DNA of 64,000 bases. Source: Chloroflexota bacterium (GTDB lineage Bacteria; Chloroflexota; Chloroflexia; QHBQ01). Under the pieces are notes generated by a model. It was not told the origin of the DNA. It did no database searches and worked only from the letters and a program-made list of their open reading frames with translations. Where the stretch lies: NCBI GenBank assembly GCA_025355955.1, contig JANXYP010000016.1, positions 73 to 64,072 of the forward strand. The letters run 5' to 3'. This document shows positions 1 through 64,000 of the stretch, piece after piece. Positions within the stretch are counted from its first letter, which is position 1. Each line of letters begins with the position of its first letter. Made by a program: the position numbers and the translations under genes.

Positions 1-1685
1 TCGCGCATTGGTATCCTGATGCCGAACCGCTCCGCTGCTTCGATGGCCTCGTCGTAGCCCGCATCGGCGTGGCGGAGGATGCCCATACCCGGGTCGCTGG
101 TCAACACCCGCTGCAGGCGGGGATAGGCCGCATCGCTGCCATCGGCGACTATGACCATACCGGCGTGTTGGCTGTAGCCGATGCCCACCCCGCCGCCGTG
201 GTGGATGCTCACCCAGGTTGCGCCACCTACTGCGTTGATTAGCGCGTTGAGCAACGGCCAGTCGCTGATCGCATCGCTGCCATCCTTCATCGCTTCGGTC
301 TCGCGGTTGGGGCTGGCAACGCTGCCGGTATCGAGGTGGTCGCGGCCAATCACAATCGGCGCATCCAGCTCACCCCTCTGCACCATGTGGTTGACCACCT
401 CACCGAAGCGGGCGCGTTCGCCGTAGCCAAGCCAGCAAATGCGGGCGGGCAAGCCCTGGAACTTGACCTTCTCGCGGGCCAGCTTGATCCAACGCACCAC
501 ACCCTCGTTGTCCGCGAACTCGCGCAGCACCATATCATCAATTCGGGCAATGTCCGCCGGGTTGCCACTGAGCGCCGCCCAGCGGAATGGCCCCTTGCCC
601 TCGCAGAATAGCGGGCGGATGTAGGCGGGGACGAAACCGGGGAAGTCGAAGGCGTTGCCCACCCCCTCCTTGAACGCTTGCTGGCGGATGTTGTTGCCGT
701 AGTCGAAGACCACGCAGCCCATCTTCTGCAAGTCGAGCATCGCCTGCACGTGGGTTGCCATGCTTGCCATACTGTGTCGCACATACTCTTCAGGGTCGCG
801 TTGGCGTAGATCTGCGGCCTGCGCCACATCGTAGCCGAGCGGGATATAGCCGTGCAGCGGGTCGTGGGCGCTGGTTTGGTCCGTCACCATGTCGGGTTTG
901 ATGCCCCGCTTGACGAACTCAGGGTAGATGGCGGCGGCGTTGCCCAGCAGCCCGATGGAGAGCGGTTCGCCCTTACGCATCGCCTCGCGGGCCAGGGCCA
1001 GCGCCTCGTCAATCGTGTCGGCTTTGCTGTCGAGATAGCCGCCGTCGAGCCGCCGCTGGATGTGGCTGGGGTCGACCTCGACCACGATTGCCACCCCACC
1101 GTTCATCGTCACCGCCAGCGGCTGCGCCCCACCCATGCCGCCCAGCCCTGCGGTTAGCACCAACCGCCCTGCCAGGCTGCCGCCATAGTGCTGCCGTGCT
1201 GCCTGCGCGAAGGTCTCATACGTGCCTTGCAGGATGCCCTGGGTGCCGATGTAGATCCAGCTACCAGCAGTCATCTGTCCGTACATGGTCAGCCCCTCGG
1301 CTTCGAGGCGGCTGAACACTTCGCGGGTGGCCCAGGCGGGAACGATATTGCTATTGGCAATCAGCACGCGAGGTGCATCAGGATGAGTCTTGAAACACCC
1401 CACCGGCTTGCCCGACTGCACTAGCAGGGTTTCGTCGGCCTCAAGCTCGCGCAGCATTTGCATAATCTTGTACAGCGAGGCGTGGTTGCGGGCCGCCTTG
1501 CCGCTGCCACCGTAGACGATCAACTCTTCCGGTCGCTCGGCCACTTCGGGGTCGAGGTTGTTCATCAGCATCCGCAGCGGCGCTTCTTGCAGCCAGCCCT
1601 TGCTGTGTAGCGTAGTGCCACGATAGGCCCGCAGCGGCTCGTGCGGGGGCGGGGCAGCAACTGGCGGTTCGATTGTGCTGGTCAT
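1..1685 (-). CDS. hutU: Urocanate hydratase (urocanase); C-terminus cut by the window edge
   Basis: Absent from the ORF track because it runs off the left edge. My translation from the ATG (complement of 1685-1683) gives [25 protein letters not shown]. Urocanase hallmarks are present: [21 protein letters not shown] (about 1090-1160) and [14 protein letters not shown] (about 185-225). Confidence 0.9.
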
Positions 1686-1748
1686 AGCTTTGTCCCTCCC
1701 TGGACAATTGGTCTCGACATCGAGAGCAGTTTGATATTAACCCATATT

Positions 1749-1841
1749 ATACTAATTCGTCCAGGCAACGCTATAATTCAGTAGGGGCGAACCGTTGTTC
1801 ACCCTGGCCCAATCAATAGCGTCTCCTTAAATAATTGGTAT
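1749..1841. repeat. ~93-bp palindromic MITE/REP-like element, copy 1 (divergent termini)
   Basis: Termini ATACTAATTCG...AATTGGTAT around the core GTAGGGGCGAACCGTTGTTCACCCTGG. The right end abuts TTA 1841-1843, which is the TAA stop of the minus-strand gene. Confidence 0.6.
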
Positions 1842-2911
1842 TATTCTGCCTGCCGCAGATAGTCCTCCAGCGAGAAGCCGCTGGGATGCACTGCCGTTTC
1901 GTAATAATCAAGCTCATCGGCGACTGCGTAGCCGCATTGCTCATACCGCCGCCGCGAGGACCAATCAGCCTGATCAAGAATCACCGCGATTGGTTCGCCT
2001 GGGTTGGGCGCTTCCTTGCCCAGCCTCAGCTTGTGGGCGGCGAACTGGTAGCCGACCGCCTTGAACTCGTCGAGCGCAGCCCTGATCGTCTCGCCTGCTT
2101 CACCGATGAGCGCGTTTAGACTGACGACATAGCGCAAGCCGAGCACCTGCTCATCAACCAGACCGGGTAGGGCGCGGATTAGCCGTGATCGCACCGCCCG
2201 TTCGCTATAACCGCTAGCGTTCAGGCGAGGGGTTGCGATCTCCACCACATTGTCGGGGTTCGGCTCGTCCCAGCCAATCGCGCCGATAATCTCGCCGTCG
2301 TACTCGGCGTAGAGGTTGGCCTTTGGCGTGTCGGTCGCCACCGCCACGGCGCAGTTATGGGTCAGCGCGTCGTCAGCAGGCAGACCCAGCAACTCGGCCA
2401 ACGCGTCAATGTCGCCGACTACTGCGGCCCGCGTCTCAAAGCGCAGGCGTACAGGGCGGGACAGCGACTTTGCCGCACTGGGCGGGTGCGAAGGTGATGG
2501 CCTTGGTCGTACTGCTTGCGCCCCCAGCATCGCTCTCGCCTGCGCTTCCACCTCATCGAGGGTTAGCGCGTCGGTGGGGATAACCAGGTCGGCATGATCG
2601 CGGGCGTGAGCGAGGCGTTGCTGCTGCGCCTGCCACTCCTGCTCGCTCCAACGTGGGTTGCCACGCCGCTGCCGAAGAGTGTCGAGGCCGACATCGAGGT
2701 AGATGAGATAGTCGGGATTGCTCATCTGCCACATCCCCGGTACGTAGCTATGCTCCTGCGCGGCGGTACGCACGTTGTAACCCTGCCGCCGCAATCGCTC
2801 ACCCAGCGACGATTTGCCACTGGCGCACGGCCCCACGATGGCGATTAGCTGCTTCGGATTCGGGTTTAGTGAAGGGTTGGACATGGGTTGATTATACCAA
2901 ATCAGGCTCAA
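1841..2911 (-). CDS. P-loop kinase-like N-domain fused to an uncharacterised C-domain (possibly GNAT-like)
   Basis: ORF track, 356 aa. Walker A IVGPCASGKSS lies near the N-terminus, and I cannot name a family for the ~200-aa C-terminal region. Met10 (2884) would avoid overlap with the RidA stop. Confidence 0.6.
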   Translation of the reverse strand: MSLIWYNQPMSNPSLNPNPKQLIAIVGPCASGKSSLGERLRRQGYNVRTAAQEHSYVPGMWQMSNPDYLIYLDVGLDTLRQRRGNPRWSEQEWQAQQQRLAHARDHADLVIPTDALTLDEVEAQARAMLGAQAVRPRPSPSHPPSAAKSLSRPVRLRFETRAAVVGDIDALAELLGLPADDALTHNCAVAVATDTPKANLYAEYDGEIIGAIGWDEPNPDNVVEIATPRLNASGYSERAVRSRLIRALPGLVDEQVLGLRYVVSLNALIGEAGETIRAALDEFKAVGYQFAAHKLRLGKEAPNPGEPIAVILDQADWSSRRRYEQCGYAVADELDYYETAVHPSGFSLEDYLRQAE

Positions 2912-3383
2912 ACTCCACGATCATCTCAATCTCCACCGCGATATTCGTCGGTAGCGCGGCCATGCCAACTGCGCTGCGGGCGTGACTACCCCGCTCGTAG
3001 CCGAACACCGCGACCAGCAAGTCGGACGCGCCGTTGATGACCAGCGGCTGCTTGGTAAAGTCGGGCGCGGAGTTGACCATGCCGAACAGTCGGACGATGC
3101 GTCGCACCCGGTCGAGGCTGCCCAACTCACCCTGCATTGTTGCCAGCAGATCCAGGGCCACCAATCGCGCCGCCTCATAGCCCTGCTGCACGTCGAGATC
3201 CTGGCCCAGCTTGCCGTTGACAAAGCTACCGTCAGCTTTGCGCGGGCCATGCCCGCTGACGAACAGCAGGTTGCCGCTCCGCACGCATGGAACGAAGCTC
3301 ATCCCCTGTGGCTGCCACGGCGCAGCCAGGATGATGCCCAACTCTTGCAATCGCGCTGCGATACTGCCACTCTGCTCCTCCAT
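2892..3383 (-). CDS. RidA/YjgF family protein
   Basis: 163 aa. The length and pattern (LLFVSGHGP, ARSAVGMAALP, AVEIEMIVE) match the YjgF/RidA fold family as I remember it. Confidence 0.8.
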   Translation of the reverse strand: MEEQSGSIAARLQELGIILAAPWQPQGMSFVPCVRSGNLLFVSGHGPRKADGSFVNGKLGQDLDVQQGYEAARLVALDLLATMQGELGSLDRVRRIVRLFGMVNSAPDFTKQPLVINGASDLLVAVFGYERGSHARSAVGMAALPTNIAVEIEMIVEFEPDLV

Positions 3384-3431
3384 GTTGCTCCCCCACCCCC
3401 ATCCCCCTCCGAAATGGAGGGAGTGAATGTT

Positions 3432-3525
3432 ATAACAATTACGTTTGGTGCTGCTGTAAATTGAGCTAGGGCGAACAACGGTTCGCCCCTACAGAAAATA
3501 CATTAGCACCACGGCTAATTGGTAT
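3432..3525. repeat. ~93-bp palindromic MITE/REP-like element, copy 2
   Basis: ATAACAATTACG...CTAGGGCGAACAACGGTTCGCCCCTACAG...GGCTAATTGGTAT. The right end abuts TTA 3525-3527, the stop codon of the minus-strand phosphatase gene. Confidence 0.7.
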
Positions 3526-4244
3526 TAATCCCCGAATGGCACTCTCCCGATCATGCGCCGCACTAGCGGACCTTTCTCCGGCGCGGCTTCGGCAATGTGA
3601 ATTACTAGCACGCTCATGTCGTCGTCGGGTCGCATCCGGTCACGGCTGATGGCGATCTTGAGCAAGTGGTCGGCCACTGCCTGAGCATCGGCCCCCTCCT
3701 GCTGCGCGGCGAAGGCTACGATCGGTGGGATACTGAGCGTCTGGTTGTAGTTCTCGCCCGCGTGCAGTAGCCCATCGGTGTATGCTGCGACATACATCCC
3801 CGCCTCCAGCGGCAGGGTGGCGAATGCGGGTGGCGCGACCGTGCCGGTGCCGATGCCGCCTGCCGCCTCATCTAGCAGCCGCACCCCGCTGCTATCGAGA
3901 ACGACGATGGGGCAATCGCTATTGCGCGATACCCGTATCTCGTTTGCCTTGAGGTCGATGGCAATAATCACCAGGCTCGCGGTCACTTTGCCGCCGCGAT
4001 AGGCGTAAAGGTGGTCGTGAGCCAGCAGCGCAACCGCCTCCAGCCGCGCCCCATCCTTGAGCAACGCAATCGCCTTGCCCACTACCATATTGCTGAGGAT
4101 TTTGGCCGCGCCACCGCTGCCCTGGCCGTCGGCCATCACCGCAGCGAAGCCGCCCAGGGGCTGCTCCACGATCTCCACCGTGTCGCCACTCTCGCGCTGG
4201 GCGTACTTGTTGGTCTTGGCAATAGCGATTTGTAGTTCTAGCAT
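3525..4244 (-). CDS. PP2C/SpoIIE-family serine phosphatase
   Basis: 239 aa with a PP2C/SpoIIE-like acidic pattern: GDTVEIV, MADGQGSGG, AAYTDGLLHA, DDMSVLVIHI. Confidence 0.7.
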   Translation of the reverse strand: MLELQIAIAKTNKYAQRESGDTVEIVEQPLGGFAAVMADGQGSGGAAKILSNMVVGKAIALLKDGARLEAVALLAHDHLYAYRGGKVTASLVIIAIDLKANEIRVSRNSDCPIVVLDSSGVRLLDEAAGGIGTGTVAPPAFATLPLEAGMYVAAYTDGLLHAGENYNQTLSIPPIVAFAAQQEGADAQAVADHLLKIAISRDRMRPDDDMSVLVIHIAEAAPEKGPLVRRMIGRVPFGD

Positions 4245-4478
4245 AGTGATTGGTGATTTGTTGGGCGGGTTGGCGGCAAGGTGTCAAGTAAAATGTGCTG
4301 TAGTGATTATACCACAGCACTGATCGCTGCACATATCGTTAGGTAATTGTAGGGTAGCGTTGATAGCTTGTGATGTGTGGTGATGCGCTTCACGCGGTTG
4401 TATGCCATGCGCCCCTACGCCAATCTGGTACTCATATGCTAAATGAGGCTGCCAAATATAACCAGTCCGCGGCTATGA

Positions 4479-5819
4479 TCAACCTCGCCTGCGCTGCACT
4501 AGTCGCCAACCAACTACGCTGATCATCAGCACGAGGATTAGGACGAAGATGAGTAGAGTATTATTTGAGGCAGAGGATGGGTTGGTAGCCGCCAATGATG
4601 CTGATGTGGAAAAGGGTTGGGCAACAGGCGACCAGACGGGCGCGGGAGATAGAACACTTGCCGGAGAGGGAATTGCCGCCATTGGGATTGCAGTGGAGGC
4701 AATAGCTGTGTTACTGGCGGCAGGGCTGTTGGCTAGCTTATCGCCCAGCCAGGAGCGCAACTCGCCCGCCGCCTGCGGCACGAGTTCGCCAGCATAACCG
4801 GGGTCATTGGCTGATGCTACCAACTTCAGGCTGTGGCTGGCGTTGGCGACGATTACGGTCTTGTGATCATCGTGTGGGCGGCTGGCAAGCGCGGCATCGA
4901 GCGCGGGTGCGTCAATCGTAGCGGACACCTCGCTATCCAGAGACCCTTGCATTACCAGCACAGGGCTGGGGAAATGCGCTGCCAGTTGGCGGGGGTCGAC
5001 CTTGAACCCGCCCTGGTAGAACGCGCCGAGGTACGGCGGGTATATGCCGGTCAACGAGTCAGGTACATTGTCGGGTATGGTAGCTTTCACCTTGATTGTG
5101 TCTACAATCACCTGATTCTGGTTCAACAATGCGGCAATCTGCGACGCGCTTGCACCTTGCGCTTGCAACTGGGTCACTAGCTGATCGTGGATCATCTCAT
5201 CGTAGGGGCGGCTGGGGGTGGCAAGTAGCACCAGCGCGGCAGGTGGGTAGCGAAAGCCCTTGACTGCGATGGCCGCCTGTAGCACGATGTAGCCACCCTC
5301 GCTATGGCCCAGCATCGCGGTGCGGGCGCGGTCAATCTCTGGCTGATGCTGCAAGTAGTCGAGGGTGGCCGCTGCGTCACCCACATAGTTGTCCCACGCG
5401 CTGAAGGCAACCAGCGCCGCCTGATCAGTCATAGGCAGCGAGTCATCAATCGGCGGCGGGTCGCTGGCCCCCACCCCGCGCTTGTCGTAGCGCAGGCTAG
5501 CGATACCTGCGCTGGCAAGCTGGTCGGCAATCTGACGGTAGAGGTTGCTGGTCAGGTTTGGCGCAGCGTTGCCGTTGCGATCAATTGGCCCACTACCCAC
5601 TACGATGATTGCGCCCGCCAGCAGCGCCCCCTGCTGGTGGCGTGGAATTAGCAGTGTGCCAGCCAGCTTGACCCCGCCCGCACCGCTGTAGCTAACATCG
5701 CGCTCCTGTTGGGCTACAAATCCTGTCTGCGCCTGCGCTGCGCCGCTGCCAAGCAGCGTCCACGCAATGAGCAGGCCGACAACCAATCCTCGCATCGCAT
5801 CTCCCCTCCGCCAAATCAA
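4479..5819 (-). CDS. Exported, membrane-anchored alpha/beta hydrolase
   Basis: 446 aa. It has a signal-like N-terminus (LVVGLLIAWTLLGSGAAQA) and the nucleophile elbow GHSEGG. The C-terminus has a Ser/Ala/Pro linker followed by the TM segment LLIFVLILVLMISVVGW. Confidence 0.75.
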   Translation of the reverse strand: MIWRRGDAMRGLVVGLLIAWTLLGSGAAQAQTGFVAQQERDVSYSGAGGVKLAGTLLIPRHQQGALLAGAIIVVGSGPIDRNGNAAPNLTSNLYRQIADQLASAGIASLRYDKRGVGASDPPPIDDSLPMTDQAALVAFSAWDNYVGDAAATLDYLQHQPEIDRARTAMLGHSEGGYIVLQAAIAVKGFRYPPAALVLLATPSRPYDEMIHDQLVTQLQAQGASASQIAALLNQNQVIVDTIKVKATIPDNVPDSLTGIYPPYLGAFYQGGFKVDPRQLAAHFPSPVLVMQGSLDSEVSATIDAPALDAALASRPHDDHKTVIVANASHSLKLVASANDPGYAGELVPQAAGELRSWLGDKLANSPAASNTAIASTAIPMAAIPSPASVLSPAPVWSPVAQPFSTSASLAATNPSSASNNTLLIFVLILVLMISVVGWRLVQRRRG

Positions 5820-6217
5820 CCAGCCATATCCTAACGTGAAGAATCCATACCGACAGGTAAGCCCTTACAGGCTTTCCTGCTCCAAACCGGACATGACTGT
5901 TTCCAGTCACCCGACTTTCCAGAAATGAGATTTTGTTACCATACTGATAAGATGCCCACTTGCCCTTGCGGGCCAGCGCTCAATTCAGGAGCAAGCCCCC
6001 GTCTAATTGCCCCGCTGAAATATGTGATATCTCACGTTCTGTTACTTCTTTCCTGGCAGACCTTCGCCGGTGCTTGATGTGCAGCAGACGGCTAATCGCC
6101 CGTTGGCTGGTGCCTTCAAGGTATATTGCCTCGTGCAAAGTTGCGATTAGCGCGCGCGATCGTAGCCAGCAAGTTTAGGCGCGGGGTAAAGTAACGGTGG
6201 CAAGCTTGACAGCGGTA

Positions 6218-6309
6218 ATACCAATTAGCCAAGAGATGCTATAATTCTGTAGGGGCGAACCGTTGTTCGCCCTGCCTCAATCTATAGCAGCACCATCGCT
6301 AATTGGTAT
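6218..6309. repeat. ~93-bp palindromic MITE/REP-like element, copy 3
   Basis: ATACCAATTAGCC...GCTATAATTCTGTAGGGGCGAACCGTTGTTCGCCCTGCC...CGCTAATTGGTAT. Confidence 0.8.
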
Positions 6310-6447
6310 AACACTGTGAGCCGCTATCGTTGAAGCCGCTCTCGATGACCTGGCGGGGGAGAGGCAGGTAGGGCAAGGGAGATTTGTCATAGCCCGAATT
6401 ATAACATCTGCTCTGCCTTTTTCGCCACTCCTTCCGATCGCTGTTGG

Positions 6448-6477
6448 TTGACAGTCATTCCCCACAAATGCGATAAT
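6448..6477 (+). promoter_or_regulatory. Sigma70-type promoter (TTGACA, 18-bp spacer, TGcGATAAT)
   Basis: TTGACA at 6448-6453 and GATAAT at 6472-6477 with an upstream TG. It lies 65 nt upstream of the dehydrogenase start. Confidence 0.55.
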
Positions 6478-6541
6478 GGGGTAGCGGGCGGAGCGCCCGC
6501 TGCCCATCTGTTGCCCCATCTATTGAGGAGGAACTGCTTAC

Positions 6542-7876
6542 TTGTCGCACTATAGCGTACTTAAAACAAAGATCGAGGAGCGTACCGCCACCGTCGCCGT
6601 CCTCGGCCTCGGCTATGTCGGCCTGCCCCTGGCGGTCGAGTTCGCCCGCAGCGGTTTCCATGTTATCGGCGTGGATCTTAGCGCGGCCAAGGTCGCCGCC
6701 GTCAATGCAGGCCAGAGCTACATCAAGGACGTACCCGCCGAGACCCTGGCCGCGCTGGTCGAGCAAGGTCGGCTGACCGCTACCAGCGATGCAGCGGCCT
6801 TGCGCGAGGCTGACACCATCAGCATCTGCGTACCCACCCCGCTGAACCAGACCCGCGACCCTGACCTCAGCTACGTGATCAGCGCCGCTGACAACATCGC
6901 CACTAACTTTGGCCCCGGCAAGCTGGTAGTGCTGGAGAGTACCACCTACCCTGGCACCACCGACGAACTGATCCTACCCCGCCTCACCGCGCTGGGCTAT
7001 CAGGTGGGCAAGGATTTCTTCCTTGCCACTTCGCCAGAGCGGGTAGATCCCGCCAATCAGAACTATAACACCCGCACTATCCCTAAGGTGATCGGTGGCG
7101 CGACCCCCGCCTGCACCGAACTAGCGCAAGCGCTATATGCCAGTGCGGTGGATAGCACCGTGCCGGTCTCCAGCACCAAGGCCGCAGAGATGACTAAATT
7201 GCTGGAAAACACTTTCCGCCTGGTCAACATCAGCCTGGTGAATGAGGTGGCAATGATGTGCGATCGGCTGGGAGTGGATGTGTGGGAGGTAATTGCCGCC
7301 GCCGCGACCAAGCCGTTCGGCTTCATGGCCCACTACCCCGGCCCCGGCATCGGCGGCCATTGCATCCCAGTCGACCCCATGTACCTCTCCTGGAAGATGA
7401 AGATGATCGGCGGGGCGGCCCGCTTCATCGAACTGGCAGGCGAGATCAACGATACCATGCCGCTGTACGTGGTCAACAAGGTGGCCGATGCGCTCAACGA
7501 CCGTCGCCAGTGCCTCAATGCTGCACGCATCCTCATCCTCGGTGTGGCCTATAAACGCGACATTGATGACCTGCGCGAGTCGCCCGCTCTGCCGATCATC
7601 CAATTGCTGCGGGCGAAAGGCGCATTGGTGGACTATAATGACCCCTACATCCCCAGCCTGCGTCTGGCCGAGCATCAGGTGGGCGCGGCGGAGGCGGATG
7701 CGATTACCAGCGTCAGCCTCGACCATCTCGCCGATTACGATTGTATCCTGATCGTCACCGACCACAGCAGTTACAACTGGGATAGCATCGTAGCCGCTAG
7801 CAAGCTGGTGGTGGATACCCGCAACGCTACCCGTGCTGTTCGTGCCGCAGCGGGCAACAAGATTGTGCCACTCTAA
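6542..7876 (+). CDS. Nucleotide-sugar dehydrogenase (UDP-glucose/GDP-mannose dehydrogenase family, WecC/WbpA-like)
   Basis: 444 aa with a TTG start. It has the Rossmann motif VAVLGLGYVGLPLA and the catalytic-Cys motif GGHCIPVDP. Confidence 0.85.
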   Translation: MSHYSVLKTKIEERTATVAVLGLGYVGLPLAVEFARSGFHVIGVDLSAAKVAAVNAGQSYIKDVPAETLAALVEQGRLTATSDAAALREADTISICVPTPLNQTRDPDLSYVISAADNIATNFGPGKLVVLESTTYPGTTDELILPRLTALGYQVGKDFFLATSPERVDPANQNYNTRTIPKVIGGATPACTELAQALYASAVDSTVPVSSTKAAEMTKLLENTFRLVNISLVNEVAMMCDRLGVDVWEVIAAAATKPFGFMAHYPGPGIGGHCIPVDPMYLSWKMKMIGGAARFIELAGEINDTMPLYVVNKVADALNDRRQCLNAARILILGVAYKRDIDDLRESPALPIIQLLRAKGALVDYNDPYIPSLRLAEHQVGAAEADAITSVSLDHLADYDCILIVTDHSSYNWDSIVAASKLVVDTRNATRAVRAAAGNKIVPL

Positions 7877-8766
7877 TGCGCCTGGAACGAACTATCACCG
7901 TTGTTGTGGTCATCATGCTAGGCCTGGGCCTGACCTTGTTGGTCGAGAGTGGCGGCGTGCTGTCGCTGCCGGGTGTGCTGCTAGGCGTGCCGCTGGTTTG
8001 GATCATCACCGCCGTGCTACTAGCAGTGGCAGCACTGGGGGTGGAAGGGACGGTTCACGCTCACCCCCACACCCAGCTGTGGCCGTTCCCTCGCCTGCGC
8101 GTTGGCAAGCTGACCCTGGAGTTCGCCCCTCGCTACTGGACGCTGCCCGCGCTGCTCACCCTGGGCGCAGCGCTCTTTCTGCCCATCTTCGCCGATTTCG
8201 CAGTGGTCGCCCTTATTCTTGTAATCACCGCCGTCGCGCTCACCCTGGTGTTCATCGCCCAGTACCACAGCCTCGACGCGCAGGATCAATACTTCGGCAT
8301 TGCCACCCTCGGCCTCAACCTGATCGCCTACCTGACCGCCTTCGCCCTGTTCGGCTCGATCTACTATGCCAAGCAGCGCAGCCTTATCTCGTCGCCCATT
8401 GTGCTGGCGGTGACTGCGTTGCTGTCGTATGAAACCTTCACCCGCAGCAGCGGCCTCGGCTACGGCGTACTCGGCACCGGCGTGGGCCGCTTCGCCCCCG
8501 ATGCTGCGGCGGCACTACGCCGCCGCGCCCTCATCCTCGCCCTTAGTGCGGGCCTGCTACTGGCGGAAGTCACCTGGGCGCTCAACTACTGGCCGGTCTC
8601 TGCATTGGTGGGGGGGATGTTCCTGTTGCTGGGCTTCTACATCGTGGTCGGGCTGATGTCGCTCTACCTCACCGGCGGCCTCAATGGACGGGCAGTGGTG
8701 GAGTTCACCATAGTTGGCATCTCAGGCATGGTAATTGTGTTTCTGATTAGCTTTACCAGCCGATAA
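7876..8766 (+). CDS. Polytopic membrane protein, unknown function
   Basis: 296 aa. The start overlaps the upstream stop (TAATG). It has at least 8 hydrophobic segments and no family motif that I recognise. Confidence 0.6.
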   Translation: MRLERTITVVVVIMLGLGLTLLVESGGVLSLPGVLLGVPLVWIITAVLLAVAALGVEGTVHAHPHTQLWPFPRLRVGKLTLEFAPRYWTLPALLTLGAALFLPIFADFAVVALILVITAVALTLVFIAQYHSLDAQDQYFGIATLGLNLIAYLTAFALFGSIYYAKQRSLISSPIVLAVTALLSYETFTRSSGLGYGVLGTGVGRFAPDAAAALRRRALILALSAGLLLAEVTWALNYWPVSALVGGMFLLLGFYIVVGLMSLYLTGGLNGRAVVEFTIVGISGMVIVFLISFTSR

Positions 8767-8806
8767 TGCGCTTCGCCAGGGGGGACGCGATTCGCCCGCC
8801 ACACCA

Positions 8807-9004
8807 GCGTTGGTAGTTGCGATGGGCGTTGATGCGCCGCATCAGGGCGGGCCACCGCCCGCCCCTACGCCAGGGTTGGTGGTTACGATAAACATTGATG
8901 CGCTTCACCTGGGCGGGCCACCGCCCGCTCCTACCCCAGGGTTGGTGGTTGCGATGAACGTTGGTGCGCTTCACCTGGGCGGGCCACCGCCCGCCCCTAC
9001 ACCA
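8807..9004. repeat. Tandem repeat, 66 bp x 3, each unit carrying the hairpin GGGCGGGCCACCGCCCGCCCCTAC
   Basis: Units start at about 8807, 8873 and 8939: GGTTGGTRGTTRCGAT...GATGCGCYKCAYCWGGGCGGGCCACCGCCCGCCCCTAC. They lie in the convergent gap between the membrane-protein stop and the nadK stop. Confidence 0.85.
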
Positions 9005-9017
9005 TTGCTGCGAGCGT

Positions 9018-9857
9018 TCATCCCCGCAGGCGCAGCCGATCCACGATGGTGGCGGTAAAGTAGTTGCGTGGCTGGATGCGGGCGAAGCGGGCGACCGTCT
9101 CGCTGCGGCGTACACGAATGGAGTCGCCGATGTTCATGCCGATGTCAAGCTGACCATCAATCGTGATCAGAGCCTCCACGGCGCGGGTGATAATCAGCTC
9201 GATGATCGCGTCGTCGGGGACGACCAGGCTGCGGATGAGGGCAAGGTAGGGGGCAATCGGCACGATTATGATGTTGCGGGCATCGGGGGTGAGGATGGGG
9301 CCGCCAGCGGCGAGGCAGTAAGCGGTGCTGCCGGTGGGGGTGCTGATAATCACGCCGTCGGCAACATAGTGGGCGGCGGGTGCGCCATTGACGCTGAGGG
9401 TACATTCGACCACGCGGGAGAGGCCGCCGCGATTGGCAACGATGTCGTTCAGTGCGGTGAAGGCTTGTAGCACGCTGCCGTCGCGCAACAATTCGCCGTG
9501 CAGCATCAGCCGCTGCTCCACCCAGTAATCGCCCGCGATGAAGCGGGGCAGTGCAACCAGCGCCTCGCTGGCCGCCACATCGGTGAGGAAGCCGACTCGC
9601 CCCAGGTTGACCCCCACGATAGGGATGCCCAGCGGGGCGGCCAGCCGTGCCGCCCGCAGGATGGTGCCATCGCCACCGAAGCTGAACATCAGGTCCAGTT
9701 CGCTCTGACCATTAAAGCAACGCTCGGGGTACTGCTCGTGGCACTCGCGCACCTCGATGCCGTGTTCGTCCAGCATCCGGTGCATCGCCGCCGCCAGCTC
9801 CGCTGCGCCAGCCTTGTTCTCGTTGACTACGAAACCGACTCTCTTGGGTGGGTTCAA
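9018..9857 (-). CDS. nadK: NAD kinase
   Basis: 279 aa with the GGDGT motif (FSFGGDGTILRAARL) and the C-terminal NAD-kinase pattern. Confidence 0.9.
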   Translation of the reverse strand: MNPPKRVGFVVNENKAGAAELAAAMHRMLDEHGIEVRECHEQYPERCFNGQSELDLMFSFGGDGTILRAARLAAPLGIPIVGVNLGRVGFLTDVAASEALVALPRFIAGDYWVEQRLMLHGELLRDGSVLQAFTALNDIVANRGGLSRVVECTLSVNGAPAAHYVADGVIISTPTGSTAYCLAAGGPILTPDARNIIIVPIAPYLALIRSLVVPDDAIIELIITRAVEALITIDGQLDIGMNIGDSIRVRRSETVARFARIQPRNYFTATIVDRLRLRG

Positions 9858-9870
9858 CTGTTGCTCCTAT

Positions 9871-10036
9871 TAGATTGCAGATTACAGATTACAGATTACA
9901 GATTACAGATTGCAGATTGCAGATTATCGCTAGCCGAATCAGCCGCACTTGACCACGGTAATGCAATGGAAGATCACACAACCCCCATGCACAATGCGGT
10001 TTACAATCTGCAATCTGCAATCTAAAATCTGCAATT
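9871..10036. repeat. Inverted pair of heptamer arrays: (CAGATTR)x8 at 9871-9926 and (CAATCTG)x~4.5 at 10004-10036
   Basis: The arrays are reverse complements of each other and are separated by 77 nt. The tlyA stop (9939) lies in the loop, and the right array is translated as the tlyA C-terminus. Confidence 0.85.
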
Positions 10037-10835
10037 CCCCGGTCAGTTGCTCGATGCTGGCCGCCACATCCCAGTCAGGAACGGGCGGGCGGCTGATGTA
10101 GGCGAGGAACTCGACGTTCCCGGCCGGGCCGGTGATCGGGGAACGGGCCAACCCACGTAGGTGCAGGGCGAGAGTGGGGTCGGCAGCGGTGTATGCTGTC
10201 AACCAGGCAGCCAGCGCGTGCAACACGGTGCGATGCTGCTCCGGCTTACGCACCACCCCGCCTTTGCCCACCTGCCCCTTGCCCACCTCGAACTGCGGCT
10301 TGACCAACGCGACGATGAAGCCGTCAGCCTTGAGCAGCTTTGCGATGGTGGGTAGCACCAGTTTCAGGCTGATGAACGACACGTCGACCGTAGCGAAGTC
10401 CACCAACTCTGCCAATCCTGCCAGGTAGCGAATGTTGGTCTCATCCACAACCACCACGCGGGCATCTTGGCGTAGCTTCCAGGCCAGTTGACCGCTGCCT
10501 ACGTCAATTGCGTAGACGCGGGCTACGCCGTTCTGCAGCAGGCAATCGGTGAAGCCGCCAGTGGATGCGCCGACATCGGCGGCCACCCTGCCAGGGAGTA
10601 GCGGCAGCAGGCCGAACTCTTGCAAGGCGTGTTCCAGCTTGAGGCCGCCCCGCGAGACGTACTTCAGCCCGCCGCGCACCTCCAGCGCGATGTCAATTGC
10701 CATCGGCGTGCCGGGCTTGTCAATGCGACGCTCGCCGCTGTAGACCTGCCCGGCCATGATCAGCGCCTGCGCCTGTGAGCGCGTCTCCACCAGCCCCCGC
10801 TCGACCAGCAGAACGTCGGGCCGCTCCTTCTTCAC
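9939..10835 (-). CDS. tlyA: TlyA-family rRNA 2'-O-methyltransferase (hemolysin A-like)
   Basis: 298 aa with an S4-like N-terminus (LLVERGLVETRSQAQALIMAGQV) and an FtsJ-type SAM site (DVGASTGGFTDCLL). The last ~30 aa read through the heptamer array. Confidence 0.85.
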   Translation of the reverse strand: MKKERPDVLLVERGLVETRSQAQALIMAGQVYSGERRIDKPGTPMAIDIALEVRGGLKYVSRGGLKLEHALQEFGLLPLLPGRVAADVGASTGGFTDCLLQNGVARVYAIDVGSGQLAWKLRQDARVVVVDETNIRYLAGLAELVDFATVDVSFISLKLVLPTIAKLLKADGFIVALVKPQFEVGKGQVGKGGVVRKPEQHRTVLHALAAWLTAYTAADPTLALHLRGLARSPITGPAGNVEFLAYISRPPVPDWDVAASIEQLTGELQILDCRLQIVNRIVHGGCVIFHCITVVKCG

Positions 10836-11338
10836 GAGCCGGTTCCCTCGATTAGCGCGGTAAAGCGGGCGGAGTGAATGTGGCAGATGGCAAGGGCGAG
10901 ACCGTCGGCGGCATCGTCGGGCTGTGGCACGCTCTTCAGGGCCAGCATCAGCCGCACCATCTCCTGCATCTGCGCCTTGTCTGCCCGCCCATAGCCACCC
11001 ACCGCCTGCTTCACCTGCAAGGGGGTGTACTCGAAGACGGGAACGTTGCGATGCGCGGCGGCGAGGATGGCTACCCCTCGGGCGTGGCCCACGCTGATCG
11101 CGGTGCTGACGTTCTTGGTGAAGAACAACTCCTCCACCGACATCGCTTCCGGTTGATACCGATCCAGTACATCCAGCACCCCGGCATAGAGCAAGGGAAG
11201 GCGCTCCACCAGCGGCGCTTTGGCCCGCGTGGTGAGCGCCCCATAATCTACCATGATCAGTTTGCCGCGACTGGCATCGCTATCCACTACGCCCCAGCCC
11301 ATGATCGCGGTACCCGGGTCCAGCCCCATCACCCGCAC
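10832..11338 (-). CDS. ruvC: Holliday junction resolvase RuvC
   Basis: 168 aa with MGLDPGTAIMGWGVV at the start and a C-terminal DAADGLALAICH motif. Confidence 0.9.
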   Translation of the reverse strand: MRVMGLDPGTAIMGWGVVDSDASRGKLIMVDYGALTTRAKAPLVERLPLLYAGVLDVLDRYQPEAMSVEELFFTKNVSTAISVGHARGVAILAAAHRNVPVFEYTPLQVKQAVGGYGRADKAQMQEMVRLMLALKSVPQPDDAADGLALAICHIHSARFTALIEGTGS

Positions 11339-11343
11339 GGCGG

Positions 11344-12102
11344 TCAGCCTTCCATCGCGGCCATCGCCGCCTCGGTAAGCTCAAGGTTGGTATACACCTG
11401 CTGCACATCGTCAAGCTCCTCCAGACGTTCGACCATCTTCAGTACCTGCTCGGTCTCCTTGGGGCCAAGCTCTACCGTAGTGGTGGGGGTCATGGTGCGC
11501 TCGGCGGAAATTACCTTCAGCCCCTGGGCAGTCAACCCCGACTCAGCCGCCTTCAGTTCGGTGGAGGCAACGTAGACATCAATCAATCCCTCATCGCCGC
11601 CCTCCTTCACGTCGTCCGCGCCCGCATCAATCGCTGCTAGTTCCACCTCGTCCAGGGGCTTGCCGTCACTGTCAACTGTAAGCAACCCCTGAGCCTTGAA
11701 CATCCACATCACCGAGCCGTTTTCGCCGAGGCTGCCACCGCCACGGGTGAAGGTCGAGCGAATCTCGCCGACGGTGCGGTTGCGATTGTCGGTAAGCGCC
11801 TGCACGATAATCGCCGAGCCGTGTGGCCCATAGCCTTCGTACATCACCTCCTCGAACGCGGCCCCGCCTTCGCCGCCACCCACGCCACGGTCAATCGAGC
11901 GTTGGATGCTGTCGGCAGGCATACTTTCAGATCTAGCGTGCTGCACCGCGATGCGTAGGCGAAAATTGGAGTCGAGGCTAGCGCCACCCTCCTTCGCCGC
12001 TACGGTGATCTCACGGGCCAGCTTGGTGAACAACTGGCCGCGCCGCGAGTCGGTGATTTCCTTCTTGCGACGGATAGTCGCCCATTTGGAGTGTCCAGAC
12101 AT
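11344..12102 (-). CDS. YebC/PmpR family transcriptional regulator
   Basis: MSGHSKWATIRRKK is the canonical N-terminus, preceded by GAGGAG. The ORF-track start at 12132 adds 10 aa. Confidence 0.9.
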   Translation of the reverse strand: MSGHSKWATIRRKKEITDSRRGQLFTKLAREITVAAKEGGASLDSNFRLRIAVQHARSESMPADSIQRSIDRGVGGGEGGAAFEEVMYEGYGPHGSAIIVQALTDNRNRTVGEIRSTFTRGGGSLGENGSVMWMFKAQGLLTVDSDGKPLDEVELAAIDAGADDVKEGGDEGLIDVYVASTELKAAESGLTAQGLKVISAERTMTPTTTVELGPKETEQVLKMVERLEELDDVQQVYTNLELTEAAMAAMEG

Positions 12103-12224
12103 GACTTTGCTCCTCTGCAAAGATTGTGGCAATTAGCTGGGGCGCATCTGCCCCGCTGGTTGCCCGCAATTATACCATGCTGTTTGCAATTTGGGCAAGC
12201 GGTATGAAACAGTGGATCAGGCTC

Positions 12225-12254
12225 TTGACAAATGCCGATCACTCGCTCTATAAT
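12225..12254 (+). promoter_or_regulatory. Sigma70-type promoter (TTGACA, 18-bp spacer, TATAAT)
   Basis: TTGACA at 12225-12230 and TATAAT at 12249-12254. It would give a ~335-nt leader before the liv-type operon. Confidence 0.6.
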
Positions 12255-12590
12255 GCGCGCAACCCGACCCGGTTTTGGCTAACTGTAACCGCTTGCGTGG
12301 CCCGCTTGCTTTACCCTTCCCCCTCGGTAACGGTGGGATGCATCGGAAATAAGAGCAGGGTTATAGCACACAGGCAGTTTTACCCCGAAATCAGGCAACC
12401 AGCAACTTCCACGAAACCAGGCTATGCCGCGCTCATGCTAGCAGTCTGGCCGGGCAGCATTTGACTGAAGCGAAGGTTGTAGAGCGCAATGGGGATGATC
12501 AAGCTGGCAAGGGTGTAGAATTGATTGCAGCCACGCAACGTGGCGCAGCTGCAAGCACAACCGTTAGTTTCCTAAAGGAGGAAAAGTTAG

Positions 12591-14057
12591 ATGAAGGTAA
12601 TAAAGAGACTAGGTACGCTAACCGCCGCTCTGCTGCTCACCAGCATGATCCTGAGCGCCTGCGGTGGCACTACTGCGACCAACACGCCAGTACCAGCCCC
12701 CACCACGGCGGCAGTAGCTAGCCCCACCGCAGCGGCTGCTCCCGCCGCCACTGCGACCACCGCCGCAATGGTGATGACCACTACGATCAGCACTGGCTCG
12801 GCAGCCACGCCTACCGCAGGCATGGCAGTGACCGGCACCTCGACGATTAGTGCGACCGCGATTCCCTCAGCCCCGACCGTAGTAGTTGGTGAGAAGGGCA
12901 GCAAGGGCGTGATCAAGATTGCAGTCGACCTGCCCACCAGCGGCGCGGATGCCTCCGATGGTATCCCCACCCGCAACGGTGTCCAGCTTGCCATCGAGCA
13001 GGCCAACGCCGCTGGCGAAGTCGTTCCCGGCTACAAGCTGGAGATGTACGCCCTCGATGATGCGGTCAATGGCGTTCACGACCCGCAGCAGGGTGCGTCC
13101 AACGCCGACCAGTTCATCGCTGACGATACCGTTGTCGGCATGGTTGGCCCCTTCAACAGCAGCGTGGCCAAGGCGGAGATGCCCAAGCTCAACCAGGCCA
13201 ACCTCGCCAACATCAGCCCGGCCAACACCAACGAGACCCTGACCAAGCCAGAATACGGCCAGACCAAGACCTACCGGCCCACCGGCAATATAACCTACTT
13301 CCGCGTCTGCACCACCGACGACATCCAGGGGCCAGAGGGGGCTGACTACGCCTTCGACAAGCTCAAGTTCAAGACTGTCTACGTCCTGGACGACCAGGAG
13401 ACCTACGGCCAGGGCATCTCCAACAACTTCGCCAAGGAGTTCGCCAAGAAGGGCGGCACCGTGGTCGACGGCAACTCCCACGGCGTGCCGAAGGGTACCA
13501 CCGACTTCAAGAGCATCCTGGACACCATCGCAGCGGCCAAGCCCGACTTCGTCTACTACGGCGGCACCACCTCGAACGGCATCGGCCTGTTCCGCAAGCA
13601 GATGAAGGACAAGCTGCCCAGCATGGTGCTATTCGGCGGTGATGGTATCGTCGAGAAGCAGTTCCTCGACGATGGTGGCGACAACGCCAACGGCGCTTAC
13701 GGCACAGTTGCAGCCGTCGATGCCACCAAGCTGCCCGAGGCCAAGGCTTTCATCGATGCCTACAACGCACATGGCTTCAAGGAGGCGCTCGGTGCCTACA
13801 GCGCCAACTCCTACGAGGCCGCCAACATCATCATTGCCTCGATTAAGGCCAGCGCGAGCAAGTGGAGCGACAGCGACGCTGCCGCCAACCGCGAAGCGGT
13901 GCGCGCCGCGATTGCCGCAACCAAGGACTACCACGGGGTCATCGGCGTGACCGGCTTCGACACAAACGGCGACACCACCAACAAGATCATCAGCATCTAC
14001 GAAGTGGTGAGCAACGCCTGGACCGTGGTCGACCAGGCCCGCTTCGGCGGCCAGTAA
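12591..14057 (+). CDS. Branched-chain amino-acid ABC transporter substrate-binding lipoprotein (LivK/LivJ-like)
   Basis: 488 aa. It has a lipobox (LLLTSMILSAC), a ~90-aa Ala/Thr/Pro linker and then a periplasmic Leu/Ile/Val-binding-type domain. It is the first gene of the operon and has the RBS AAGGAGG. Confidence 0.85.
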   Translation: MKVIKRLGTLTAALLLTSMILSACGGTTATNTPVPAPTTAAVASPTAAAAPAATATTAAMVMTTTISTGSAATPTAGMAVTGTSTISATAIPSAPTVVVGEKGSKGVIKIAVDLPTSGADASDGIPTRNGVQLAIEQANAAGEVVPGYKLEMYALDDAVNGVHDPQQGASNADQFIADDTVVGMVGPFNSSVAKAEMPKLNQANLANISPANTNETLTKPEYGQTKTYRPTGNITYFRVCTTDDIQGPEGADYAFDKLKFKTVYVLDDQETYGQGISNNFAKEFAKKGGTVVDGNSHGVPKGTTDFKSILDTIAAAKPDFVYYGGTTSNGIGLFRKQMKDKLPSMVLFGGDGIVEKQFLDDGGDNANGAYGTVAAVDATKLPEAKAFIDAYNAHGFKEALGAYSANSYEAANIIIASIKASASKWSDSDAAANREAVRAAIAATKDYHGVIGVTGFDTNGDTTNKIISIYEVVSNAWTVVDQARFGGQ

Positions 14058-14158
14058 TCGCTCTGGCAAGCTGGCGATAGGCGGCTTGCAATGCAGGAAG
14101 GGCAGCGGCGTAGCACCGCCGCCCTTCCTGCTATATAAATCCAAATGGAGAGCTAGCA

Positions 14159-15100
14159 ATGGAATTGTTCGTTCAGCAGTTGCTCGATGGCATCGTCAAG
14201 GGTTCAATCTATGCCCTAATCGCGCTGGGCTACACGATGGTCTATGGCATCGTCGAGCTAATCAACTTTGCCCATGGTGACATCTTTATGCTTGGCAGTT
14301 TCATCGCTCTGGCAGTGCTAGGCTGGTTCGGGGTAGCAATTAACCCCCAGAATCAGGCCGGGTTGGTGCAAGGTGGCTTCTTCCCCACTTTGATAATTAT
14401 CGTACTCACCTTGCTGATTGCAATGTTGTTGACTGGCATCATTGGCGTGCTGGTCGAGCGCATCGCCTACCGCCCACTACGCAATGCGCCAAGGCTGGCT
14501 CCGCTCATCTCCGCTATTGGTATGTCGTTCATCCTGCAGAACATCGGCCAGATCTGGCATGGCCCTGCCGCTGTCTCCTACCCCGAGGTCTTCCCCACCG
14601 GCACCATCCATGTTACCTCCGGCATAAGCGTCGCCTGGAAGGATATTTTTGTCGTAGTTGTCTGTGTGATGCTTATGGTCATTCTCCAAACGTTCGTGCA
14701 GCGTACCAAGCTAGGCAAAGCGATGCGCGCCACCGCCCAGGATTATGATACCTCGAAGTTGATGGGTATCAACGTCAACATGACCATTACCTTGACCTTC
14801 TTCATTGGCGCCCTACTGGCGGGGGCGGCAGGATTGATTTACGGGTTGTCTATTCACTCGATGCAATTCACCATAGGCGCTCAGGCGGGCCTCAAAGCCT
14901 TCACCGCTGCCGTACTTGGCGGCATCGGTAATATCCCAGGCGCGATGCTCGGTGGCTTCCTCATCGGCATCGTCGAGGCGATGAGCGATCAGTATATCTC
15001 ATCCGCCTGGACTCCAGTAGTTGTATTCGGCATCTTGATTTTGATATTGACCCTGCGACCATCGGGGCTGCTCGGCCAACAAGTGCCGGAGCGGGCGTAG
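14159..15100 (+). CDS. livH: Branched-chain amino-acid ABC transporter permease (LivH-type)
   Basis: 313 aa, polytopic, with the LivH-type N-terminus MELFVQQLLDGIVKGSIYALIALGYTMVYG. Confidence 0.85.
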   Translation: MELFVQQLLDGIVKGSIYALIALGYTMVYGIVELINFAHGDIFMLGSFIALAVLGWFGVAINPQNQAGLVQGGFFPTLIIIVLTLLIAMLLTGIIGVLVERIAYRPLRNAPRLAPLISAIGMSFILQNIGQIWHGPAAVSYPEVFPTGTIHVTSGISVAWKDIFVVVVCVMLMVILQTFVQRTKLGKAMRATAQDYDTSKLMGINVNMTITLTFFIGALLAGAAGLIYGLSIHSMQFTIGAQAGLKAFTAAVLGGIGNIPGAMLGGFLIGIVEAMSDQYISSAWTPVVVFGILILILTLRPSGLLGQQVPERA

Positions 15101-15118
15101 CGCGGAGGGAGCGAGATC

Positions 15119-16501
15119 ATGCAAAAAGCAATTCAGCCAACTTCAAAATCCCGGCTTGCGCGCGCCACCGAGCAGCGCTTCACCCGCACCGCCCTAATTG
15201 TAATGGGCCTCGTCCTGCTGTTCCTGTTTGTTCTGCCCTTGGTCTACAACAAGGCCAACCTCAAAGCCTGGGGGATACAGCCGTTCTTCGGGGTGCAGCC
15301 CCCCGCGCTGATCGGCCAACTGGCTGATGCCGCCCAGTACGTGTTGCTCGCCCTCGGCCTCAACATCGTGGTTGGCTTCGCTGGCCTGCTCGACCTCGGT
15401 TATGCCGCCTTCTTCGCCATCGGCGCATACACCTACGCCTTCCTTGCCTCGCCGCAACTCTCCACTGTCACCCACGGCGCGATTGATATCCACCTCTCCT
15501 TCTGGCTGATCATCTTCATCTCCGCGCTGGTCGCGGCGATATTTGGCGCGCTGTTGGGCGCACCCACCCTGCGCTTGCGCGGCGATTATTTGGCAATCGT
15601 CACCCTCGGCTTCGGCGAGATTGTTCCCGCTGTCTTCCTCAACCTCAACACCGTGCCGCTTACCCGAGGATTGACCGGCGGACCAGACGGCATCAGCGGC
15701 ATCGACCCGCCCGGCATTGCCACCTTCGGCCTCGGTAGCGATATCTGCCCCAAGCTAAGCATGGCAGCGAACGGTGCCACCGGCGGTTGCTCCTTCTCTT
15801 CCAACCATGCTGAACCGTACTACTACCTGGCTATCATCATCGTGGTGATCCTCATCTTTGCGGTTACCAACCTACGCAGCTCGCGGCTGGGGCGCGCCTG
15901 GATGGCGATCCGCGAGGACGAAATTGCCGCCGCCGCGATGGGTATTGATACGGTCAGGGCCAAGCTGCTCGCCTTCTCCACTGGCGCGGCTCTTGCCGGT
16001 GTAGCGGGCGCGATGTTCGCCTCCAAGCTGCAGCTGGTCGGCCCCGGCAGTTTTAGCTTCACCGTTTCGGTATTCGTTCTCTGCATGATCATCCTGGGCG
16101 GCATCGGCAACATCTATGGGGTAATCGCAGGCGCGGTCATCCTCCAGCTTACCCAGTCGGTGTTCCTCACCAACCTGCCCAACAACCTGCACGACCTGGG
16201 AACGAAGAATCACATTGACTTTCTGGCGAACACCGACTGGGCAGGTCTCAAGTTCCTCATCTATGGCCTCATCCTGGTTGTGCTGATGATCGTCAGGCCG
16301 GAGGGGCTGATTCCCAGCGCCCGGCGCAAAGCCGAGCTGCATGGAGATACCGGCGAACCAGCCGCCGAGGTGGCGGGTGTGGGCGCGCTCCGCAACGATG
16401 AGACCGAGCGGGCCAACCCCATCGCCAGAGCAGAGCGCGAGAGCCTCTACGATGTGCGCGACGAGGATGAGTCGCACTCGTCGGATGTGGATAAGATCTA
16501 G
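15119..16501 (+). CDS. livM: Branched-chain amino-acid ABC transporter permease (LivM-type)
   Basis: 460 aa, polytopic, with LALGLNIVVGFAGLLDLGYAAFFAIGAY typical of LivM. It has an acidic C-terminal tail. Confidence 0.85.
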   Translation: MQKAIQPTSKSRLARATEQRFTRTALIVMGLVLLFLFVLPLVYNKANLKAWGIQPFFGVQPPALIGQLADAAQYVLLALGLNIVVGFAGLLDLGYAAFFAIGAYTYAFLASPQLSTVTHGAIDIHLSFWLIIFISALVAAIFGALLGAPTLRLRGDYLAIVTLGFGEIVPAVFLNLNTVPLTRGLTGGPDGISGIDPPGIATFGLGSDICPKLSMAANGATGGCSFSSNHAEPYYYLAIIIVVILIFAVTNLRSSRLGRAWMAIREDEIAAAAMGIDTVRAKLLAFSTGAALAGVAGAMFASKLQLVGPGSFSFTVSVFVLCMIILGGIGNIYGVIAGAVILQLTQSVFLTNLPNNLHDLGTKNHIDFLANTDWAGLKFLIYGLILVVLMIVRPEGLIPSARRKAELHGDTGEPAAEVAGVGALRNDETERANPIARAERESLYDVRDEDESHSSDVDKI

Positions 16502-16571
16502 TCTGTTAGGGCGGGATTACACACGCCCAATCTGACCCTCTCCAATTCAGGTTGAGGGCGGGGCTGATGGT

Positions 16572-17387
16572 TTGGAGGAACTAATGGCGCTCCTGGAAGC
16601 AAGCAAGATACTGAAGCAGTTTGGCGGCCTCACCGCCGTCAACAAGGTGGATTTCGACATCCCCCAGAACTCAATCGTCAGCTTGATCGGGCCGAATGGC
16701 GCAGGTAAAACCACCCTGTTCAACATCATCACCGGCTTGTATAAGCCTACTGGCGGCAGCATCGTCTTCGACGGCATGAACGTGACCGGCGCACCACCCA
16801 ACCGCATCACCGAAATGGGCGTGGCCCGCACCTTCCAGAACATCCGCCTGTTCGCCAACATGACTGCGTTGGAGAACGTGCTGGTCGGGGCGCACAGCCG
16901 AATGAAGGCGGGTCTGTTCGGTGCCGTCTTCCGCACCCCCGCCACCCGCGCCGAGGAGGCAAGGATGGCTGACCGGGGCATAGAGCTACTTGAGTTCGTC
17001 GGGTTGGCGGGCAAGGAGGAGGAGTACGCCAAGAACCTCCCCTATGGCGACCAGCGTCGCCTGGAGATCGCCCGCGCTCTCGCTAGCGACCCCAAGCTGC
17101 TGCTGCTCGACGAGCCAACCGCCGGTATGAACCCCAACGAAACCCGCGAGATGACTGGCTTCATCGGCCGCCTGCGTAGCGAGCGCGGCCTCTCCATTCT
17201 GCTCATCGAACACGACATGAAGGTGGTAATGGGCATCTCCGATCGCGTGTCGGTGCTGGACTACGGCGTGAAGATTGCCGAAGGCACCCCCGCCGAGATA
17301 CGCAGCAACCCCCGTGTCATCGAGGCCTACCTGGGCAAGGGTGGCGGCAGCCCGATGAAGCAGGACGCGACCCAAGCTGAGTGCTGA
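16572..17387 (+). CDS. livG: Branched-chain amino-acid ABC transporter ATP-binding protein (LivG-type)
   Basis: Walker A GPNGAGKTT, signature YGDQRRLEIARAL and Walker B LLLLDEP. The TGA stop lies inside the (GCTGAGT) array. Confidence 0.9.
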   Translation: MEELMALLEASKILKQFGGLTAVNKVDFDIPQNSIVSLIGPNGAGKTTLFNIITGLYKPTGGSIVFDGMNVTGAPPNRITEMGVARTFQNIRLFANMTALENVLVGAHSRMKAGLFGAVFRTPATRAEEARMADRGIELLEFVGLAGKEEEYAKNLPYGDQRRLEIARALASDPKLLLLDEPTAGMNPNETREMTGFIGRLRSERGLSILLIEHDMKVVMGISDRVSVLDYGVKIAEGTPAEIRSNPRVIEAYLGKGGGSPMKQDATQAEC

Positions 17388-17562
17388 GTGCTGAGTGCTG
17401 AGTGCTGAGTGGCAAAAAGCCCCCAGCGGGGGTTGGGGGAGAACTCTCGAAGCGTTTGAGTGGCAAAAAGCCCCCAGCGGGGGTTTGGGGGGGAACTCTC
17501 GAGCGTTACCATGCTGATTGCAACGACCAACCCACAACTTTCAACTTTCAACTTTCAACTTC
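17376..17562. repeat. Composite repeat spacer: (GCTGAGT)x5, two ~50-bp terminator-like units, then (CAACTTT)x4
   Basis: (GCTGAGT)x5 occupies 17376-17410. GAGTGGCAAAAAGCCCCCAGCGGGGGTTKGGGG..GAACTCTCGA.GCGTT occurs at 17407-17456 and again at 17458-17507. (CAACTTT)x4 occupies 17535-17562. Confidence 0.85.
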
Positions 17563-17578
17563 CTATAAAGGAACCGTC

Positions 17579-18355
17579 ATGCAGGCAACTACACCAGTTA
17601 ACGAACCGCTGAAGCAGCAGATTATCAGCCAGCAGCAGGGCGAACCGATGCTGGACGTGCGCGGCATCGAAACCTACTATGGGAATATCCGAGCGCTGGC
17701 AGGCATCTCGCTGAAGATATTCAACGGCGAGGTCGTCACCTTGATCGGTGCGAATGGCGCGGGCAAGACCACCACCCTGCGTACCATCTCCGGCATCACC
17801 CCACCGCGACGTGGCACCATCACGTTGAACGGGCAGCGCATCGATCGGGTGGCCCCTGAGCAGATCGTGCGCCGTGGTATGTCACACGCGCCGGAGGGCC
17901 GCCGCATCTTCAGCCGCATGAGCGTGCAGGAGAACCTGGAGATGGGCGCGTTCGCCCGCAACGACCGCGCCGCCATTGCCGAAGACATGGAGCGGGTGCT
18001 AACCCTGTTTCCCCGCCTGCGTGAACGCTTGCAGCAGAAGGGGGGCCTGCTCTCCGGCGGAGAGCAGCAGATGCTGGCAATCGGGCGCGCCCTGATGAGC
18101 CGCCCCAAGCTGTTGCTGCTCGATGAGCCCAGTATGGGGCTATCGCCGATCCTGATCGAGACAATCTTCCAGATCGTCAGCGACATCAACAAGCAGGGAA
18201 CCACTATCCTGCTAGTGGAGCAGAACGCGCTGCAGGCCCTCAGCGTTTCGCATCGCGGCTACGTAATGCAAACTGGTCAGATAGTCCTCGAAGATACTGG
18301 CGCGAACCTGCTCAAGAGCGAGATGGTGCGCAAGGCTTACCTGGGGGAGGAATAA
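17579..18355 (+). CDS. livF: Branched-chain amino-acid ABC transporter ATP-binding protein (LivF-type)
   Basis: Walker A GANGAGKTT, signature LSGGEQQMLAIGRAL and Walker B LLLLDEPS. The ATG at 17579 follows AAAGGAA. The ORF-track start at 17402 would translate the intergenic repeats. Confidence 0.88.
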   Translation: MQATTPVNEPLKQQIISQQQGEPMLDVRGIETYYGNIRALAGISLKIFNGEVVTLIGANGAGKTTTLRTISGITPPRRGTITLNGQRIDRVAPEQIVRRGMSHAPEGRRIFSRMSVQENLEMGAFARNDRAAIAEDMERVLTLFPRLRERLQQKGGLLSGGEQQMLAIGRALMSRPKLLLLDEPSMGLSPILIETIFQIVSDINKQGTTILLVEQNALQALSVSHRGYVMQTGQIVLEDTGANLLKSEMVRKAYLGEE

Positions 18356-18376
18356 GGGGATTAAAGATTAAAGACG

Positions 18377-18445
18377 CAGGGGCGCAAATTCATTGCGCCC
18401 TGGTGGGTAAGACACCAATGTTGGGGCGCACAGCACTGCGCCCTT
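18377..18445. repeat. Two GC hairpin repeats of the CCAGGGCG..CGCCCC family
   Basis: CAGGGGCGCAAATTCATTGCGCCCTGG at 18377-18403 and TTGGGGCGCACAGCACTGCGCCCTT at 18421-18445, downstream of livF. Confidence 0.7.
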
Positions 18446-18511
18446 CTTGCTGCGCCCGCCCTATGCTATAATACCGCCAGAGGCAGCAAGCAACGAGCAG
18501 CAGGGGGAGCA

Positions 18512-19450
18512 TTGATGGCAAAGATTGGGATTATTGGCACAGGGCTGGTGGGCGCGACCTTCGGCTACGCTCTGACCGGCAGCGGGGTGGCGACCGAGGT
18601 GGTGCTGATTGACGTGAACCGGCAGCGGGCCGAGGGCGAGGCGATGGACCTCAACCACTCGGTCGCCTTCAGCCAGCCGATGGACTTCATCGCGGGCGAC
18701 TATCCTGACCTGACAGGCGCAAGTGTGATCGTGATCGCTGCTGGGGCGAACCAGAAACCGGGCCAGACCCGACTCGACCTGGTGCTGACCAATGTCAACA
18801 TCTTTCGCAGTATTGTGCCGCAGGTGGTGAAGTATGCGCCCGACGCAATTATCGTGGTGGTGGCGAACCCGGTGGATGTGCTGACCTACGCGACCATCCG
18901 CCTGTCGGGGCTGCCCAGGGGTCGCGTGTTCGGCAGCGGCACCACTTTGGACAGCGGGCGGCTGCGTTATCTGCTCGGTGATTATTACGGCATTGACCCG
19001 CGCAGTGTCCACGCCTACATCATCGGCGAACACGGTGACAGCGAATTGCCGGTGTGGAGCAGCGCCCGCGTTGCCGGTATGCCGCTGCCCGACTTTGCGC
19101 GGGCGATTGGCCGCGAACACCGCCAGGAAGACCTCGACCACATTTTCGACCAGGTACGCACCGCTGCCGACGCGATCATCCAGCGCAAGGGCGCAACCTA
19201 CTACGCGATCGGCAGCGGCCTGCTACGCATCGTGGAGAGCCTGCTACGCGACCAGAACACCGTCCTGCCAATCAGCACTCTGCTCGACGGCTATCAGGAT
19301 GTGCGCGATGTGTGCCTCAGCGTCCCTTCGGTTATCGGCAGCGACGGAGTGAAGCACGCCCTGCCCATCGCCCTGAACGATAGCGAGGCCGTCGCCTTTC
19401 GCCACTCCGCGCAGCTACTGAAGGATATAATCGCGCAGGCAGGGATATAA
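18512..19450 (+). CDS. ldh: L-lactate dehydrogenase
   Basis: 312 aa with the Rossmann motif IGIIGTGLVGATF, the substrate loop GANQKPGQTRLDL (Gln at the LDH/MDH discriminating position) and IGEHGDS. Confidence 0.85.
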   Translation: MMAKIGIIGTGLVGATFGYALTGSGVATEVVLIDVNRQRAEGEAMDLNHSVAFSQPMDFIAGDYPDLTGASVIVIAAGANQKPGQTRLDLVLTNVNIFRSIVPQVVKYAPDAIIVVVANPVDVLTYATIRLSGLPRGRVFGSGTTLDSGRLRYLLGDYYGIDPRSVHAYIIGEHGDSELPVWSSARVAGMPLPDFARAIGREHRQEDLDHIFDQVRTAADAIIQRKGATYYAIGSGLLRIVESLLRDQNTVLPISTLLDGYQDVRDVCLSVPSVIGSDGVKHALPIALNDSEAVAFRHSAQLLKDIIAQAGI

Positions 19451-19456
19451 GACAGC

Positions 19457-19477
19457 GCTGAGTGCTGAGTGCTGAGT
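19457..19477. repeat. Heptamer array (GCTGAGT)x3
   Basis: It lies directly after the ldh stop. It is followed at about 19474-19530 by a third, diverged copy of the AAACCCCAGCGGGGTT terminator-like unit. Confidence 0.75.
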
Positions 19478-19578
19478 GATAAGCCTGGGCAAATAAACCC
19501 CAGCGGGGTTGAGGGAGAAGTGCCGACTTACTACCAGGTCGGTTGCTGGCAAATCCGCCGGAACGAAAGGAATTGGCG

Positions 19579-20286
19579 ATGTATCAGAAAGAGGCTGCGT
19601 ATTACGACGCAATCTACAGCTTCAAGGATTATGAGCGTGAGGCCGATTATTTGCACGAGCTAATCGAGCAGCATCGCACGCGGGCGGGCGGTTCGCTGCT
19701 GGATGTTGGTTGCGGCACTGGCAGCTTCATTGGTTCGCTGCAACTCTACTATCGTGTGGAGGGGGTAGACCTTTCGCCGCATATGCTCAAAGTTGCCCGC
19801 GAACGCTACCCCGATGTTCCCTACCACGAAGGAGATATGGCCGACTTTGATCTCGGCAAGCAGTTCGATGTGGTCATCTGCATGGGCAGTGCGATTGGCT
19901 ACACCAGGAACGTGGCGCGGATGCAGCAAGCGGTTGCCAACATGGCGAAGCACCTGCACAATAGCGGCGTGCTGGTGGTCGAACCCTGGCTGCACCCTGA
20001 AGCATACAAGGTGGGCCGCATCGGCGCAAACTTCGTCAATCAGCCTGAACTGAAGATTGCGCGGATGAGCATCAGCGAATTGGACGGCAACCTGTCGGTG
20101 TTTGATATGCACCACCTGGTTACTACGCCCGCAGGAGTCGAATATTTCGTCGAGCATCACGAACTGGCGTTGTTCAGCGACGAGGAATACCGCGCCGCCT
20201 TCGAGGCTGCTGGCCTGGTAGTCATCCACGACGAGGGCATTATTGGCCGCGGGCTATACGTGGGCAGGAAGCCGGAGCCGGTGTAG
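19579..20286 (+). CDS. Class I SAM-dependent methyltransferase (TylM1/DesVI-like architecture)
   Basis: MYQKEAAYYDAIYSFKDYEREADYL at the N-terminus and SAM motif I LLDVGCGTGSF. The ATG at 19579 is preferred over the ORF-track start at 19543. Confidence 0.75.
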   Translation: MYQKEAAYYDAIYSFKDYEREADYLHELIEQHRTRAGGSLLDVGCGTGSFIGSLQLYYRVEGVDLSPHMLKVARERYPDVPYHEGDMADFDLGKQFDVVICMGSAIGYTRNVARMQQAVANMAKHLHNSGVLVVEPWLHPEAYKVGRIGANFVNQPELKIARMSISELDGNLSVFDMHHLVTTPAGVEYFVEHHELALFSDEEYRAAFEAAGLVVIHDEGIIGRGLYVGRKPEPV

Positions 20287-20375
20287 GCCCGGACCCTCTC
20301 CCGGCCTCCCCCACTGGGGGAGGGGTGAAGAACAGCAACCTACATTCTACCTTCTACATTCCTATGGGGAGCAAT

Positions 20376-21956
<1,581 letters not shown>

Positions 21957-21965
21957 TACGGTCGC

Positions 21966-22355
21966 TCAGTTAGGGGGTAGACCTATTTTGGCGCGAATGA
22001 AGGCGCGGAAGGTGACAAGTGCTTGGAATACTGATTGTGCATCAGCCTCGCTGGCCCAGAAGCCCGGATAGCGATAAAGGACTGAATACAAGTTGAGCTG
22101 GCTCAGTATCAAGCGATAGGCTTCAAATGTGACATCAAGTTTGAGGCAAAGCTCCATGAGATCAATAAGCTCGTGAGTCTTGGGAGTGCTGTCGCTATGC
22201 TCATGCAAGTATGCCTTTAGATACTTCTCGGCGCATTGCTGGGCAAGAAAGCAGACCAGATTGTAGTTAGTTCCTGGCGTAACCGCTGCTTCCCGACCTG
22301 CGCTGGCGTAATCATCCTCAGCCCTCTCTACCCACTCAGCGGTTAGGCTGTTCAT
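21966..22355 (-). CDS. HEPN-domain protein (toxin-like partner of module A)
   Basis: 129 aa. QQCAEKYLKAYLHEH...THELIDLMELC...YRYPGFW...FRAFIRAKIG is paralogous to the C-half of 50374-51177 and to 52556-52939. It overlaps the MNT gene by 20 nt. Confidence 0.8.
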   Translation of the reverse strand: MNSLTAEWVERAEDDYASAGREAAVTPGTNYNLVCFLAQQCAEKYLKAYLHEHSDSTPKTHELIDLMELCLKLDVTFEAYRLILSQLNLYSVLYRYPGFWASEADAQSVFQALVTFRAFIRAKIGLPPN

Positions 22356-22716
22356 AAAGAACTTTCCCTCTCTGAGTTATCTCTCTAAGGAAAAAGTCGC
22401 CCAGGGCAATTCGCTGCTTCAAGGTAGTGGGTGGCCTAACCAGCAAATCAATTGCAAGGTCCGAATCTAGGGCATTCAAAATATCAAGCTCCTGATCGAT
22501 CCAATGCTGCCGCGTATCCATCACCACTAGCAGATCCACATCGCTGTCAGGGCGCGGTGTGCCGTAGGCGTAGGAGCCGAATAGGATGATGCGTTGGGGA
22601 TGGAATAGGTCGGCGATCTGCCGCACCAGGTCATCAATCGCTTCCTGGGGGATGCGATCGCGCTCAGTGATGTCGGCAACGTGGATGGGGAGATGGTTCG
22701 TCTCAGTTGCGGACAT
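22336..22716 (-). CDS. Minimal nucleotidyltransferase (MNT) domain protein, module A
   Basis: 126 aa with the NTase motif ILFGSYAYGTPRPDSDVDLLVVMD. Confidence 0.85.
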   Translation of the reverse strand: MSATETNHLPIHVADITERDRIPQEAIDDLVRQIADLFHPQRIILFGSYAYGTPRPDSDVDLLVVMDTRQHWIDQELDILNALDSDLAIDLLVRPPTTLKQRIALGDFFLREITQRGKVLYEQPNR

Positions 22717-22740
22717 GGCGGCCTCCTCTTGTATGCACTG

Positions 22741-22769
22741 ATTATAGCACGGGAGAAGGAATGAGACAA
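22741..22769 (-). promoter_or_regulatory. Promoter of MNT-HEPN module A (TTGTCT, 17-bp spacer, TGcTATAAT on the minus strand)
   Basis: The reverse complement reads TTGTCTCATTCCTTCTCCCGTGCTATAAT, and GAGGAGG lies before the ATG at 22716. Confidence 0.55.
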
Positions 22770-22965
22770 GGGCGTACGTCCAGTTGAGTGTGCATCACGT
22801 TCTTGTAAGGCAAACGCCGGTAGGTGCAAACCGTTATTCGCTCTGATCGGGTATGCAAAAACAAGAGCGTACCTTCATTTGGAAGCGCGCCCTCTGTGTT
22901 CGTGATTGGTAATATACCGCTGGCAGGGATGCTGTATAATGGGGAGTGAGTAGCCGCGCCCCTCA

Positions 22966-23436
22966 GTGGCGCAAGGTTTGAGGAGGAGCGCATTGAGCGA
23001 GGACGACGACCAACAACTATTCTGGGAGCAGTTCAAGGCGCGGGGGCAAGCCCAGCCTTACTATCAACTGCTCGGTATCGTGGTGGAGGAGATCAGCGAC
23101 GTTGGCAGCCGCCTGCGTCTCTACCTCGACCCCAAGCTAGCCCAATTCCACGGCTTCGCCCATGGTGGAGTCGCGGCGGGGCTGATCGACTCGGCGGTGG
23201 GCATGGCGGTTGGTGGAGCAGTGGGCCGCGAGGTAAATGTAATGACCATGGAGATGAAGCTGAACTACTTTCGCCCCTTCCCGCTCGGCGAGACGGTGAT
23301 CGCCACGGGACGGGTGGTAAACAGGAGCCGCCGCACCGTCTACGGCGAGGCCGAGGTCCACGACAGCAAGGGCAGGCTGCTGGCGAAGGGTGCGGCCACT
23401 TACATCACGGTGGAGCATGAGATTCAGACAACCTGA
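22966..23436 (+). CDS. PaaI-family hotdog-fold thioesterase
   Basis: HGGVAAGLIDSAVGMA motif. The RBS GAGGAGG favours the TTG at 22993 as the real start. Confidence 0.8.
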   Translation: MAQGLRRSALSEDDDQQLFWEQFKARGQAQPYYQLLGIVVEEISDVGSRLRLYLDPKLAQFHGFAHGGVAAGLIDSAVGMAVGGAVGREVNVMTMEMKLNYFRPFPLGETVIATGRVVNRSRRTVYGEAEVHDSKGRLLAKGAATYITVEHEIQTT

Positions 23437-23491
23437 GAATAAGCTGGGCGATGATTAGATGCTTACTTTTACCAACTTGCGCCTTTATCTA

Positions 23492-23584
23492 ATACCAAAT
23501 AGCCGCAGCAATGCTATAGTTCAGTAGGGGCGAACCGTTGTTCGCCCTGGCTCAATCTATAGCGGCACCATCGCTAATTGGTAT
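23492..23584. repeat. ~93-bp palindromic MITE/REP-like element, copy 4
   Basis: ATACCAAATAGCCGCAGCAATGCTATAGTTCAGTAGGGGCGAACCGTTGTTCGCCCTGGCTCAATCTATAGCGGCACCATCGCTAATTGGTAT, in the convergent gap. Confidence 0.85.
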
Positions 23585-23607
23585 AACGTTTTTGGCACGT
23601 CACGTCA

Positions 23608-24741
23608 TCAGCGCGAAGAAATGAAGCTGCCCAGCCAGTTGCGGATATCATCGCCCAGTACGCCCAGCCAGTAGGTAAGGTTGTCGAGCGGCAGGGTGCG
23701 CCACAATTGGTCGCGCAGCAACAGGGCGCAGATGGCGGCGAAGCAGAACGATGCGCCCACCGGGACGTAGTCGTGCATCCGTTTGGCCCGCACCAAGACC
23801 AGCATCAGACCGATCAGTCCGGCAATTAGCGGGCCGAGCAGCAGCGGGCCAAGGATGGTGGGATACCCTAGCATCAGACCGAGCATAACCGCCAGTTCGA
23901 CATCGCCGAAGGCGAGCGCTTCCGATTCACCGCCATAGACTAGACGGGCGATGAAGTAGAAGAATAGTAGCGTGCCACCACCCACCGCTCCACCCAGCAG
24001 TGCGGAAGACAAACCCACCTCAGGGCTGAACAACGCGCCCAGCAGGGCTAGTGCCGCGCCCGCCAGCAACACGATGGTGTAGAGGTCGTGGTGCTGCCAA
24101 TCAATCGTTAGGGTAACAATCAGCACCAGGGTGAAGATTGAGTAAATAAAGAACAGAGGGCCGAGGCCATAATCAATCCAGGCAGCGGCAAGCGCAAGGC
24201 CAGTGCCAAGCTCGATTATCGGGAAGGAGAGCGGCAGCCGCTTGCCACAGTGGCGGCAACGCCCGCGTTGCCCCAGCCAGCCAAGCAGCGGCACGCTGTC
24301 GCCCCAACCCAGCGGTTCGCCACTGCGGGTGCAGCGCAGGGTTGAGTTTTGAGTTTTGAGTTTTGAGTTTTGAGTTATAGGGAACGGTGGCGCTTCTTCC
24401 TGTATCCCTACTGCCTGCTCCACCATTGCTGATTGCGATACTGCATCCGTAGGGGCGGGCGGTGGCCCGCCCTGCTCCACCACTGCTGGTTGGGGAATGG
24501 CATCGGTAGGGGCGGGTGGTGGCCCGCCCTGCTCCGCCCCTGCTGACTGTGGAATGGCATCCGTAAGTGCGGGCAGTGGCCCGCCCTGCTGCATAGGGGC
24601 GATTATTTGTTCGCCCTGCTTGGAGGGCGTATCAGGAACAGGCCACAGCCGGGGCAGGCGATAGATGATGACGTTGAGTAGCCCGCCCAACGCTACCCCG
24701 GCAATGAAAGCAAGCATGAACAATAGCGCACCCCATACCAA
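23608..24741 (-). CDS. pilD: Prepilin peptidase (A24 family) with repeat-derived insertions in the N-terminal loop
   Basis: 377 aa. The catalytic Asp contexts are IDWQHHDLY and FGDVELAVMLG. A Cys-rich segment (RGRCRHCGKRLP) and at least 6 TM segments are present. About 100 extra residues follow TM1. Confidence 0.85.
   Translation of the reverse strand: MVWGALLFMLAFIAGVALGGLLNVIIYRLPRLWPVPDTPSKQGEQIIAPMQQGGPLPALTDAIPQSAGAEQGGPPPAPTDAIPQPAVVEQGGPPPAPTDAVSQSAMVEQAVGIQEEAPPFPITQNSKLKTQNSTLRCTRSGEPLGWGDSVPLLGWLGQRGRCRHCGKRLPLSFPIIELGTGLALAAAWIDYGLGPLFFIYSIFTLVLIVTLTIDWQHHDLYTIVLLAGAALALLGALFSPEVGLSSALLGGAVGGGTLLFFYFIARLVYGGESEALAFGDVELAVMLGLMLGYPTILGPLLLGPLIAGLIGLMLVLVRAKRMHDYVPVGASFCFAAICALLLRDQLWRTLPLDNLTYWLGVLGDDIRNWLGSFISSR
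24341..24375. repeat. Heptamer array (TTTGAGT)x5 inside the pilD CDS
   Basis: GTTGAGT TTTGAGT x4, translated on the minus strand as TQNSKLKTQNS. Confidence 0.85.
24418..24588. repeat. 57-bp x 3 in-frame tandem repeat inside pilD carrying the GTAGGGGCGGGCGGTGGCCCGCCC hairpin
   Basis: The encoded 19-aa repeats are QGGPLPALTDAIPQSAGAE, QGGPPPAPTDAIPQPAVVE and QGGPPPAPTDAVSQSAMVE. The same hairpin motif occurs in the intergenic 66-bp repeats at 8807-9004. Confidence 0.85.
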
Positions 24742-24788
24742 TGCTGAGGTTTGAGCGCTGAGTGTTGAGGTTGCCCAGCTCGCCCCTT

Positions 24789-24881
24789 ATACCAATTAGT
24801 GGTGATGCCACTATAGATTGAGGCAGGGCGAACAACGGTTCGCCCATACTGAACTATAGCAACGCCTCGGCTATTTGGTAT
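24789..24881. repeat. ~93-bp palindromic MITE/REP-like element, copy 5 (opposite orientation)
   Basis: ATACCAATTAGTGG...GGCAGGGCGAACAACGGTTCGCCCATACTGAACTATAGC...GGCTATTTGGTAT. Confidence 0.85.
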
Positions 24882-24884
24882 TAT

Positions 24885-24908
24885 AACTCAAAACTCAAAG
24901 CTCAAAAC
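24885..24908. repeat. Heptamer array (AACTCAA)x~3.5, complement of the array inside pilD
   Basis: AACTCAAAACTCAAAGCTCAAAAC lies between the aroE stop and the pilD 5' region. A degenerate array also occurs at 24744-24772. Confidence 0.7.
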
Positions 24909-24911
24909 CCA

Positions 24912-25904
24912 TTACTTCTTCGGGCGACGAACGGCGGCAAACATCACATCCAGCGGGGCAGGCTGGCCGGTCCATAGCTCGAAGGAGAGCGCGCCCTGGT
25001 AGACGAGCATCGTCAGTCCGTCAAAGCTGTGAGCGCCCCGTGCCTGCGCTTCGCGCTGTAGTCGAGTCGGTTGATACAGCAGATCGAAGACCACGCTACC
25101 AGGGAGGATCAGCTGGGGATCGATAGGGCAGTCGTCGTAGTGCATTGGGCTGAGGCCAATAGCCGTGGCGTTGATCAGTAGATCGTAGGAATGGCTAGCG
25201 AGATAATGAGGTAGGTCGGCGAACGCCAGCACGGTGATGTTCATCGATTGGCGAGCGAGTGCAGCAGCCGCCTGCAGCTCCTCGCTCAAGGGTAGGGTTG
25301 GATCGAAGCCGTTGCCCTGCTGCATGGGGTCGGCATCATTACCGTCCTCGTCGGGATAGGAGAGGGTAGGGGCGGGCAGTGGCGAGAGGTTGGCGAGGCG
25401 GGCGGCAAGGTACTCAGCGCGGTCGAGGGTGCGATTAGCGATTGCCAGGTCGCTAATCCCGGCGCGGGCCAGAGCGTGAGCGACGGCGCGGGCCGAACCG
25501 CCCGCCCCCAGTAGCAGCACACGACAGCCAGCCGGGTCAAAGCCCGCTTCTTCGCGCAACGCGCGCATAAAGCCGGGCGAATCAGTGTTGTAGCCAACCA
25601 GCGAACCCGCCTGGTTCACCACTACGTTGACCGCGCCGATACGGGCCGCCTCTGCGTCAATCTGGTCGAGCATCGGCAGCACATCCTCTTTGTATGGTGC
25701 GGTCAGGTTTGCGCCACGATAGTCAGGCCAGCGCAAGTCGGCAATACGGGCCTCTAGCTCGTCCGGTGGGGTCTCCCATAGCTCGTAATGGCCGGGAATG
25801 CCGGTGTGGTCGAAGGCAGCCTGCTGAATCAGGGGTGACAGGCTGTGGCTGACCGGGTAGCCGATCAGCCCGACGTGCTTGATCTCTTGCTTTATCTCGC
25901 TCAA
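24912..25904 (-). CDS. aroE: Shikimate dehydrogenase
   Basis: 330 aa with SHSLSPLIQQAAF and the NADP motif LLLGAGGSARAV. It carries a ~40-50-aa acidic/Pro-rich insertion. Confidence 0.88.
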   Translation of the reverse strand: MSEIKQEIKHVGLIGYPVSHSLSPLIQQAAFDHTGIPGHYELWETPPDELEARIADLRWPDYRGANLTAPYKEDVLPMLDQIDAEAARIGAVNVVVNQAGSLVGYNTDSPGFMRALREEAGFDPAGCRVLLLGAGGSARAVAHALARAGISDLAIANRTLDRAEYLAARLANLSPLPAPTLSYPDEDGNDADPMQQGNGFDPTLPLSEELQAAAALARQSMNITVLAFADLPHYLASHSYDLLINATAIGLSPMHYDDCPIDPQLILPGSVVFDLLYQPTRLQREAQARGAHSFDGLTMLVYQGALSFELWTGQPAPLDVMFAAVRRPKK

Positions 25905-26027
25905 GTCCCGCCTCTGGTTCTGCTAAGAAAGTTATACCACTTCGCTGTCGCGCTGCAATAAAACAGATGAGCGCGATAAATCTGCAACCCTAACGATAAT
26001 CCACTATCTCTTCGGCGTATTAGTATT

Positions 26028-26120
26028 ATACCAATACGCTACGGCGCTGCGATAAACTGGGCCAGGTCGAACATCGGTTCGCTCCTAAGAAATTGTCGCA
26101 ACACCATAGCAAATTAGTAT
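26028..26120. repeat. ~93-bp palindromic element, copy 6 (degenerate)
   Basis: ATACCAATACGC...GGCCAGGTCGAACATCGGTTCGCTCC...AAATTAGTAT. It is followed by a solo hairpin GGGGGCGAACTGCGGTTCGCCTGCC at 26128-26152. Confidence 0.55.
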
Positions 26121-26182
26121 TACACGCGGGGGCGAACTGCGGTTCGCCTGCCACTAACCGTTCTGCCTTCCACCTTCTGCTG

Positions 26183-27334
26183 CTAGCTGCCATTACAGCC
26201 GCTATACTTCTGCACCTTGCCATTATGCTCGGCAAGGGTAGAGGAGAAGTCATGGGTGCCATCCTTATTGCAGTTAAGCACAAAGTAGAGGTACTTGGTA
26301 TCGCTGGGCGCGGCGGCGGCAACCAGGCTAGCCTCGCTGGGAGAAGCAATTGCGGTGGGGGGCAAACCGTGTACAGTGTAAGTATTGTAGCCACCCAAGT
26401 CGCTCATATCTGCCAGCCCACCATTCAACTGCGGCCACCAGTCGCCAGCCGTACCCAGGGCATACTGGATGGTTGGGTCGGCGTTGAGCAGCATCCCCTT
26501 AGCCACCCGATTCCAATAGACGCTGGCGATTACCTTTCGCTCCGCTGGTGCCTTGGCCTCGCGCTCGACAATGCTGGCGATGATCACCACCTCGTGCATA
26601 TCGCTGTGGCCGTGTTGCTGTGCGACATTGATAATATCGTCTTTCTTCAGCACGGTGTCAAACTGTTTGAGCATCATGTTGATAACCGTCTTCTCCGGCT
26701 GCAACTGGTCGGCGGTGGGGGTAGGGGTTACCAGGTCGGTGCCGATTTTCATCGTGTTGGTCGGCTGCACCGATATTTCGTAGGTATCCGGCAGCAGGTA
26801 GCCCTCCAGACTGTTGCTGGCGCGCCCTGCTAGCCACGAGTAGCCATCGTAATCGGTTCCCAGGGTACCACTCATCGCAATGCTCATGAAGTGGTTGTCG
26901 TCGATGCCGTTCAAACCCTGACTGCGTAGCAGAGTGGGCATCTCAGCAATGCGCTTGCCTGGCACAATCGTGAACTTGACCGAGGCAAACGGAATCGCGG
27001 TGGTGAGCGTGGCGAGGATGTCGTTGTAGCTCATGTTCGCCTTGACGATATGTTCGCCGCTCTTCAGGTCGCTGCCCTTGCCACTGAAGCGGGCAATCAT
27101 CTCCATCCAGAAGGCAGAGCGGATCAGCTTCTGCTGCTCCAAGCGGGTAGCGACCGGGTTCATCGTGTCACCATCCTTGACTATGAAGCTGACTGGCGGT
27201 GTGTTTGGGTTGTTGGTATAGGGCTGGCCGAAGCTGAACGCACTGTAGATCAGCACCCCCACCGCCAGCACGCCGATGACCATCGCTATGCCAACCAGCG
27301 TCCACAAAAAACGGCTAAAGTATTTCATCGCCAT
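26183..27334 (-). CDS. mltG: Endolytic murein transglycosylase MltG (YceG-like)
   Basis: 383 aa with an N-terminal TM segment and the motif GGYNTYTVHGLPPTAIASPS. Confidence 0.85.
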   Translation of the reverse strand: MAMKYFSRFLWTLVGIAMVIGVLAVGVLIYSAFSFGQPYTNNPNTPPVSFIVKDGDTMNPVATRLEQQKLIRSAFWMEMIARFSGKGSDLKSGEHIVKANMSYNDILATLTTAIPFASVKFTIVPGKRIAEMPTLLRSQGLNGIDDNHFMSIAMSGTLGTDYDGYSWLAGRASNSLEGYLLPDTYEISVQPTNTMKIGTDLVTPTPTADQLQPEKTVINMMLKQFDTVLKKDDIINVAQQHGHSDMHEVVIIASIVEREAKAPAERKVIASVYWNRVAKGMLLNADPTIQYALGTAGDWWPQLNGGLADMSDLGGYNTYTVHGLPPTAIASPSEASLVAAAAPSDTKYLYFVLNCNKDGTHDFSSTLAEHNGKVQKYSGCNGS

Positions 27335-27368
27335 GCTAATCTAACTGATCTCCCCTCTTACTAACCTT

Positions 27369-27462
27369 ATACCAAATAGCTTTGGCGCTAGCGAAAATTG
27401 GGCCAGGGTGAACAACGGCTCGCCTCTACAGAAAATACACCCTATGCTCGGCTAATTGGTAT
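27369..27462. repeat. ~93-bp palindromic MITE/REP-like element, copy 7
   Basis: ATACCAAATAGC...GGCCAGGGTGAACAACGGCTCGCCTCTACAG...GGCTAATTGGTAT. Confidence 0.8.
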
Positions 27463-27666
27463 TACTTTAAGGCAGGGTGAAAGCTCCCACCGCTGCAAGT
27501 GCGGCAACACGCCCTATTTTATCAGAGGCAAGGGCGTTGCGTCAATGTGAATCGGGGCAACCGTTGCTCGCCTCTACCACCCTCCTACATGGGTTTGTGC
27601 TGCTAGGGAGCGAATAATTGCGCCCTGGCCGACTTTGCAGCAACCCTATTATTACCAGCTCCGCGC

Positions 27667-27695
27667 TTGACAAGCCAACCATGCTGCGGTATAAT
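27667..27695 (+). promoter_or_regulatory. Perfect consensus sigma70 promoter (TTGACA, 17-bp spacer, TATAAT) for tRNA-Gln
   Basis: TTGACA at 27667-27672 and TATAAT at 27690-27695. The tRNA starts 27 nt downstream. Confidence 0.75.
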
Positions 27696-27721
27696 ATCCC
27701 GCAGTGAACAAGCGCATACAT

Positions 27722-27795
27722 TGGGCTGTCGTCTAACGGTAGGACGTCTGATTCTGGATCAGAAAGTTGAGGTTCGAATCCTTGCAGCCCAGCCA
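27722..27795 (+). tRNA. tRNA-Gln (anticodon CTG), CCA encoded
   Basis: Hand-folded cloverleaf. The acceptor stem is TGGGCTG/CAGCCCA. The anticodon stem is TCTGA/TCAGA with loop TTCTGGA. The T-loop is TTCGAAT, and the 3' end is GCCA. Confidence 0.85.
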
Positions 27796-27813
27796 CCCCG
27801 CAAGGGGTTTTTT
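27796..27813 (+). terminator. Intrinsic terminator after tRNA-Gln
   Basis: The CCCCGCAAGGGG hairpin is followed by TTTTTT. Confidence 0.7.
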
Positions 27814-27831
27814 GTTGCCCCGCAAATACGT

Positions 27832-27860
27832 TTGACAAAGCCAGGGGCGTATGCTATAAT
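27832..27860 (+). promoter_or_regulatory. Perfect consensus sigma70 promoter (TTGACA, 17-bp spacer, TATAAT) for the tRNA-Trp/secE-nusG region
   Basis: TTGACA at 27832-27837 and TATAAT at 27855-27860. Confidence 0.75.
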
Positions 27861-27929
27861 ATCGGAGCGAAAGCAACCTCGCCTTATATCGGTGTGGGTT
27901 GCAACGCAAACCAAAAGTTTTAATCGCGT

Positions 27930-28005
27930 AGGCGCGTGGCTCAATTGGCAGAGCATCGGTCTCCAAAACCGAGGGTTGGGGGTTCGAGTCCCTCCGCGCC
28001 TGCCA
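27930..28005 (+). tRNA. tRNA-Trp (anticodon CCA), CCA encoded
   Basis: Hand-folded. The acceptor stem is AGGCGCG/CGCGCCT. The anticodon stem is TCGGT/ACCGA with loop CTCCAAA. The T-arm is GGGGG-TTCGAGT-CCCTC. Its position before secE-nusG is classical. Confidence 0.85.
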
Positions 28006-28058
28006 CGTCATGTCTGTTTTTGTCACCATATTATTTTACGAGAGCAGGGTAGAGGGCA

Positions 28059-28337
28059 ATGCCAACCGCAACTGAGAGCCAAGAGAAGCCGATGCAACGT
28101 TCATCACAGCCGGACCAGTCCAAAGTCAACCCCGACCAACCGAAGAGTGGCGGGATAATTGAACGTTTGCGTACCTCGTTTGATGACATTCGCAGCGAAA
28201 TTGCTAAAGTAACCTGGCCGACTCGTGAGGAGACGCGCAACCTAACTATCGTGGTGATCGGCATCAGCACGTTCGTTGGCATCCTTCTGGGCGCGGTCGA
28301 CGGGATACTCACCTTTGCCTACAGCCTCATCAAGTAA
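28059..28337 (+). CDS. secE: Preprotein translocase subunit SecE
   Basis: 92 aa with IRSEIAKVTWPTREET followed by a single C-terminal TM segment. It precedes nusG. Confidence 0.88.
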   Translation: MPTATESQEKPMQRSSQPDQSKVNPDQPKSGGIIERLRTSFDDIRSEIAKVTWPTREETRNLTIVVIGISTFVGILLGAVDGILTFAYSLIK

Positions 28338-28360
28338 ACCCACAGGGAGCGGTAAAGCAT

Positions 28361-28948
28361 ATGGATTACGCTGTCGCCAGCCACCAGCCCCCGCGTGGGG
28401 AGGATAAACCCGACCAGGAACGACACTGGTACGTCATCCACACCTATTCCGGCTATGAGAACAAGGTCAAGAAGAACCTTGAGCGTCGTGTTGCCGCCTC
28501 CGATCTAACCGATCATATCTTCCAGATCGTAGTGCCAACCGAAAAAGAGGTGGAGATCAAGGACGGCCAGCGCCGCACCGTAGAACGCAAGGTTTACCCC
28601 GGCTACGTGCTGGTCGAGATGGTGATGAGCGACGAGTCGTGGTATGTGGTACGCAACACGCCAGGCGTAACCAGCTTCGTGGGCATGGGCAACAAGCCGG
28701 TGCCGCTCGAAGAGGCCGAGGCGCAGAAGATCCTGCACCACATGACCGAAGAGGAAGCGCCCAAGCTGAAGACCGCCTTCGTCGCTGGTATGTCGGTAAG
28801 GATTAAGGAAGGGCCATTTGCCGAGTTCGAGGGAACGGTCGAGAGCGTGCAACCGGATAAGGAGCGGGTCAGGGTGCTAATCAACATCTTTGGCCGCGAA
28901 ACCCCTACCGACTTCGACTTCCTGCAAGTCGAGAAACTGGTCAGCTAG
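28361..28948 (+). CDS. nusG: Transcription termination/antitermination factor NusG
   Basis: 195 aa with the NGN motif WYVIHTYSGYENKVKKNLE and a C-terminal KOW domain (VRIKEGPFAEFEGTVE). Confidence 0.92.
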   Translation: MDYAVASHQPPRGEDKPDQERHWYVIHTYSGYENKVKKNLERRVAASDLTDHIFQIVVPTEKEVEIKDGQRRTVERKVYPGYVLVEMVMSDESWYVVRNTPGVTSFVGMGNKPVPLEEAEAQKILHHMTEEEAPKLKTAFVAGMSVRIKEGPFAEFEGTVESVQPDKERVRVLINIFGRETPTDFDFLQVEKLVS

Positions 28949-29032
28949 CGCACCCAGCTAGTTAGCCAGCGTCAATCAGGGTAGTGCGTGGCGCACAACC
29001 ACGCACGTTATCACGTAAGGAGCATAAGTACA

Positions 29033-29464
29033 GTGGCAAAGAAAGTCAGAGCGGTATTGACGTTGCAGTTGAACGCCGGTAAGGCAACCCCGGCCCCCCC
29101 GGTCGGCACCCGTCTGGGCGGCTACGGCATCGCGCTAGTCAACTTCGTCAAAGAGTACAACGAGCGCAGCAGCGCCATGGTCGGGCAGATTATTCCGGTG
29201 CAGATTACCATTTTTGAGGATCGTTCCTACACCTTCATCCTCAAGACCCCGCCCGCTGCCGATATGCTGCGTAAGGCCGCAGGCGTGACTAAGGGCTCGG
29301 GTACCCCGAACATGAAGGATGGTGGCACCATCACCGCCGCGCAACTGCGCGAGATCGCCCAAACCAAGCTGAAGGACCTCAACGCCTACGACATGGAGAC
29401 CGCGATGCGCATCGTCGCTGGCACCGCTCGCAGTATGGGTATCACCATCCAGGGACGGTTTTAG
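29033..29464 (+). CDS. rplK: 50S ribosomal protein L11
   Basis: The GTG at 29033 follows [31 protein letters not shown] is the canonical L11 N-terminus. The ORF-track start at 28988 adds 15 aa. Confidence 0.92.
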
Positions 29465-29569
29465 TTTTGAGTTGAGCATCAATAGGCTTCGGCTTATGAC
29501 GCAAAACTCATCACCGGCATATGTGGGAGAGCCGCACGGCTCGCCTGACCACAAAGGAGAAACTTAACC

Positions 29570-30298
29570 ATGGCATACGAACACGGCAAGAAATACCGCG
29601 CTGCCGCCGCACAGATTGACCCAGAGAAGCTCTACAGCGTGCAGGAGGCCGCGGATCTGCTGAAAAGCACCGCCTACACCAAGTTCGATAGCACCATCGA
29701 GATACATATGCGGTTGGGCATCGACCCCCGCCACGCCGACCAGATCGTGCGCGGCACGGCAGTGCTACCGCACGGCACCGGCAAGAAGATCCGCATCCTG
29801 GTCTTCACCCAGGGCGAGGGTGAGCGCATCGCTCGTGAGGCGGGCGCTGACTTCGTGGGCAGCGATGACCTGATCAAGCAGATCGAAGGCGGCTGGGTGG
29901 ATTTCGACATTGCGGTTGCCTCCGCCGATATGATGGGCAAGGTTGGGCGGCTCGGCAAGATCCTGGGGCGGCGCGGTTTGATGCCCAGCCCCAAGAGCGG
30001 CACCATCGTGCAGCAAGTGGGCGACCTGCCGCGGGTAATTGACGAGGTGCGACGCGGCAAGGTGGAGTTCCGTAACGATAAGACTGGTCTCATCCACATC
30101 GGGGTGGGCAAGATCAGCTTCGAGCAGAAGCAGATCATCGAGAATGTGCTAGCCCTTATTGACGCGATCAACAAGGCCAAGCCTAGTGGCTCGAAAGGCA
30201 CCTACGTGCGTAGCATCACTGTCACCAGCACGATGGGTCCTGGTATCTCCCTAGAAGTTGCCCCCGCGCTGGCTGCCAGCGCAAACATGGGAGCGTAA
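29570..30298 (+). CDS. rplA: 50S ribosomal protein L1
   Basis: 242 aa; the sequence is typical L1 and it sits in the conserved position. Confidence 0.92.
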
Positions 30299-30302
30299 CA
30301 AC

Positions 30303-30420
30303 AATGTTAAATGGTAAATTGTAAATGGTAAATGAAGCAGTAGGTTGGCTGGGTGAACCAGCTTCCATCCACTTCATTCAACCCATCATTCACTATTCAC
30401 CACTTAACATTCAACATTTC
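30303..30420. repeat. Inverted pair of degenerate heptamer arrays (AATGKTA-type at 30303-30337, complement at 30372-30420)
   Basis: AATGTTAAATGGTAAATTGTAAATGGTAAATGAAG faces CTTCATTCAACCCATCATTCACTATTCACCACTTAACATTCAACATTTC. The loop contains GCTGGGTGAACCAGC. Confidence 0.7.
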
Positions 30421-30566
30421 TTTACCAATGACCGCCGGTGCGTCTTAGGATGCTTAAACCGAAAGGGCCTGCCGAGGTGAAGGAGCGGAAAAGCATAGGA
30501 CTGGCGCAGCGGACCAAACCCCGTTGCCACGCCGAGAGGCGCAGGCCAGACCGACTGCATTGACCA

Positions 30567-30601
30567 ATCCCCAACCCTCTGCGGCTGGGGATTTTTCTTT
30601 T
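30567..30601 (+). terminator. Intrinsic terminator or attenuator in the rplA-rplJ spacer (possible 3' end of an L10-leader-like element)
   Basis: AATCCCCAACC-CTCTGC-GGCTGGGGATT is followed by TTTTCTTTT. The structured GC-rich region at 30420-30566 lies upstream. Confidence 0.6.
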
Positions 30602-30612
30602 GGCTTATTGGA

Positions 30613-30686
30613 CCAGGGCGTGATTTATCACGCCTCTACATTGCGCGAGGCATATTGGAACGGGGCATGATTTATCACGTCCCTGG
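30613..30686. repeat. Two GC hairpin repeats in opposite orientation
   Basis: CCAGGGCGTGATTTATCACGCCTCTACA at 30613-30640 and CGGGGCATGATTTATCACGTCCCTGG at 30661-30686. Confidence 0.7.
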
Positions 30687-30716
30687 ATTGCGAGAGCGTG
30701 CAACAACGCTCACCCA

Positions 30717-30751
30717 CAATCTGCAATCTGCAATCTGCAATCTACAATTAA
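30717..30751. repeat. Heptamer array (CAATCTG)x5 just upstream of the rplJ RBS
   Basis: CAATCTG x3, then CAATCTA and CAATTAA. This is the same heptamer as at 10004-10036. Confidence 0.8.
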
Positions 30752-30773
30752 ATAGTGAAGGGAGGTGAATTGA

Positions 30774-31607
30774 TTGCCAACAGCTGAGAAGCAACAAACG
30801 ATTAAAGAACTGTCCGCGCTGATGAAGAAGAGCGCAATGATGGTGCTGACCGACTATCGCGGCATGACGGTGGCCGACATCAGTGACCTACGCCGCCAGA
30901 TGCGGGCCAAGGGCGTAGAGTATCACATCACCAAGAACACCCTGACCGTGCTGGCCGCCGAAGATGCGGGTATAGACATGACCAGCGAATTGCGCGACCT
31001 GCTCAACGGGCCAACCGCAATTGCCTTCTTGACCGACGACATCGCGGCGGGCAGCAAGATGATCAACGATTATCTGCGTACCGCACGGGTGATGAAGGTC
31101 AAAGCCGCATTGCTCGAAGGAAGGGTGATGAAGGCGGAGTCGCTGGCCGACATTGCCAAGCTGCCAGGGCGGCAGCAACTGCTAGCCTCGATACTCGGAC
31201 TCGTGCAAGCGCCACTCACCAGCCTGGCCTCCAGGCTCAACCAGATCATCAGCGGCCTGGCGACTGCCCTAAAGCAGCACGCCGATAACCAGAGTAGCGG
31301 AGTTAACGCCGAGACGGCTACGACTGCGGAAGCAGCCCCTGCCAGCGAAGCAGCGCCCGCCAGCGAAGCAGCCTCTACTGAGGTGGCTCCTGCTAACGTA
31401 GCCAATCCTAGCGAAGCAGCCTCTACCGAGGCGACTCCTGCTAGCGAAACCACACCTAGCGAAGCAGCCTCTACCGAAGCAGCGCCTGCTAGCGAAGCAA
31501 TGCCTACTAGCGAAGCAGCGCCTGCCAGCGAGGCAACTCCTGACGAGGCGGCCCCAACTAGCGAAGCAGCGCCTGCTAGCGAGGCTACGCCTGGCGAGGC
31601 AGCTTAA
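30774..31607 (+). CDS. rplJ: 50S ribosomal protein L10 with a ~107-aa low-complexity C-terminal extension
   Basis: The TTG start follows GGGAGGTG. The canonical L10 part covers residues 1-170 (VLTDYRGMTVADISDLRRQMR). It is followed by (EAAPASEA)-like repeats up to residue 277. Confidence 0.9.
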   Translation: MPTAEKQQTIKELSALMKKSAMMVLTDYRGMTVADISDLRRQMRAKGVEYHITKNTLTVLAAEDAGIDMTSELRDLLNGPTAIAFLTDDIAAGSKMINDYLRTARVMKVKAALLEGRVMKAESLADIAKLPGRQQLLASILGLVQAPLTSLASRLNQIISGLATALKQHADNQSSGVNAETATTAEAAPASEAAPASEAASTEVAPANVANPSEAASTEATPASETTPSEAASTEAAPASEAMPTSEAAPASEATPDEAAPTSEAAPASEATPGEAA

Positions 31608-31716
31608 CTTTACCGGCAGCTGGCACGATGAACCACGCCAGCACGAACCCAACCAACTAACATAATTGCCCATAATGGGCCAAGCACAAGCAACAAGAAA
31701 GGAAGTTCAGCAACAA

Positions 31717-32124
31717 ATGGCTACTATGACTCGTGAAGAAATCGTGGACGGCATCTCCAACCTCAGTGTACTGGAGCTGTCCAAGCTGGTGAAGGACATC
31801 GAGGAGAAGTTCGGCGTAACCGCTGCTGCTCCGATGATGATGGGCGGGTTCGCCCCTGCTGCGGCTCCGTCTGGTGACGGCGCGGCTCCGGTCGAGGAGA
31901 AGGAAGAGCAGACCCAGTTCGACGTAATCCTCACCGAAATCGGCGCGAACAAGATCAGCGTGATCAAGGCAGTGCGCGAATTGATACCCACCCTCGGTCT
32001 GAAAGAGGCTAAGGATCTGGTCGAGGCCGCACCCAAGCCGATCAAGGAGGGCGTGCCGAAGGCCGAGGCCGATGCTGCCGCCGCCAAGCTAAAGGACGCG
32101 GGCGCAACTGCCCAGGTCAAGTAA
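31717..32124 (+). CDS. rplL: 50S ribosomal protein L7/L12
   Basis: [34 protein letters not shown] at the N-terminus and ...[14 protein letters not shown] at the C-terminus. The ATG at 31717 follows GAAAGGAAG. Confidence 0.92.
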
Positions 32125-32199
32125 GGCTTCACCAGGCATGAGGCGTGCGGTATAAGTGGGTTAAGCACACGCCTGCTGCACAAATCGAAGGCATAGAGA

Positions 32200-32240
32200 G
32201 GGGCTGACAGCGCAAACTGGCAGCCCCCTTTCTATTCTGT
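32200..32240 (+). terminator. Intrinsic terminator after rplL
   Basis: GGGGCTGACAG-CGCAAA-CTGGCAGCCCC is followed by CTTTCTATTCTGTT. Confidence 0.6.
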
Positions 32241-32296
32241 TGAACTAAGCATGGCAGAAATAGGTGAGTGGGCGTGGGCAGCGGACAAACGAATAA

Positions 32297-32412
32297 TATT
32301 ACAACCGTAGATAGGAAAACCAGCCAGCGGATTAGGTTCAACGGAGAAGCGGAGAAAACGGATTGCGTGCATCGGCTTGACCTCATCAACTTGCCATCTA
32401 CGGTTGTAATAA
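32297..32412. other. Long-range inverted repeat (15-nt perfect core ATTACAACCGTAGAT, 17 of 18 over the wider arms) enclosing ~78 nt; candidate structured RNA or small palindromic element
   Basis: TATTACAACCGTAGATAGG at 32297-32315 faces GCCATCTACGGTTGTAATAA at 32393-32412. Confidence 0.4.
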
Positions 32413-32578
32413 TAAGCGATGGCGTGCAAGATTAGCGGGGGTCTGCGTCACGTTCTTGCCGAGCAAGCGCCCAGTAGGGGCAAACCGTTGTTCGCCCTGG
32501 TCCAATTTGTACTGCTGCTGGACACAAAGGTATAAACTCGTGTACCGCTACTGTGAACAGTTACCTTTAGGCCCGACT

Positions 32579-32608
32579 TTGACAAACCCCCCCTTTTTGT
32601 GATATAAA
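32579..32608 (+). promoter_or_regulatory. Sigma70-type promoter (TTGACA, 18-bp spacer, TATAAA) upstream of the split metE genes
   Basis: TTGACA at 32579-32584 and TATAAA at 32603-32608. A second TGcTGTAAT box lies near 32660. Confidence 0.5.
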
Positions 32609-32709
32609 TTGCAAGCAAAATACCGTTCCGCAACTGCGGCCTGCCGCCCTGGCCGCACTATGCTGTAATCCCGCCAGAACAGGCGTAAACACCAAGATTA
32701 AGGAGCAAT

Positions 32710-33774
32710 ATGCTGACAACTGTGGTAGGCAACTACCCGAAGATTGCGAACCGCCGCGAGAGCGATGCCCCCAAAGCCGCCTCCGCCACCTTCAACCCCA
32801 ATGCGACATCGATAACCACCGCGACTGCGACCGCGGGCGATAATACCACCCTGCCCACCAATCTGCGCCGCGCCCTTGCGCTGTTCGATGAAGGCAAGCT
32901 GACCGCCGACCAGTTGAAGGAGGTGCAGGATAACATCACTATCGAGGTGATCAAGGAGCAGGAAGCGGCGGGCCTGGACATCATCACCGACGGCCACATC
33001 CGCTGGGCCGACGACCAGACTTACATCGCGGGCAAGATAAAGGGCTTTACCCTGAGCGGCCTGCTACGCTATTTCGATAGCAACACCTATTACCGCCAGC
33101 CAGTCGCCGACGGCAAGCTCTCCGCCGCTGGACCCATCCTGCTGGCCGACTACCAGTTCGCCGCCGCGCACGCCAACAAGCCGGTCAAGGTTTCGTTGGA
33201 TGGCCCCTACACCCTGGCCCGCCTGAGCAAGAACGAGCATTACAAGAGTGATGAGGATTTCGCCCTCGCCCTCGCCGACATCCTTAACGCTGAGGCTAAG
33301 GCGCTGCTCAAGGCGGGTGCGCCAATCATACAGTTCGATGAACCAGCCATCCTGCGGCACAAGGGCGATTTTGCCCTGTTCGCCAAGTTGATGGCGCGGC
33401 TGACCGCTGACCTCGACCAGAGCAAGCTGGCGCTCTACACCTACTTCGGCAACCTCGATGGCCTCGACCACTATTTCGAGCTACCCTTCGGCAGCTTTGG
33501 CATCGACCTGACCGATGATTATGGCCGCGATAGCTGGGCCTGGCTCAACTTCTTCCCCAAAGGCAAAACCCTCGGCCTGGGCATTGTGGATGCCCGCAAC
33601 ACCAGGCTGGAGACGGTGGCCGAGCTAGTTGCCAAGATCAACGAACTGCCGGAGAACATTGACCGCAGCGCAGTGCAGGTTAGCCCTAACTGCGGGTTGG
33701 AGTTCCTACCCCGCGAACGCGCTCAGGAGAAGCTCACCCGCATGGTCGAGGCGGTCAAGTCAGTTAGTCGCTAA
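32710..33774 (+). CDS. MetE-like (beta/alpha)8 barrel protein lacking the zinc ligands (N-terminal-domain equivalent of cobalamin-independent methionine synthase)
   Basis: 354 aa and homologous in layout to the next gene. It has YTYFGNL where the partner has THICYGDF, and it retains SPNCGLEF. A ~40-aa low-complexity insert lies near the N-terminus. Confidence 0.7.
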   Translation: MLTTVVGNYPKIANRRESDAPKAASATFNPNATSITTATATAGDNTTLPTNLRRALALFDEGKLTADQLKEVQDNITIEVIKEQEAAGLDIITDGHIRWADDQTYIAGKIKGFTLSGLLRYFDSNTYYRQPVADGKLSAAGPILLADYQFAAAHANKPVKVSLDGPYTLARLSKNEHYKSDEDFALALADILNAEAKALLKAGAPIIQFDEPAILRHKGDFALFAKLMARLTADLDQSKLALYTYFGNLDGLDHYFELPFGSFGIDLTDDYGRDSWAWLNFFPKGKTLGLGIVDARNTRLETVAELVAKINELPENIDRSAVQVSPNCGLEFLPRERAQEKLTRMVEAVKSVSR

Positions 33775-33910
33775 TAACCCCCTCCCAGTCTCCCCGCAGG
33801 GGGATGCAGAGAGGGGTGCAACATTTCAACATAGGCGGCTGCTGCCCTGCTGCCGCTTGGGGTGAACAACCGCGCCCCTGGTTTACAAGATAAGGAGTTT
33901 TACAACAATC

Positions 33911-34879
33911 ATGGTACAAGGACTTTTGACAACCAGCGTAGGCAGCTTCCCCAAGCCCGCGTATTTGCTGGAGGCGCGCAACCGCTTCGCCAAGGGGGCG
34001 ATCAGCGCCGAGGAGCTAAACCAGCTTGAGAAGCAGGCCACCCGCGAGTGGATTACGTTTCAGGAAGAGATTGGCGTAGATATCCTGGTGGACGGCGAGA
34101 TGTATCGTGGTGACATGGCGACATATTTCGCCGAGCGGCTAGATGGCTTCAGCATCAGCGGGCTGGTGCGTAGCTACGGCAACCGCTACTACCGCAAGCC
34201 GGTCGCAGTCGGCGATATCCGCTGGCGCGAACCGATTAGCGTGGAGATGTTCAAGTATGCCCAGAGCCTGACCGATAAGCCGGTCAAGGGGATGCTGACC
34301 GGGCCGTATACAATGATGGACTGGTCGTTCAACGAACACTACGCCAACCGCGAGGCACTGGCGATGGCGCTGGCTGAAGCTATCCATCAGGAGGCAGTGG
34401 AGTTGGAGAACGCGGGCGCGAAGTACATCCAGATTGACGAGCCAGCCGTCTCCACCCGCCCTGAAGAGTTGGAGATTGCGATCAAGGCGATGGCGGTCGT
34501 CACCAACGGGCTGCGGGCGCACACCCTCACCCACATCTGCTATGGCGACTTCGAGAAGATCTACCCGCGAATGTTGGACATCCCCGTAGACCAGATTGAC
34601 CTGGAGATGGCGAACAGTCATTACGACCTGCTAGATACTTTTCGTAAGGCCAAGTTCACCAAGGCGATTGGCCTCGGCGTGGTGGATGTTCATAGCCACG
34701 TGATGGAGAGCGTGGACGAAGTAGCCGACGGCATCCGCCGCACCCTCGAAGTCATCCCCGCCTCCCAAATCTACGTAGACCCCGACTGCGGCCTCAAGAC
34801 CCGCACCGTCGAGGAGGCCAAGGACAAGATGCGCGTGGTGGTGGAAGCGACCAAGCGGGTCAAAGCTGAACTAAACTAA
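33911..34879 (+). CDS. metE: Cobalamin-independent methionine synthase catalytic barrel (core MetE)
   Basis: 322 aa with the zinc/homocysteine motifs THICYGDF and DPDCGLKTR, and the N-terminus LLTTSVGSFPKP. Confidence 0.8.
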   Translation: MVQGLLTTSVGSFPKPAYLLEARNRFAKGAISAEELNQLEKQATREWITFQEEIGVDILVDGEMYRGDMATYFAERLDGFSISGLVRSYGNRYYRKPVAVGDIRWREPISVEMFKYAQSLTDKPVKGMLTGPYTMMDWSFNEHYANREALAMALAEAIHQEAVELENAGAKYIQIDEPAVSTRPEELEIAIKAMAVVTNGLRAHTLTHICYGDFEKIYPRMLDIPVDQIDLEMANSHYDLLDTFRKAKFTKAIGLGVVDVHSHVMESVDEVADGIRRTLEVIPASQIYVDPDCGLKTRTVEEAKDKMRVVVEATKRVKAELN

Positions 34880-34880
34880 C

Positions 34881-34984
34881 AAGTTGAAAGTTGAAAGTTG
34901 AAAGTTACAAGAGTAAAAAAGCATTCATGTGCTTCCATATTTTACGCCTTCACTTTCAACTTTCAACTTTTCACTTTCAACTCA
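34881..34984. repeat. Inverted pair of heptamer arrays: (AAGTTGA)x~4 at 34881-34908 and (TTCAACT-type)x~5 at 34948-34984
   Basis: The arms are reverse complements with a 39-nt AT-rich loop. The pair lies between the metE stop and the next start. Confidence 0.85.
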
Positions 34985-34997
34985 CCGGAGGTGAAAG

Positions 34998-35216
34998 ATG
35001 CCCCAGAACGTCATCCTATACACGCGGCGGGACTCGCCCCGCTCGGACGAGGTCCGCAAGCGCTACAGCAAGAAGAACGTCCTGTTCGAGGAGCGGGCGG
35101 TAGAGAAGAACCGCGCCTGGGCTGAGGAAGCCTTCAACCTCTCCGGCCAGCCTGGCTACCCCGTTATCGTCGAGGACGGGCGGGTGCTGGTTGGCGTGGA
35201 TGGGCAAACCGACTAG
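34998..35216 (+). CDS. Glutaredoxin-fold small protein lacking the CxxC active site
   Basis: 72 aa. VILYTRRDSPRSDEVRKRYSKKNVLFEE...GYPVIVEDGRVLVG has the Grx/NrdH layout, with DSPRS where CPxC is expected. The RBS is GGAGGTGAAAG. Confidence 0.6.
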   Translation: MPQNVILYTRRDSPRSDEVRKRYSKKNVLFEERAVEKNRAWAEEAFNLSGQPGYPVIVEDGRVLVGVDGQTD

Positions 35217-35382
35217 CGGGATTTTAGCTAAGATGGGCAGATATGAATTAGCGTACCTGTTCATCCGAACGATCATAGCAAACCATCACCATCGGCATTC
35301 GCCTAACTGCAACGTTTCGGTTTGGGCTAAAGAACGAGCGGGACGCATTTATCGCGCCCCGCCCGTTCATAATTCGGCTAGT

Positions 35383-36000
35383 TTAGTGATGCCCGAAGCT
35401 GATAGTTGCCTTGAACACACAGTCAAGGACTTTGCCCTGCGCTTGGCATTGCACTTCTTTGACCGCAATCTGATCGCCAGTCAATATCGTGTAGCAGCTA
35501 CGTAGACCGTCGCCAATGAAGTAGCAAACTGGCTCATCGCTCTTGATGCGCTCACACATACCGCAATTATAGCTCGTTACCTCTACGCCCTCGGCTGTGT
35601 TGCTCAGGCTAAAATTACCTGACTGGGTGGAGAACACTTGCATATGAATTACGGCAGCCTGCTGCAGCCGGGTAATGCCTTTAAGCCCGACCAGCGTCGG
35701 TTCAGCCAGGGGCTTGAGCGCCGCTCCGAATATCTTCCCCCCATCGGTGCCAGCATAGCGCCCGAAGGTAATAAACAGATCTCTACCGACCATGTGATAA
35801 ATGTGTTCACATACCTGACCCAACTCCTTACCATTCGACTCGATCACAGCAGGGTCGTTTGAGGGCGGGCGCTTGAGATAACGTTTCCAGGGGGTTTGCT
35901 CCAGTATCTTATCATAAAGCGGGCCTATCGCTTTCTTCAGGCTTATCAGCAAGAGGCCAACCAGCGGCCCTGTGAGCGGGGCGCTTTCCTTTTCATCCAT
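35383..36000 (-). CDS. Hypothetical protein with a V4R-like Cys-rich C-terminal domain
   Basis: 205 aa. The C-terminus CGMCERIKSDEPVCYFIGDGLRSCY...VKEVQCQAQGKVLDCVF resembles the V4R (4-vinyl reductase) pattern. It sits in a lower-GC islet. Confidence 0.45.
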   Translation of the reverse strand: MDEKESAPLTGPLVGLLLISLKKAIGPLYDKILEQTPWKRYLKRPPSNDPAVIESNGKELGQVCEHIYHMVGRDLFITFGRYAGTDGGKIFGAALKPLAEPTLVGLKGITRLQQAAVIHMQVFSTQSGNFSLSNTAEGVEVTSYNCGMCERIKSDEPVCYFIGDGLRSCYTILTGDQIAVKEVQCQAQGKVLDCVFKATISFGHH

Positions 36001-36081
36001 GATGCTTACCTTCGATTCTATAACTTTAACACATCACTTTGCTTCAACCGAAGATAAGTGCATAACGTTGTTCCGCCAAAG

Positions 36082-36456
36082 TCAAGCGGGGTGAGTCTCG
36101 AAATATTCCTTGAGGATGCTAATGGTGTAGGTGGTGAAGAAGTCCTTGCCGCATAGTTCGCGGCGGCTAATCTTGCGGGCTACATATTGCTCCCACGCCT
36201 CGTAGACAATCTGGAACGACTTCTTACGCACGCGAATATCCTGCACGCGCACCAGGTCGCGCTCTGGCATATACCACGCCTCGAAGTCCTTGCCAAAGTA
36301 GCTCTTGCATACGCTCCAGTTGCGAACGTAGCGCTTCTTCTTCAGCCAGGTGGACAGCTCCTTCCAGAAGCTCTCGAAGTCGGGGAAGTCGTCGGCTATG
36401 GGGCTGACTTCGCTGGGTTTGCTTTTAACTTCGCTTGGTATCATTATGCTGTTCAT
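36082..36456 (-). CDS. Hypothetical protein
   Basis: 124-aa ORF in the same lower-GC islet, with no recognisable motif. Confidence 0.45.
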   Translation of the reverse strand: MNSIMIPSEVKSKPSEVSPIADDFPDFESFWKELSTWLKKKRYVRNWSVCKSYFGKDFEAWYMPERDLVRVQDIRVRKKSFQIVYEAWEQYVARKISRRELCGKDFFTTYTISILKEYFETHPA

Positions 36457-36487
36457 CGTCTATGAAAACGCTTCCTGCCCGCCAGCG

Positions 36488-38221
36488 TTACGCTTGAGCG
36501 GGGCGAATATCCTTCACGTTCATCTGGATAGTGAAGGAGCCGTTCCACTCGTTCTTCTCCACCTGGTAGATCACATCAATCAGCGGCTTTGTTTCGAGGA
36601 AGGGTAGCCACTCAGCCCGCCGCCAGGCCACGGCCTGGGCATGGCCCAGCCGCACTGGATCGTTCAGATTGATACGTAGGTGCTGACGATCCTTGCCCAT
36701 CAGCTTGGTATCGGCCACTCGCACGTGGCGGGCGATGAACGTGGGCGCGGGGTTGCCCATGCCGTAGGGGGCTAGCCATTCCAGCGCCTGCAGCAGCGTG
36801 GGGGTAAGGCGGTCAATCGGCACTTCCGCATCAATGCGTAGCTCGGAGTGGAAGTCTTCCCCGCTCAATTTGGTGGCGGCGATTGCCCGTAGCGCGTTGC
36901 CCAATTCGCCCAGTCGGGCGGTCTCTACGCTGAAGCCAGCGGCAGCGGCGTGGCCGCCAAAGCGGGACAGCAGATGGCTCACCTCGGTCAGCGCGGCGGT
37001 GACGTTGAAGGCAGAGATGCTGCGGGCGCTGCCCTTCGACATCGGCTCACCCTCCTCGATGATCAACACTGGGCGGTGAAACTCCTCCAGTAGCCGCGCC
37101 GCCGCTAGCCCTACCACGCCCGCGTTCCAGTCGCGGCTATGCAGCAGGATAAGCGGGGTATCCTCGGGCAGGGCGGCGGCCCGCGTCATCGCGTCGGCGA
37201 CGATCGCGCTGGTAAGCTGCTGCCGTTCGCGGTTGCGTAGCTCCAGATCGCCCGCCAGCCGGGTACTTTCCAGCATATCCTCGCACATCAGCAGCTTGTA
37301 GCTCGCCATCGCGCTCTCCAGCCGTCCGGCGGCGTTGAGGCGTGGCGCGATGATAAAGCCAATCGTACCCGCGTCCACATTGTCGCGGTTGGTGCGGGCC
37401 ACGCTGTAGAGCGCCTGCAAACCGGGCGAACGGGTGGAGCGCAGGCTGCGTAGGCCGTGCTGCACCAGGATACGATTGTCGCCGTGCAGGGGAGCCATGT
37501 CGGCGACTGTGCCAATCGCCACCAGCTCGATCAGGTCGCGGGGCTGCACCCCTTGCATGGTCAGACCACGTTTAGATAGCGCCCGCACGATCTGGTAGGC
37601 GATGCCCACGCCGGTCAGTTCGAGGAACGGGTAAGTATTGTCGGGGCGACGGGCAGAGATGAGCGCGTAGGCGGGGGGCAGTTCGCGGGGGGCGCGGTGG
37701 TGGTCGGTGATGATTACATCCATATCGTAGCGTTGCATCGCCTCGCCGACTTCCTTCAGGTTGCTGATGCCGCAGTCTACAGTGATGATCAGGCCAACCC
37801 CGCGCTCGGCCAGTTTACCAATCGCGTCAAGGTTCATGCCATAGCCTTCAAGAGTGCGATGGGGGATGTAGGGTTCGACGATTGCGCCCATCGCCGTCAA
37901 CGCCCGCACCAGCACGGCGGTGGCGGTTATACCGTCAGCGTCATAGTCACCGTAGATGGCGATGCGCTCACCGCTGCTCACTGCATCAATGATGCGGACG
38001 GTCGCCTTGTCCATATCAAGGAACATGAAGGGATCGTTGAGGGCTGCGCCATCAAGGCTGAGGAAAGCGGCAGCGGCATCAGCAGTAATGATTTTGCGAT
38101 TGTAGAGCATCTGCACCAGCAGCGGGGCGTATGGCAAATCGCCCAGGGCGCAGATTAGTTCGGCGGCAACTTCAGGCGGCGCTTCGGGCAGCAGGTGCCA
38201 GCGTTTGGTGGCGGAGCGCAT
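36488..38221 (-). CDS. recJ: Single-stranded-DNA-specific exonuclease RecJ
   Basis: 577 aa with DHH motifs (IAIYGDYDADGITA, IITVDCG, IITDHH) and a DHHA1 region. Confidence 0.9.
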   Translation of the reverse strand: MRSATKRWHLLPEAPPEVAAELICALGDLPYAPLLVQMLYNRKIITADAAAAFLSLDGAALNDPFMFLDMDKATVRIIDAVSSGERIAIYGDYDADGITATAVLVRALTAMGAIVEPYIPHRTLEGYGMNLDAIGKLAERGVGLIITVDCGISNLKEVGEAMQRYDMDVIITDHHRAPRELPPAYALISARRPDNTYPFLELTGVGIAYQIVRALSKRGLTMQGVQPRDLIELVAIGTVADMAPLHGDNRILVQHGLRSLRSTRSPGLQALYSVARTNRDNVDAGTIGFIIAPRLNAAGRLESAMASYKLLMCEDMLESTRLAGDLELRNRERQQLTSAIVADAMTRAAALPEDTPLILLHSRDWNAGVVGLAAARLLEEFHRPVLIIEEGEPMSKGSARSISAFNVTAALTEVSHLLSRFGGHAAAAGFSVETARLGELGNALRAIAATKLSGEDFHSELRIDAEVPIDRLTPTLLQALEWLAPYGMGNPAPTFIARHVRVADTKLMGKDRQHLRINLNDPVRLGHAQAVAWRRAEWLPFLETKPLIDVIYQVEKNEWNGSFTIQMNVKDIRPAQA

Positions 38222-38223
38222 CG

Positions 38224-41061
38224 CTAAACCTCGCCCAGGAAGTGCGCGTTGGGGGCAATGTCCATGGCCCAGTCGGAGGTGTCGGCGCGGTCGCGGGCTG
38301 CGCCCTGGGCATGGTAATAGCGATAATAGGCGGCTGCGCCGATCATGGCGGCATTATCAGTGCAGAGCGCCATTGGGGGGTAGATCAGCGGCACTTTGAG
38401 CCGCTCACCCATCATCTCGCGCAGCAGGCGATTGGCGGCCACGCCACCTGCTAGCACCACCATCCGTGCGCCATACTGCTCGGCTGCTGCTGCTGTCTTT
38501 TCCACCAGCACCTCGACCACCGCCAGTTGGAAGGCGGCGGCAATCAAAGCCACCGGCGCATGACCTTTCTTGTCAGAGCCAGCACCAGCACCAACACTGC
38601 CGCGTACCCCCGGTGAGCGGGGCGCGTCTGCACCTAGCGAACGGTTGCGGCGGGAACGGTCATCATCGCCCGGCTCGTCCTCATCGTCGGCGGCGCTACC
38701 GACGCGGCTGCGAGGCGTATCGTCTTCCTCATTGTCAATATAGTCGCGCTCGTCGCGGTCATCGTCATCCGCGCTGCTGCCTTTCGGCACGGGTATTATC
38801 TCGCGCTGGGCAAGGGGTGCGCTGCGCTGAGGCAATTGGCCGGGGCGGGTATAGGTGCCGCGCTGCGACTGCGAGGGCGGCAGAGGGCGGGGCCGATTCA
38901 ACGGTGGTGGGGCGCTGGATGTTGCCGACGGTTGCTGGGCTGGCGACTGAACAGGCCGCTGCTGGGCGGGCGGTTGCTGGGTGGTACGCGACTGGGCGGG
39001 CGGTTGCTGGGTCGGTCGCTGCGATGCGGGCGGTTGCTGGGTCGGTCGCTGCGGTGCGGGCTGGTTGGGCCGTTGCTGCGGCGGTTGCTGGGTGGGGCGT
39101 TGTGGTGCCGGTTCGCTGCCCAGCACCGTGCTGCGGGGATAGATGTTGCCGCCACTCTGCGGTGCTGGTGGTTGTACCACTGGCTGGCCGGGCCGTTGCT
39201 GGGCTGGTGGATTAGGCTGAGGAGTAGGCGGTTGTGGCTGTGAACGCTGGTCAGTGGTGGGCGGATGCATAGCTCGACCCTGCGGCGATAGTGTGCGCGG
39301 CAGCGATTGTTCGTCCTCGTCCTCGTCCTCATCGTCTGCCTGTGGCGCGGTGCGGGGGTCGGGCGTAGGTACAGTGCGGAGTGGGCGGCGCTCCAGGCCG
39401 GGGCCAGTTACTGCCCCCGGTGGCGCAGGCTGCGGTGAACTGGCCGCAGTGGTGGTGGGCTGGTGCGGTGGATTAGCAGTGGCTGCTGGGGTAGCGATCT
39501 CCACCCCATCCTCATCGTCGAACATCGAATAAATAGCGCGGGGGCGCGGCGCGGCCTGGCGCAAGGGGCGACGCTCCAACGCGGGACTAATGGGGGTGGC
39601 GCTTACTGGCGGTTGCACATTGCCATTTTCGTTCTCGTCCCCCTCGTCGTCGTCATCATCACCCTCTTCATCATCATCAGCGGTTTCGTTGGCATCGCGT
39701 ACGAACAGGCTGGCGAGGCGGTCACGCGGCGGTTGTGGGCCGAGGCGGAAGCTCGGCTCCGGCGCGACTTCATCCCCATCATCGTCGGCTTCGACCGCTG
39801 GCGCAGGTGGCAGCGTTGTGGCGCGAGGTGGATTGGCCGGTCGCACTGGCTGGGCAGGCGCGATGCTGGGAGCGGGTGGTACGATGGTGCGGGCGGGAGG
39901 AGTTGGTGGATCGGCCGGTTGCGTTGCAAGTTCTGCGGGTCGAGTCAGGCGGGCAGGCGGTTGGAAGCCACGCGCTTGCGGTTGGCGCGTAGGTTGGTCG
40001 GCGGGGGCAGGCATCGCCAGCGGTTCGCTCACCATTGCAGTAGGCGACTGGCCGGGGCGCACACTGTTGCTATCGCTGGTGGCCTCGCGCCCGGCGGCAT
40101 CGCTACGCTGCTGCGCGGCCTCGACCTCGGCGAATGGGCGCGGCTTATCTACCACTGGCAACCCGCCATACTCGTCAATCTTACGCATCACCGCCGTCTT
40201 CAGCCCGCTGAAGCTGAAGTCGTAGGTGCCGCGCAGCCAGGCGCGAGGCAGGTCAATCTTGCGCGGGTCGACGGGTTCGGCATCGACCAGCTTCTGAATC
40301 GCCGGGCCGCCAGGGTAGCCGAGGCCGAGGATGCGTCCCACCTTGTCGAACGCCTCACCCGCCGCATCATCAATCGTCTTGCCCAGCAGTTCGTACAGCC
40401 CATGCCCGCGCATCAGGATCAGTTCGGTATGCCCGCCCGACACCACCAGAGCAACAATGGGGAACTGCGGTTCTGGTGGTATAGCGACTCCCTCCCCGAT
40501 CTTAGGGGAGGGTTGGGGAGGGGGCGCGGGTTTTGGCACAGGCTCACCCACTGGACGATAGACCGGCGCGGATTGCTCGTAAGCGGCGCGGTACTGGCGG
40601 CTGGACGGCTCCTCGCTATTTATGTCCGACTCCTCAGCGTCGGCGCTGGTGGGCAATTCGGCAACGACCGGCTTGGGCTTGGCAGCGCTATTGGGGATGA
40701 GCCAGTTAGCGTAGATATGGCCCTCGAGGTGGTTGACTGGCAGCAGCGGCTTGCCCAGGGCAAACGCCAGCCCTTTCGCCACGTTGACCCCCACCAGCAA
40801 CGCGCCCGCCAGCCCTGGTCCGTTAGTCACGGCGATGGCATCAATATCGCGCCAGGTGAGGCTCGCTTCCTTCAGCGCAGCTTCCAGGGTTGGCACGATG
40901 TAGAGGATGTGCTGGCGGCTGGCAAGCTCAGGCACGACTCCACCCCAACGCTTGTGCAGCTCGATCTGCGAAGCGACCACGTTGGTGAGGATGCGGCGGC
41001 CATCCTGGATGATTGCCGCCGAGGTTTCGTCACATGAAGTTTCAAAGGCGAGGATGTTCAT
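38224..41061 (-). CDS. tsaD: tRNA N6-adenosine threonylcarbamoyltransferase TsaD interrupted by two large low-complexity insertions (945 aa)
   Basis: The N-terminal part reads [50 protein letters not shown]. The C-terminal part reads [13 protein letters not shown]...CTDNAAMIG. It is one continuous ORF. The inserts cover about residues 124-198 and 300-833. Confidence 0.88.
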
Positions 41062-41069
41062 AGTTTTCT

Positions 41070-41738
41070 CTAGTTGATGTATCCCAACTTGACCAGAGCG
41101 CTTCGCAAATCCGCCTCGAAACGCTGGAAGGATGGTACCTGATGAAGCAGTTGTAAGTTAATGCTTTGGCCGATTATGCCCAGAAAATCCGTTCCGCGTT
41201 GGCGCTCACCTCGTCGCCTAACGACACGTTCACCAAGGACTCTTTGATAGGCGTTCTCCAGTAGTGCTTTAGGGTCAGTCTTTGTTTCCACCAAGCGTGG
41301 CCTGGCGGGAATACCCATCTCGACATTGCTCTTGTTGGTTTGAAATACGTTTCTCAACGTTTCACCATCCACCAATGCCCAGGCTTCCATCTCTCTTACC
41401 GGAATGATGCCAACTACTGGGCAGCCAATAGAAGCAGTTACCAGCTCTGTCACTGGCTCAATATGGTTTTGCTGTGCCGCTTCCCAGCTTCCCCCTGCAT
41501 CTGCATGGATTAATAGAATGTCGAACCAACCTTCATATGGTCGTGTGGCATACAGGATGCGTTGCCTTTCGCTGCTGGCACTCTCTTTTTCAGGATAAAG
41601 CTCGATTATTTCTTCGACATCAATCTCACCACTATTGCCGGTGCAGATTGCTTGGGCAGTGCGTCGTATCAGGCTGAGGAAGAAGCGATAGTCGGAACGG
41701 CCCTCACCATAGAAGGCTAGCTTAAGCTGCCTAGTCAT
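41070..41738 (-). CDS. TOPRIM-like small protein (DUF4276-like), putative nuclease partner of the upstream ABC ATPase
   Basis: The ATG at 41738 (9 nt after GGGAGG) overlaps the ATPase stop in ATGACTAG. Motifs are [14 protein letters not shown] (Glu-Gly strand), LLIHADAGG (acidic cluster) and [12 protein letters not shown]. The DUF4276 assignment is from memory. Confidence 0.6.
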
Positions 41739-43119
41739 GTACAACTACCTCCCAGTCAATGGTTGAGAGATAGCGGTTGACTTGATATTTGCTGGTGAAC
41801 TGACTTCTTGTCCCAAAGCCAACCGGCAACTTGGGCAGCACACGTCTTGCGATCGTTTTGCGGCTGGATGCGCTGACTAGAGGCCTGACAGACATTGCCA
41901 TCTCGGTAAAGATGGTCTCCCCTTCCTCTACGCTAATGCTTGACAGAACCACAGGCGAATGGCTGGTAAGCAACATCTGCAAAAGATTCTGTTCATAAAT
42001 GTTTTCGTCAGCTACATTAGTGACGAGTTCGCGCAACCTGCTCACTAGCTGCTTAAGGCGTAGTGGGTTAATGCCGTTCTCTGGCTCCTCCAGACAAATC
42101 AAGCCCTGCTGATCGGGGTCGTAGAGCATTGCTAGTACCGCCATAGTGCGTAGCGTCCCGTCCGATGCAGTAGCGCAATCCATAAACGCTCCGCCGTTCG
42201 CCCGCACTTTGATATAATAGCGGTTGCCTTGGTCAAGTTCAACCTCGAAATCTTCAATCCCTGGAATCAAATCGGCTAGATCGGTGGCAATATCGTTGAG
42301 CACACCGCGGGGATAATCAGAAGTCGCGGTTATCGCTTGTATTCTCGCCAACGCGCTTGCCAGGTTAGATCCATCATTGCCGATCTCGCGGCTAGTTGCT
42401 GGACTTGGTTCGCGCAAGGCTCTGGGATTGAGTTGGAGGAAGCGATAGGCAGCTAGTTCTTGGCGCAAGGCATAGAGATGCGGTAGTTCGCTACTCTTAA
42501 TGCTCGCCAGCATTGGTGCTTCGGCGTATTTCTGTTGGCGGCGCACCTCTTGTTCTTGCCTACCATCAGGGTACATAACAAAGGCTATACTATCTCCCTG
42601 ATATCCGCTAATACTAGTGAGTAGGGGTCTACTACAGTTATATTTAACATAGCGTTCTCTGAATTGCTCGGAGGAAGGGTTAAGCTCTCGAATCCAAATA
42701 TCCTCTTGCTCTATGATGGGTCGTACTTCCTCTTTGGTTACAACTATGATACGCTCACCACGCTCGTTGACCAGACGCTGGATATTCAGCTCATAGCGAA
42801 GACGAGTACATTCTAGGGTGATTTGTTCGCCCAGACTCCCAGTCACGTTGGGGTCTAGTAGCACTTCGACGGCGAAAAACATCTGATCGCCACTCCGTCC
42901 ATCTGCGTATCTGGTGAACAACTCGTCAGGTGCGCCGCGAATGGCGCTGAAGGCAGCGCTGAGATTGTCGCTGGTAACTGCCCGGCTCACTGCCTGAACA
43001 GCATCCAGAATATTCGACTTACCCGATGCGTTTGGCCCCAGGATAACTGTAAAAGGACCGAGGTCCAGACTGAAGTTTTCAAAGCTCTTAAACCCGCTAA
43101 TCTCAATTCGGGTTAGCAT
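41731..43119 (-). CDS. SMC/RecF/OLD-type ABC ATPase (AAA_15/AAA_21-like)
   Basis: 462 aa with the N-terminus MLTRIEISGFKSF, Walker A GPNASGKSN, signature-like ASDGTLRTMAVLAML, Walker B LICLEEPENGINP and H-loop LLTSHSP. Composition is lower-GC. Confidence 0.8.
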   Translation of the reverse strand: MLTRIEISGFKSFENFSLDLGPFTVILGPNASGKSNILDAVQAVSRAVTSDNLSAAFSAIRGAPDELFTRYADGRSGDQMFFAVEVLLDPNVTGSLGEQITLECTRLRYELNIQRLVNERGERIIVVTKEEVRPIIEQEDIWIRELNPSSEQFRERYVKYNCSRPLLTSISGYQGDSIAFVMYPDGRQEQEVRRQQKYAEAPMLASIKSSELPHLYALRQELAAYRFLQLNPRALREPSPATSREIGNDGSNLASALARIQAITATSDYPRGVLNDIATDLADLIPGIEDFEVELDQGNRYYIKVRANGGAFMDCATASDGTLRTMAVLAMLYDPDQQGLICLEEPENGINPLRLKQLVSRLRELVTNVADENIYEQNLLQMLLTSHSPVVLSSISVEEGETIFTEMAMSVRPLVSASSRKTIARRVLPKLPVGFGTRSQFTSKYQVNRYLSTIDWEVVVHD

Positions 43120-43128
43120 CTTGTCCCC

Positions 43129-43842
43129 CTAATGTTCCTCAGCAAGCTGGCTGGGTGCGGGATTAGCGGCGCGGGCGGGTGCTCCCTTCTGCTGCGCTTT
43201 GGCGGCCATACGCTGCTCTAGTTCGGCCCGCAAGCGGGTAAGACGGCGCTGAAACTCGTCGCTTTGTAGCGGCTCCGACCACATGATGAAGGCATCCTCG
43301 CCGTTATCGCTATAGTAGCGGCGGCGGCGACCTGCCTCCTTCAATCCGTACTTGCGGTAGAGCGCTTGCGCTACTGTGTTCGAGACCCGCACTTCGAGGG
43401 TCAGCCAGATGGCCTTCATCTCCAACGCCTGGTCAATCATCGATAGGAACAGCAGTTCACCCACGCTTTGCCCCTGATGGCTGGGCATAACTGCTATGGT
43501 GGTAACGTGTGCCTCATCCACCATCAGCCACAGGCCAGCGTAGCCGACGATCGGGTAGGGGTTGGCCGCGCCCGCGCCTGGTTTGTCGCTAGCGAGGAAG
43601 GGGAGCAGCCGCGTTAGCCAACTGCGTTCACTCTGCCGCAGGCTCTTGCTGCCGTTGGCCTGGGCCAGCTTGGCCTTGATCGGGTCATCCACCCAGCGAG
43701 CCACCACGTAGCGGTTGGTGTTGGGGGTACGCAGTTCGCGACGATACGCGCTGGTCGGCCACGGCAGGCTGAAGCACTGCCGCTCGATGCCTGCCACTGC
43801 GTCAATATCGTCGTAATCCATCGGCTCAATGATGTATGGCAA
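43129..43842 (-). CDS. rimI: Ribosomal-protein-alanine N-acetyltransferase RimI (GNAT) with a C-terminal extension
   Basis: IERQCFSLPWPTSAYRREL and the acetyl-CoA loop HQGQSVGELLF. The ~60-aa C-terminal tail is predicted helical and charged. Confidence 0.8.
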   Translation of the reverse strand: MPYIIEPMDYDDIDAVAGIERQCFSLPWPTSAYRRELRTPNTNRYVVARWVDDPIKAKLAQANGSKSLRQSERSWLTRLLPFLASDKPGAGAANPYPIVGYAGLWLMVDEAHVTTIAVMPSHQGQSVGELLFLSMIDQALEMKAIWLTLEVRVSNTVAQALYRKYGLKEAGRRRRYYSDNGEDAFIMWSEPLQSDEFQRRLTRLRAELEQRMAAKAQQKGAPARAANPAPSQLAEEH

Positions 43843-43929
43843 TGTTGCTCACCTCGCTTGTCTACATTGACAGCAGGCTGATGGCCTGTATAACTCTCCC
43901 TCCCCATATCTGGATTGGGATGGGGGCGG

Positions 43930-44580
43930 TTAAACCCTCGCGCTGTCCACTGGGTTGGCTTCATCATCCGCCGCAGTGGTTGGCCCGTTGCCGTTGACCC
44001 GCACGGTCGGACGCGGGGTAGCGCGGGCGATGGTGGGATCGGCGACATTGGTGGTGGCGCGCCCACGCACATCTTTGCTGCGCTCCAGGCGGCTGGTGTG
44101 CATCACGTCGGTGGTAGCCCGTCCGCAGTAGGGGCAGGCTTGCCAGCGCAGATTGACGGGCCGGTGGCAGCTATCGCACTCACGGCGCAGGCGGGTGCGA
44201 CAGTTGGGGCAGTACATATAGTCGCCGTGTACCTTGTGCTTGCAGGTGGGGCAGACTTCGTTCTCCTCGATGTCCTGCAAGAGATATTCCTCCTCCAGTG
44301 AACGCTCGTATGACTCGGCCAGCGTCTCCTTGGGCCGCAGGATAATGTACAGCGGCCATCCGATAAACGGCGGGATTGCCAGCAGCATCGAAGCGCCAAC
44401 CGCGATTACGTCGCGGGTGCGCGAGGTGATATCGCGGAAGGTCCAAACCAGCAGGCTGAACCAGAAGGCAACCAGGTATGCACCCATGACCGCGAGGATA
44501 ATGGCGATGAGCTTCAGCCAATCAATGCCACCGCTGCTGGGGGGGTCGGTGGTTGTTGCTTGCAAAATAACGTGGATCAA
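43930..44580 (-). CDS. Membrane protein with a double zinc-ribbon domain
   Basis: 216 aa with two N-terminal TM segments, followed by CPTCKHKVHGDYMYCPNCRTRL...CDSCHRPVNLRWQACPYCG. Confidence 0.65.
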   Translation of the reverse strand: MIHVILQATTTDPPSSGGIDWLKLIAIILAVMGAYLVAFWFSLLVWTFRDITSRTRDVIAVGASMLLAIPPFIGWPLYIILRPKETLAESYERSLEEEYLLQDIEENEVCPTCKHKVHGDYMYCPNCRTRLRRECDSCHRPVNLRWQACPYCGRATTDVMHTSRLERSKDVRGRATTNVADPTIARATPRPTVRVNGNGPTTAADDEANPVDSARV

Positions 44581-44665
44581 AATCTATCGCTCCTTATATT
44601 GATGCTGATGTGCTGGGCTGTAGTCATGCTCCCTCCCTGCCTCCCCCTTTGGGGAGGGGTTACAA

Positions 44666-45019
44666 TTAGCCAATCGCTCGCCGCCGACTGGCGAGGTCCT
44701 CATCCTCTTCCCATTGCACCTCGGCGGGGGCGCGGGTTTCGTCTTCCATCTCAAAATCGCCCAGCTCCTCAGGCTTCCAGGCAAATCTTATGCCGCCCTC
44801 CGCATCAACCATCGGCGGACGGGAAAACGCCTTACGCTTCATCATAATCTGATAGTGGTAGCAGCCCTGCCACTCACTGACTGAGAAGCAGATTGATGGT
44901 GGGGCTAGATCCTCCGGATCCTCGTCGCGCTCGTAAGGTACTGCGCCACAAATGCGGATGCTGACCCGCTCACCCTGCACTGTAGTGCGGGTGGCAACTC
45001 CTACAAATGGACAACCCAT
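44666..45019 (-). CDS. Hypothetical acidic protein
   Basis: 117-aa ORF, co-oriented with its neighbours, with no recognisable motif. Confidence 0.45.
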   Translation of the reverse strand: MGCPFVGVATRTTVQGERVSIRICGAVPYERDEDPEDLAPPSICFSVSEWQGCYHYQIMMKRKAFSRPPMVDAEGGIRFAWKPEELGDFEMEDETRAPAEVQWEEDEDLASRRRAIG

Positions 45020-45061
45020 TGTCCGTCTCCCTTCCAGTGGTAACGGCTAATATAATGAGTA

Positions 45062-45391
45062 CTAGATTCGCTCAAACCGCTCAATGTTGACCACAAAGAC
45101 GTTCGCGCCACCCACCTGCACCTCTACCGGCTGGGGCAGGAAAAACTCGCTTGGCTCCATCAAGGTGGGCATCGGGTTGATGTAACGGCTGCGGGTGCGA
45201 CAGGTCTGCGCCAGAAGCTCCAGCAAGGCGGGCAGCCGCTCCTCTTCCACGCCGATCAGCATGGTAGTGTTGCTCTCGCGCAGAAAGCCGCCAGTGCTGG
45301 TGATCACCGTGGCGCTGAACTTCTGCTGCGTCAGCTTACTGAGTGCGGCCTCGACATCCTTACCCTGAATTACGGCAAGCACAAGTTTCAT
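45062..45391 (-). CDS. darA: PII-like cyclic-di-AMP receptor DarA/PstA (YaaQ, DUF970 family)
   Basis: 109 aa. MKLVLAVIQGKDVEAALSKLTQQKFSATVITSTGGFLRESNTTMLIGVEE...VEVQVGGANVFVV aligns closely with B. subtilis YaaQ as I recall it. Confidence 0.8.
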   Translation of the reverse strand: MKLVLAVIQGKDVEAALSKLTQQKFSATVITSTGGFLRESNTTMLIGVEEERLPALLELLAQTCRTRSRYINPMPTLMEPSEFFLPQPVEVQVGGANVFVVNIERFERI

Positions 45392-45476
45392 AGCTCTTAT
45401 TATACCATATCATGGCAACCGTGCGTTCAATTGGTTCAATCGGAATAGGTGGGGTTCAAGGTTATGTGTTCCCCAA

Positions 45477-45504
45477 CCAGGGCGGGCCATCGCCCGCCCC
45501 TACG
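45477..45504. repeat. Solo GC hairpin repeat CCAGGGCGGGCCATCGCCCGCCCCTACG
   Basis: The same motif occurs in the 66-bp tandem units and in the pilD in-frame repeats. Confidence 0.75.
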
Positions 45505-45528
45505 TTTGCAGTACGGTAATATGCGCGT

Positions 45529-47415
45529 TTAATCGTGTCGGTAGATGCGGACGTGGCGATAGGGTTCGCGCCCTTTCGACGCACTGGCGAGGTTGTAGCG
45601 CTCGGCCATCTGGTGTTGCAGGCGACGGATGTAGGCGTTCTGCGGCGCTAGCTCGACCGCCTCGGTGCGCTCCTCCAGCACCTCGGTAATCGCCTCTTCG
45701 GTTTCGTAGAGCGCGTGCTGAACGGGATCGTGGTGCAACTCGGCCTCGAAGATGCTGCCCAGACTGCTCTGCATCTGGGTCACGGTGTTGCTCTTTAGCA
45801 CGTAGACGGGCAGCCCCTCGGCCTCGGCCTGGCGGATGGCGGTCGGCTTCTTGCGGAAGTGCGTTTTCAGGGTCATTACCATGTCAGCGCCGCTGCTCTG
45901 TTCCACCAGAGTGACCGGCACGCCTAGTTCGTGGATGGCCTGCTCCAGCCCCTTCTTGCTGACCCCAAAGGGGTAGACACGCAATGGGCGGGTTTGGGTG
46001 CCAGGCATCGCCTCACGGCTCTGCGGCGAGGGCGGCGCTGGCGGTGGCGCAGTCTGGCTCTGCGGCCGCAGCGCAGGCTGCCCATGATTGCTGCTGGCTG
46101 GGCGGGCTGGCAACGGTGTGCCGGGCGGGTTGACCACGGTATAGCCGAGCGGCGGCGCTGAACGCTGGCTCTGTCCCTGCTGCCCCTGGTGTGCTGACTG
46201 CCCGCTGCCGCCGCGCATCCGCCCGCCATTGATGGGGCGGGGACGCGCGCCGCCGCGCTGGAGCGCAGTGCCACCTGTCTCCATCATCTGTAGCACCTCG
46301 GTTTCGCGGGTTTCAATCGTGCCATCCAGTTTGCGGGTACGCACCTCGGCGGGCATTTGCTGCCCACGCAAGATCGAATCCACTGTTTCGGCGACGTTAT
46401 CATGCACTGCGACCTGATCGCGGTCCAGGATCTCCACCATAATGTCGAAGGTGGGCGGCGCTTTGCGCTCCAGCACCGATTTCTGGGTGCCACGCCGCCG
46501 CGCTTCCTCGTCGGACAGCGTGACGCTTTGGATGCCGCCGATCAGGTCGGAGAGGGTGGGATTCATCATCAGGTTTTCTAGGGTCGAGCCGTGGGCGGTG
46601 CCGATCAGTTGCACACCGCGCTCGGCGATGGTGCGGGCGGCCATCGCCTCAAGCTCGGTGCCGATTTCGTCAATGATGACTACCTCTGGCATATGGTTCT
46701 CCACCGCCTCGATCATCACCGCGTGCTGGCTGGTGGGGGTCTTGACCTGCATGCGGCGGGCGCGGCCAATCGCGGGGTGAGGGATGTCGCCATCGCCCGC
46801 GATTTCGTTGCTGGTGTCTACGATGACCACCCGCTTACGAAAGTCGTCGGCCAGCACGCGGGCAGTCTCGCGCAGCATGGTGGTCTTGCCCACCCCTGGC
46901 GGGCCAACCAGTAGCAGACTGCGCCCCGACTCGACCAGGTCGCGGATAATCGCAATCGTGCCGAACACAGCGCGACCGACGCGGCAGGTCAACCCTACCA
47001 CCTTACCCGCACGATTGCGGATACAGGAGATGCGGTGCAGCGTGCGCTCGATACCGGCGCGATTGTCGTCGCCAAACACGCCGATGTGCGAAACAACGTG
47101 CTGGATGTCCTCTTCGGTCACATCGCGGTCACTAAGGATGATCTCGCGTCCACGGTAGCGGGCCTCCGGCTTGCGGCCCAGGTCCATGATAATTTCAAGC
47201 AAGTCGCGGCGGTCATCAGCGGCGGCCAGGGTGTCGTAGATGTGTGGCGGCAGCGCGGCCAGTAGCACTTCCAGGTCATCGCTGATCTCCATCTCGCCTG
47301 CGGCCCGCTCATCGCTGCTCTGATCGGCGGGGTAGCCGGGGCGGGTGCTGCTGCCATAGGGCATAATATTATACTGTCCGTAAACCTGCTCCTGCGGCTC
47401 AATTAGGTCGGCCAT
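45529..47415 (-). CDS. AAA ATPase with a C-terminal R3H nucleic-acid-binding domain (SpoIIIAA/Ycf45-like)
   Basis: Walker [14 protein letters not shown], Walker [10 protein letters not shown] and the C-terminal R3H-like segment [30 protein letters not shown] ~110-aa Gln/Pro/Gly-rich insert is present. The ATG at 47415 follows GGAGGTG. Confidence 0.75.
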
Positions 47416-47453
47416 TATCACCTCCGCTGTGTAGGGCGTGATCACTCATACCC

Positions 47454-48536
47454 CTACACAGACACATTATCTTGATTGTAGGGACGCAATAAATCGCGTT
47501 CCTTTCGATTCATCACCAGCCCGCCTTGTCCCGCCGGTACGACATCGGCGGGTAGCGGCTTGCTCCAAACCGGGCGCAGCGCGGGCGCGGTCTGCCGCAC
47601 GAAGGCAGCCAGATGCTTGACCAGTGCCTTCTGCCGCAGCATGGGACGGAAACCGCGCGCCTCCAGGGCATCGCTCAAGCCGCTCTGGTAATCGCGCACC
47701 GTGCAGTAGAGGGGGGCGCGTTCTCCGCGCCCTTGCAGTAGGCCTAGCGCATAGTCCACCACCGCGCCGGTCAGGTCATGATCGCTGCTACTGTTTACCT
47801 GTGACATTATCTTCATCTCGTGGCCGCGTGGCCCGCTGTTCATCTGCAGATAGGCCCGCACCCCACGCCCATCGTCCCATACGAAGCGACGGATGTCGCC
47901 ACCCCACGATATGCGCGACTTGCCCGCCTGCCAGCGGCGGCTGCTGTAGCCCTCGCTGTGCTGCACCTGCTCAGGAGTTAGGGTTAGATACAATTGGTAG
48001 ACTGCCCAGGCATCGCGGCGGCGCAACAGGCGCGGCTGTAGGTTGGCATTTACCGCTGGACGCTCGTTCAGTGATAGCTTGGCCCATACCGTCTCTTCGG
48101 CAAAGGGATGAAAGGCAAGGCTGTAGAGCGTGTCGAACAGGGCCGCACCTTCGGGCAAGCGGGCGAACATTCGCGTCGCGCCGTACTGTCCCGCCGCCTG
48201 GCAGAACGCTTCCAACAACTCTATCTCCATCTCTTCGCTGAGTGGGGTTTTGCGCGGGTTGCCCAACTCAGCCAGCGTCCAACTATTGCCCGGCCCGCCC
48301 GACTGGTTATCGTTCCAGGCGCGGATATAGGCGAGCAACTGGCCTCTGCTTATATATACATAAATAGGGGCGGCGGGGTTGCTGCCTGCGCCGAAAGCAT
48401 GAGCCAACTGGTTGAGGCCGGTACGCAGGCCGGGGCGGGGGCGGATCAACGACTGCGGCGCATCAAACTGCAACACCGGCTGCGGCCCGCGAACGAAGAG
48501 CCTTAGCAAATCCAGCGTGTTGGCCGCTCTAATCAA
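47454..48536 (-). CDS. Hypothetical protein (possibly a degenerate tandem GNAT fold)
   Basis: 360-aa ORF whose start overlaps the pdxT stop by 4 nt. I see no diagnostic motif. Confidence 0.5.
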   Translation of the reverse strand: MIRAANTLDLLRLFVRGPQPVLQFDAPQSLIRPRPGLRTGLNQLAHAFGAGSNPAAPIYVYISRGQLLAYIRAWNDNQSGGPGNSWTLAELGNPRKTPLSEEMEIELLEAFCQAAGQYGATRMFARLPEGAALFDTLYSLAFHPFAEETVWAKLSLNERPAVNANLQPRLLRRRDAWAVYQLYLTLTPEQVQHSEGYSSRRWQAGKSRISWGGDIRRFVWDDGRGVRAYLQMNSGPRGHEMKIMSQVNSSSDHDLTGAVVDYALGLLQGRGERAPLYCTVRDYQSGLSDALEARGFRPMLRQKALVKHLAAFVRQTAPALRPVWSKPLPADVVPAGQGGLVMNRKERDLLRPYNQDNVSV

Positions 48537-49222
48537 TGTTGGCCTCGTTGCTCCTCAATCATCTTGAGGAAGTAGGCGTGGAAGCGGGTGTCCGCAGTAA
48601 GCTCAGGGTGGAAGGCACTGACCAGCAGGTTGCGTTGCCGTGCCGCCACAATCGGCGCATCCCCCTGGGCCAGGGTTGCCAGCACCTCCACGTCCCTGCC
48701 CACGCTCTCGATGTACGGGGCGCGGATGAAGATCATAGGGAAGGGCGGCTCACCCAGCGTGGGGATGAGCGCGGATGTCTCGAAACTATCAATTGCCCTG
48801 CCAAAGGCGTTGCGCCGCACCTTCACGTCCATTACCCCAAACAGGCTTTGCGGCTGGCCCTCGATCAGTGCGGCAGTGTCGCCAATGTCGCGGGAGAGCA
48901 TGATCATACCAGCGCAGGTGCCGTAAATGGGCAGCCCCTGCTGCGCCAGCGCAGCAATCGGCCCCTTCAGCCCATAAAGCTCGGCCAACTTGCCAATCGC
49001 GGTGCTTTCGCCGCCGGGGATGATCAACCCATCAATCCCCGCCAGTTGCAGCGGCTGGCGCACCTCGACTGTCGCCACCCCCAGCCGCTGCAGCATTGCA
49101 ATATGCTCGGCAAAGTCGCCTTGCAGGGCCAGCACGCCGACCCGGAGTGCTGAGTGCTGAGTGCTGAGTGCTGAGTCTTGCGGTTCAGCTATCTTCTGCT
49201 GCCTGATCTGCTGATTGGTCAT
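48533..49222 (-). CDS. pdxT: Pyridoxal 5'-phosphate synthase glutaminase subunit PdxT
   Basis: VGVLALQGDFAEH, the catalytic GTCAG and the C-terminal FHPE. The ATG at 49222 follows GGAG. The ~25-aa N-terminal extension translates the heptamer array (DSALSTQHSAL). Confidence 0.85.
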   Translation of the reverse strand: MTNQQIRQQKIAEPQDSALSTQHSALRVGVLALQGDFAEHIAMLQRLGVATVEVRQPLQLAGIDGLIIPGGESTAIGKLAELYGLKGPIAALAQQGLPIYGTCAGMIMLSRDIGDTAALIEGQPQSLFGVMDVKVRRNAFGRAIDSFETSALIPTLGEPPFPMIFIRAPYIESVGRDVEVLATLAQGDAPIVAARQRNLLVSAFHPELTADTRFHAYFLKMIEEQRGQH

Positions 49223-49294
49223 CTTAGTCTCCAGGTCTGCATAACCGAGTGCCGAGTTCCAAGCTAATCCACTCAGCACTCAGCACTCAGCACT
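49145..49294. repeat. Inverted pair of heptamer arrays: (GAGTGCT)x~4.7 at 49145-49177 and (ACTCAGC)x~3.4 at 49271-49294
   Basis: The arms are reverse complements and bracket the pdxS-pdxT junction, including the pdxT RBS and start. The left arm lies inside the pdxT coding region. Confidence 0.85.
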
Positions 49295-49298
49295 GGCA

Positions 49299-50180
49299 TT
49301 ACCAGCCCCGCTTCGCCATCAATTCGCGTTCGCCCAGGCTAGAGACGCTGATGCCAACCATCGCTTCGCCCAGGTTCTTGCTTACCTCGGCCAGCACTTT
49401 ATAGTCGTTGTAGTGGGTGGTGGCTTCGACAATAGCGCGGGCGCGGCGGGCAGGGTCGCCCGACTTGAAGATGCCGCTGCCAACGAATACTCCGTCCGCG
49501 CCCAGCTGCATCATCAGTGCGGCATCGGCGGGGGTGGCAACCCCACCAGCGGCGAAATTGACCACCGGCAGACGACCAGCTTGCGCCACTTCTACCACCA
49601 GTTCGTAGGGTGCGCCCATCTCCTTGGCCTGGGCCATCAGTTCGTCGGTGGGCATATTCTGCAGGCGGCGGATCTCGTCCTGCACCGTACGCATATGGCG
49701 TACCGCCTCGACTATATCGCCAGTACCGGCTTCGCCTTTGGTGCGAATCATCGCCGCACCTTCGCCGATGCGCCGCAGCGCCTCGCCCAGATTGCGGCAG
49801 CCGCACACGAACGGCACCTTGAAATCGCGCTTGTTGATGTGATGCTTCTCGTCCGCCGGGGTCAACACTTCGCTCTCGTCAATATAGTCCACCCCCAGCG
49901 CCTCCAGGATGCGGGCTTCGACAAAGTGACCGATGCGGCACTTCGCCATCACCGGGATGCTTACCGCATTGATTATCTCCTCGATCAGAGTGGGGTCGCT
50001 CATCCGTGCCACCCCGCCCTGCGCCCGAATATCGGCAGGCACCCGCTCCAGGGCCATCACCGACACCGCACCCGCCTGCTCGGCGATACGGGCCTGCTCG
50101 GCGTTGACCACATCCATAATCACCCCACCCTTGAGCATCTGGGCCAGACCCTTCTTGGTGGTAAAGGTTGATTTCTCCAT
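49299..50180 (-). CDS. pdxS: Pyridoxal 5'-phosphate synthase lyase subunit PdxS
   Basis: 293 aa. [14 protein letters not shown]...[15 protein letters not shown]... is the canonical PdxS sequence. Confidence 0.92.
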
Positions 50181-50319
50181 TGTTTATTTCCCCTCATCGG
50201 CGCGTCGTAGCGCCCAATATCCGCAAATTATATGAACCTTGGTTCGCGCAAACAGGGCAGCCAGGCGAACAGGGTTCTTTCACACCCTATTGTACAATTA
50301 TTAGGCTGTTTTGGCAAGT

Positions 50320-50348
50320 TTGCCGTCCACCCGAACCTGTGCTATAAT
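50320..50348 (+). promoter_or_regulatory. Promoter of the fused MNT-HEPN gene (TTGCCG, 17-bp spacer, TGcTATAAT)
   Basis: TTGCCG at 50320-50325 and TATAAT at 50343-50348 with an upstream TG. The RBS AAGGAGG lies before the ATG at 50374. Confidence 0.6.
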
Positions 50349-50373
50349 GTCGTATATAACAAAGGAGGCAGTT

Positions 50374-51177
50374 ATGGCAAGCAGCAATATAATGCTGGAA
50401 GGGGCTGTATATGTTCCACCCTTCAACCAGCGTGAGCGCATCCCCAAAGAGGCGGTTGACTTCCTCGTGCGACAAATTGCCGAGCAGTTCCACCCTGAGC
50501 GCATCATCCTGTTCGGCTCCTATGCCTACGGCACTCCCGACCCAGAGAGCGATGTGAATCTGCTAGTGGTGATGGATACGCCGACCAATGAGTTTGAGCA
50601 AGCGTCGCACATTAAACACTCAATCAAGCGCAGTTTCGAGCTTGACCTGCTGCTACGAACTCCTGACAACCTTGCCCGCCGCATTGCTCTGGGTGACTTC
50701 TTCCTTAGAGATATCGTGCAAAAGGGCAGCGCTCTATACGGGCCTCCCGTGCGTGAGGGCGAATATGCAATTGACCTGGAATCGGATGCTGCTGCCGAGC
50801 TAAACCCGCTAACCGCTGAGTGGATAGAGAGGGCTGAAAGCCACTACGTTAGTATGGAGATTTTGGCTCAGGCACTCAAGAGCTATGACCACATCTGCTT
50901 TTACGCGCAGTTGAGCGCTGAGGCGTATCTGAAAGCCTATCTACAGGAACATAAGATATACTTTCCAAAGACGTATGACTTCTCTTATTTGCTGCAGCTT
51001 TGTCTAACAAGCGATGCCGAGTTCGAGACAATACGCTCTCCTTTGCAGCAGTTCACCCAGGATGATGCTGAGAATTATGTCTACCCCGGCTACTGGGCAG
51101 ATGCATCCGAGGCTAATGCTTTGTCCAAAGCGGCAGCCTCTATCCGCAATTTGCTCCGCGCCAAACTGGGTCTCTGA
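50374..51177 (+). CDS. Fused nucleotidyltransferase (MNT)-HEPN protein, module B
   Basis: The N-half carries ILFGSYAYGTPDPESDVNLLVVMD. The C-half carries AEAYLKAYLQEH...YVYPGYW...IRNLLRAKLG. Both halves are paralogous to the split modules A and C. Confidence 0.8.
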   Translation: MASSNIMLEGAVYVPPFNQRERIPKEAVDFLVRQIAEQFHPERIILFGSYAYGTPDPESDVNLLVVMDTPTNEFEQASHIKHSIKRSFELDLLLRTPDNLARRIALGDFFLRDIVQKGSALYGPPVREGEYAIDLESDAAAELNPLTAEWIERAESHYVSMEILAQALKSYDHICFYAQLSAEAYLKAYLQEHKIYFPKTYDFSYLLQLCLTSDAEFETIRSPLQQFTQDDAENYVYPGYWADASEANALSKAAASIRNLLRAKLGL

Positions 51178-51233
51178 AACAGGGCGAGTGCAACCCGCCC
51201 CTACACCAACATCACTCATCTTCGAGGAGACCA

Positions 51234-52115
51234 ATGACCAACCACTCCACCCCCGACCATCAAGCCAACGTCACCTATCCCGACCTATCAGAGCGTGAAC
51301 CCACGTTGAGCGAACCGCTGCTGGGGATCAACACCAACCCTGATGCTGCCACAGCGCCTGCACCTGCGCGACGCAAGGCGCGGACTAGCAATGAGCCACT
51401 TGTCTACCAAACGCCACAAAGCGGTGGCCGCCTGACTATCAAGGAGATGGCTGCCGACGAGCGCCCCCGCGAGAAGCTGATCAAGCAAGGTGCTGGCAGC
51501 TTGAGCAATGCCGAGTTGCTGGCGATTATTCTGCGGGTTGGTCGCCCCGGCGAGACGGTGGTCGAGCTTGCTAACCGCTTGTTGGTACAATACAGTGGCT
51601 GGTCGGGGTTGATGCGGGCCGACTTCAACAAGCTGAAGGGCGAGAAAGGGCTGGGCGAGGTCAAGGCGTGCGAGCTGCAGGCCGCGCTGGAGATAGGCCG
51701 TCGCCTGCTACTGGCTGGGCCGGGTGAGCGGATGCAGATACGCAACCCATCGGATATCGCTAACTGGCTGATGCTGGACATGGCCGGGCTGGAGCAAGAG
51801 CATCTTCGCGTGGTGCTGCTAAACACCAAGAACCAGGTGATCCGCATGGTCGAGCTATATCGCGGGTCGCTGAACAAGAGTACCGTGCGCGTCGCCGAGC
51901 TATTCAAGGATGCGGTGCGCGAGAACGCCGCGGCGATCATCATTGCCCACAACCACCCCAGCGGCGACCCTGAGCCTTCGACTGAGGACATCGTAATGAC
52001 CGGCAAGGCGGTAGATGCTGGGCGGTTGATGGAGGTCGAGGTGCTTGATCACCTTATCATTGGCGAACAGCGCTACATTTCGATGAAAGAAAAGCGATAT
52101 GGGTTCGTTCATTAG
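51234..52115 (+). CDS. radC: RadC-family JAB-domain protein (UPF0758)
   Basis: HhH-like segment NAELLAIILRVG and JAMM motif IIAHNHPSGDPEPSTED. It has a ~65-aa N-terminal extension. Confidence 0.85.
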   Translation: MTNHSTPDHQANVTYPDLSEREPTLSEPLLGINTNPDAATAPAPARRKARTSNEPLVYQTPQSGGRLTIKEMAADERPREKLIKQGAGSLSNAELLAIILRVGRPGETVVELANRLLVQYSGWSGLMRADFNKLKGEKGLGEVKACELQAALEIGRRLLLAGPGERMQIRNPSDIANWLMLDMAGLEQEHLRVVLLNTKNQVIRMVELYRGSLNKSTVRVAELFKDAVRENAAAIIIAHNHPSGDPEPSTEDIVMTGKAVDAGRLMEVEVLDHLIIGEQRYISMKEKRYGFVH

Positions 52116-52149
52116 CATATAGCCAGGGGTCAAACACGAGGTAGCTAAC

Positions 52150-52179
52150 TTGCCTAGCGCGATTGGTGGGTGGTATAAT
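52150..52179 (+). promoter_or_regulatory. Promoter of MNT-HEPN module C (TTGCCT, 18-bp spacer, TGgTATAAT)
   Basis: TTGCCT at 52150-52155 and TATAAT at 52174-52179. The architecture matches the module B promoter. Confidence 0.55.
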
Positions 52180-52194
52180 TGGCCCGTAAGGAGA

Positions 52195-52572
52195 ATGACC
52201 ATGACCAACACGGAGTATCAAGGAGTCTATATACCCCCTGTCGTCGAGCGTGAGCGCATTCCCCAGGAGGCGATTGACGATGTGGTGCGTCAGATTGTCG
52301 AGCAGTTCGACCCTGAGCGCATCATTCTGTTCGGCTCATATGCCTATGGCACGCCACGCCCAGACAGCGATGTGGATCTGCTGGTGGTGATGAACACTCC
52401 ACTTCGAGAGGTGCAGCAGGAGATTGCCATTCAACGTACACTTCGGAGGCACTTTCCTTTGGATTTGCTGGTACGTAAACCTGATTATCTTGCAAGGCGC
52501 ATCGCGATCGGTGATCCTTTCCTTCAAGAGATTACGCGGCGAGGTATTGTGCTATATGCACGAAATAACTAA
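52195..52572 (+). CDS. Minimal nucleotidyltransferase (MNT) domain protein, module C
   Basis: ILFGSYAYGTPRPDSDVDLLVVMN. The ATG at 52195 follows AAGGAG. Confidence 0.85.
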   Translation: MTMTNTEYQGVYIPPVVERERIPQEAIDDVVRQIVEQFDPERIILFGSYAYGTPRPDSDVDLLVVMNTPLREVQQEIAIQRTLRRHFPLDLLVRKPDYLARRIAIGDPFLQEITRRGIVLYARNN

Positions 52573-52939
52573 CGAGTTGGTAGAAAAGGCAGAAGGTGAT
52601 TATGAAATGGCCGAGCTAGCCCTGCTGTCGGGGCGGCGGCGGGTAAGTGATGGGGTGTGTTTTCATACCCAGCAGTGTGCAGAGAAGTATCTAAAGGCAT
52701 ATTTGTATGAGCATAGCCGCGCTTTCCCTAGAATCCACAAGCTCAATGAGCTATAGGATTTGTGCATACCGATTGATGCTGGCTTTGAAAGCCAGCGTGC
52801 TACGCTAAGAGGCCTGGAGCCTTACGCTGTGGAAGTTCGCTATCTTGGCTTGTCCACCGATGCTGAGGATGCAGAAACCGCTTTTGCTGATCTAAACTCG
52901 TTCCGGGCCTTCATTCGTGCCAAACTTGGCATCAGCTAA
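52556..52939 (+). pseudogene. HEPN-domain gene of module C interrupted by an in-frame TAG at 52754-52756
   Basis: The reading MHEITNELVEKAEGDY...QQCAEKYLKAYLYEH...HKLNEL stops at the TAG. It continues in the same frame as DLCIPIDAGFE...VEVRYLG...FRAFIRAKLGIS, ending at TAA 52937-52939. Both parts align with the intact HEPN at 21966-22355. Confidence 0.7.
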
Positions 52940-52956
52940 TCACATCACCCACTTTC

Positions 52957-54099
52957 ATGAAAATAGGCATCAACGCACAATTGCTGTCCTTCCGCGCCAA
53001 CTACCGCCAGGCGGGGGTGAGCAAGTACATCCACGCCCTGATTGAGCAGTACGCCGCGATTGACCGCGCCAACCAGTACACCGTGTGGGTGCCACCCGCG
53101 CCGCGCCCCCCCGACTACGCCCGCGCTGCCAATATCCGCTTCGTCGCGGCGCGGCTGCCCACCGAGCGGCCCCAGATACGTATCCCCTGGGAGCAAACCG
53201 TGCTGCCGTTCGCATCAGCGCGGCTGGATGTGCTGCACTGCCCGGTCAACATTCGTCCGCTGCTGGCCTTCTGCCCCACCGTCGTGACTATCCACGACCT
53301 CATCTACCTTGTCTACCCCGAAAAATACCTACCCGCCAAGCGCCGCTACCTGACTGCCACCACCGGCTGGTCGGTGCGCCACGCCAGCCGCGTCATCGCC
53401 GTCTCGGAAAGCACCAAGCGCGACATCGTGCGCCTGCTGCACGTGCCTGCCGATAAAATCACGGTGGTGTACAATGGAGTGGACGAGCGTTTTCGCCCCA
53501 TCGCCGATCAGCAGGCCATTGCGGCGTTCAAGCGCAAGCACAATCTGCCCGCACGATTCATCCTCTATCTCGGCACCATCGAGCCGCGCAAGAACATCGG
53601 CCTGCTGCTGCGGGCCTTCGCCCAACTACGCCAGCAGCCCGATTTTGCCGATTTGCGCCTGGTGGTGGGCGGGGCCAAGGGCTGGCTCTACGATGATACC
53701 TTCCGGCAGGCGGGGTTGGGCGAGGGCGATATAGTATTTCCTGGCTATCTTGCTGATGATGAGCTACCGTTGTGGTATAATAGCGCCAGCGTTTTTGTCT
53801 ACCCATCGTTGTACGAGGGCTTTGGCCTGCCGGTGGCAGAAGCGCTGGCCTGCGGTGCGCCAGTGATTGCCGCCAACACGAGCAGCCTGCCCGAAGTGGT
53901 TGGTGATGCCGGTATCCTGATTGCGCCCGACGATGTTGTTGGGCTGGCCGAAGCCGCTGCCCGCATTCTACATGACGACGCTTACGCTGCTCACCTGCGA
54001 GCCGCCGCTGCTATCCAGGGCGCGCGCTTCTCCTGGCGAACGGCGGCGGAGCAGACCTTGCAGGTGTATGCTGCAGCGGCTAGACACGGAAAGCATTAG
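52957..54099 (+). CDS. Glycosyltransferase family 4 (GT-B, Glycos_transf_1)
   Basis: 380 aa with the EX7E-type region YPSLYEGFGLPVAEALACGAPVIA. Confidence 0.85.
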   Translation: MKIGINAQLLSFRANYRQAGVSKYIHALIEQYAAIDRANQYTVWVPPAPRPPDYARAANIRFVAARLPTERPQIRIPWEQTVLPFASARLDVLHCPVNIRPLLAFCPTVVTIHDLIYLVYPEKYLPAKRRYLTATTGWSVRHASRVIAVSESTKRDIVRLLHVPADKITVVYNGVDERFRPIADQQAIAAFKRKHNLPARFILYLGTIEPRKNIGLLLRAFAQLRQQPDFADLRLVVGGAKGWLYDDTFRQAGLGEGDIVFPGYLADDELPLWYNSASVFVYPSLYEGFGLPVAEALACGAPVIAANTSSLPEVVGDAGILIAPDDVVGLAEAAARILHDDAYAAHLRAAAAIQGARFSWRTAAEQTLQVYAAAARHGKH

Positions 54100-54104
54100 A
54101 GCAG

Positions 54105-56120
54105 ATGATTGACCTAACCCTATCAGCCGCAGAACTGAGCAAACAAGGCATCGCCGCCGCCCGCGCCGGACGCAACGACGAGGCCCGCGAGTACCTGGTC
54201 GCCGCCGTCGAAGCCAACGAGCGCAACGAACCGGCATGGCTCTGGCTGGGCGGGGTAATGACCGAACTAGAAGATAAGATTGTCTGCCTGGAAAACGCGC
54301 TTACCCTCAACCCCGCCAACGAACCCGCCGCCCGCAAGCTGCAGCAATTGCAGCTCAAGCGCGAGATGCAGAAACCCGAGGCAACCCCCCTCCCCAGCCC
54401 TCCCCTAACTACGGGGAGGGAGTCTGCCTCCCTCCCCCGCCCTCCCCCAACTACGGGGAGGGAGTCTGCCTCCCTTCCCAGCCCATCCCTAACTACGGTG
54501 AGGGAGTCAACCCCGCCTGCGTCAGCAACCCAGGATTTGTATCTGAACAGCTCGGCGGCAACACAGGGCTTGCCAGCGCCACCGCTGGGTGCATTGCCCT
54601 GGGATCACCTGGTTATTCCCTTCAGTAGTGGCGACACCAGTTCGCTTCGCTCACCGGGCGACCCTAATCCAGGCGCGACCCTATCCCGCCCACCACTTAG
54701 CGGGAACGAGTACGACTCCGCTGCACCCTTCACTGGCTATCGCAGTGGCGGCTACGATGATACGGGCAACGATGGAGACTGGCTGCAGCCCGGCACCCAG
54801 CATATGCCTACCAATCCCGACTATAGCCCTGGCCGGCGGGCTGATCTGCCTGGGCCGGACGATCAGCCCGGCGGCTACCCTGAGCAACGCGACGCTAGCG
54901 AGTGGCAGCAACCCGATCGCGGTTATCACGGCGATACCAGCGCAAGCGCATGGGTCAACCCATTTGCCTCCGTTGCGGAAACCAATGGCTATAGTCCTTA
55001 CAACTCTAGCCAGGATGCGCCTGCTCCCCTCCACGATACGCAGCGCTACTCAGGTGCGGCCTTGAACTCCGACTTCAACCCCCTGACCGAGCAACTCGAA
55101 CACGATGAGCGCTTCGACTGCCCTTACTGCGGCTGGCAAACTCGGGTAGAAGATCAGCGTTGCCCCAACTGCAGCGGTGATCTCTACATTTATGCCAGCG
55201 CCAACGAAAAGCGTTCTAGCGCCCTCGTGCGCGTGGTTCTGCTGTGGGTGGTTCGCGCCCTTAGGTCGGCGGTTGGCCTGGGTCTGGCGATCTTTACGGC
55301 AGAGGTAGTGAAGCAGCAGATGCAAAAGGTGAGTGTCAGCCTGGATACTTCGACGATCGCTCATTATGGCCTAACCCCTGGGGAGATCAATGCGGTCACG
55401 CAGCAACGGGAAACCTCCATCGCTATCTACTATGGCGTAGTCATCGGCATCGCCATCATCATGGCGATTGGCTCGTGGTCGCGGATGCGGATATTCTATC
55501 GGATTAACATCGCAGTAATTATACTGACCGGGTTCGCTTCATTCCTCAGCTATGTGTTTGACCCGGTTAAAAGCCCTACCAACCTGATTATTGATGTGGT
55601 AATTTTGTTTGCCCAGTTTCTGTCAATCGTACGCGCCGAGCCTGACTTCATCAATCAGAAGCAGCGCATCGTGGAGCCGAACTATCACGGTGAGGTCAGC
55701 GCCCTCGGCTTCTTCAACCTGGGAACGCAGTTTCAAAAGGCGGGCTACACCGCACTGGCAGCCAAAGCGTGGCAGCGTTCGGTGTCAATGGGTCCTAGTG
55801 ATGGTCGCACTCGCGCCGCCCTGGCGATGGCCTACACTCGGATGAAGCGCTACGATTTGGCGGTGGAGCAGCTCAATGAAGCGTTGAAGATAGACCCGCA
55901 TGATACCCGTGCTATGAATCTGATGGCAATCTCACAAATGCGTGCTGGCAACTACGATGAGGCCCGTAGCTATGTCGCCGCCGCGCTCGAAGCCAAGCCT
56001 AATGATCCCGATACCCTTGATAACCAGAAGCAAATCGAGGATGAAATCAAGAAGGCGGCCAGCAAGCCGCCGACCAAGCCAGCCGTGCCGAAGCAGAACA
56101 CCAAGAAAGCAGTTGGCTAA
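54105..56120 (+). CDS. TPR-repeat membrane protein with a zinc ribbon and repeat-derived low-complexity region
   Basis: 671 aa. It has an N-terminal TPR, the zinc ribbon CPYCGWQTRVEDQRCPNCSG, ~4 TM segments and C-terminal TPRs. A tandem 14-aa repeat region is also present. Confidence 0.7.
   Translation: MIDLTLSAAELSKQGIAAARAGRNDEAREYLVAAVEANERNEPAWLWLGGVMTELEDKIVCLENALTLNPANEPAARKLQQLQLKREMQKPEATPLPSPPLTTGRESASLPRPPPTTGRESASLPSPSLTTVRESTPPASATQDLYLNSSAATQGLPAPPLGALPWDHLVIPFSSGDTSSLRSPGDPNPGATLSRPPLSGNEYDSAAPFTGYRSGGYDDTGNDGDWLQPGTQHMPTNPDYSPGRRADLPGPDDQPGGYPEQRDASEWQQPDRGYHGDTSASAWVNPFASVAETNGYSPYNSSQDAPAPLHDTQRYSGAALNSDFNPLTEQLEHDERFDCPYCGWQTRVEDQRCPNCSGDLYIYASANEKRSSALVRVVLLWVVRALRSAVGLGLAIFTAEVVKQQMQKVSVSLDTSTIAHYGLTPGEINAVTQQRETSIAIYYGVVIGIAIIMAIGSWSRMRIFYRINIAVIILTGFASFLSYVFDPVKSPTNLIIDVVILFAQFLSIVRAEPDFINQKQRIVEPNYHGEVSALGFFNLGTQFQKAGYTALAAKAWQRSVSMGPSDGRTRAALAMAYTRMKRYDLAVEQLNEALKIDPHDTRAMNLMAISQMRAGNYDEARSYVAAALEAKPNDPDTLDNQKQIEDEIKKAASKPPTKPAVPKQNTKKAVG
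54392..54512. repeat. 42-bp x ~3 in-frame tandem repeat (CCTCCCC..GGGGAGGG hairpin family) inside the TPR gene
   Basis: AACTACGGGGAGGGAGTCTGCCTCCC recurs at 54407, 54449 and 54491. The encoded peptide is PPLTTGRESASLPR/PPPTTGRESASLPS/PSLTTVRES. Confidence 0.8.
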
Positions 56121-56195
56121 TAGGGATACGCAAGGCGCACGGCCATGCGCCCCATGGACTGGTCAAATTCTATCTTCTACATTCTACCTTTAACT

Positions 56196-56699
56196 ATGAC
56201 TATTCGACACCAGGAACCAGTTGCCAGCCACGAGCTTGACCTGATCAGTCACAGCGTGGAGCAGACGCGACGCATCGGCGCACGGCTGGCCGCGCTGTTG
56301 CGGGAGGGCGATGTGCTGCTGCTGGAGGGGCAACTCGGCGCGGGCAAGACGGCGTTTACCCAGGGGGTAGCGGCAGGCCTCGGCATCCACGACTACGTCA
56401 ACAGCCCTACCTTCGTACTGGTCAACGAATATCCTTCGGTTCTGCCGCTCTATCATATCGACCTCTACCGTCTTGACGACCCCCGCCAGGCAATTGACAT
56501 CGGCATCGAGGATTATATTGGTGGCGACGGCGTAACCGTAATCGAGTGGCCGGAGCGCGGCGGCGAGTTCATGCCTGAAGAGCGGCTACTCATCCGTCTC
56601 ACCTACTTGAGTGAAACCAAGCGCACCATTCGCATAAGCGCGGTAGGCCGCCGCTACACTACCCTGCTCAACCAGTTCAAGCAGGATGCTTTCGCCTAA
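56196..56699 (+). CDS. tsaE: tRNA t6A biosynthesis ATPase TsaE
   Basis: LLLEGQLGAGKTAFTQG is the Walker A motif, and SPTFVLVNEY is also present. The ATG at 56196 is preferred over the ORF-track start at 56145. Confidence 0.85.
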   Translation: MTIRHQEPVASHELDLISHSVEQTRRIGARLAALLREGDVLLLEGQLGAGKTAFTQGVAAGLGIHDYVNSPTFVLVNEYPSVLPLYHIDLYRLDDPRQAIDIGIEDYIGGDGVTVIEWPERGGEFMPEERLLIRLTYLSETKRTIRISAVGRRYTTLLNQFKQDAFA

Positions 56700-56860
56700 A
56701 ATGAAACCCCGCCCCTTTTTGTGAGCACTGGAGTCTAAAAACCCCTTCTCCCCTTTTGTGAGCGTTAGAGTCTAAAACCCCTCCCCCTTGCGGGAGAGGC
56801 TGGGTGAGGGGTAATCAGGCATCGCACGAAGGCTACTCGAAACTACGGAGGCTACTCGGC

Positions 56861-57565
56861 ATGACCATGCTAGCGATAGACACCGCCACTGATAACGCCA
56901 GCGTCGCGCTTTACAGCACTGTGGGAGTGGTCGCCGAGCAAACCTGGCGGGCGCACCGCGAACAAACCGCCCAGCTTGTGCCGGTGATGCAATCGCTGAT
57001 GCACTACGTCGGTCTTACGCCGGGCGAACTGTCAGCAGTGGCCTGCGCGGTGGGGCCGGGTAGCTTCAACGGCCTGCGGGTTGGCCTTAGCACCGCGAAG
57101 GCGGTGGCGACCGCCCTCAGTATTCCCCTCTACGGCCTCAGCAACCTCGACAGTCTTGCCTATCAGCACGCCGATATCAGCACGCGCTTGACGGTGTGGG
57201 CAGTGGTGATGATCGGGCGCGAACGGTTGGCTACCGCAAGCTATCGCACCACCACCCCACGCGGCGGCAATCCCGAATGGCGGCGCACCAGCGACTACCG
57301 CAACGTCAGCGTTAGTGAGCTATCCGACCTGCTCACCAGCCCCGCTTACGTGGTCGGCGAACTGAACCCCACCATGGTGCAGGAAATCGAGTCGCGGGCG
57401 GGTGATCTAGTCACGATCGCGCCGCCCGCCGCTGCCTTGCGTCGCGCTGCCTACATCGCCGAACTAGCCTGGCGGCGCAAGCAGCGTGGCGACCTCGGCG
57501 ACGACATCGCCGATCTGCAGGCTATCTACCTTGCCTCGCCCGCGCCTTCCGCCCCGCGTTCGTAA
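56861..57565 (+). CDS. tsaB: tRNA t6A biosynthesis protein TsaB
   Basis: MTMLAIDTATDNASVALY and GPGSFNGLRVGLSTAKA. The ATG at 56861 is preferred over the ORF-track start at 56804. Confidence 0.85.
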   Translation: MTMLAIDTATDNASVALYSTVGVVAEQTWRAHREQTAQLVPVMQSLMHYVGLTPGELSAVACAVGPGSFNGLRVGLSTAKAVATALSIPLYGLSNLDSLAYQHADISTRLTVWAVVMIGRERLATASYRTTTPRGGNPEWRRTSDYRNVSVSELSDLLTSPAYVVGELNPTMVQEIESRAGDLVTIAPPAAALRRAAYIAELAWRRKQRGDLGDDIADLQAIYLASPAPSAPRS

Positions 57566-57576
57566 ACTCCTTTCTC

Positions 57577-57670
57577 ATACCGATTAGCCGAGCAGATAGT
57601 ATAAATTGGGCCAGGGCGAACAACGGTTCGCCCCTACAGAAATTATAGCGGCACCACGGCTAATTGGTAT
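57577..57670. repeat. ~93-bp palindromic MITE/REP-like element, copy 8
   Basis: ATACCGATTAGCCG...GGCCAGGGCGAACAACGGTTCGCCCCTACAG...GGCTAATTGGTAT, in the convergent gap. Confidence 0.85.
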
Positions 57671-57856
57671 CAGTATCTAACCATTACCTCCAAATGCTGT
57701 AAAATGATCTTGTTCAACAATGGCATATATAATCAATGGCGCTGGTTTGGAAGGTTGGCACGTTCAACCGGGAGCAGTAAATCTGCGCCCCTACATAGAG
57801 TATCTCTAGTAGGGACGCGAATTCATTGTGTCCTCGCTGGGGATGCTACGGTCTGC

Positions 57857-60800
57857 CTACGCTGTGGCACCGCTTAGGCTGTTGCCAGCCAGATCCTGGA
57901 ACTGGCGCAGCGAAATGTAGAGCATCACTGCGACCTGGGCGCGGGTGGCGTTGGCGTTGGGTTCAAATAGCCCGCCGCCCACCCCTCGGATTACGACACG
58001 ATTGTAGCAGGTCTCGATTTCATTGTAGCCGAAAGCGCCGTGCGGCACGTCGGTAAAATGCGGTCCGCCAGAAGTGTCAATCGCCCACCCGTATGCCCGC
58101 ACCAGGATGATGGCGATCTGCACACGGGTAATCGGGTCGTGAGGCAGGAAGCAGGGGAAGCCCAGGCCGCGCGCCTGGCAAGCGGACTGGCTAGCCCCAC
58201 TGATTGCGCCATTGGCATAGGCAGTTTCGACGAATATATAGAGCGGGTTGCCGGTTGGCACATCGCTGAAGGTGGGATGGGGCGGGTTGATGATCGGCCA
58301 GTTGCGGGTCAAGGTAATTAGCTTGGCAAATTGTTCGCGGGTGGTAAGCGCGTTGGGCAGAAACAGGCCACCGCCCACCCCACTGGCAATGCCGAGGCAG
58401 GCTAGTTCGTTGACCGCAGCGTAGGCGAAGTTAGAAGGCGGCATATCGCTGAAGCTGATGCCACACTGGCTGGGGGTTGCGCCCATCGATGAGGCAACCG
58501 CGCCGGTATTGCCCCAGTAATCCACTGCTACTATGGTAATGTAGAAGGGCTGGCCGTTGGGCAGGATATTATAGCCGTTGGGGTCGTTGCCGGGTTGGGA
58601 AAGGTTGAGCGAACAGCGTAGCAGGGTGGATTGGGCAACCGCATCGAGAGTTAGCACGGGGGTAAGCGAGCTAATCGGCGTGCCAGGGCGATCGCTGACG
58701 TAGATTCGATAAGCGACCGTGCTGGTGGCGGGCTGGTAGTTGCGCCAGTCTACGAATAGCGCGCCGTCGGCCTGCGCGTCGGTGACGGTGGGGGTAATCG
58801 CGGGCTGTGGTACGGTGTCGCGGGCCGTCTGGCGCAAGGTGAGATTGTCAAGCGCAAGCTCCGCTCCGAAAATAGGACGACGGGTGGCGAAGAAGAACTG
58901 GGCCATCTGGGCGGGGTTCATCCCACCTGCTACTGCGGCATCAACCGAGAGCGTGGCCTGGGTGGTGCCACTGCGGATCGGTAGTTGCTCACTGCCACCG
59001 CGCCCGCCATCGTCGCTGAAGCCGATGCCTACCAGCGGTGCGGGAATATCGGCGGTAGGGTTGGTGATGTCGAGACTGAGATAGTCGTAGCCGCTCCAAT
59101 TGCGAGGGGTGAACTGCCCACCGTTGGGGTATCGGTACAGTTGCGCCCAACTATAATGATTGTCGCGGCCATTGGTCTGCCCGCTGAAAGTGAGTAGACC
59201 CGCCTGCTGCCCCTGGGTCACGCCAATGGCGGTGCCGACCATTTTCGTATCGCCCAGTACCTCTTCGACCCAGCGATAATCTGGCCCCTGGCCCTGGATG
59301 GTAACGTCGGGCGGGGTCTCGAAGCCATTAATCAGTAGCGTGCTGGTCTGGCGCAGCACGAAGAAGGGTTGTGGCGTGGTATAAGGTGCAGGTATGGTGC
59401 CGCCATTAGCGCGCACCCGCCAGTACCAGCGGCCAGCGCTCAAGGGGCTGGTACCAGGTGGGGTGTAGGTGGGGGTGAGCAGGTTCGCGGCGGTGATCGG
59501 GTTGGCAAAGTTGGGGGTGCGGGCCGCCTGCCAATCATAACTGATTGCGCCAGAGACTGGTCGCCAGTTGAAGGTGGGGTTGATGGTGAACACTGGCGCG
59601 GCATACATTGGCGATAGGGGGATGGGCGCATCCAGGTCGGCAACCTGGCCCAGCTTCTTGTTGTAGATATTGCCATTCTCTACCGTCGCACGGCTGATCA
59701 GGGCAGGGTAAGGGTTGTTATTGATGTCCACCAATCCCCAGTTGTGATGACCGAAGTAGCCACCGCTGCGATGGGTGTCAAGGATAGCGCGGTCGGCGTG
59801 CATAAACCAGTGCGCCCCCACCACATAGGGGCGGCGGGCCATCTCGCTTATCATCAGCTGATAGGCAGAGGCCCGATCCGCATCAGTTGGCACCAGTAGG
59901 GCCTGTACTGGCGGATTGTTGGGCAGGCCGGAAGTGGTCGCTCGGAAGCCGTACTCGCTAACCAGCATCGGTTTGCCCAGAGATGCGGCGAAATCGAGAT
60001 TGTCGAGGGTGAGGTTGTCGGCGGTATTGGTCTCGTAGAGGTTGAGACTAACCACGTCAATATGCTTGCTGGCGGCGGTAACTACCTCGCGATATATCGC
60101 TACGCCGATATAGCGGTCGCCGAGAATGAGGTGGTTGGGGTCGCGGGCGCGGACTGCGTTGCAGGTAATGCGATAATACTGGTCGGCAATTGCTCCCAGG
60201 AATTGCAATTTATCGGGGATGGCGGCAGACGCGGGAATCAGCGTGACATTGAGCAGGCTGGTCGGTTCGGGGCCAGTGAAGCTGGTGTATGTGGTACCCC
60301 AACTACGGTTCAGATTGTCAATAGTGTTGTATTTAGCGATTAGCTGATTGACCCAGGCTTGCTTGCCCGCTGCAGCACGAGGCAAGGCGATGAAGTCTTC
60401 GCTGAGGGTGGCATCCAGGTTGTCGATGTAGTAGCCGCCTTTAGGCCAGTACAGTTCGTTGTCGAGGAACCAGCCGAGCAACCAGCGGTCGGTGATATCG
60501 GGATCGCTAATGGCGGTGGCGACTATTTGGCTGACCGCACTGGCAAAGGCTGGGTCGAACACATCAGCGAAGCCAGGATTGGCGGCGCGGACATTATAGG
60601 GCGAGTTGAGGCTGGTGGGGGTGAGGGCTAGCACCCGAGTCTCGGCCAGATTATGATGACGGATGGCGCTGTCGCTGAAGGCGCCGATGGTGTTGAAACT
60701 CCAGCCGCTCAGTTGCGCCGCCACATCGCTTGCCCACAGCGCAGGGCGGTTGCGATATCGCTCGAACATCCGCTGGTCGTAGCTGTCGTTGACCGCAGGT

Positions 60801-61003
60801 TTGCCGCCAAAGGCCACCAGGTTGACCCCCAGACTGAAATAGGCATGGCCCCCAGGCGTAACCAGCCAACTGCGCCCCGCCACTGTCGTGGTGCGGAAGT
60901 AGCCAGACGGGTTAGCGATGGGCAGCGGCAGCCAGCCGCCATACTGATCGTAATTGCCCGCGGGCGGGGTTGAAGTAGGCGCAGGGTTAGCTTGATTGTT
61001 CAT
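57857..61003 (-). CDS. Large surface protein: TIM-barrel glycoside-hydrolase-like N-region, beta-sandwich repeats, three C-terminal SLH domains
   Basis: The SLH repeats are FSDMPPSNFAYAAVNEL, FSDVPTGNPLYIFVETA and FTDVPHGAFGYNEIETC. Clan GH-A-like motifs FLDNELYW and MLVSEYGF are a tentative call. I prefer the start MNNQ at 61003; the ORF-track start is 61120. Confidence 0.7.
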   Translation of the reverse strand: MNNQANPAPTSTPPAGNYDQYGGWLPLPIANPSGYFRTTTVAGRSWLVTPGGHAYFSLGVNLVAFGGKPAVNDSYDQRMFERYRNRPALWASDVAAQLSGWSFNTIGAFSDSAIRHHNLAETRVLALTPTSLNSPYNVRAANPGFADVFDPAFASAVSQIVATAISDPDITDRWLLGWFLDNELYWPKGGYYIDNLDATLSEDFIALPRAAAGKQAWVNQLIAKYNTIDNLNRSWGTTYTSFTGPEPTSLLNVTLIPASAAIPDKLQFLGAIADQYYRITCNAVRARDPNHLILGDRYIGVAIYREVVTAASKHIDVVSLNLYETNTADNLTLDNLDFAASLGKPMLVSEYGFRATTSGLPNNPPVQALLVPTDADRASAYQLMISEMARRPYVVGAHWFMHADRAILDTHRSGGYFGHHNWGLVDINNNPYPALISRATVENGNIYNKKLGQVADLDAPIPLSPMYAAPVFTINPTFNWRPVSGAISYDWQAARTPNFANPITAANLLTPTYTPPGTSPLSAGRWYWRVRANGGTIPAPYTTPQPFFVLRQTSTLLINGFETPPDVTIQGQGPDYRWVEEVLGDTKMVGTAIGVTQGQQAGLLTFSGQTNGRDNHYSWAQLYRYPNGGQFTPRNWSGYDYLSLDITNPTADIPAPLVGIGFSDDGGRGGSEQLPIRSGTTQATLSVDAAVAGGMNPAQMAQFFFATRRPIFGAELALDNLTLRQTARDTVPQPAITPTVTDAQADGALFVDWRNYQPATSTVAYRIYVSDRPGTPISSLTPVLTLDAVAQSTLLRCSLNLSQPGNDPNGYNILPNGQPFYITIVAVDYWGNTGAVASSMGATPSQCGISFSDMPPSNFAYAAVNELACLGIASGVGGGLFLPNALTTREQFAKLITLTRNWPIINPPHPTFSDVPTGNPLYIFVETAYANGAISGASQSACQARGLGFPCFLPHDPITRVQIAIILVRAYGWAIDTSGGPHFTDVPHGAFGYNEIETCYNRVVIRGVGGGLFEPNANATRAQVAVMLYISLRQFQDLAGNSLSGATA

Positions 61004-61097
61004 CTGGAATATTCCTCTCTTTGCCGCAGGGAAGATACGGCAAGGGGCAAATTGGGCAATGTCTGTGCCGCATTTTAGCGGTTGGCCCTCAATAAAG

Positions 61098-61232
61098 CAA
61101 ATCGGCCAGGGTTGTTGCAAAGTCGGCCAGGGCGCATTCTCATTGCGCCCCCTACAAGCACAAGCCCTTGTAGGGGCAGTGATTATCCCGCCCAGGCAGC
61201 CGACTTTGCAACAGCCCTACAAATCGGCCAGG
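61098..61232. mobile_element. ~109-bp compound palindromic element flanked by a 13-bp direct repeat (CAAATCGGCCAGG)
   Basis: Direct repeats lie at 61098-61110 and 61220-61232. The inner arms GTTGTTGCAAAGTCGGCCAGGGCG and CGCCCAGGCAGCCGACTTTGCAACAGC enclose two GC hairpins of the CCAGGGCG..CGCCCC family. Confidence 0.5.
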
Positions 61233-61369
61233 AGCGGTTGACCCGCTGTTGCTTCTCTGCTAAACTGTTGCCGCTCCCTTGCGCGGATGGTTGCATCCAG
61301 GGTGATTCGTGGCAGAGGCGATCTACGTAAAATGGAGCATCAGTAGTAACTAAGAAAGGGGCATCAACT

Positions 61370-64000
61370 ATGCGTACTCGTAAACTGGCAAGCGGGCTGG
61401 GCCTGTTGGTGGCTGCTGCGCTGGCCCTGGCACCGCTGGTGGCGCTTGCCTACGACTGGCCGCAGTTCGATGGCAACGAGCAGCACTCTGGCAATAACAC
61501 CCAGGAATCATTGATCAACATCGGCAACGTTGGCGCGTTGCAACAGTTGTTTCGCGTTTCCTTGCCCGATACCGCCGATAGTTCGCCCGTCTACTTCAGC
61601 AGCGTGATCACCGGCACCGGCAGTGTGGATACCGTGTTCGTCACCACCAAAGCTGGCAGGCTGGTGGCGTTGAACGCCCATACCGGCGCGACCATCTGGA
61701 TGCGGCAGGCGGCAACTGGGCCACAGTATACCACATCCTCACCGACGCTCGATCCTAACCACACTGATCCCGCCCACCAGTTCGTCTATAGCTACGGACT
61801 GGACGGCTACGTTCACAAGTACAACGCAGGCGATGGCAGCGAGACGATCGGCGCGGGCTGGCCGGAGACTGCCACGCTCAAGCCCAGCGTGGAGAAGGGT
61901 TCAGCGGCGCTGGCAACCGCCATCTACACCGATGGCACGCCCTACCTGTACGTCGCCAACGGCGGCTACCCCGGCGATGCGGGCGACTACCAGGGCCACG
62001 TCACCACTATCAACCTGAACACTGGCGCACAGAATGTCTTCAACGCGGCGTGCAGCAACCTGACTGTGCACTTCGTGTTGAATGGCACGCCAGGCGTGAA
62101 CGACTGCCGCCAACACCAAAACGCGGTGTGGGCGCGTCCTGGAGTGGTTTACGACCCCGATACCAACAAGATCTACGCTGCCACTGGCAACGGTAACTTC
62201 AATGGCAACACCGGCGGTTACAACTGGGGCGATAGCGTAATGGAACTCAACCCCAACGGCACCGGCGCGAATGGCAAGCCGCTCGACTCCTACACCCCCG
62301 CCGATTTTCAGCACCTACAAAATGTTGATGCTGATCTGGGCAGCACCAACCCGGTGATTCTTTCCATGCCCATCACCAGCACTTACCAGCACGTCGCCGC
62401 TCAGGGTGGTAAGGATGGCATCATCCGTCTGATCAACCTCGACGCGATGAGCGGCGCGGGCGGACCGGGGCAGTTGGGCAACGAGATCCAGAACCTCGAC
62501 ATCCTCAACGGCAATGAGATGCTGCCCTCGCCTGCCACCTGGATCAGCCCTAGCGACCAGAGCCGCTGGCTATTCGTCAGCACCATAAGCTATGGCCTGG
62601 ACGGGATGCAGATCGTCTACACTGGCACGGTGCCTGGGTTGCGCGGGCGTTGGCATATCAGCTCCAACAACCCCTCATCGCCAATCGTTGCCAACGGGGT
62701 GCTGTTCACCGCTCACATTGGGGCGATTAGCGCCTACAATCCCCTCACCGGCGTATCGCTGTGGAGTGGGTCTATCGGCAACATCCATTGGGAAAGCCCG
62801 GCGGTGGTAAACGGCATCGTCTATATTACCGATGAGAGTAGCAGGATTACCGCCTACGCTCTGCCCAGCAGCGGGACACCAACGCCGACCAATACAGCGA
62901 CTAACACGCCGACGCGCACCAACACGCCGTCATTCACGCCGACCAGCAGCAACACGCCGCTGCCGCCAACCAGTACAGCGACGCGCACGCCCCTGCCGCC
63001 TACCAGTACCTCGACGAGTACGCCGTTGCCACCCACGAATACGGAGACGAGTACGCCGCTGCCACCCACGAATACGCCCACAGATACACCAACGAACACG
63101 CCACTGCCGCCCACCGACACGCCAACCCTGACTGACACGCCAGTGCCAACCGCTACACCGACGAACACGCCTGTGCCGCCAACCGACACACCAATCCAGA
63201 CCGACACACCCACTGCGACCAGCACGCCCGTGCCACCGACTGCCACACCAGCGCCACCGACTAGCACCCCACCGCCGAGCAACACCCCCGGCGGACCAAC
63301 CGACACCCCTGGCGGTCCAACCAACACTCCACCCCCGACCAACACCCCACTGCCGACCAATACGCCCGGCGGGCCAACCAACTCACCTGTGCCACCGACA
63401 AATACGCCACTGCCAGCGACCAACACGCCCGGTGGGCCGACCAATACACCTGCGCCGCCCACGGTGACACCAACCGATTGCGCCAACCCCTTCGTGGACA
63501 TCACGGGCAATATCTTCTACATCGCAATCCACTACCTGAATTGTCGTGGGGTGGTTAACGGCACCAACGCAACCCACTACTCGCCTGCTGGCACCTCCAC
63601 AAGAGGGCAGTTCGCCAAAGTTGTCGTCCTCGGCTTTGGCTTGCCGTTCTACACCCCCAGCGGCGCACAGGACTTCACCGATGTGCCACCTGGCTACTTC
63701 GCCTACTTGTTCATCGAGAGCGGCTTCCACGCCGGTATCCTTAGCGGCTTCGACTCGGCTAGCTGCATCGCGGCGGGCGCGACCCCGCCTTGCTACCTGC
63801 CCAACCGCCCGATCACCAGGGGGCAACTGACCAAACTGGTGGTGCTGGCCGCTCACTATCTGCTGATCACACCGACCACTCCCAGCTTCATTGATGTGCC
63901 GTCGAGCAACGTTTTCTACGCATTCATCGAAACCGCCCACGCACACAATGTGGTCAATGGCTACCCCGACCGCACCTTCCGCCCAAATAATAGCATCCGC
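61370..64000 (+). CDS. Secreted PQQ-like beta-propeller protein with a Pro/Thr linker and C-terminal SLH domains (3' end beyond the window)
   Basis: Absent from the ORF track because it runs off the right edge. The ATG at 61370 follows AAGAAAGGGG. The signal peptide is MRTRKLASGLGLLVAAALALAPLVALA, followed by YDWPQFDGNEQHSGNN and propeller blades. A TP-rich linker spans about 62870-63470. SLH-like repeats follow (FVDITGNIFYIAIHYL, FTDVPPGYFAYLFIES, FIDVPSSNVFYAFIET). Confidence 0.8.
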   Translation, partial: MRTRKLASGLGLLVAAALALAPLVALAYDWPQFDGNEQHSGNNTQESLINIGNVGALQQLFRVSLPDTADSSPVYFSSVITGTGSVDTVFVTTKAGRLVALNAHTGATIWMRQAATGPQYTTSSPTLDPNHTDPAHQFVYSYGLDGYVHKYNAGDGSETIGAGWPETATLKPSVEKGSAALATAIYTDGTPYLYVANGGYPGDAGDYQGHVTTINLNTGAQNVFNAACSNLTVHFVLNGTPGVNDCRQHQNAVWARPGVVYDPDTNKIYAATGNGNFNGNTGGYNWGDSVMELNPNGTGANGKPLDSYTPADFQHLQNVDADLGSTNPVILSMPITSTYQHVAAQGGKDGIIRLINLDAMSGAGGPGQLGNEIQNLDILNGNEMLPSPATWISPSDQSRWLFVSTISYGLDGMQIVYTGTVPGLRGRWHISSNNPSSPIVANGVLFTAHIGAISAYNPLTGVSLWSGSIGNIHWESPAVVNGIVYITDESSRITAYALPSSGTPTPTNTATNTPTRTNTPSFTPTSSNTPLPPTSTATRTPLPPTSTSTSTPLPPTNTETSTPLPPTNTPTDTPTNTPLPPTDTPTLTDTPVPTATPTNTPVPPTDTPIQTDTPTATSTPVPPTATPAPPTSTPPPSNTPGGPTDTPGGPTNTPPPTNTPLPTNTPGGPTNSPVPPTNTPLPATNTPGGPTNTPAPPTVTPTDCANPFVDITGNIFYIAIHYLNCRGVVNGTNATHYSPAGTSTRGQFAKVVVLGFGLPFYTPSGAQDFTDVPPGYFAYLFIESGFHAGILSGFDSASCIAAGATPPCYLPNRPITRGQLTKLVVLAAHYLLITPTTPSFIDVPSSNVFYAFIETAHAHNVVNGYPDRTFRPNNSIR

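Follow-up and report, generated by a model that had tools for sequence, protein, structure and literature searches.

The palindromic repeats that recur through a 64,000-nucleotide stretch of a Chloroflexia genome (the window) are very probably MITEs: deletion-type, non-coding derivatives of a ~1.12-kb insertion sequence (IS) of the IS630 family, mobilised in trans by the transposase of that IS. MITEs of this type are already known, and apart from one property the elements are ordinary selfish DNA. The non-canonical property is the target-site duplication (TSD), which is T-N-A and not the TA expected of IS630.

Copies of the repeat and their empty sites

All eight full copies reported earlier from the window are real: they align end to end and were re-found by nhmmer at the same places, the first as 1748-1842 and the last as 57575-57671, along with the half copy at 32472-32535. 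Three shorter sites had been listed as truncated or core-only copies. One of these, 32472-32535, is a chimera of which half is indeed this MITE and another, 27553-27585, is a solo core, while the site at 22820-22855 belongs to a different family. The features are as follows.

1747..1843 (element 1750-1840), minus strand: MITE copy, more diverged; TSD TTA at 1747-1749 and 1841-1843 (read on the plus strand), the right one being the stop codon (TAA, minus strand) of predicted gene 1841..2911 (minus)
3430..3527 (element 3433-3524), plus strand: MITE copy; TSD TTA/TTA, the right one being the stop codon of predicted gene 3525..4244 (minus)
6216..6311 (element 6219-6308), minus strand: MITE copy, subfamily A; TSD TAA/TAA
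23490..23586 (element 23493-23583), minus strand: MITE copy, subfamily A, among the two top-scoring copies of the genome; TSD TAA/TAA; between convergent genes
24787..24883 (element 24790-24880), plus strand: MITE copy, subfamily A; TSD TTA/TTA
26026..26122 (element 26029-26119), plus strand: MITE copy, degenerate; TSD TTA/TTA
27367..27464 (element 27370-27461), plus strand: MITE copy, divergent variant; TSD TTA/TTA
57575..57672 (element 57578-57669), plus strand: MITE copy, young subfamily B; TSD TCA/TCA
32472..32535, minus strand: chimeric half copy, in which the MITE left arm passes at the shared core into the right half of a second palindromic family (…GCTTGCTCGGCAAGAACGTGACGC)
22818..22857, no strand assigned: degenerate core inside another palindromic family (arms CACGTTCTTG…CAAGAGCGT), not this MITE
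27553..27585, no strand assigned: degenerate core hairpin GGGGCAACCGTTGCTCGCCTCTAC on its own, lacking the MITE arms

Between its duplications the element is 91-92 bp long (TACCAATTAGC...GCTAATTGGTA) and has no ORF; the terminal inverted repeats (TIRs) TACCAATTAGC / GCTAATTGGTA are conserved in at least 90% of 92 aligned copies. Consensus copies fold, as had been claimed, into a ~92-nt hairpin (-38 to -48 kcal/mol; z = -7.4 and -5.9 against shuffled sequences). Subfamilies A and B differ by a flipped core, and activity is recent, several subfamily-B copies being identical (mean pairwise distance 5%).

The source genome, G000, is a MAG (84% complete, 420 contigs). A profile built from the eight window copies finds 703 non-overlapping loci (E<1e-3) in this 5.15-Mb draft: 256 full-length, 219 partial (147 with one end and 72 other partials) and 228 consisting of the central core only. 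This copy number is far above chance. Profile matches, the 228 core-only ones included, cover about 0.9% of the genome, and the repeats are probably one reason why the assembly is fragmented. First-look candidate counts in the three genomes of the genus are 644, 298 and 47, and the full MITE is confined to the genus that carries the partner IS.

Congener G002 is syntenic with the window at 77-92% identity, and its contig C180 holds clean empty sites for three window copies: a single TAA for 23490..23586, and a single TTA for each of 24787..24883 and 27367..27464. The copy at 1747..1843 is missing from the orthologous spacer of G001, and that at 3430..3527 from both G001 and G002, where its flanking genes overlap in ATGA; for 26026..26122 the orthologous G002 spacer is not alignable. 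Of the window copies, five could be tested, and in the congeners the orthologous site of every one is unoccupied. The earlier note had allowed that the window might hold the only copies, or that relatives might carry identical elements at identical positions. Neither is the case, the genome holding several hundred sites.

Target duplication and partner insertion sequence

The T(W)A motif that had been read as the termini of the element is a 3-bp TSD lying outside it. Of 102 copies with precisely determined boundaries, 74 have identical 3-bp flanks, against 36.6 expected; the triplets are TAA (38), TTA (30), TGA (4) and TCA (2). The inverted combination of flanks, predicted by an extended TIR or by a TA duplication, occurs in only 9 copies; the flanks of 28/102 copies are non-identical, which is consistent with decay or recombination. 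With its TCA duplication, the copy at 57575..57672 cannot derive from a duplication of TA. The target logo has G or C at position -1 in 87% of sites and at position +3 in 85%.

No match to DDE_Tnp_1, DDE_3 or Y1 was found on the contig of the window, in keeping with the earlier statement that the window has no transposase. An autonomous element with the same termini, for which an IS630/Tc1-like type had been suggested, is present elsewhere in the genome. This partner IS (~1.12 kb) belongs to the IS630 family; it lies at contig ends in the source genome and occurs as full copies in both congeners. A scan with the termini alone returned two classes at contig ends: C181/C186 represents the 5' end of the IS and includes its RBS and start codon; C227/C304 represents the 3' end (94% identity over 927 bp), with extra frameshifts in the C304 copy. 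Since contig ends interrupt the IS copies, an intact IS in the source genome, C227 plus C181/C186, is only plausible. The full copy in G001 measures 1121 bp (left flank TTA; the contig ends before the right flank) and that in G002 1107 bp (flanks TTA/TTA). The IS ends are of the TACCAA type and differ from the MITE arms at no more than two of the first 11 nt, with agreement over most of the first ~30 nt. Together with the TSD and the congener empty sites, these matching termini bear out the proposal of a non-autonomous mobile element with TIRs. That this transposase moves the MITE is inferred from the termini and TSD common to IS and MITE and from their co-occurrence.

The transposase matches HTH_33/32/23 and DDE_3 in Pfam (DDE_3 E 1.8e-10, HTH_33 E 3e-13). 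A -1 frameshift at a conserved motif (W-K-K-G-G, an A5-6G4-7 run) is predicted to join its N-terminal HTH part to the DDE_3 domain, and the frameshift product scores 167.8 bits against NCBIfam NF033545 'IS630 family transposase' (cut-off 100). A PDB sequence search with the fused transposase gave no significant match. Two further sets of termini were set aside: paired MITE termini 0.13-4 kb apart, considered as autonomous copies, are neighbouring or nested MITEs of no consistent length, and the 'class X' termini (C221:9086 and others) form a separate ~330-bp repeat with one IS630-like end.

The duplication extends to related ISs. Scanning contigs with a single ORF-B query gave 0 matches, while a four-sequence alignment query succeeded. 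Of the full IS copies in long-read Dehalococcoidia MAGs, 40/44 have identical TNA flanks (19.5 expected); one plasmid copy from Meiothermus is flanked by TAA/TAA (n=1) and one from Aeromonas by TGA/TGA (n=1). In length (1107-1121 bp in the genus, 1165-1171 bp in Dehalococcoidia) and in their short TIRs these ISs fall within the 1.0-1.4 kb of IS630. The flanks of MITEs and ISs, TGA and TCA included, are TNA and not TA. Judged by sequence, membership of the partner in IS630 stands, whereas the textbook target feature does not.

A 3-bp TNA/TWA duplication is a hallmark of IS5 (IS1031/IS427 group) and of PIF/Harbinger, and the elements resemble both in duplicating 3 bp at a target that is short, palindromic and AT-centred. 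The genome also holds IS5-family transposases. A MITE of either type is nevertheless hardly credible. Both use another transposase family, which was sought as a partner with PF13586, PF01609 and PF13359 and gave unrelated ends or no match: no DDE_Tnp_4 (PF13359) gene is found in the genome, and the ends of the IS5-family element examined on C211, AGGACTAAGAAACTATCTCAAAAG, are unrelated to the MITE. What the genome does contain is an IS630-family IS that shares both termini and TSD with the MITE.

For an IS630-derived MITE we propose the following route. From either end of the IS each copy would retain the outermost ~30-35 bp, where the N-terminal HTH domains of the transposase presumably bind, and a ~27-bp GTAG-headed GC hairpin would have taken the place of the ~1.05 kb in between. 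The frameshift-joined IS transposase (HTH part plus DDE_3) would act on this unit in trans. By analogy with IS630/Tc1-mariner transposases, it would presumably cut and paste, with excision followed by integration at a palindromic target W-S|T-N-A|S-W, where a staggered cut of 3 nt would duplicate T-N-A, mostly as TAA or TTA. Selection against genic insertions would then leave copies in spacers, preferentially those between convergent genes.

Gene context, host function and the central core

The description of the family as strictly intergenic holds: 239 of 256 full copies lie between genes. Seven overlap a gene call by under half their length and ten by more than half, near the end of the predicted gene (nine in its outer 5%, one at 14%). 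Target sites of the form S-TWA-S are common in genes (71.5% lie there), yet no MITE copy is found in a gene interior, which suggests that purifying selection clears genic insertions. Twelve of 102 copies (~12%) abut a stop codon, sitting exactly on a neighbour's TAA or TGA; since T-N-A includes both, insertion on a stop codon would regenerate it.

The stop-codon copies, together with the enrichment in spacers between convergent genes (62 copies, 37 expected, p = 4e-5) and the very stable hairpin (z about -6 to -7), could be read as signs of an element that the host maintains at specific spacers, be it a terminator, an mRNA 3'-end stabiliser, an outward promoter or a protein-binding site. One arm, moreover, has TGCTATAAT/TATAGT boxes. 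We regard such a role as very improbable. The five testable window copies are absent from the orthologous sites of the congeners, and selection against harmful insertions also predicts the tail-to-tail enrichment. Relative to flanking genes there is no orientation bias (65:54, p = 0.36), nor in tandem spacers a preference for the 3' side (62:56). Consensus scans of the four copies in 23.3-27.7 kb found no T-tract after the hairpin and no terminator-like or sigma-70-like site, and the element has no Rfam match. The TATAAT-like box, for which outward promoter activity had been conceived, derives from the end of the IS and points there into the element, towards the transposase gene; no scanned copy of the window scores as a sigma-70-type promoter. 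With neither promoter or terminator consensus, nor orientation bias, nor orthologous conservation, a host RNA role, which the earlier note had called equally possible, is unsupported.

The centre of the element was said to be a perfect palindrome. It is an 8-bp stem (GGGCGAAC/GTTCGCCC) with a 4-nt loop, AACG, whose asymmetry gives the core an orientation. This ~27-bp GTAG-headed GC hairpin is absent from the IS and common to other repeat families: in the source genome it forms the centre of several MITE-like families whose arms are unrelated, among them the palindromic family with arms CACGTTCTTG..., and 277 of 442 exact core 20-mers are not close to any terminus of this MITE. Other genera of the order contain the core singly, in tandem arrays or as REPIN-like doublets, a close variant in another family forming inverted doublets of the layout GTAG-hairpin…spacer…hairpin-CTAC. 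Families may also recombine with one another at the shared core; the chimera at 32472-32535 and the core inversion between subfamilies A and B would be examples.

Such a core raises the question of whether the whole 92-nt hairpin is a REP/REPIN doublet-like unit, copied by a RAYT (Y1, IS200-like) acting on single-stranded hairpins. The core, and only the core, has the layout of classical REPs (a GTAG/GTGG head and a GC-rich imperfect palindrome, GTAGGGGCGAACCGTTGTTCGCCC), and Y1 transposase genes occur in 28/40 genomes of the order; the REPIN-layout doublets and the many cores away from MITE termini point the same way. Y1 transposition proceeds without target duplication, however, and the 3-bp direct duplication with its clean empty sites contradicts this reading for the 92-bp unit, the arms of which resemble IS630 ends and not REP sequence. 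No Y1_Tnp (PF01797) gene was found in the G000 assembly (84% complete), and in four relatives examined (G002, G025 and G038 among them) no core lies within 1.5 kb of a Y1 gene; a RAYT was rejected for the core as well on these grounds. For the unit as a whole a REP/REPIN origin is thus most unlikely, and it may apply to the core alone. That the core is an older, independent REP-type module, for which IS630-driven MITE transposition may now be the main vehicle here, is a tentative and rather doubtful suggestion.

Relation to known elements

As MITEs of an IS630-family element, the repeats have their closest counterpart in RUP, reportedly the subject of work by Oggioni and Claverys in 1999 and reported to insert at TA. 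RUP is a ~107-bp MITE of Streptococcus pneumoniae attributed to IS630-Spn1 (listed in PMC3184786). Both are ~100 bp, non-coding, hairpin-forming and presumed to be mobilised in trans, with many intergenic copies and ends resembling an IS630-family IS of the same genome. The Chloroflexia MITE differs in its TNA duplication, in several-fold more copies (256 full), in a centre formed by a GTAG-headed REP-like hairpin common to other families, and in its uncultured host.

Documented promoter, terminator and RNase III effects are known for the Correia elements (NEMIS) of Neisseria, for which, to our knowledge, no parent IS has been identified. These ~104-157 bp MITEs (PMC3184786) are likewise abundant intergenic hairpins with TIRs and short AT-type duplications and can adjoin gene ends, whereas the Chloroflexia MITE has an identified parent IS. 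The cyanobacterial MITE Nezha/ISNpu3 was discarded as a relative on account of its 10-bp direct repeat (PMC6042816).

Within the IS630 family, for example ISY100 of Synechocystis (PMC2170065), the partner IS is typical in its length of 1.1-1.2 kb, its short TIRs and a transposase with two N-terminal HTH motifs and DDE_3 that scores above the NCBIfam equivalog cut-off; it differs in duplicating TNA and not TA, in its predicted -1 frameshift-split transposase and in its TACCAA-type ends. The family as ISY100 exemplifies it is defined by TA duplication (PMC2170065), and a published table gives IS630 a DR of 2 (PMC6352166). No description of an IS630 element with a 3-bp or TNA duplication was found in the limited set of literature searched, which lay outside ISfinder. 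REP and REPIN sequences are reportedly mobilised by RAYT transposases, as ascribed to Nunvar in 2010 and to Bertels and Rainey in 2011; the MITE core shares their GTAG head and GC-rich stem-loop and, in related genomes, the inverted doublets, but the 92-bp unit is bounded by TIRs of IS630 type and duplicates its target, and no RAYT was found in the genome. TBE1 of Oxytricha, a member of the IS630-Tc1 superfamily, makes a 3-bp ANT duplication at a similarly short palindromic AT-centred target. It is a precedent in the superfamily for a 3-nt stagger, though eukaryotic and directed at ANT.

For annotation, the repeats should be masked or labelled as mobile DNA and not as regulatory RNA; they mark recent insertions that differ between congeners. 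Their wider interest lies in the target. To judge from the scored flanks of 102 MITE and 44 IS copies, a well-populated case, one branch of IS630/Tc1-mariner, that with TACCAA-type ends, appears to integrate with a 3-nt stagger at T-N-A and not at the hallmark TA. Members of the branch occur in Chloroflexota, and one copy each, alike in its ends and flanked by TNA, lies on a Meiothermus and an Aeromonas plasmid. The choice of TA in the superfamily is understood structurally from the Mos1 target-capture complex (PMC5481204), with which a naturally occurring 3-nt variant from hosts that can be cultivated (Meiothermus taiwanensis WR-220) would allow direct comparison.

Copy number and architecture of the repeat

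The eight full copies of a palindromic repeat that the earlier note had located in the window are real: they align over their full length and, once the asymmetric loop in the central hairpin is used to orient them, yield a clean consensus. The window corresponds to C319:73-64072. The genome-wide count that the note had proposed was made with an nhmmer profile of these copies (E<1e-3) and gives 703 non-overlapping loci in the draft genome G000 (5.15 Mb, 420 contigs, 59% GC, 84% completeness, 3.5% contamination): 256 full-length, 147 with one end, 72 other partials and 228 matching in the central ~30 nt only. Together the loci occupy 46.8 kb (0.9% of the genome), and the nine matches in the 64 kb of the window correspond to the genome-wide density. 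The complete MITE is restricted to the window's genus, with first-look candidates numbering 644 in G000 and, in the congeneric genomes, 298 (G002) and 47 (G001). Folding of the consensus gives a ~92-nt hairpin with an energy of -38 to -48 kcal/mol (z = -5.9 to -7.4), and nothing in Rfam matches at the MITE positions.

As defined by 92 precisely bounded copies, the unit is TACCAATTAGC…GCTAATTGGTA, 91-92 bp long. Its centre, described earlier as a perfect palindrome, is instead an 8-bp stem, GGGCGAAC/GTTCGCCC, around an AACG loop. This core is flanked by CCA… and …CTAC, and is therefore a GTAG-headed GC hairpin on the opposite strand. The two arms are non-identical, and subfamily B is subfamily A with the core inverted relative to the arms. 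Subfamily A (40 copies) has a mean pairwise distance of 11%; subfamily B (39 copies) is the younger, given its mean distance of 5% and several identical copies.

Target-site duplication and empty sites

The T(W)A motifs had been taken for the termini of the element, but these triplets lie outside TACC…GGTA and are a target-site duplication (TSD). The same 3-bp flank is found on both sides of 74 of 102 copies, versus 36.6 expected from the marginals (TAA/TAA 38, TTA/TTA 30, TGA/TGA 4 and TCA/TCA 2). If the inverted repeat extended further, or if TA were duplicated around ATACC…GGTAT, TAA on the left should pair with TTA on the right; only 4 copies show this and 5 the mirror combination. Duplicating TA could not produce the TGA and TCA pairs. 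The target so reconstructed is a palindrome, W-S|T-W/N-A|S-W, with G/C at position -1 in 87% and at +3 in 85%.

Comparison of filled and empty sites, which the earlier note had also suggested, agrees with a 3-bp duplication. Over window 23.5-27.6 kb, contig C180 of G002 keeps synteny at 77-92% identity, and three of the four MITE copies in this stretch are missing from it; each clean empty site has the triplet once where the window has it twice.

Empty sites in G002, by the window copy that is missing
23490-23586: …CCTTATTC-TAA-CATTTTAGG…
24787-24883: …CGCT-TTA-CAACTCAA…
27367-27464: …CTCGC-TTA-CTGTAAGG…

Relatives also lack the copies at 1747-1843 and 3430-3527, in spacers that differ in other ways as well. 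None of the five window copies in comparable spacers is common to a congener; the fourth spacer of 23.5-27.6 kb is unalignable. Elsewhere in G000, two to three full copies run head to tail (C63:1059-1342, C65:2-229 and C47:6202-6387), adjacent copies sharing one TNA triplet, which points to successive insertions at the duplicated target next to a copy already in place.

An IS630-family partner element

A TNA duplication pointed first to a parent of the IS5 or Harbinger type. No DDE_Tnp_4 gene is present in G000, however, and the ends of its IS5-type element are different. An IS630-type autonomous partner had been suggested by the earlier note, and an IS630-family insertion sequence with matching termini is indeed present in G000. 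Scanning the genome for the 11-nt MITE terminus outside MITE matches returned two recurrent classes, both reaching contig ends, as expected of an assembly-breaking repeat, which combine into a ~1.12-kb element.

Ends and full copies of the partner IS
C181, C186 (G000): terminus, then ribosome-binding site and ORF start
C227, C304 (G000): terminus, then 927 bp common at 94% identity
G001:C322 (L037): full copy, 1121 bp; only the left TTA flank visible before the contig end
G002:C158: full copy, 1107 bp; flanks TTA/TTA

ORF-A matches HTH_33/32/23 (E 3e-13) and ORF-B matches DDE_3 (E 1.8e-10). The two overlap between the HTH and DDE halves at TGG-A5-6-G4-7 (W-K-K-G-G; for example in C227 and C304), a motif that fits the slippery pattern X XXY YYZ (A AAG GGG); the frameshift-prone stretch, a putative -1 slippage site, is TGGAAAAAGGGGGGC. 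The conceptual -1 frameshift product of 351 aa scores 167.8 bits against NCBIfam NF033545, "IS630 family transposase" (cut-off 100). The motif is kept in copies from Chloroflexia, Dehalococcoidia, Ardenticatenaceae and Meiothermus (including L037 and the Meiothermus plasmid copy L149), and in the G001:C552 copy (L048) an extra base fuses both frames naturally.

The IS ends differ from all four MITE arm types by at most two positions in the first 11 nt, and agreement continues over most of the first ~30 nt; the MITE left arm resembles the IS 3' end and the right arm the IS 5' end. The TATAAT-like box noted earlier in one arm, GCTATA(A/G)T, is present and inherited from the IS ends; the outward promoter activity that was held conceivable for it is not supported. 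In the IS 5' end the box, TGCTATAAT, faces inward ~25 nt upstream of the transposase ribosome-binding site, and from this orientation and position it is probably the IS's own promoter. A ~330-bp repeat with ~80% identity among its four copies (C221:9086(-), C183:37079(+), C399:4987(-) and C174:377(-)) starts with an IS630/MITE-like terminus (TNA|TACCAAT…GCTATAGTTCTGAT), followed by unrelated common sequence, and may be a longer non-autonomous relative.

When GTDB species genomes were scanned with four aligned ORF-B sequences, 79 loci emerged, among them the congener G001 and many multi-copy elements in long-read Dehalococcoidia chromosomes. Ends of the latter, set by copy-to-copy comparison, are TACC(A/G)TT(T/C)C…G(A/G)AA(T/C)GGTA, for a length of 1165-1171 bp, and 40 of 44 copies with both ends have identical 3-bp flanks (TAA 23, TTA 15, TCA 1, TGA 1) versus 19.5 expected. 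The Meiothermus taiwanensis WR-220 plasmid copy (L149; 43% identical, same frameshift motif) reads TAA|TACCAAATC…GAGTTGGTA|TAA, and an Aeromonas caviae IncP plasmid copy, 28% identical and with a single-ORF transposase, reads TGA|TACCAATC…GATTGGTA|TGA. TNA duplication is a property of the IS630 branch to which the partner IS belongs. IS630 members are described as duplicating TA or 2 bp (PMC2170065; table in PMC6352166); the literature searched, ISfinder entries lying outside it, holds no description of a 3-bp-duplicating type.

Genomic context and the shared core

On a self-trained codon-bias gene map of G000 (3911 genes, 84% coding), 239 of the 256 full copies fall between genes. Another seven share less than half their length with a gene call and ten more than half; of these ten, nine lie in the outer 5% of the predicted ORF and one at 14%. 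Target availability does not account for this bias, since 71.5% of the 18,708 S-TWA-S sites in G000 lie in coding sequence; the simplest cause would be selection against genic insertions. Among 102 copies, 12 have one TSD triplet that doubles as the stop codon of a neighbouring gene, roughly double the ~6% expected: at window 1841-1843 and 3525-3527 the right TSD, TTA (TAA on the minus strand), is the stop of predicted genes 1841..2911(-) and 3525..4244(-). An element that duplicates TNA regenerates the TAA or TGA stop on which it lands.

Between convergent genes there are more copies (62) than the 37 that spacer length predicts (chi-square p = 4e-5). Orientation relative to flanking genes shows no bias (65:54, p = 0.36), nor is the 3' side preferred in tandem spacers (62:56). 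Neither a sigma-70-type promoter nor an intrinsic terminator is called at any of the four copies in 23.3-27.7 kb, and their hairpins lack a trailing T-run. Judged from sequence, a host RNA role for the MITE hairpin appears unsupported.

The exact core 20-mer occurs 442 times in G000, 165 times near a MITE terminus; the remainder stand alone, form part of tandem arrays or belong to palindromic elements whose arms differ from those of the MITE. Two other arm types surround it, GTGCGCGTCACGTTCTTGC…GCAAGAACGTGACGCGCAC and AGAAAGTGTCTGAAAAG…CTTTTCAGACACTTTCT, and a few elements have MITE arms around other hairpins. The window copies described earlier as core-only do contain the core, but they are of these other-arm, array or solo kinds and not copies of this MITE. 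The GTGCGCGTCACGTTCTTGC…GCAAGAACGTGACGCGCAC family is found at window 22818-22857, C4:3878, C19:28893 and C20:6305, and window 32472-32535 is a chimera of it and the MITE, joined at the core. In the MITE-free genomes G031, G038 and G025, from another family of the same order, a close variant of the core, GGGCGAAC-CTTGT-GTTCGCCC, forms inverted doublets (L014, L015, L017, L022) in a REPIN-like layout, GTAG-hairpin…~20 nt…hairpin-CTAC. As it is present in other repeat families and in doublets where the MITE is absent, the core appears to be older and more widespread than the MITE. A REP-type (RAYT) transposase as its carrier gains no support: no Y1/RAYT gene was found in the 84% complete G000 assembly, and Y1 genes of four relatives lack the core in their flanks.

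The window holds further repeats. A second GC hairpin, CAGGGCGGGCCACCGCCCGCCCCTAC, forms tandem arrays at 8801-9004 (66 nt x3) and 24414-24593 (57 nt x3, the 57-nt unit being a multiple of 3, within predicted gene 23608..24741(-)), and two tandem 47-nt units at 30602-30695 carry a third variant, GGGCGTGATTTATCACGCC, with a CTAC tail. A C/G-run hairpin, CCCTCCCC…GGGGAGGG, makes up a 42-nt x3 tandem array at 54378-54508 and recurs singly, in inverted orientation, 14 kb away (40486-40524). A ~150-176-nt repeat unrelated to the MITE occurs at 22512-22665, 50407-50582 and 52225-52400 (two direct copies at 80% identity, one inverted at 81%). Spacers also contain dispersed short heptamer repeats in tandem, of the types (GAGTGCT)n, (CTGCAAT)n and (GAGTTTT)n, several adjoining MITE copies (17365-17410, 19453-19484, 49145-49190; 9888-10036, 30702-30749; 24344-24375, 24882-24916).

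We are confident that the repeat is a genuine MITE family that descends from the IS630-family insertion sequence and is most likely moved by it. As such it is a known kind of element; what is non-standard about it is the TNA duplication common to its parent branch, the REP-like core common to several families, and the high copy number it reaches in an uncultured lineage of Chloroflexia.

What the first reader, a model, noticed from the sequence alone, without database searches (positions are those of the whole stretch)
9871..10036. Heptanucleotide tandem arrays, commonly as inverted pairs forming long hairpins at gene junctions (STRR-like)
At least 15 arrays with a 7-nt period occur in 64 kb, using a small vocabulary. 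CAGATTR/CAATCTG occurs at 9871-9926, 10004-10036 and 30717-30751. GCTGAGT/ACTCAGC occurs at 17376-17410, 19457-19477, 49145-49177 and 49271-49294. TTTGAGT/AACTCAA occurs at 24341-24375 and 24885-24908. AAGTTGA/TTCAACT occurs at 34881-34908, 34948-34984 and 17535-17562. AATGGTA-type arrays occur at 30303-30337 and 30372-30420. TACATTC/TACCTTC occurs at 20341-20361 and 56171-56191, both just upstream of start codons. Four pairs are reverse complements 39-100 nt apart, so the co-transcribed RNA could fold into 25-50-bp stems bracketing gene junctions (tlyA/nadK, rplA/rplJ spacer, metE/grx-like, pdxS/pdxT). Heptameric short tandemly repeated repetitive (STRR) sequences are known from heterocystous cyanobacteria. 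I am not aware of this inverted-pair architecture being described. Possible roles include RNase III or processing sites, operon polarity control, replication-slippage hotspots, or protein binding.
Basis: partly seen in the sequence, partly recalled or inferred. Interest (0 to 1): 0.6.

Follow-up and report, generated by a model that had tools for sequence, protein, structure and literature searches.

The report
Heptamer-repeat hairpin cassettes at operon junctions
An uncultured Chloroflexia bacterium packs short runs of 7-base repeats against gene ends. Between consecutive genes they often occur as mirrored pairs that would fold into long hairpins. This repeat class is already known, but here the hairpin is kept between sister species even when its sequence is swapped.

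Summary
All listed arrays are present. Genome-wide (5.15 Mb), perfect tandem runs of at least 3 copies number 408 for period 7, against 30 for period 6 and 3 for period 8. About 1,200 arrays use roughly 11 main units.

Polarity is fixed. The C-poor strand is the sense strand right after stop codons (383:56). The G-poor strand is the sense strand about 17 nt before start codons (213:22).

Complementary pairs are non-random, but only between co-directional genes: 38 same-unit pairs against 8.6 expected, and 70 against 16.6 if one mismatch per unit is allowed. Divergent spacers show no excess and convergent ones little.

In a sister species (about 86% identical), 28 of 41 orthologous junctions still hold a heptamer hairpin, and 9 of these use a different unit. 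At two junctions, three species of the genus each carry a complementary or near-complementary pair, with three different units at one junction and two at the other.

Rehm et al. 2015 report 70-75 convergent pairs per Xanthomonas genome.

My best reading is a stop-to-RBS hairpin cassette acting in polycistronic mRNA. This is inferred, because no RNA data were available and a G·U wobble test was negative.

The parts
10004..10035 (-). 5' arm of pair 1. The sense strand reads (CAGATTG)n, the G-type. It lies at the 3' end of the tlyA-like ORF, which reads through it to a stop at 9939.
9927..10003 (-). Unique 77-nt loop of pair 1.
9872..9926 (-). 3' arm of pair 1. The sense strand reads (CAATCTG)2(TAATCTG)5, the C-type. 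It ends 15 nt before the nadK TTG start (9857), just 5' of a GGAG Shine-Dalgarno motif. It pairs with the 5' arm through several G.U pairs.
17376..17411 (+). (GCTGAGT)5 G-type array. It supplies the TGA stop codon (17385-17387) of the livG-like ABC ATPase gene.
17535..17561 (+). (CAACTTT)3.9 C-type array, 18 nt before the start (17579) of the next ABC ATPase gene. With 17376-17411 it forms a pair of different units.
18359..18374 (+). (GATTAAA)2.3 array, 4 nt after a stop codon.
19457..19478 (+). (GCTGAGT)3 G-type array, 7 nt after the malate/lactate dehydrogenase stop codon.
20340..20361 (+). (CTACATT/CTACCTT)3 C-type array, just 5' of GGGGAG and the ATG (20376) of the iPGM gene.
24342..24376 (-). 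(AACTCAA)5 in sense, the C-type. It lies inside the long pilD ORF.
24885..24908 (-). (TTGAGTT)3.4 in sense, the G-type, 4 nt after the aroE stop codon.
30303..30334 (+). 5' arm of pair 2: (AATGGTA)4.6, 5 nt after the rplA stop codon.
30372..30420 (+). Degenerate 3' arm of pair 2 (CATTCAC/CATTTAC type). It lies upstream of the long rplJ leader.
30717..30748 (+). (CAATCTG)4.6 C-type array, just 5' of GGGAGGTG and the rplJ TTG start (30774).
34881..34906 (+). 5' arm of pair 3: (AAGTTGA)3.7, 2 nt after the stop codon of the MetE-domain ORF.
34952..34982 (+). 3' arm of pair 3: (ACTTTCA)4.4. It ends 4 nt before GGAGGTG and the ATG (34998) of a glutaredoxin-like ORF.
49270..49294 (-). 5' arm of pair 4. 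The sense strand reads (GTGCTGA)3.6, 4 nt after the pdxS stop codon.
49145..49176 (-). 3' arm of pair 4. The sense strand reads (ACTCAGC)4.6. It lies inside the 5' end of pdxT. The GGAG motif and the ATG at 49222 sit in the loop, so this arm is translated.
56171..56191 (+). Degenerate (TTCTAYM)3 C-type array, 5 nt before the tsaE ATG (56196).

Best explanation
These are STRR-like heptanucleotide tandem arrays that occupy the margins of genes with a fixed polarity. The C-poor (G-type) strand is the sense strand directly after stop codons. The G-poor (C-type) strand is the sense strand just upstream of the Shine-Dalgarno site.

At stop-to-start junctions of co-directional genes, the two margins very often carry the same unit in opposite orientation. 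Together they form a cassette. A G-type arm (median 31 nt) lies flush with the stop codon. It is followed by a unique loop (median 50 nt). A C-type arm then ends just before the ribosome-binding site.

The cassette, rather than the single array, behaves as the unit that is gained, lost and replaced.

Inferred mechanism: in the polycistronic mRNA the cassette folds into a 20-35 bp A/U-rich stem. The stem tucks the inserted DNA away and brings the upstream stop codon next to the downstream ribosome-binding site. It is also long enough to be a target of RNase III or a barrier to exonucleases. It would therefore preserve or tune the coupling and relative stability of neighbouring cistrons.

Shown here: the architecture, the polarity, the orientation-specific excess of complementary pairs, and the retention of a hairpin at orthologous junctions despite unit replacement. 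Inferred: folding in vivo and any effect on expression.
For: Period-7 excess: 408 runs against 30 (period 6) and 3 (period 8). About 1,209 arrays fall into 165 canonical units, of which 11 dominate.

Polarity: near stop codons 383 arrays are G-type and 56 C-type. Near start codons 213 are C-type and 22 G-type. Median distances are 1 nt from the stop and 17 nt from the start. Adjacent arrays run G-then-C 175 times and C-then-G 13 times.

Complementary pairs by spacer class:
- Co-directional junctions (n=170): same unit 38 against 8.6 expected (maximum 20 in 2,000 shuffles). With at most one mismatch per unit, 70 against 16.6.
- Divergent junctions (n=19): 1 against 0.8.
- Convergent junctions (n=32): 2 against 1.5.
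At loops of 60 nt or less the complementary fraction is 44/76 for co-directional, 2/15 for convergent and 2/10 for divergent junctions.

Geometry of the 70 co-directional pairs: the 5' arm starts within -15 to +10 nt of the stop codon in 52. A Shine-Dalgarno-like motif lies within 20 nt after the 3' arm in 47.

Sister species G002 (flanks 80-95% identical). Of 41 complementary junctions, 19 keep a heptamer hairpin with the same unit, 9 have a hairpin with a new unit, 7 have none and 6 lack the cassette. Of 51 non-complementary junctions, only 6 have a hairpin (Fisher p = 2e-8).

Three species of the genus carry three different complementary units at the nuoH junction, and two units at the MetE/glutaredoxin junction. 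The sister genus has no heptamer cassette at either junction; at MetE/glutaredoxin its spacer is only 13 nt.

pdxS-pdxT junction: heptamer stems built from at least 5 different units occur among 27 order-level relatives. Only 1 occurs among 65 more distant genomes, which mostly have very short spacers.

The four window pairs fold far better than shuffles. An RNase III gene is present.
Against: A wobble test gave no sign of selection on RNA pairing. In the sense strand of the 70 stems, A.C mismatches (62) outnumber G.U pairs (36) (likewise 74 against 49).

Arm lengths are uncorrelated (rho = 0.07).

Six of 41 cassettes are simply absent in the sister species, so they are dispensable at least there.

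Turnover is very fast and new cassettes are drawn from a fixed vocabulary. A mutational 'writer' could also produce this pattern.

Gene starts were called by a crude home-made caller, so distances to start codons are approximate.
Confidence: 0.45

Rival explanations
1. The pairs are a non-functional by-product of a DNA-level process. Heptamer arrays are selfish or mutational simple-sequence repeats. A pair is born in one event, such as inverted duplication by template switching or repair of a break in the hairpin. The hairpin itself makes the site fragile, so cassettes are repeatedly destroyed and rebuilt at the same junction. Selection only filters orientation. G-less leaders carry no start codons or Shine-Dalgarno mimics, and C-less trailers are rich in stop codons.
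For: There is no G.U wobble signature. Turnover is rapid, and arms plus loop are replaced together. Cassettes are absent in the sister species with tight junctions and no target-site duplication. Retained pairs share new unit variants in both arms, sometimes in mirror order. Loops carry a G-to-C skew gradient (+0.18 to -0.19) that array-free spacers lack.
Against: A DNA-only process should be blind to gene orientation. Yet the excess of complementary pairs is confined to co-directional junctions, even at equal loop length (44/76 against 4/25). Loops show no residual 7-nt periodicity. Arm lengths are uncorrelated, which does not fit a simple inverted duplication.
Confidence: 0.3
2. The arrays are multivalent binding sites for a single-strand nucleic-acid-binding protein, with one protein per heptamer (Csp-, S1- or CsrA-like, as proposed for TAACTGA repeats). 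Under this view complementary pairing is incidental or competes with binding.
For: The vocabulary is small and nearly identical in two species, although individual arrays turn over. Arrays sit directly upstream of ribosome-binding sites. MacGregor 2015 (PMC4679880) puts forward this idea and cites CspB binding to heptamer repeats.
Against: At least 11 quite different units would need many binding specificities. The idea does not explain why the two arms of a junction carry complementary units, or why both are swapped together. No candidate protein was examined.
Confidence: 0.1
3. The arrays act through G-quadruplex or i-motif DNA or RNA structures, as proposed for GGGAATC and GGGGA(C/T)T repeats.
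For: They show the same placement rule and the same convergent pairs as the arrays of Rehm et al. 2015.
Against: None of the main units (GCTGAGT, GAGTTTT, GCAGATT, AAAGTTG, GTAGATT, AAGGTAG, AATGTAG, AGGCATG, ACTGAGG, AATGGTG, AAATGGT) contains a run of three G residues. Canonical G4 formation is therefore not possible.
Confidence: 0.03
4. The pairs are intrinsic transcription terminators or attenuators between genes.
For: They are long stems located just after stop codons.
Against: The stems are A/U-rich. They are followed by a Shine-Dalgarno site and a start codon rather than a U-tract. They lie inside conserved operons such as pdxST. In some cases the downstream start codon lies in the loop.
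Confidence: 0.05

Closest known systems
G-rich heptamer arrays GGGAATC (Xanthomonas) and GGGGA(C/T)T (Nostoc PCC 7120), Rehm et al. 2015, PLoS One (PMC4692102)
   Same: They are heptamer tandem arrays that are mostly intergenic. The G-strand lies on the non-coding strand upstream of ORFs and on the coding strand downstream. Xanthomonas has 70-75 convergent inverted pairs per genome, and the arrangement is usually preserved between two species.
   Different: Those genomes use one unit with a G-tract, and a G-quadruplex is the proposed structure. Here there are about 11 main units without G-tracts. Pairing excess is restricted to co-directional junctions. Both arms are replaced together by another unit between sister species.
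STRR (short tandemly repeated repetitive) heptamers of heterocystous cyanobacteria (Mazel et al. 1990; recalled from my own knowledge)
   Same: Both have 7-nt units, dispersed short tandem arrays, a few unit families per genome and a non-coding location.
   Different: The phylum differs (Chloroflexota, class Chloroflexia) and so do the units. Inverted-pair cassettes are not a defining STRR feature.
TAACTGA direct repeats of Beggiatoaceae, cyanobacteria and Bacteroidetes, MacGregor 2015 (PMC4679880)
   Same: Heptamer arrays lie in a fixed 'forward' orientation within a few nucleotides of start codons. Indels come in 7-nt steps between strains.
   Different: That system has a single unit, which often replaces the Shine-Dalgarno site. 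Only one inverted repeat was reported. Here the arrays sit 5' of an intact Shine-Dalgarno site, and stop-side arrays are equally common.
Heptamer-derived satellites of Chloroflexus aurantiacus, (GATAGRA)n, Subirana and Messeguer 2019 (PMC6749651)
   Same: They occur in the same class of bacteria and are heptamer arrays scattered through the genome.
   Different: That paper gives no analysis of polarity, pairs or junctions, and it describes a different unit.
REP/BIME elements as intercistronic mRNA hairpins in enterobacteria (for example malE-malF; recalled from my own knowledge)
   Same: This is what the cassettes would work like: repeated extragenic palindromes between cistrons that fold in the mRNA and affect segment stability.
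   Different: REPs are copies of one palindromic sequence associated with RAYT transposases. Here the arms are tandem heptamers, the loops are unique, and the units differ from site to site.

Membership tests
STRR sequences (Mazel et al. 1990) | Heptanucleotide unit repeated in tandem, with many dispersed copies | tested here: met
   About 1,209 period-7 arrays occur genome-wide. Perfect runs of at least 3 copies number 408 for period 7 against 30 (period 6) and 3 (period 8).
STRR sequences (Mazel et al. 1990) | Found in heterocystous cyanobacteria, with units STRR1-3 (units recalled from my own knowledge) | tested here: not met
   The closest named PdxS relative retrieved is a Chloroflexia MAG, in line with earlier notes of this scan. 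Use of pdxS/pdxT is consistent with that. The main units are GCTGAGT, GAGTTTT, GCAGATT, AAAGTTG and others.
Rehm-type polar heptamer arrays | Mostly intergenic, with a fixed strand relative to the neighbouring ORF end | tested here: met
   Stop side 383 G-type against 56 C-type. Start side 213 C-type against 22 G-type.
Rehm-type polar heptamer arrays | Convergent inverted pairs in close proximity | tested here: met
   175 G-then-C pairs against 13 C-then-G. Same-unit inverted pairs number 43 against 6.7 expected.
Rehm-type polar heptamer arrays | G-tract in each unit that allows G-quadruplex formation | tested here: not met
   No main unit has three consecutive G residues.
REP/BIME or MITE elements | Copies share the whole element sequence (arms and centre). 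MITEs also have target-site duplications. | tested here: not met
   Loops of same-unit pairs are unique. No duplication is seen at four presence/absence junctions.
Intrinsic terminators | G+C-rich stem followed by a U-tract | tested here: not met
   The stems are A/U-rich and are followed by a Shine-Dalgarno site and a start codon.
Any curated RNA family (Rfam 15) | Match at gathering score | tested here: not met
   Only two tRNAs match in the window.
RNase III processing hairpins | At least about 20 bp of continuous dsRNA in a transcript, and cleavage by RNase III | not testable with these tools
   Predicted stems are 20-35 bp and an rnc gene is present.

The most novel reading that the evidence does not exclude
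Particular operon junctions keep a heptamer hairpin while its sequence is repeatedly overwritten, both arms and loop together, from a small vocabulary of units shared across the lineage. That would point to something not yet described. One option is a trans-acting 'writer' that adds templated heptamer repeats to both ends of a break in the hairpin. This would be telomere-like, with the G-strand running 5' to 3' from each gene into the spacer, and would give the G-then-C order. The other option is a set of unit-specific factors that read these intercistronic hairpins.
Probability: 0.15. Interest if true: 0.8.

Novelty: new variant of a known kind. Interest (0 to 1): 0.5.

Why it matters
Heptamer repeats at gene boundaries have been noted in cyanobacteria, Xanthomonas, Beggiatoa and Chloroflexus for decades. 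None of the papers read here assigns them an established function.

This genome and its sister species give a sharper handle on the problem. Complementarity of the two arms is specific to stop-to-start junctions. It also survives complete replacement of the repeat unit. That is structure-level conservation without sequence conservation.

This turns a vague 'repeats near genes' observation into testable hypotheses. One is an mRNA hairpin that preserves or tunes coupling between cistrons. The other is a self-renewing DNA fragile site. If the RNA reading holds, these cassettes would be a widespread, fast-evolving layer of operon-internal control in Chloroflexia.

Tried and rejected
1. MITE or REP-like mobile element. 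Rejected: loops are unique, there is no target-site duplication, and the cassettes fill exactly the interval from stop codon to Shine-Dalgarno site.
2. Intrinsic terminator. Rejected: there is no U-tract and the ribosome-binding site follows directly.
3. G-quadruplex. Rejected: the units have no G-tracts.
4. Loops as decayed arrays. There is no lag-7 periodicity. A G-to-C skew gradient does exist, mostly in the outer quarters of the loop. Left open.
5. Wobble test for RNA-level selection. Negative: A.C 62 against G.U 36.
6. Arm-length correlation. None found.
7. My first impression that variant units sit in 'translational' rather than mirror order did not hold up once units were put in register. 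The data are too noisy to decide.
8. Same-unit excess as a consequence of the polarity rule alone. Rejected: 42 same-unit pairs among 175 G-then-C pairs against 11.5 expected.
9. Same-unit excess as a consequence of short loops alone. Rejected.
10. Strain-level polymorphism. An exact-pattern scan of metagenome contigs found nothing.
11. RNA-seq evidence.
12. More sister-genome sequence.
13. My guess that 20376-21956 encodes GroEL was wrong. It is iPGM.

Full report
**Observation**

The two degenerate arrays (30372-30420 and 56171-56191) can be read directly in the sequence.

The window is C319:73-64072 of a 5.15-Mb, 420-contig assembly with 59% G+C. Genome-wide, perfect tandem runs of at least three copies number 408 for period 7, 30 for period 6 and 3 for period 8. 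TRF finds about 1,209 non-overlapping period-7 arrays in 165 canonical units. Eleven units dominate: GCTGAGT 166, GAGTTTT 141, GCAGATT 102, AAAGTTG 78, GTAGATT 60, AATGTAG 54, AAGGTAG 54, AGGCATG 50, ACTGAGG 42, AATGGTG 39 and AAATGGT 38.

Pfam confirms the junction genes: a tlyA-like methyltransferase next to NAD kinase, L1 next to L10, a MetE catalytic-domain ORF next to a glutaredoxin-like ORF, and PdxS next to PdxT.

The four pairs fold as RNA into stems of about 35, 28 (interrupted), 20 and 24 bp. Their z-scores against shuffles range from -3.7 to -7.3.

**Polarity**

I used a crude self-trained gene caller, so positions of start codons are approximate.
- Arrays next to stop codons have the G-rich, C-poor strand as sense in 383 cases against 56. 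The median distance is 1 nt.
- Arrays next to start codons have the C-rich, G-poor strand as sense in 213 cases against 22. The median distance is 17 nt, which leaves room for the Shine-Dalgarno site.
- Adjacent arrays within 300 nt run G-then-C 175 times and C-then-G 13 times.

'G left, C right in every spacer type' is the same rule as 'C-poor sense after stops, G-poor sense before starts'. The rule is therefore tied to gene orientation.

Every array of the window obeys it. Families differ in side preference. GCTGAGT, AGGCATG and ACTGAGG lie mainly at stops, and CTACATT mainly at starts. GAGTTTT, GCAGATT and AAAGTTG are balanced, and these are the units that form most pairs.

It follows from the genetic code, not from a test here, that a G-less leader contains no ATG, GTG or TTG and no Shine-Dalgarno mimic. 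A C-less trailer is rich in stop codons.

**Are the inverted pairs more than chance?**

Yes, and in a specific place. Same-unit neighbours are inverted 43 times and direct 9 times, against about 6.7 and 6.5 in label shuffles.

Given the polarity rule, 42 of 175 G-then-C pairs share the unit against 11.5 expected. A further 34 differ by one base per unit against 9 expected.

Shuffling within spacer classes localises the excess:

| Spacer class | n | Same unit, observed / expected | At most 1 mismatch, observed / expected |
|---|---|---|---|
| Co-directional | 170 | 38 / 8.6 | 70 / 16.6 |
| Divergent | 19 | 1 / 0.8 | 2 / 2.0 |
| Convergent | 32 | 2 / 1.5 | 7 / 2.8 |

Short loops alone do not explain this. 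At loops of 60 nt or less the complementary fraction is 44/76 for co-directional, 2/15 for convergent and 2/10 for divergent junctions.

In the 70 co-directional complementary pairs:
- The 5' arm begins within -15 to +10 nt of the stop codon in 52.
- A Shine-Dalgarno-like tetramer follows the 3' arm within 20 nt in 47.
- Arms have a median length of 31 nt and loops a median of 50 nt.

Loops of same-unit pairs are unique sequences. Loops of different-unit pairs often hold REP-like dispersed repeats.

**Comparison with relatives**

G002 belongs to the same genus and is about 86% identical in flanking DNA. Its contig C6 is collinear with window 32577-57573. Of 240 adjacent-array junctions in G000, 92 have an identifiable ortholog. 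An automated classification gives:

| G000 junction class | n | Hairpin, same unit | Hairpin, new unit | No hairpin | Cassette absent |
|---|---|---|---|---|---|
| Complementary | 41 | 19 | 9 | 7 | 6 |
| Non-complementary | 51 | 4 | 2 | 42 | 3 |

The contrast of 28/41 against 6/51 with a hairpin gives Fisher p = 2e-8.

Where the unit changes, both arms and the loop are replaced together. The new unit comes from the common vocabulary, for example AAATGGT to GAGTTTT, GAGTTTT to AAATGGT, GCAGATT to GGATTTT and GCAGATT to AAGGTAG. That vocabulary is almost the same in both species.

Retained pairs share new variants in both arms:
- In G002, the pair orthologous to window 34881/34952 has AAGTTGC units in both arms.
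- In G002, the pair orthologous to window 49145/49270 has GAGCGCT units in both arms.
- One G002 pair shows the variants in mirror order.

Presence/absence alignments show that the cassette fills exactly the interval from stop codon to Shine-Dalgarno site, with no target-site duplication.

At two junctions all three species of the genus carry complementary or near-complementary pairs built from different units:
- MetE/glutaredoxin: AAGTTGA in G000, AAGTTGM in G002, and GAGTTAT with AAAACTC in G001. The sister genus has a 13-nt spacer.
- nuoH: GAGTTTT in G000, AAATGGT in G002 and GAATTAT in G001. The sister genus has no heptamer cassette there.

At pdxS-pdxT, heptamer stems of at least five unit families occur among 27 relatives of the same order. 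Among 65 more distant genomes only one has such a stem, and spacers are mostly very short. In contrast, the tlyA/nadK pair exists only in G000.

**What it most likely is**

The cassette made of G-arm, loop and C-arm is the unit of gain, loss and replacement at stop-to-start junctions. Two facts point to the co-transcribed RNA. Coupling of the arms is specific to co-directional junctions. A hairpin persists at a junction when its sequence is swapped.

I infer that the stem folds the inserted DNA away, so that the stop codon and the next ribosome-binding site stay adjacent. These junctions are tight in outgroups. A 20-35 bp stem could also be a target of RNase III, whose gene is present, or a barrier to decay.

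**Evidence against, and the main rival**

No transcript data could be obtained.

The one direct sequence test I could devise for RNA-level pairing was negative. In the sense strand of the 70 stems there are 1,607 Watson-Crick pairs, 62 A.C mismatches, 36 G.U pairs and 78 transversion mismatches (a broader set gives 74 against 49). Functional RNA helices normally show the opposite bias.

Arm lengths are uncorrelated. Six of 41 cassettes are dispensable in the sister species. New cassettes always use vocabulary units.

A DNA-level, self-renewing by-product therefore remains a serious rival. It would involve a hairpin-induced break followed by rebuilding of both arms. Its weakness is that it should be blind to gene orientation.

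**Comparison with what is known**

Rehm et al. 2015 (PMC4692102) describe heptamer arrays in Xanthomonas and Nostoc. They report the same placement rule, 70 and 75 convergent inverted pairs in the two Xanthomonas genomes and only a few paired repeats in Nostoc. They find the arrangement largely preserved between the two Xanthomonas species, and discuss stem-loops competing with G-quadruplexes.

MacGregor 2015 (PMC4679880) describes TAACTGA arrays directly upstream of start codons and proposes S1, Csp or Csr binding. Subirana and Messeguer 2019 (PMC6749651) note heptamer satellites in Chloroflexus aurantiacus.

Relative to those papers, several things appear new here, as far as I could find:
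- a multi-unit vocabulary without G-tracts, which fails the G4 feature;
- restriction of arm complementarity to co-directional junctions;
- replacement of both arms together between sister species.

Earlier notes of this scan on the same genome had already reported the polarity rule and the link to Rehm et al.. I re-tested both.

**Verdict**

This is a new variant of a known kind, of moderate interest.

Noticed in passing
window 49135-49222 (- strand): The pdxT start (ATG at 49222, preceded by GGAG) lies in the loop of the hairpin. The loop and the C-type arm are translated as an N-terminal extension (MTNQQIRQQKIAEPQDSALSTQHSALRVGVLALQG). G002 has the same length and an open frame. The sister genus has a related MSNEQ... 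extension without an array.
   Followed up: partly
window 9939-10035 (- strand): The tlyA-like ORF reads through the (CAGATTG)n arm, which has no stop codon in any frame. It continues for 65 nt into the loop before a TGA, so its C-terminal tail is encoded by repeat and loop. In relatives, tlyA ends next to or overlapping nadK.
   Followed up: partly
window 17385-17387: The TGA stop codon of the livG-like ATPase gene lies inside the (GCTGAGT)5 array.
   Followed up: partly
G000:C187:6838-6956 and rnc at C187:6148-6927 (-): The RNase III gene has its Shine-Dalgarno site and ATG in the loop of an AAATGGT heptamer hairpin. The 3' arm is translated (TFTIHHSPFTI) ahead of the conserved LQEVIGYRFRNP. 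E. coli rnc is autoregulated through a stem-loop in its own leader, so this could be a self-target.
   Followed up: no
G002 loci orthologous to window 49145-49294 and to G000 C78:1201 and C314:8405: The unit variant GAGCGCT is absent as an array consensus in G000 (0 arrays). It occurs in 5 arrays in 2.3 Mb of G002, at several loci where G000 has GCTGAGT. This is either parallel change or transfer between loci, and is unexplained.
   Followed up: partly
L025, L026, L027 (relatives G020, G018, G008), pdxS-pdxT spacer: In one related family the heptamer hairpin at this junction has the opposite order: (CAGCYRT)n first, then (RYGCTGA)n. The G-first rule is therefore not universal in the order.
   Followed up: no
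genome-wide, 70 co-directional stems: Transition mismatches in the stems are biased towards A.C (62) over G.U (36) in the sense strand. This is the reverse of what RNA helices show and is unexplained.
   Followed up: partly
window 17412-17507, 30602-30696, 8793-9004, 24414-24590, 54388-54508: Other dispersed GC-rich hairpin repeats (REP-like, some with hundreds of copies) share the same spacers. They often sit between two heptamer arrays of different units.
   Followed up: partly
window 32710-33774 and 33926-34879: Two adjacent ORFs each match the cobalamin-independent methionine synthase domains. MetE appears to be split or duplicated into two ORFs of about 320-350 aa. In G002, but not G000, the spacer between them carries a heptamer pair.
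   Followed up: no
window 30421-30600: Rfam reports no L10-leader match in the long rplA-rplJ spacer, although the spacer is 475 nt long and contains three heptamer arrays and two REP-like copies.
   Followed up: no

What the first reader, a model, noticed from the sequence alone, without database searches (positions are those of the whole stretch)
24418..24588. GC hairpin repeat present both as an intergenic 66-bp tandem array and as an in-frame 57-bp x3 insertion in pilD (RPE-like behaviour)
The motif (C)CAGGGCGGGCCACCGCCCGCCCCTAC occurs three times in the 66-bp tandem units at 8807-9004 (intergenic). It occurs once at 45477-45504 and in a degenerate solo unit near 4352-4424. It also occurs three times inside pilD with a 57-bp period (19 codons), encoding QGGPPPAPTDAIPQ.AVVE repeats between TM1 and the Cys-rich segment. 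Both periods (66 and 57) are multiples of 3. The ~100-aa pilD insert, together with the adjacent heptamer-encoded stretch, sits in the cytoplasmic N-terminal loop. The first Cys pair of the usual zinc motif appears degenerate there (RCTRSGEPL where I expected CxxC). In-frame palindromic-element insertions in ORFs are established for Rickettsia palindromic elements, and this looks like an analogous case.
Basis: partly seen in the sequence, partly recalled or inferred. Interest (0 to 1): 0.6.

Follow-up and report, generated by a model that had tools for sequence, protein, structure and literature searches.

The report
REP hairpin repeats translated inside pilD
A small GC-rich hairpin repeat that litters the spaces between genes in this uncultured Chloroflexia bacterium also sits, in frame and in several copies, inside the prepilin peptidase gene. 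There it is translated as a floppy linker, which is a clear example of a phenomenon already described for GTAG-type REP elements and Rickettsia palindromic elements.

Summary
The 26-nt hairpin CAGGGCGGGCCACCGCCCGCCCCTAC occurs 7 times in the window (0 expected). Three copies lie in an intergenic 66-bp array, one is solo, and three lie in a 57-bp in-frame array inside pilD.

Its reverse complement is GTAG followed by a GC palindrome. That is the architecture of GTAG-tagged REP elements, which are closer relatives than Rickettsia RPEs. About 20 other REP-like hairpins of several stem variants in the window are all intergenic.

pilD holds a fourth, different-variant hairpin and a 5x heptamer array. 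Together they form a 105-aa linker between TM1 and the Cys-rich domain, which AlphaFold2 predicts as disordered.

Distant PilDs lack the linker. Five family-level orthologues all keep an open linker of 64-113 aa with quite different content. Two close relatives carry other mixes of REP variants in the same frame.

Near-perfect hairpins despite 33-43% synonymous divergence imply ongoing insertion or conversion. A GT39 glycosyltransferase in sister genomes carries the same hairpin-plus-heptamer module in frame.

The 57- and 66-bp units share only the hairpin. The lost Cys is clade-wide and unrelated to the insert. No RAYT transposase was found.

Verdict: a new member of a known kind (intragenic REPs, Di Nocera 2013).

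The parts
23608..24741 (-). pilD (prepilin peptidase, A24 family), 377 aa, intact ORF
   Evidence: It matches PF06750 (2e-17) and PF01478 (2e-8). The invariant Asp residues D214 and D280 and the Cys residues C137, C162 and C165 are present. The AlphaFold2 core has pLDDT above 90.
24334..24645 (-). Repeat-built linker (aa 33-136) between TM1 and the Cys-rich cytoplasmic domain
   Evidence: AlphaFold2 predicts coil with pLDDT 45-57. The region is absent from PilDs at 40% identity or less. It is open in frame in six orthologues at 64-113 aa.
24593..24618 (-). Unit 0: REP-like hairpin of the second variant (CAGGGCGAACAAATAATCGCCCCTAT), encoding QGEQIIAPM
   Evidence: Found. RNA folding gives -10.6 kcal/mol, z -4.6. 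The 33-bp block (unit 0 plus part of unit 1) is missing from L001.
24563..24588 (-). Unit 1 hairpin (3 mismatches to consensus)
   Evidence: Found. Folding gives -13.5 kcal/mol.
24506..24531 (-). Unit 2 hairpin (1 mismatch)
   Evidence: Found. Folding gives -15.7 kcal/mol. It is orthologous to L001 unit B.
24449..24474 (-). Unit 3 hairpin (26/26 match to the dispersed consensus)
   Evidence: Found. Folding gives -18.9 kcal/mol, z -4.2. The orthologous position in L001 holds the other stem variant.
24414..24590 (-). 57-bp x 3.1 tandem array (26-nt hairpin plus 31-nt spacer)
   Evidence: Reported by TRF. Hairpins differ 10% between units and spacers 25% (p=0.017).
24342..24376 (-). Heptamer array, AACTCAA x5 on the coding strand, encoding TQNSKLKTQNS
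   Evidence: Reported by TRF. Arrays of about 4-5 units with other unit sequences occupy the same position in L001, L060, L061 and L002.
24790..24880 (+). About 100-nt composite palindromic element, with hairpin variant 2 at 24824-24849, between aroE and the pilD start
   Evidence: Based on the alignment of 10 copies and a consensus fold of -48 kcal/mol. Metagenome word depth here is about 2800 against about 23 for unique sequence.
24885..24908 (+). Heptamer array AACTCAA x3.4, 4 nt from the aroE stop
23490..23590 (-). Second copy of the composite palindromic element (hairpin 23524-23549), 59 nt downstream of the pilD stop
   Evidence: Word depth is about 23800.
8793..9004 (+). Intergenic 66-bp x 3.2 array (26-nt hairpin plus 40-nt spacer) between convergent genes
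   Evidence: The same 40-nt spacer family occurs in sister-genome arrays L005, L009, L011 and L039.
45478..45503 (+). Solo intergenic hairpin (1 mismatch)
4352..4424 (+). Degenerate solo unit of the 66-nt type with another hairpin variant
   Evidence: Compare CGGGGCGTATGCCATGCGCCCCTAC in L062 and L009.

Best explanation
The hairpin is a REP-type element: a GTAG tetranucleotide plus a GC-rich 8-bp stem and a 4-nt loop. It belongs to a multi-variant family that shares the ends CAGGGCG...CGCCCCTAC and is dispersed through the intergenic DNA of an uncultured Chloroflexia lineage.

In pilD, several copies have accumulated in frame in a structurally permissive, disordered cytoplasmic linker between TM1 and the Cys-rich N-domain, next to an in-frame heptamer array. 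They are translated as a Pro/Gly/Ala-rich spacer (QGGPPPAPT[D/E]A...). The peptidase core, with its two catalytic Asp residues, is unaffected.

Shown: the sequence identity to intergenic copies, the in-frame status, the absence of the linker from distant orthologues, the turnover of its content among relatives, and the predicted disorder.

Inferred:
- The array grew by local tandem duplication of hairpin-plus-spacer units. Only multiples of 3 survive: 57 bp here, 51-57 bp in L001, 33 bp in L060, and 60 bp in the GT39 gene.
- The hairpin segments are kept close to the genomic consensus by continuing REP insertion, replacement or short-patch gene conversion, presumably by the same machinery that spreads the intergenic copies (a RAYT-type HUH transposase or replication template switching).
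- The protein-level effect is neutral or nearly so.
For: - Architecture: GTAG plus a palindrome, with stable folds of -18.9 to -10.6 kcal/mol and z of -3 to -4.6.
- Dispersal: 7 copies against 0 expected. About 20 further hairpins of variant stems in the window are all intergenic, mostly within 3-150 nt of gene ends. There are at least 16 loci in the sister MAG. Word depth is 100-1000x that of unique DNA.
- Insert status: PilDs at 40% identity or less go straight from TM1 to the Cys motif.
- Translation: all six orthologue linkers are open and in frame. The chance product is about 8e-8, before requiring lengths divisible by 3. TM1 is conserved.
- Turnover: the window has variant 2 once and variant 1 three times. 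L001 has one degenerate unit, one variant 1 and one variant 2. L060 has four variant-2 hairpins, two of them 26/26 to consensus. All are read as CAG GGC G...
- Divergence: four-fold sites differ by 33% (window vs L001) and 43% (window vs L060). A neutral relic would carry about 9-11 changes per 26 nt, yet units with 0-1 changes exist.
- Constraint on the hairpin: hairpins are more conserved than spacers within both arrays.
- Disorder: pLDDT is 45-57 over aa 33-135 and above 90 elsewhere.
- Generality: a GT39 glycosyltransferase loop carries 1 (L005) or 2 (L062, 60-bp period) in-frame hairpins plus the AACTCAA heptamer. Relatives at 49% identity or less lack them.
- Precedent: intragenic GTAG and CGTC REPs, including clusters encoding 43-82 aa, are published (PMC3733652).
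Against: - No RAYT-like gene was found in the window or in about 150 kb of related Chloroflexia loci, so the mobilising enzyme is unidentified.
- The arrays are head-to-tail, which PMC3733652 describes as rare for REPs.
- The constant orientation and frame in all copies fits in-situ duplication or conversion better than repeated independent transposition.
- Translation of the linker is inferred from ORF conservation, not observed.
- The higher conservation of hairpin than spacer could also reflect selection on the mRNA or on the PPPAPT peptide.
Confidence: 0.7

Rival explanations
1. The hairpins inside pilD are maintained because they act as nucleic-acid elements in the mRNA or DNA. For example, stable mRNA stem-loops about 40-100 codons after the start could slow ribosomes once TM1 has emerged, helping membrane targeting. 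Alternatively they could be REP-type sites for mRNA stabilisation or protein binding.
For: - Hairpins are more conserved than spacers.
- Perfect consensus copies persist despite 33-43% synonymous divergence.
- Several decayed copies keep their stems through C-to-T changes that give G-U pairs in the sense RNA (L001 unit B).
- Both host genes (PilD, GT39) are polytopic membrane proteins, and the module sits next to a TM helix.
Against: - Only two genes are known.
- Orthologues L002, L061 and L003 lack intact hairpins yet keep the linker.
- C-to-T bias on the coding strand also arises mutationally.
- The number, spacing and variant of the hairpins are not conserved.
Confidence: 0.17
2. The repeats form a contingency (phase- or length-variable) locus. 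Slippage in the 7-bp array would switch PilD on and off by frameshift, or changes in the 57-bp copy number would tune linker length.
For: - A perfect 5x 7-bp array lies inside the ORF.
- Unit copy number differs between relatives, for example 1 vs 2 units in GT39.
- Linker length differs between relatives, at 64-113 aa.
Against: - The heptamer array has about the same length (about 4-5 units) and keeps the frame in the window, L001, L060 and L061.
- No indel or copy-number variant was seen, but only Logan contigs were available and they break at the repeats.
- Five copies is short for efficient slippage.
Confidence: 0.07
3. The insert is an ancestral protein linker conserved at amino-acid level, or the join is an assembly artefact or pseudogene. 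On this view the resemblance to intergenic repeats is incidental.
For: A linker of some kind exists at this site in all six family members. Short-read assemblies can mis-join at repeats.
Against: - Hairpins match intergenic copies at 26/26 and 25/26.
- Linker sequences are unrelated among orthologues with 67-78% identical cores.
- The same architecture appears in six independent assemblies with aroE-pilD synteny.
- An independent contig spans TM1 to unit 3.
- The ORF is open throughout.
Confidence: 0.04

Closest known systems
GTAG-tagged REP elements (Di Nocera et al. 2013, PMC3733652; Nunvar et al. 2010, PMC2817692)
   Same: - 26 nt long, with a terminal unpaired GTAG, a GC-rich 8-bp stem and a short loop.
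- Sub-families with alternative complementary stem residues.
- High copy number, mostly intergenic and close to the 3' ends of genes.
- Clustered in arrays together with flanking DNA.
- Occasional in-frame intragenic copies and clusters; the family is also reported in Chloroflexi (T. roseum).
   Different: - The arrays are head-to-tail direct repeats, not head-to-head or tail-to-tail dimers or BIMEs.
- No RAYT has been found yet.
- The intragenic cluster (4 hairpins, about 85 aa, or 105 aa with the heptamers) is larger than the 43-82 aa reported.
- It is coupled to an in-frame heptamer array.
- The stem variant differs at an orthologous coding position between sister genomes.
Rickettsia palindromic elements (RPE)
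   Same: Dispersed palindromic repeats that occur both between genes and in frame inside ORFs, tolerated in surface loops or linkers. PMC3733652 equates RPE-4 and RPE-6 with CGTC-type REPs.
   Different: RPE-1 is 100-150 bp, Rickettsia-specific and usually a single insertion. RPE-4 and RPE-6 carry the CGTC tag, not GTAG. There is no sequence relationship. Here the insert is a tandem array of 26-nt hairpins.
Cyanobacterial STRR heptanucleotide repeats (from my own knowledge, Mazel et al. 1990; no Chloroflexi report found)
   Same: Tandem 7-bp units in many sequence variants, placed at gene boundaries throughout the genome.
   Different: The phylum is different. Here arrays also lie in frame at conserved positions inside two genes, and the unit sequence changes in concert between genomes.
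CRISPR array (superficial resemblance)
   Same: The intergenic array has a 26-nt palindromic repeat alternating with 40-nt spacers.
   Different: The spacers are about 79% identical to each other and belong to a conserved family shared across loci and genomes. There are only 3 units, and no cas genes were noticed among the few window ORFs annotated.

Membership tests
GTAG-type REP | Short (20-40 bp) imperfect palindrome able to form a stem-loop | tested here: met
   The element is 26 nt with an 8-bp stem and a 4-nt loop. It folds at -18.9 kcal/mol, z -4.2, with 0 of 200 shuffles as stable.
GTAG-type REP | Unpaired GTAG tetranucleotide at one end | tested here: met
   The reverse complement reads GTAG-GGGCGGGC-GGTG-GCCCGCCC-TG. 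CTAC/GTAG is kept in nearly all variants listed.
GTAG-type REP | High copy number, dispersed in the genome | tested here: met
   There are 7 variant-1 copies and at least 13 hairpins of other variants in 64 kb. Word depth is about 100x (variant 1) and about 1000x (variant-2 element) that of unique DNA. No complete genome is available for a count.
GTAG-type REP | Predominantly extragenic, near the 3' ends of unidirectional or convergent genes | tested here: met
   Using my own gene map, every palindromic hairpin outside pilD is intergenic. The 66-bp array lies between convergent genes.
GTAG-type REP | Sub-families with compensatory stem variation | tested here: met
   The inner stem varies in a complementary way between variants: GGC/GCC, AAC/GTT, AGTG../..CC, GGGAT/ATCCC and others, all between the constant ends CAGGGCG and CGCCCCTAC.
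GTAG-type REP | Cognate RAYT (REP-associated tyrosine transposase) gene, usually flanked by REPs | not testable with these tools
   tblastn with a RAYT-like query found nothing in the window or in the Chloroflexia loci. Only a fraction of each draft genome is in hand. An unrelated Gaiellales MAG has a RAYT-like ORF (NF047646, E 3e-16, below the cut-off) that carries the hairpin core in frame.
Rickettsia palindromic elements | Membership of an RPE sequence family (RPE-1 to RPE-10) in Rickettsia genomes | tested here: not met
   The host is a Chloroflexia MAG (record titles). The element is 26 nt and GTAG-tagged, whereas RPE-4 and RPE-6 are CGTC-tagged and RPE-1 is longer (PMC3733652). The behaviour is analogous, but the element is not a member.
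Rickettsia palindromic elements | In-frame insertion in ORFs without disrupting the host protein | tested here: met
   The ORF is open, the catalytic residues are kept and the insert is predicted to be disordered.
CRISPR | Unique spacers between identical repeats | tested here: not met
   The spacers are 79% identical to one another and recur at other loci and in other genomes.
Prepilin peptidase PilD (A24) | A24 N-domain plus peptidase domain with two catalytic Asp residues | tested here: met
   PF06750 and PF01478 both match. D214 and D280 are invariant.
Prepilin peptidase PilD (A24) | Four-Cys (CxxC...CxxC) motif of the N-domain | tested here: not met
   The motif reads C137-T-R-S140 ... 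C162-R-H-C165. The Ser at 140 is shared by the whole clade, including members without the insert.

The most novel reading that the evidence does not exclude
The TM1-proximal linker of PilD, and a loop of a GT39 glycosyltransferase, may be conserved in-frame landing pads. In them, REP hairpins and heptamer arrays would be actively and repeatedly replaced by the genome's repeat-spreading machinery. Two observations point this way: the stem variant differs at an orthologous position, and heptamer unit sequences change in concert between genomes. On this reading the hairpins are retained because they act in the mRNA, for example as a translational pause coupled to membrane insertion, and not as passive passengers.
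Probability: 0.18. Interest if true: 0.65.

Novelty: new member of a known kind. Interest (0 to 1): 0.4.

Why it matters
This case shows, with orthologue series, that REP-type hairpins can colonise and keep turning over inside an intact housekeeping membrane-protein gene in a little-studied phylum. They build over 100 residues of disordered linker from intergenic-type repeat DNA.

It is useful for annotation. Gene callers truncated this gene in two relatives at the repeats (P0002 and P0005 start after or inside the linker).

It also offers a natural system for asking how REPs are homogenised and whether intragenic hairpins affect translation. It does not reveal a new kind of element.

Tried and rejected
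- Protein search with the 100-aa linker peptide: 1200 candidates, none scored, presumably because of composition correction.
- Metagenome scan for close PilD relatives: only one distant hit.
- Look-ups of P0001 and P0111: not on record.
- Homology between the 31-nt pilD spacer and the 40-nt intergenic spacer, tested in both orientations against shuffles. Only one of five units was marginal (2/300), so this was rejected.
- aroE 25349-25383 (GTAGGGGCGGGCAGTGGC, 17/18 to the half hairpin). There is no second arm. The PAP-rich loop is conserved at protein level in L001 and L002 with different DNA, so it is not a convincing REP.
- CRISPR reading of the 66-bp array: rejected because the spacers are alike.
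- RAYT search by tblastn: negative.
- Rfam: only two tRNAs in the window, and no family covers the hairpins or the 100-nt palindrome.
- The repeat finder for inverted repeats with seed 9 missed the 8-bp stems.
- Population copy-number variation: only Logan unitigs were available and they break at the repeats, so this was uninformative. Apparent variants at 24414-24442 are unit-2-like sequence laid on unit 3.
- Long PilDs from other phyla have their extra length elsewhere, not at this junction.
Full report
**What is there**

The 26-nt sequence CAGGGCGGGCCACCGCCCGCCCCTAC occurs seven times in the window with up to 3 mismatches, against none in 100 dinucleotide shuffles.
- Three copies form a 66-bp x 3.2 tandem array at 8793-9004.
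- One copy is solo at 45478.
- Three copies form a 57-bp x 3.1 array at 24414-24590.

The 57-bp array lies on the coding strand of ORF 23608-24741 (-). This ORF is a prepilin peptidase, matching PF06750 and PF01478. The array is read as three 19-residue units, QGGP(P/L)PA(P/L)TDA....

My gene map places the 66-bp array between convergent genes (DUF5656 protein and NAD kinase). It places the solo copy between two co-oriented genes.

**What the hairpin is**

Read on the other strand it is GTAG-GGGCGGGC-GGTG-GCCCGCCC-TG: a GTAG tetranucleotide followed by an 8-bp GC stem and a 4-nt loop. As RNA it folds at -18.9 kcal/mol, z -4.2.

It is one variant of a larger family that shares the ends CAGGGCG...CGCCCCTAC but has different, internally complementary, stem and loop sequences. 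Examples are AACAACGGTT, AGTGCAACC, TATGCCATG, GGGATAAATCC and GGGCAGCCACC. The 8-mer GCCCCTAC alone occurs 19 times against 3.5 expected.

This is the definition of GTAG-tagged REPs given by Di Nocera et al. 2013 (PMC3733652). That paper also records GTAG REPs in Chloroflexi and sub-families with complementary stem changes. It further records clusters reiterated in tandem with flanking DNA, and in-frame intragenic REPs. It equates RPE-4 and RPE-6 of Rickettsia conorii with CGTC-type REPs, and it reports clusters encoding 43-82 aa.

- At least 16 loci are in one Chloroflexia MAG, La1_metabat2.069 (GCA_038230695.1). This is the sister of the window's genome.
- There the hairpin again sits in 66-nt composite tandem units with the same 40-nt spacer family.
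- The same stem with other loops is found in Acidobacteriota, Thermoleophilia, Gaiellales and Gemmatimonadota, often in REP-like arrays or as terminator-like hairpins.

Logan contigs of four sediment metagenomes hold the window. Summed word depth over the hairpin is about 100x that of the unique flanks. Over the second-variant element it is about 1000x.

Outside pilD, every palindromic hairpin in the window is intergenic.

**Anatomy of the pilD insert**

The Pfam N-domain match covers residues 13-189 for 82 profile columns. On the coding strand the linker (aa 33-136, 24334-24645) contains, in order:
- a variant-2-like hairpin (24593-24618, QGEQIIAPM);
- three variant-1 units of 57 bp, each a 26-nt hairpin plus a 31-nt spacer;
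- a 42-nt tail;
- a perfect AACTCAA x5 heptamer array (24342-24376, TQNSKLKTQNS), directly before LRCTRSGE.

The 31-nt spacer is not significantly similar to the 40-nt intergenic spacer in either orientation. The two arrays therefore share only the hairpin, and the fact that 66 is divisible by 3 has no bearing.

AlphaFold2, run with a 50-sequence alignment, gives coil with pLDDT 45-57 for residues 33-135. It gives pLDDT above 90 for TM1 and the remainder. The invariant Asp residues D214 and D280 are present.

The first Cys pair is C-T-R-S. This is true of the whole clade, including P0007 and P0008, which have no insert. It is therefore unrelated to the repeats.

**Orthologues**

PilDs at 40% identity or less pass directly from TM1 to the Cys motif. 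Long PilDs of other phyla carry their extra residues elsewhere.

Five family-level orthologues, all next to aroE or crcB as in the window, have a linker at exactly this site. The ORF is open in each of them.

| Locus | Linker (aa) | PilD core identity to window (%) |
|---|---|---|
| L001 | 80 | 91 |
| L060 | 70 | 77 |
| L061 | 64 | 76 |
| L002 | 69 | 78 |
| L003 | 113 | 67 |

The chance that six such stretches are all open is about 1e-7, even before requiring lengths divisible by three. Together with the conserved TM1, this argues that the linker is translated.

The content of the linker differs between orthologues.
- L001 has a degenerate unit, a variant-1 hairpin and a variant-2-like hairpin, followed by ACCCAGC x5.
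- L060 has four variant-2 hairpins, two of them 26/26 to the consensus, at 33-bp spacing, followed by ACCTCAA x4.
- L061 and L002 have no intact hairpin but do have a heptamer array (ACTCAGC x5 and TCACTYC respectively).
- L003 has its own 60-bp repeat.

All recognisable hairpins are in the same orientation and frame (CAG GGC G..).

In the window-L001 alignment, window unit 3 is a perfect variant-1 hairpin. It is flanked by identical sequence, but it aligns to a variant-2-like hairpin in L001. The window also has an extra 33-bp block and an extra 36-bp block.

Four-fold degenerate sites of the core differ by 33% (window vs L001) and 43% (window vs L060). A 26-nt neutral relic would therefore have about 9-11 changes, not 0-1.

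Within both the pilD array and the intergenic array, the hairpin segments are more alike than the spacers. The figures are 10% vs 25% (p=0.017) for pilD and 5% vs 21% (p=0.002) for the intergenic array.

I infer three things:
- The site became a permissive linker early in this family.
- The arrays grow by local duplication.
- The hairpin segments are continually refreshed from, or replaced by, the dispersed family.

**A second gene**

In the sister MAG, a GT39/PMT glycosyltransferase (L005 738-2921) carries a hairpin plus heptamer module in the loop before its third TM helix. The hairpin is CACGGCGGGATTTATCCCGCCCCTAC (HGGIYPAPT), followed by a spacer and AACTCAA heptamers (TQNSKLKTQNSKL).
- An 86%-identical orthologue (L062) has two such units with a 60-bp period.
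- A 66%-identical orthologue (L063) has only the heptamers.
- Orthologues at 49% identity or less, which still cover the whole N-terminus, have neither.

The behaviour is therefore not peculiar to pilD.

**Mechanism and its limits**

The best-supported reading is passive. REP-type hairpins, and heptamer arrays, are tolerated in frame in disordered loops of membrane proteins. They are amplified by tandem duplication and homogenised with the dispersed family.

The enzyme is not identified. No RAYT-like ORF was found in the window or in the related loci, and the genomes are fragmentary.

One RAYT-like ORF was seen in an unrelated Gaiellales MAG. It matches NF047646 at E 3e-16, below the curated cut-off, and carries the hairpin core in frame after its HUH motif.

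A functional role of the stems in the mRNA, or phase variation through the 7-bp array, cannot be excluded. The available reads (contigs only) do not resolve copy-number variation.

**Comparison and verdict**

As to membership, the element fits GTAG-type REPs on every testable criterion, and the RAYT criterion could not be tested.

In-frame REPs and REP clusters are already published, so this is a new member of a known kind. Its noteworthy particulars are:
- head-to-tail arrays;
- an unusually long REP-built linker;
- coupling to in-frame heptamer arrays;
- variant replacement at an orthologous coding position;
- recurrence in a second gene.

Interest is moderate.

Noticed in passing
window 1781, 3467, 6249, 23524, 24824, 26063, 27404, 32474, 57612 (hairpin starts; each element spans about 100 nt): An approximately 100-nt composite palindromic element: TTATACCAATTAG..GCTATAGATTGRG-[CAGGGCGAACAACGGTTCGCCCCTAC]-..CTATAGC..CTAATTGGTAT. 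The outer arms vary between copies. The consensus folds at -48 kcal/mol. Metagenome word depth is about 1000x that of unique DNA. It flanks pilD on both sides and has no Rfam match.
   Followed up: partly
window 9872-9926, 10004-10035, 17376-17411, 17535-17561, 19457-19478, 24885-24908, 30303-30334, 30717-30748, 34881-34906, 34952-34982, 49145-49176, 49270-49294: Perfect or near-perfect 7-bp tandem arrays (3-8 units, about a dozen different unit sequences) sit 2-26 nt from gene starts and stops all over the window. They resemble cyanobacterial STRRs, and I found no report of them for Chloroflexi. Some lie inside ORF ends, where start-codon calls are uncertain.
   Followed up: partly
window 24342-24376; L001 3720-3765; L060 1737-1770; L061 333-370; L005, L062, L063 GT39 loops: In-frame heptamer arrays keep position and length (about 4-5 units) in orthologues of two genes, but the unit sequence differs between genomes in all copies at once: ACTCAAA, ACCCAGC, ACCTCAA, ACTCAGC. 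This means concerted change or replacement without loss of frame, and it is unexplained.
   Followed up: partly
L005 738-2921, L062 4280-6496, L063 1100-3184: A GT39/PMT glycosyltransferase of sister genomes carries 1 or 2 in-frame REP hairpins (60-bp period) plus heptamers in the loop before TM3.
   Followed up: yes
L060 1380-1800 (GCA_036798625.1): The aroE stop and the aroE-pilD spacer are missing. The aroE ORF is called at 430 aa and runs on through the pilD 5' end. It reads the same REP hairpins in another frame (..GRTTVRPY..), while pilD starts at an ATG inside it.
   Followed up: partly
L049 1972-2433 (-) (Gaiellales MAG): A RAYT-like ORF (NF047646, E 3e-16, below the cut-off; no Pfam hit) has the hairpin GGGCGGGCCAAGGCCCGCCCCTAC in frame (SRAGQGPPLQ) directly after its HUH motif.
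   Followed up: partly
L007, L015, L022, L047 and other Acidobacteriota loci: The same stem with a CAAGG loop lies downstream of a conserved gene. On the other strand it is followed by a T-run, so it looks like an intrinsic terminator. The GTAGGGGC-headed hairpin is widespread across soil phyla.
   Followed up: no
window 25349-25383 (aroE): GTAGGGGCGGGCAGTGGC (17/18 match to half of the hairpin) encodes PLPAPT at the start of an approximately 40-aa aroE insertion. The insertion is conserved at protein level in L001 and L002. There is no second arm, so this is probably not a REP.
   Followed up: yes
P0002 (L001) and P0005 (L060) gene calls: Automated gene calls for pilD in two relatives start inside or after the repeat linker and so lose TM1. 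The repeats mislead gene finders.
   Followed up: yes
window 17406-17507, 30602-30696, 54388-54508, 56704-56789: Further intergenic tandem repeats with periods of 51, 47, 42 and 37 bp contain hairpin-like cores, for example GCCCCCAGCGGGGGT, CAGGGCATGATTTATCACGCCCCTAC and CCCTCCCC...GGGGAGGG.
   Followed up: no
window 31329-31593, 38957-39118, 62954-63444: Tandem repeats with periods divisible by 3 (18/33/48, 30 and 21/33 bp) lie inside long ORFs. They are probably low-complexity protein repeats.
   Followed up: no
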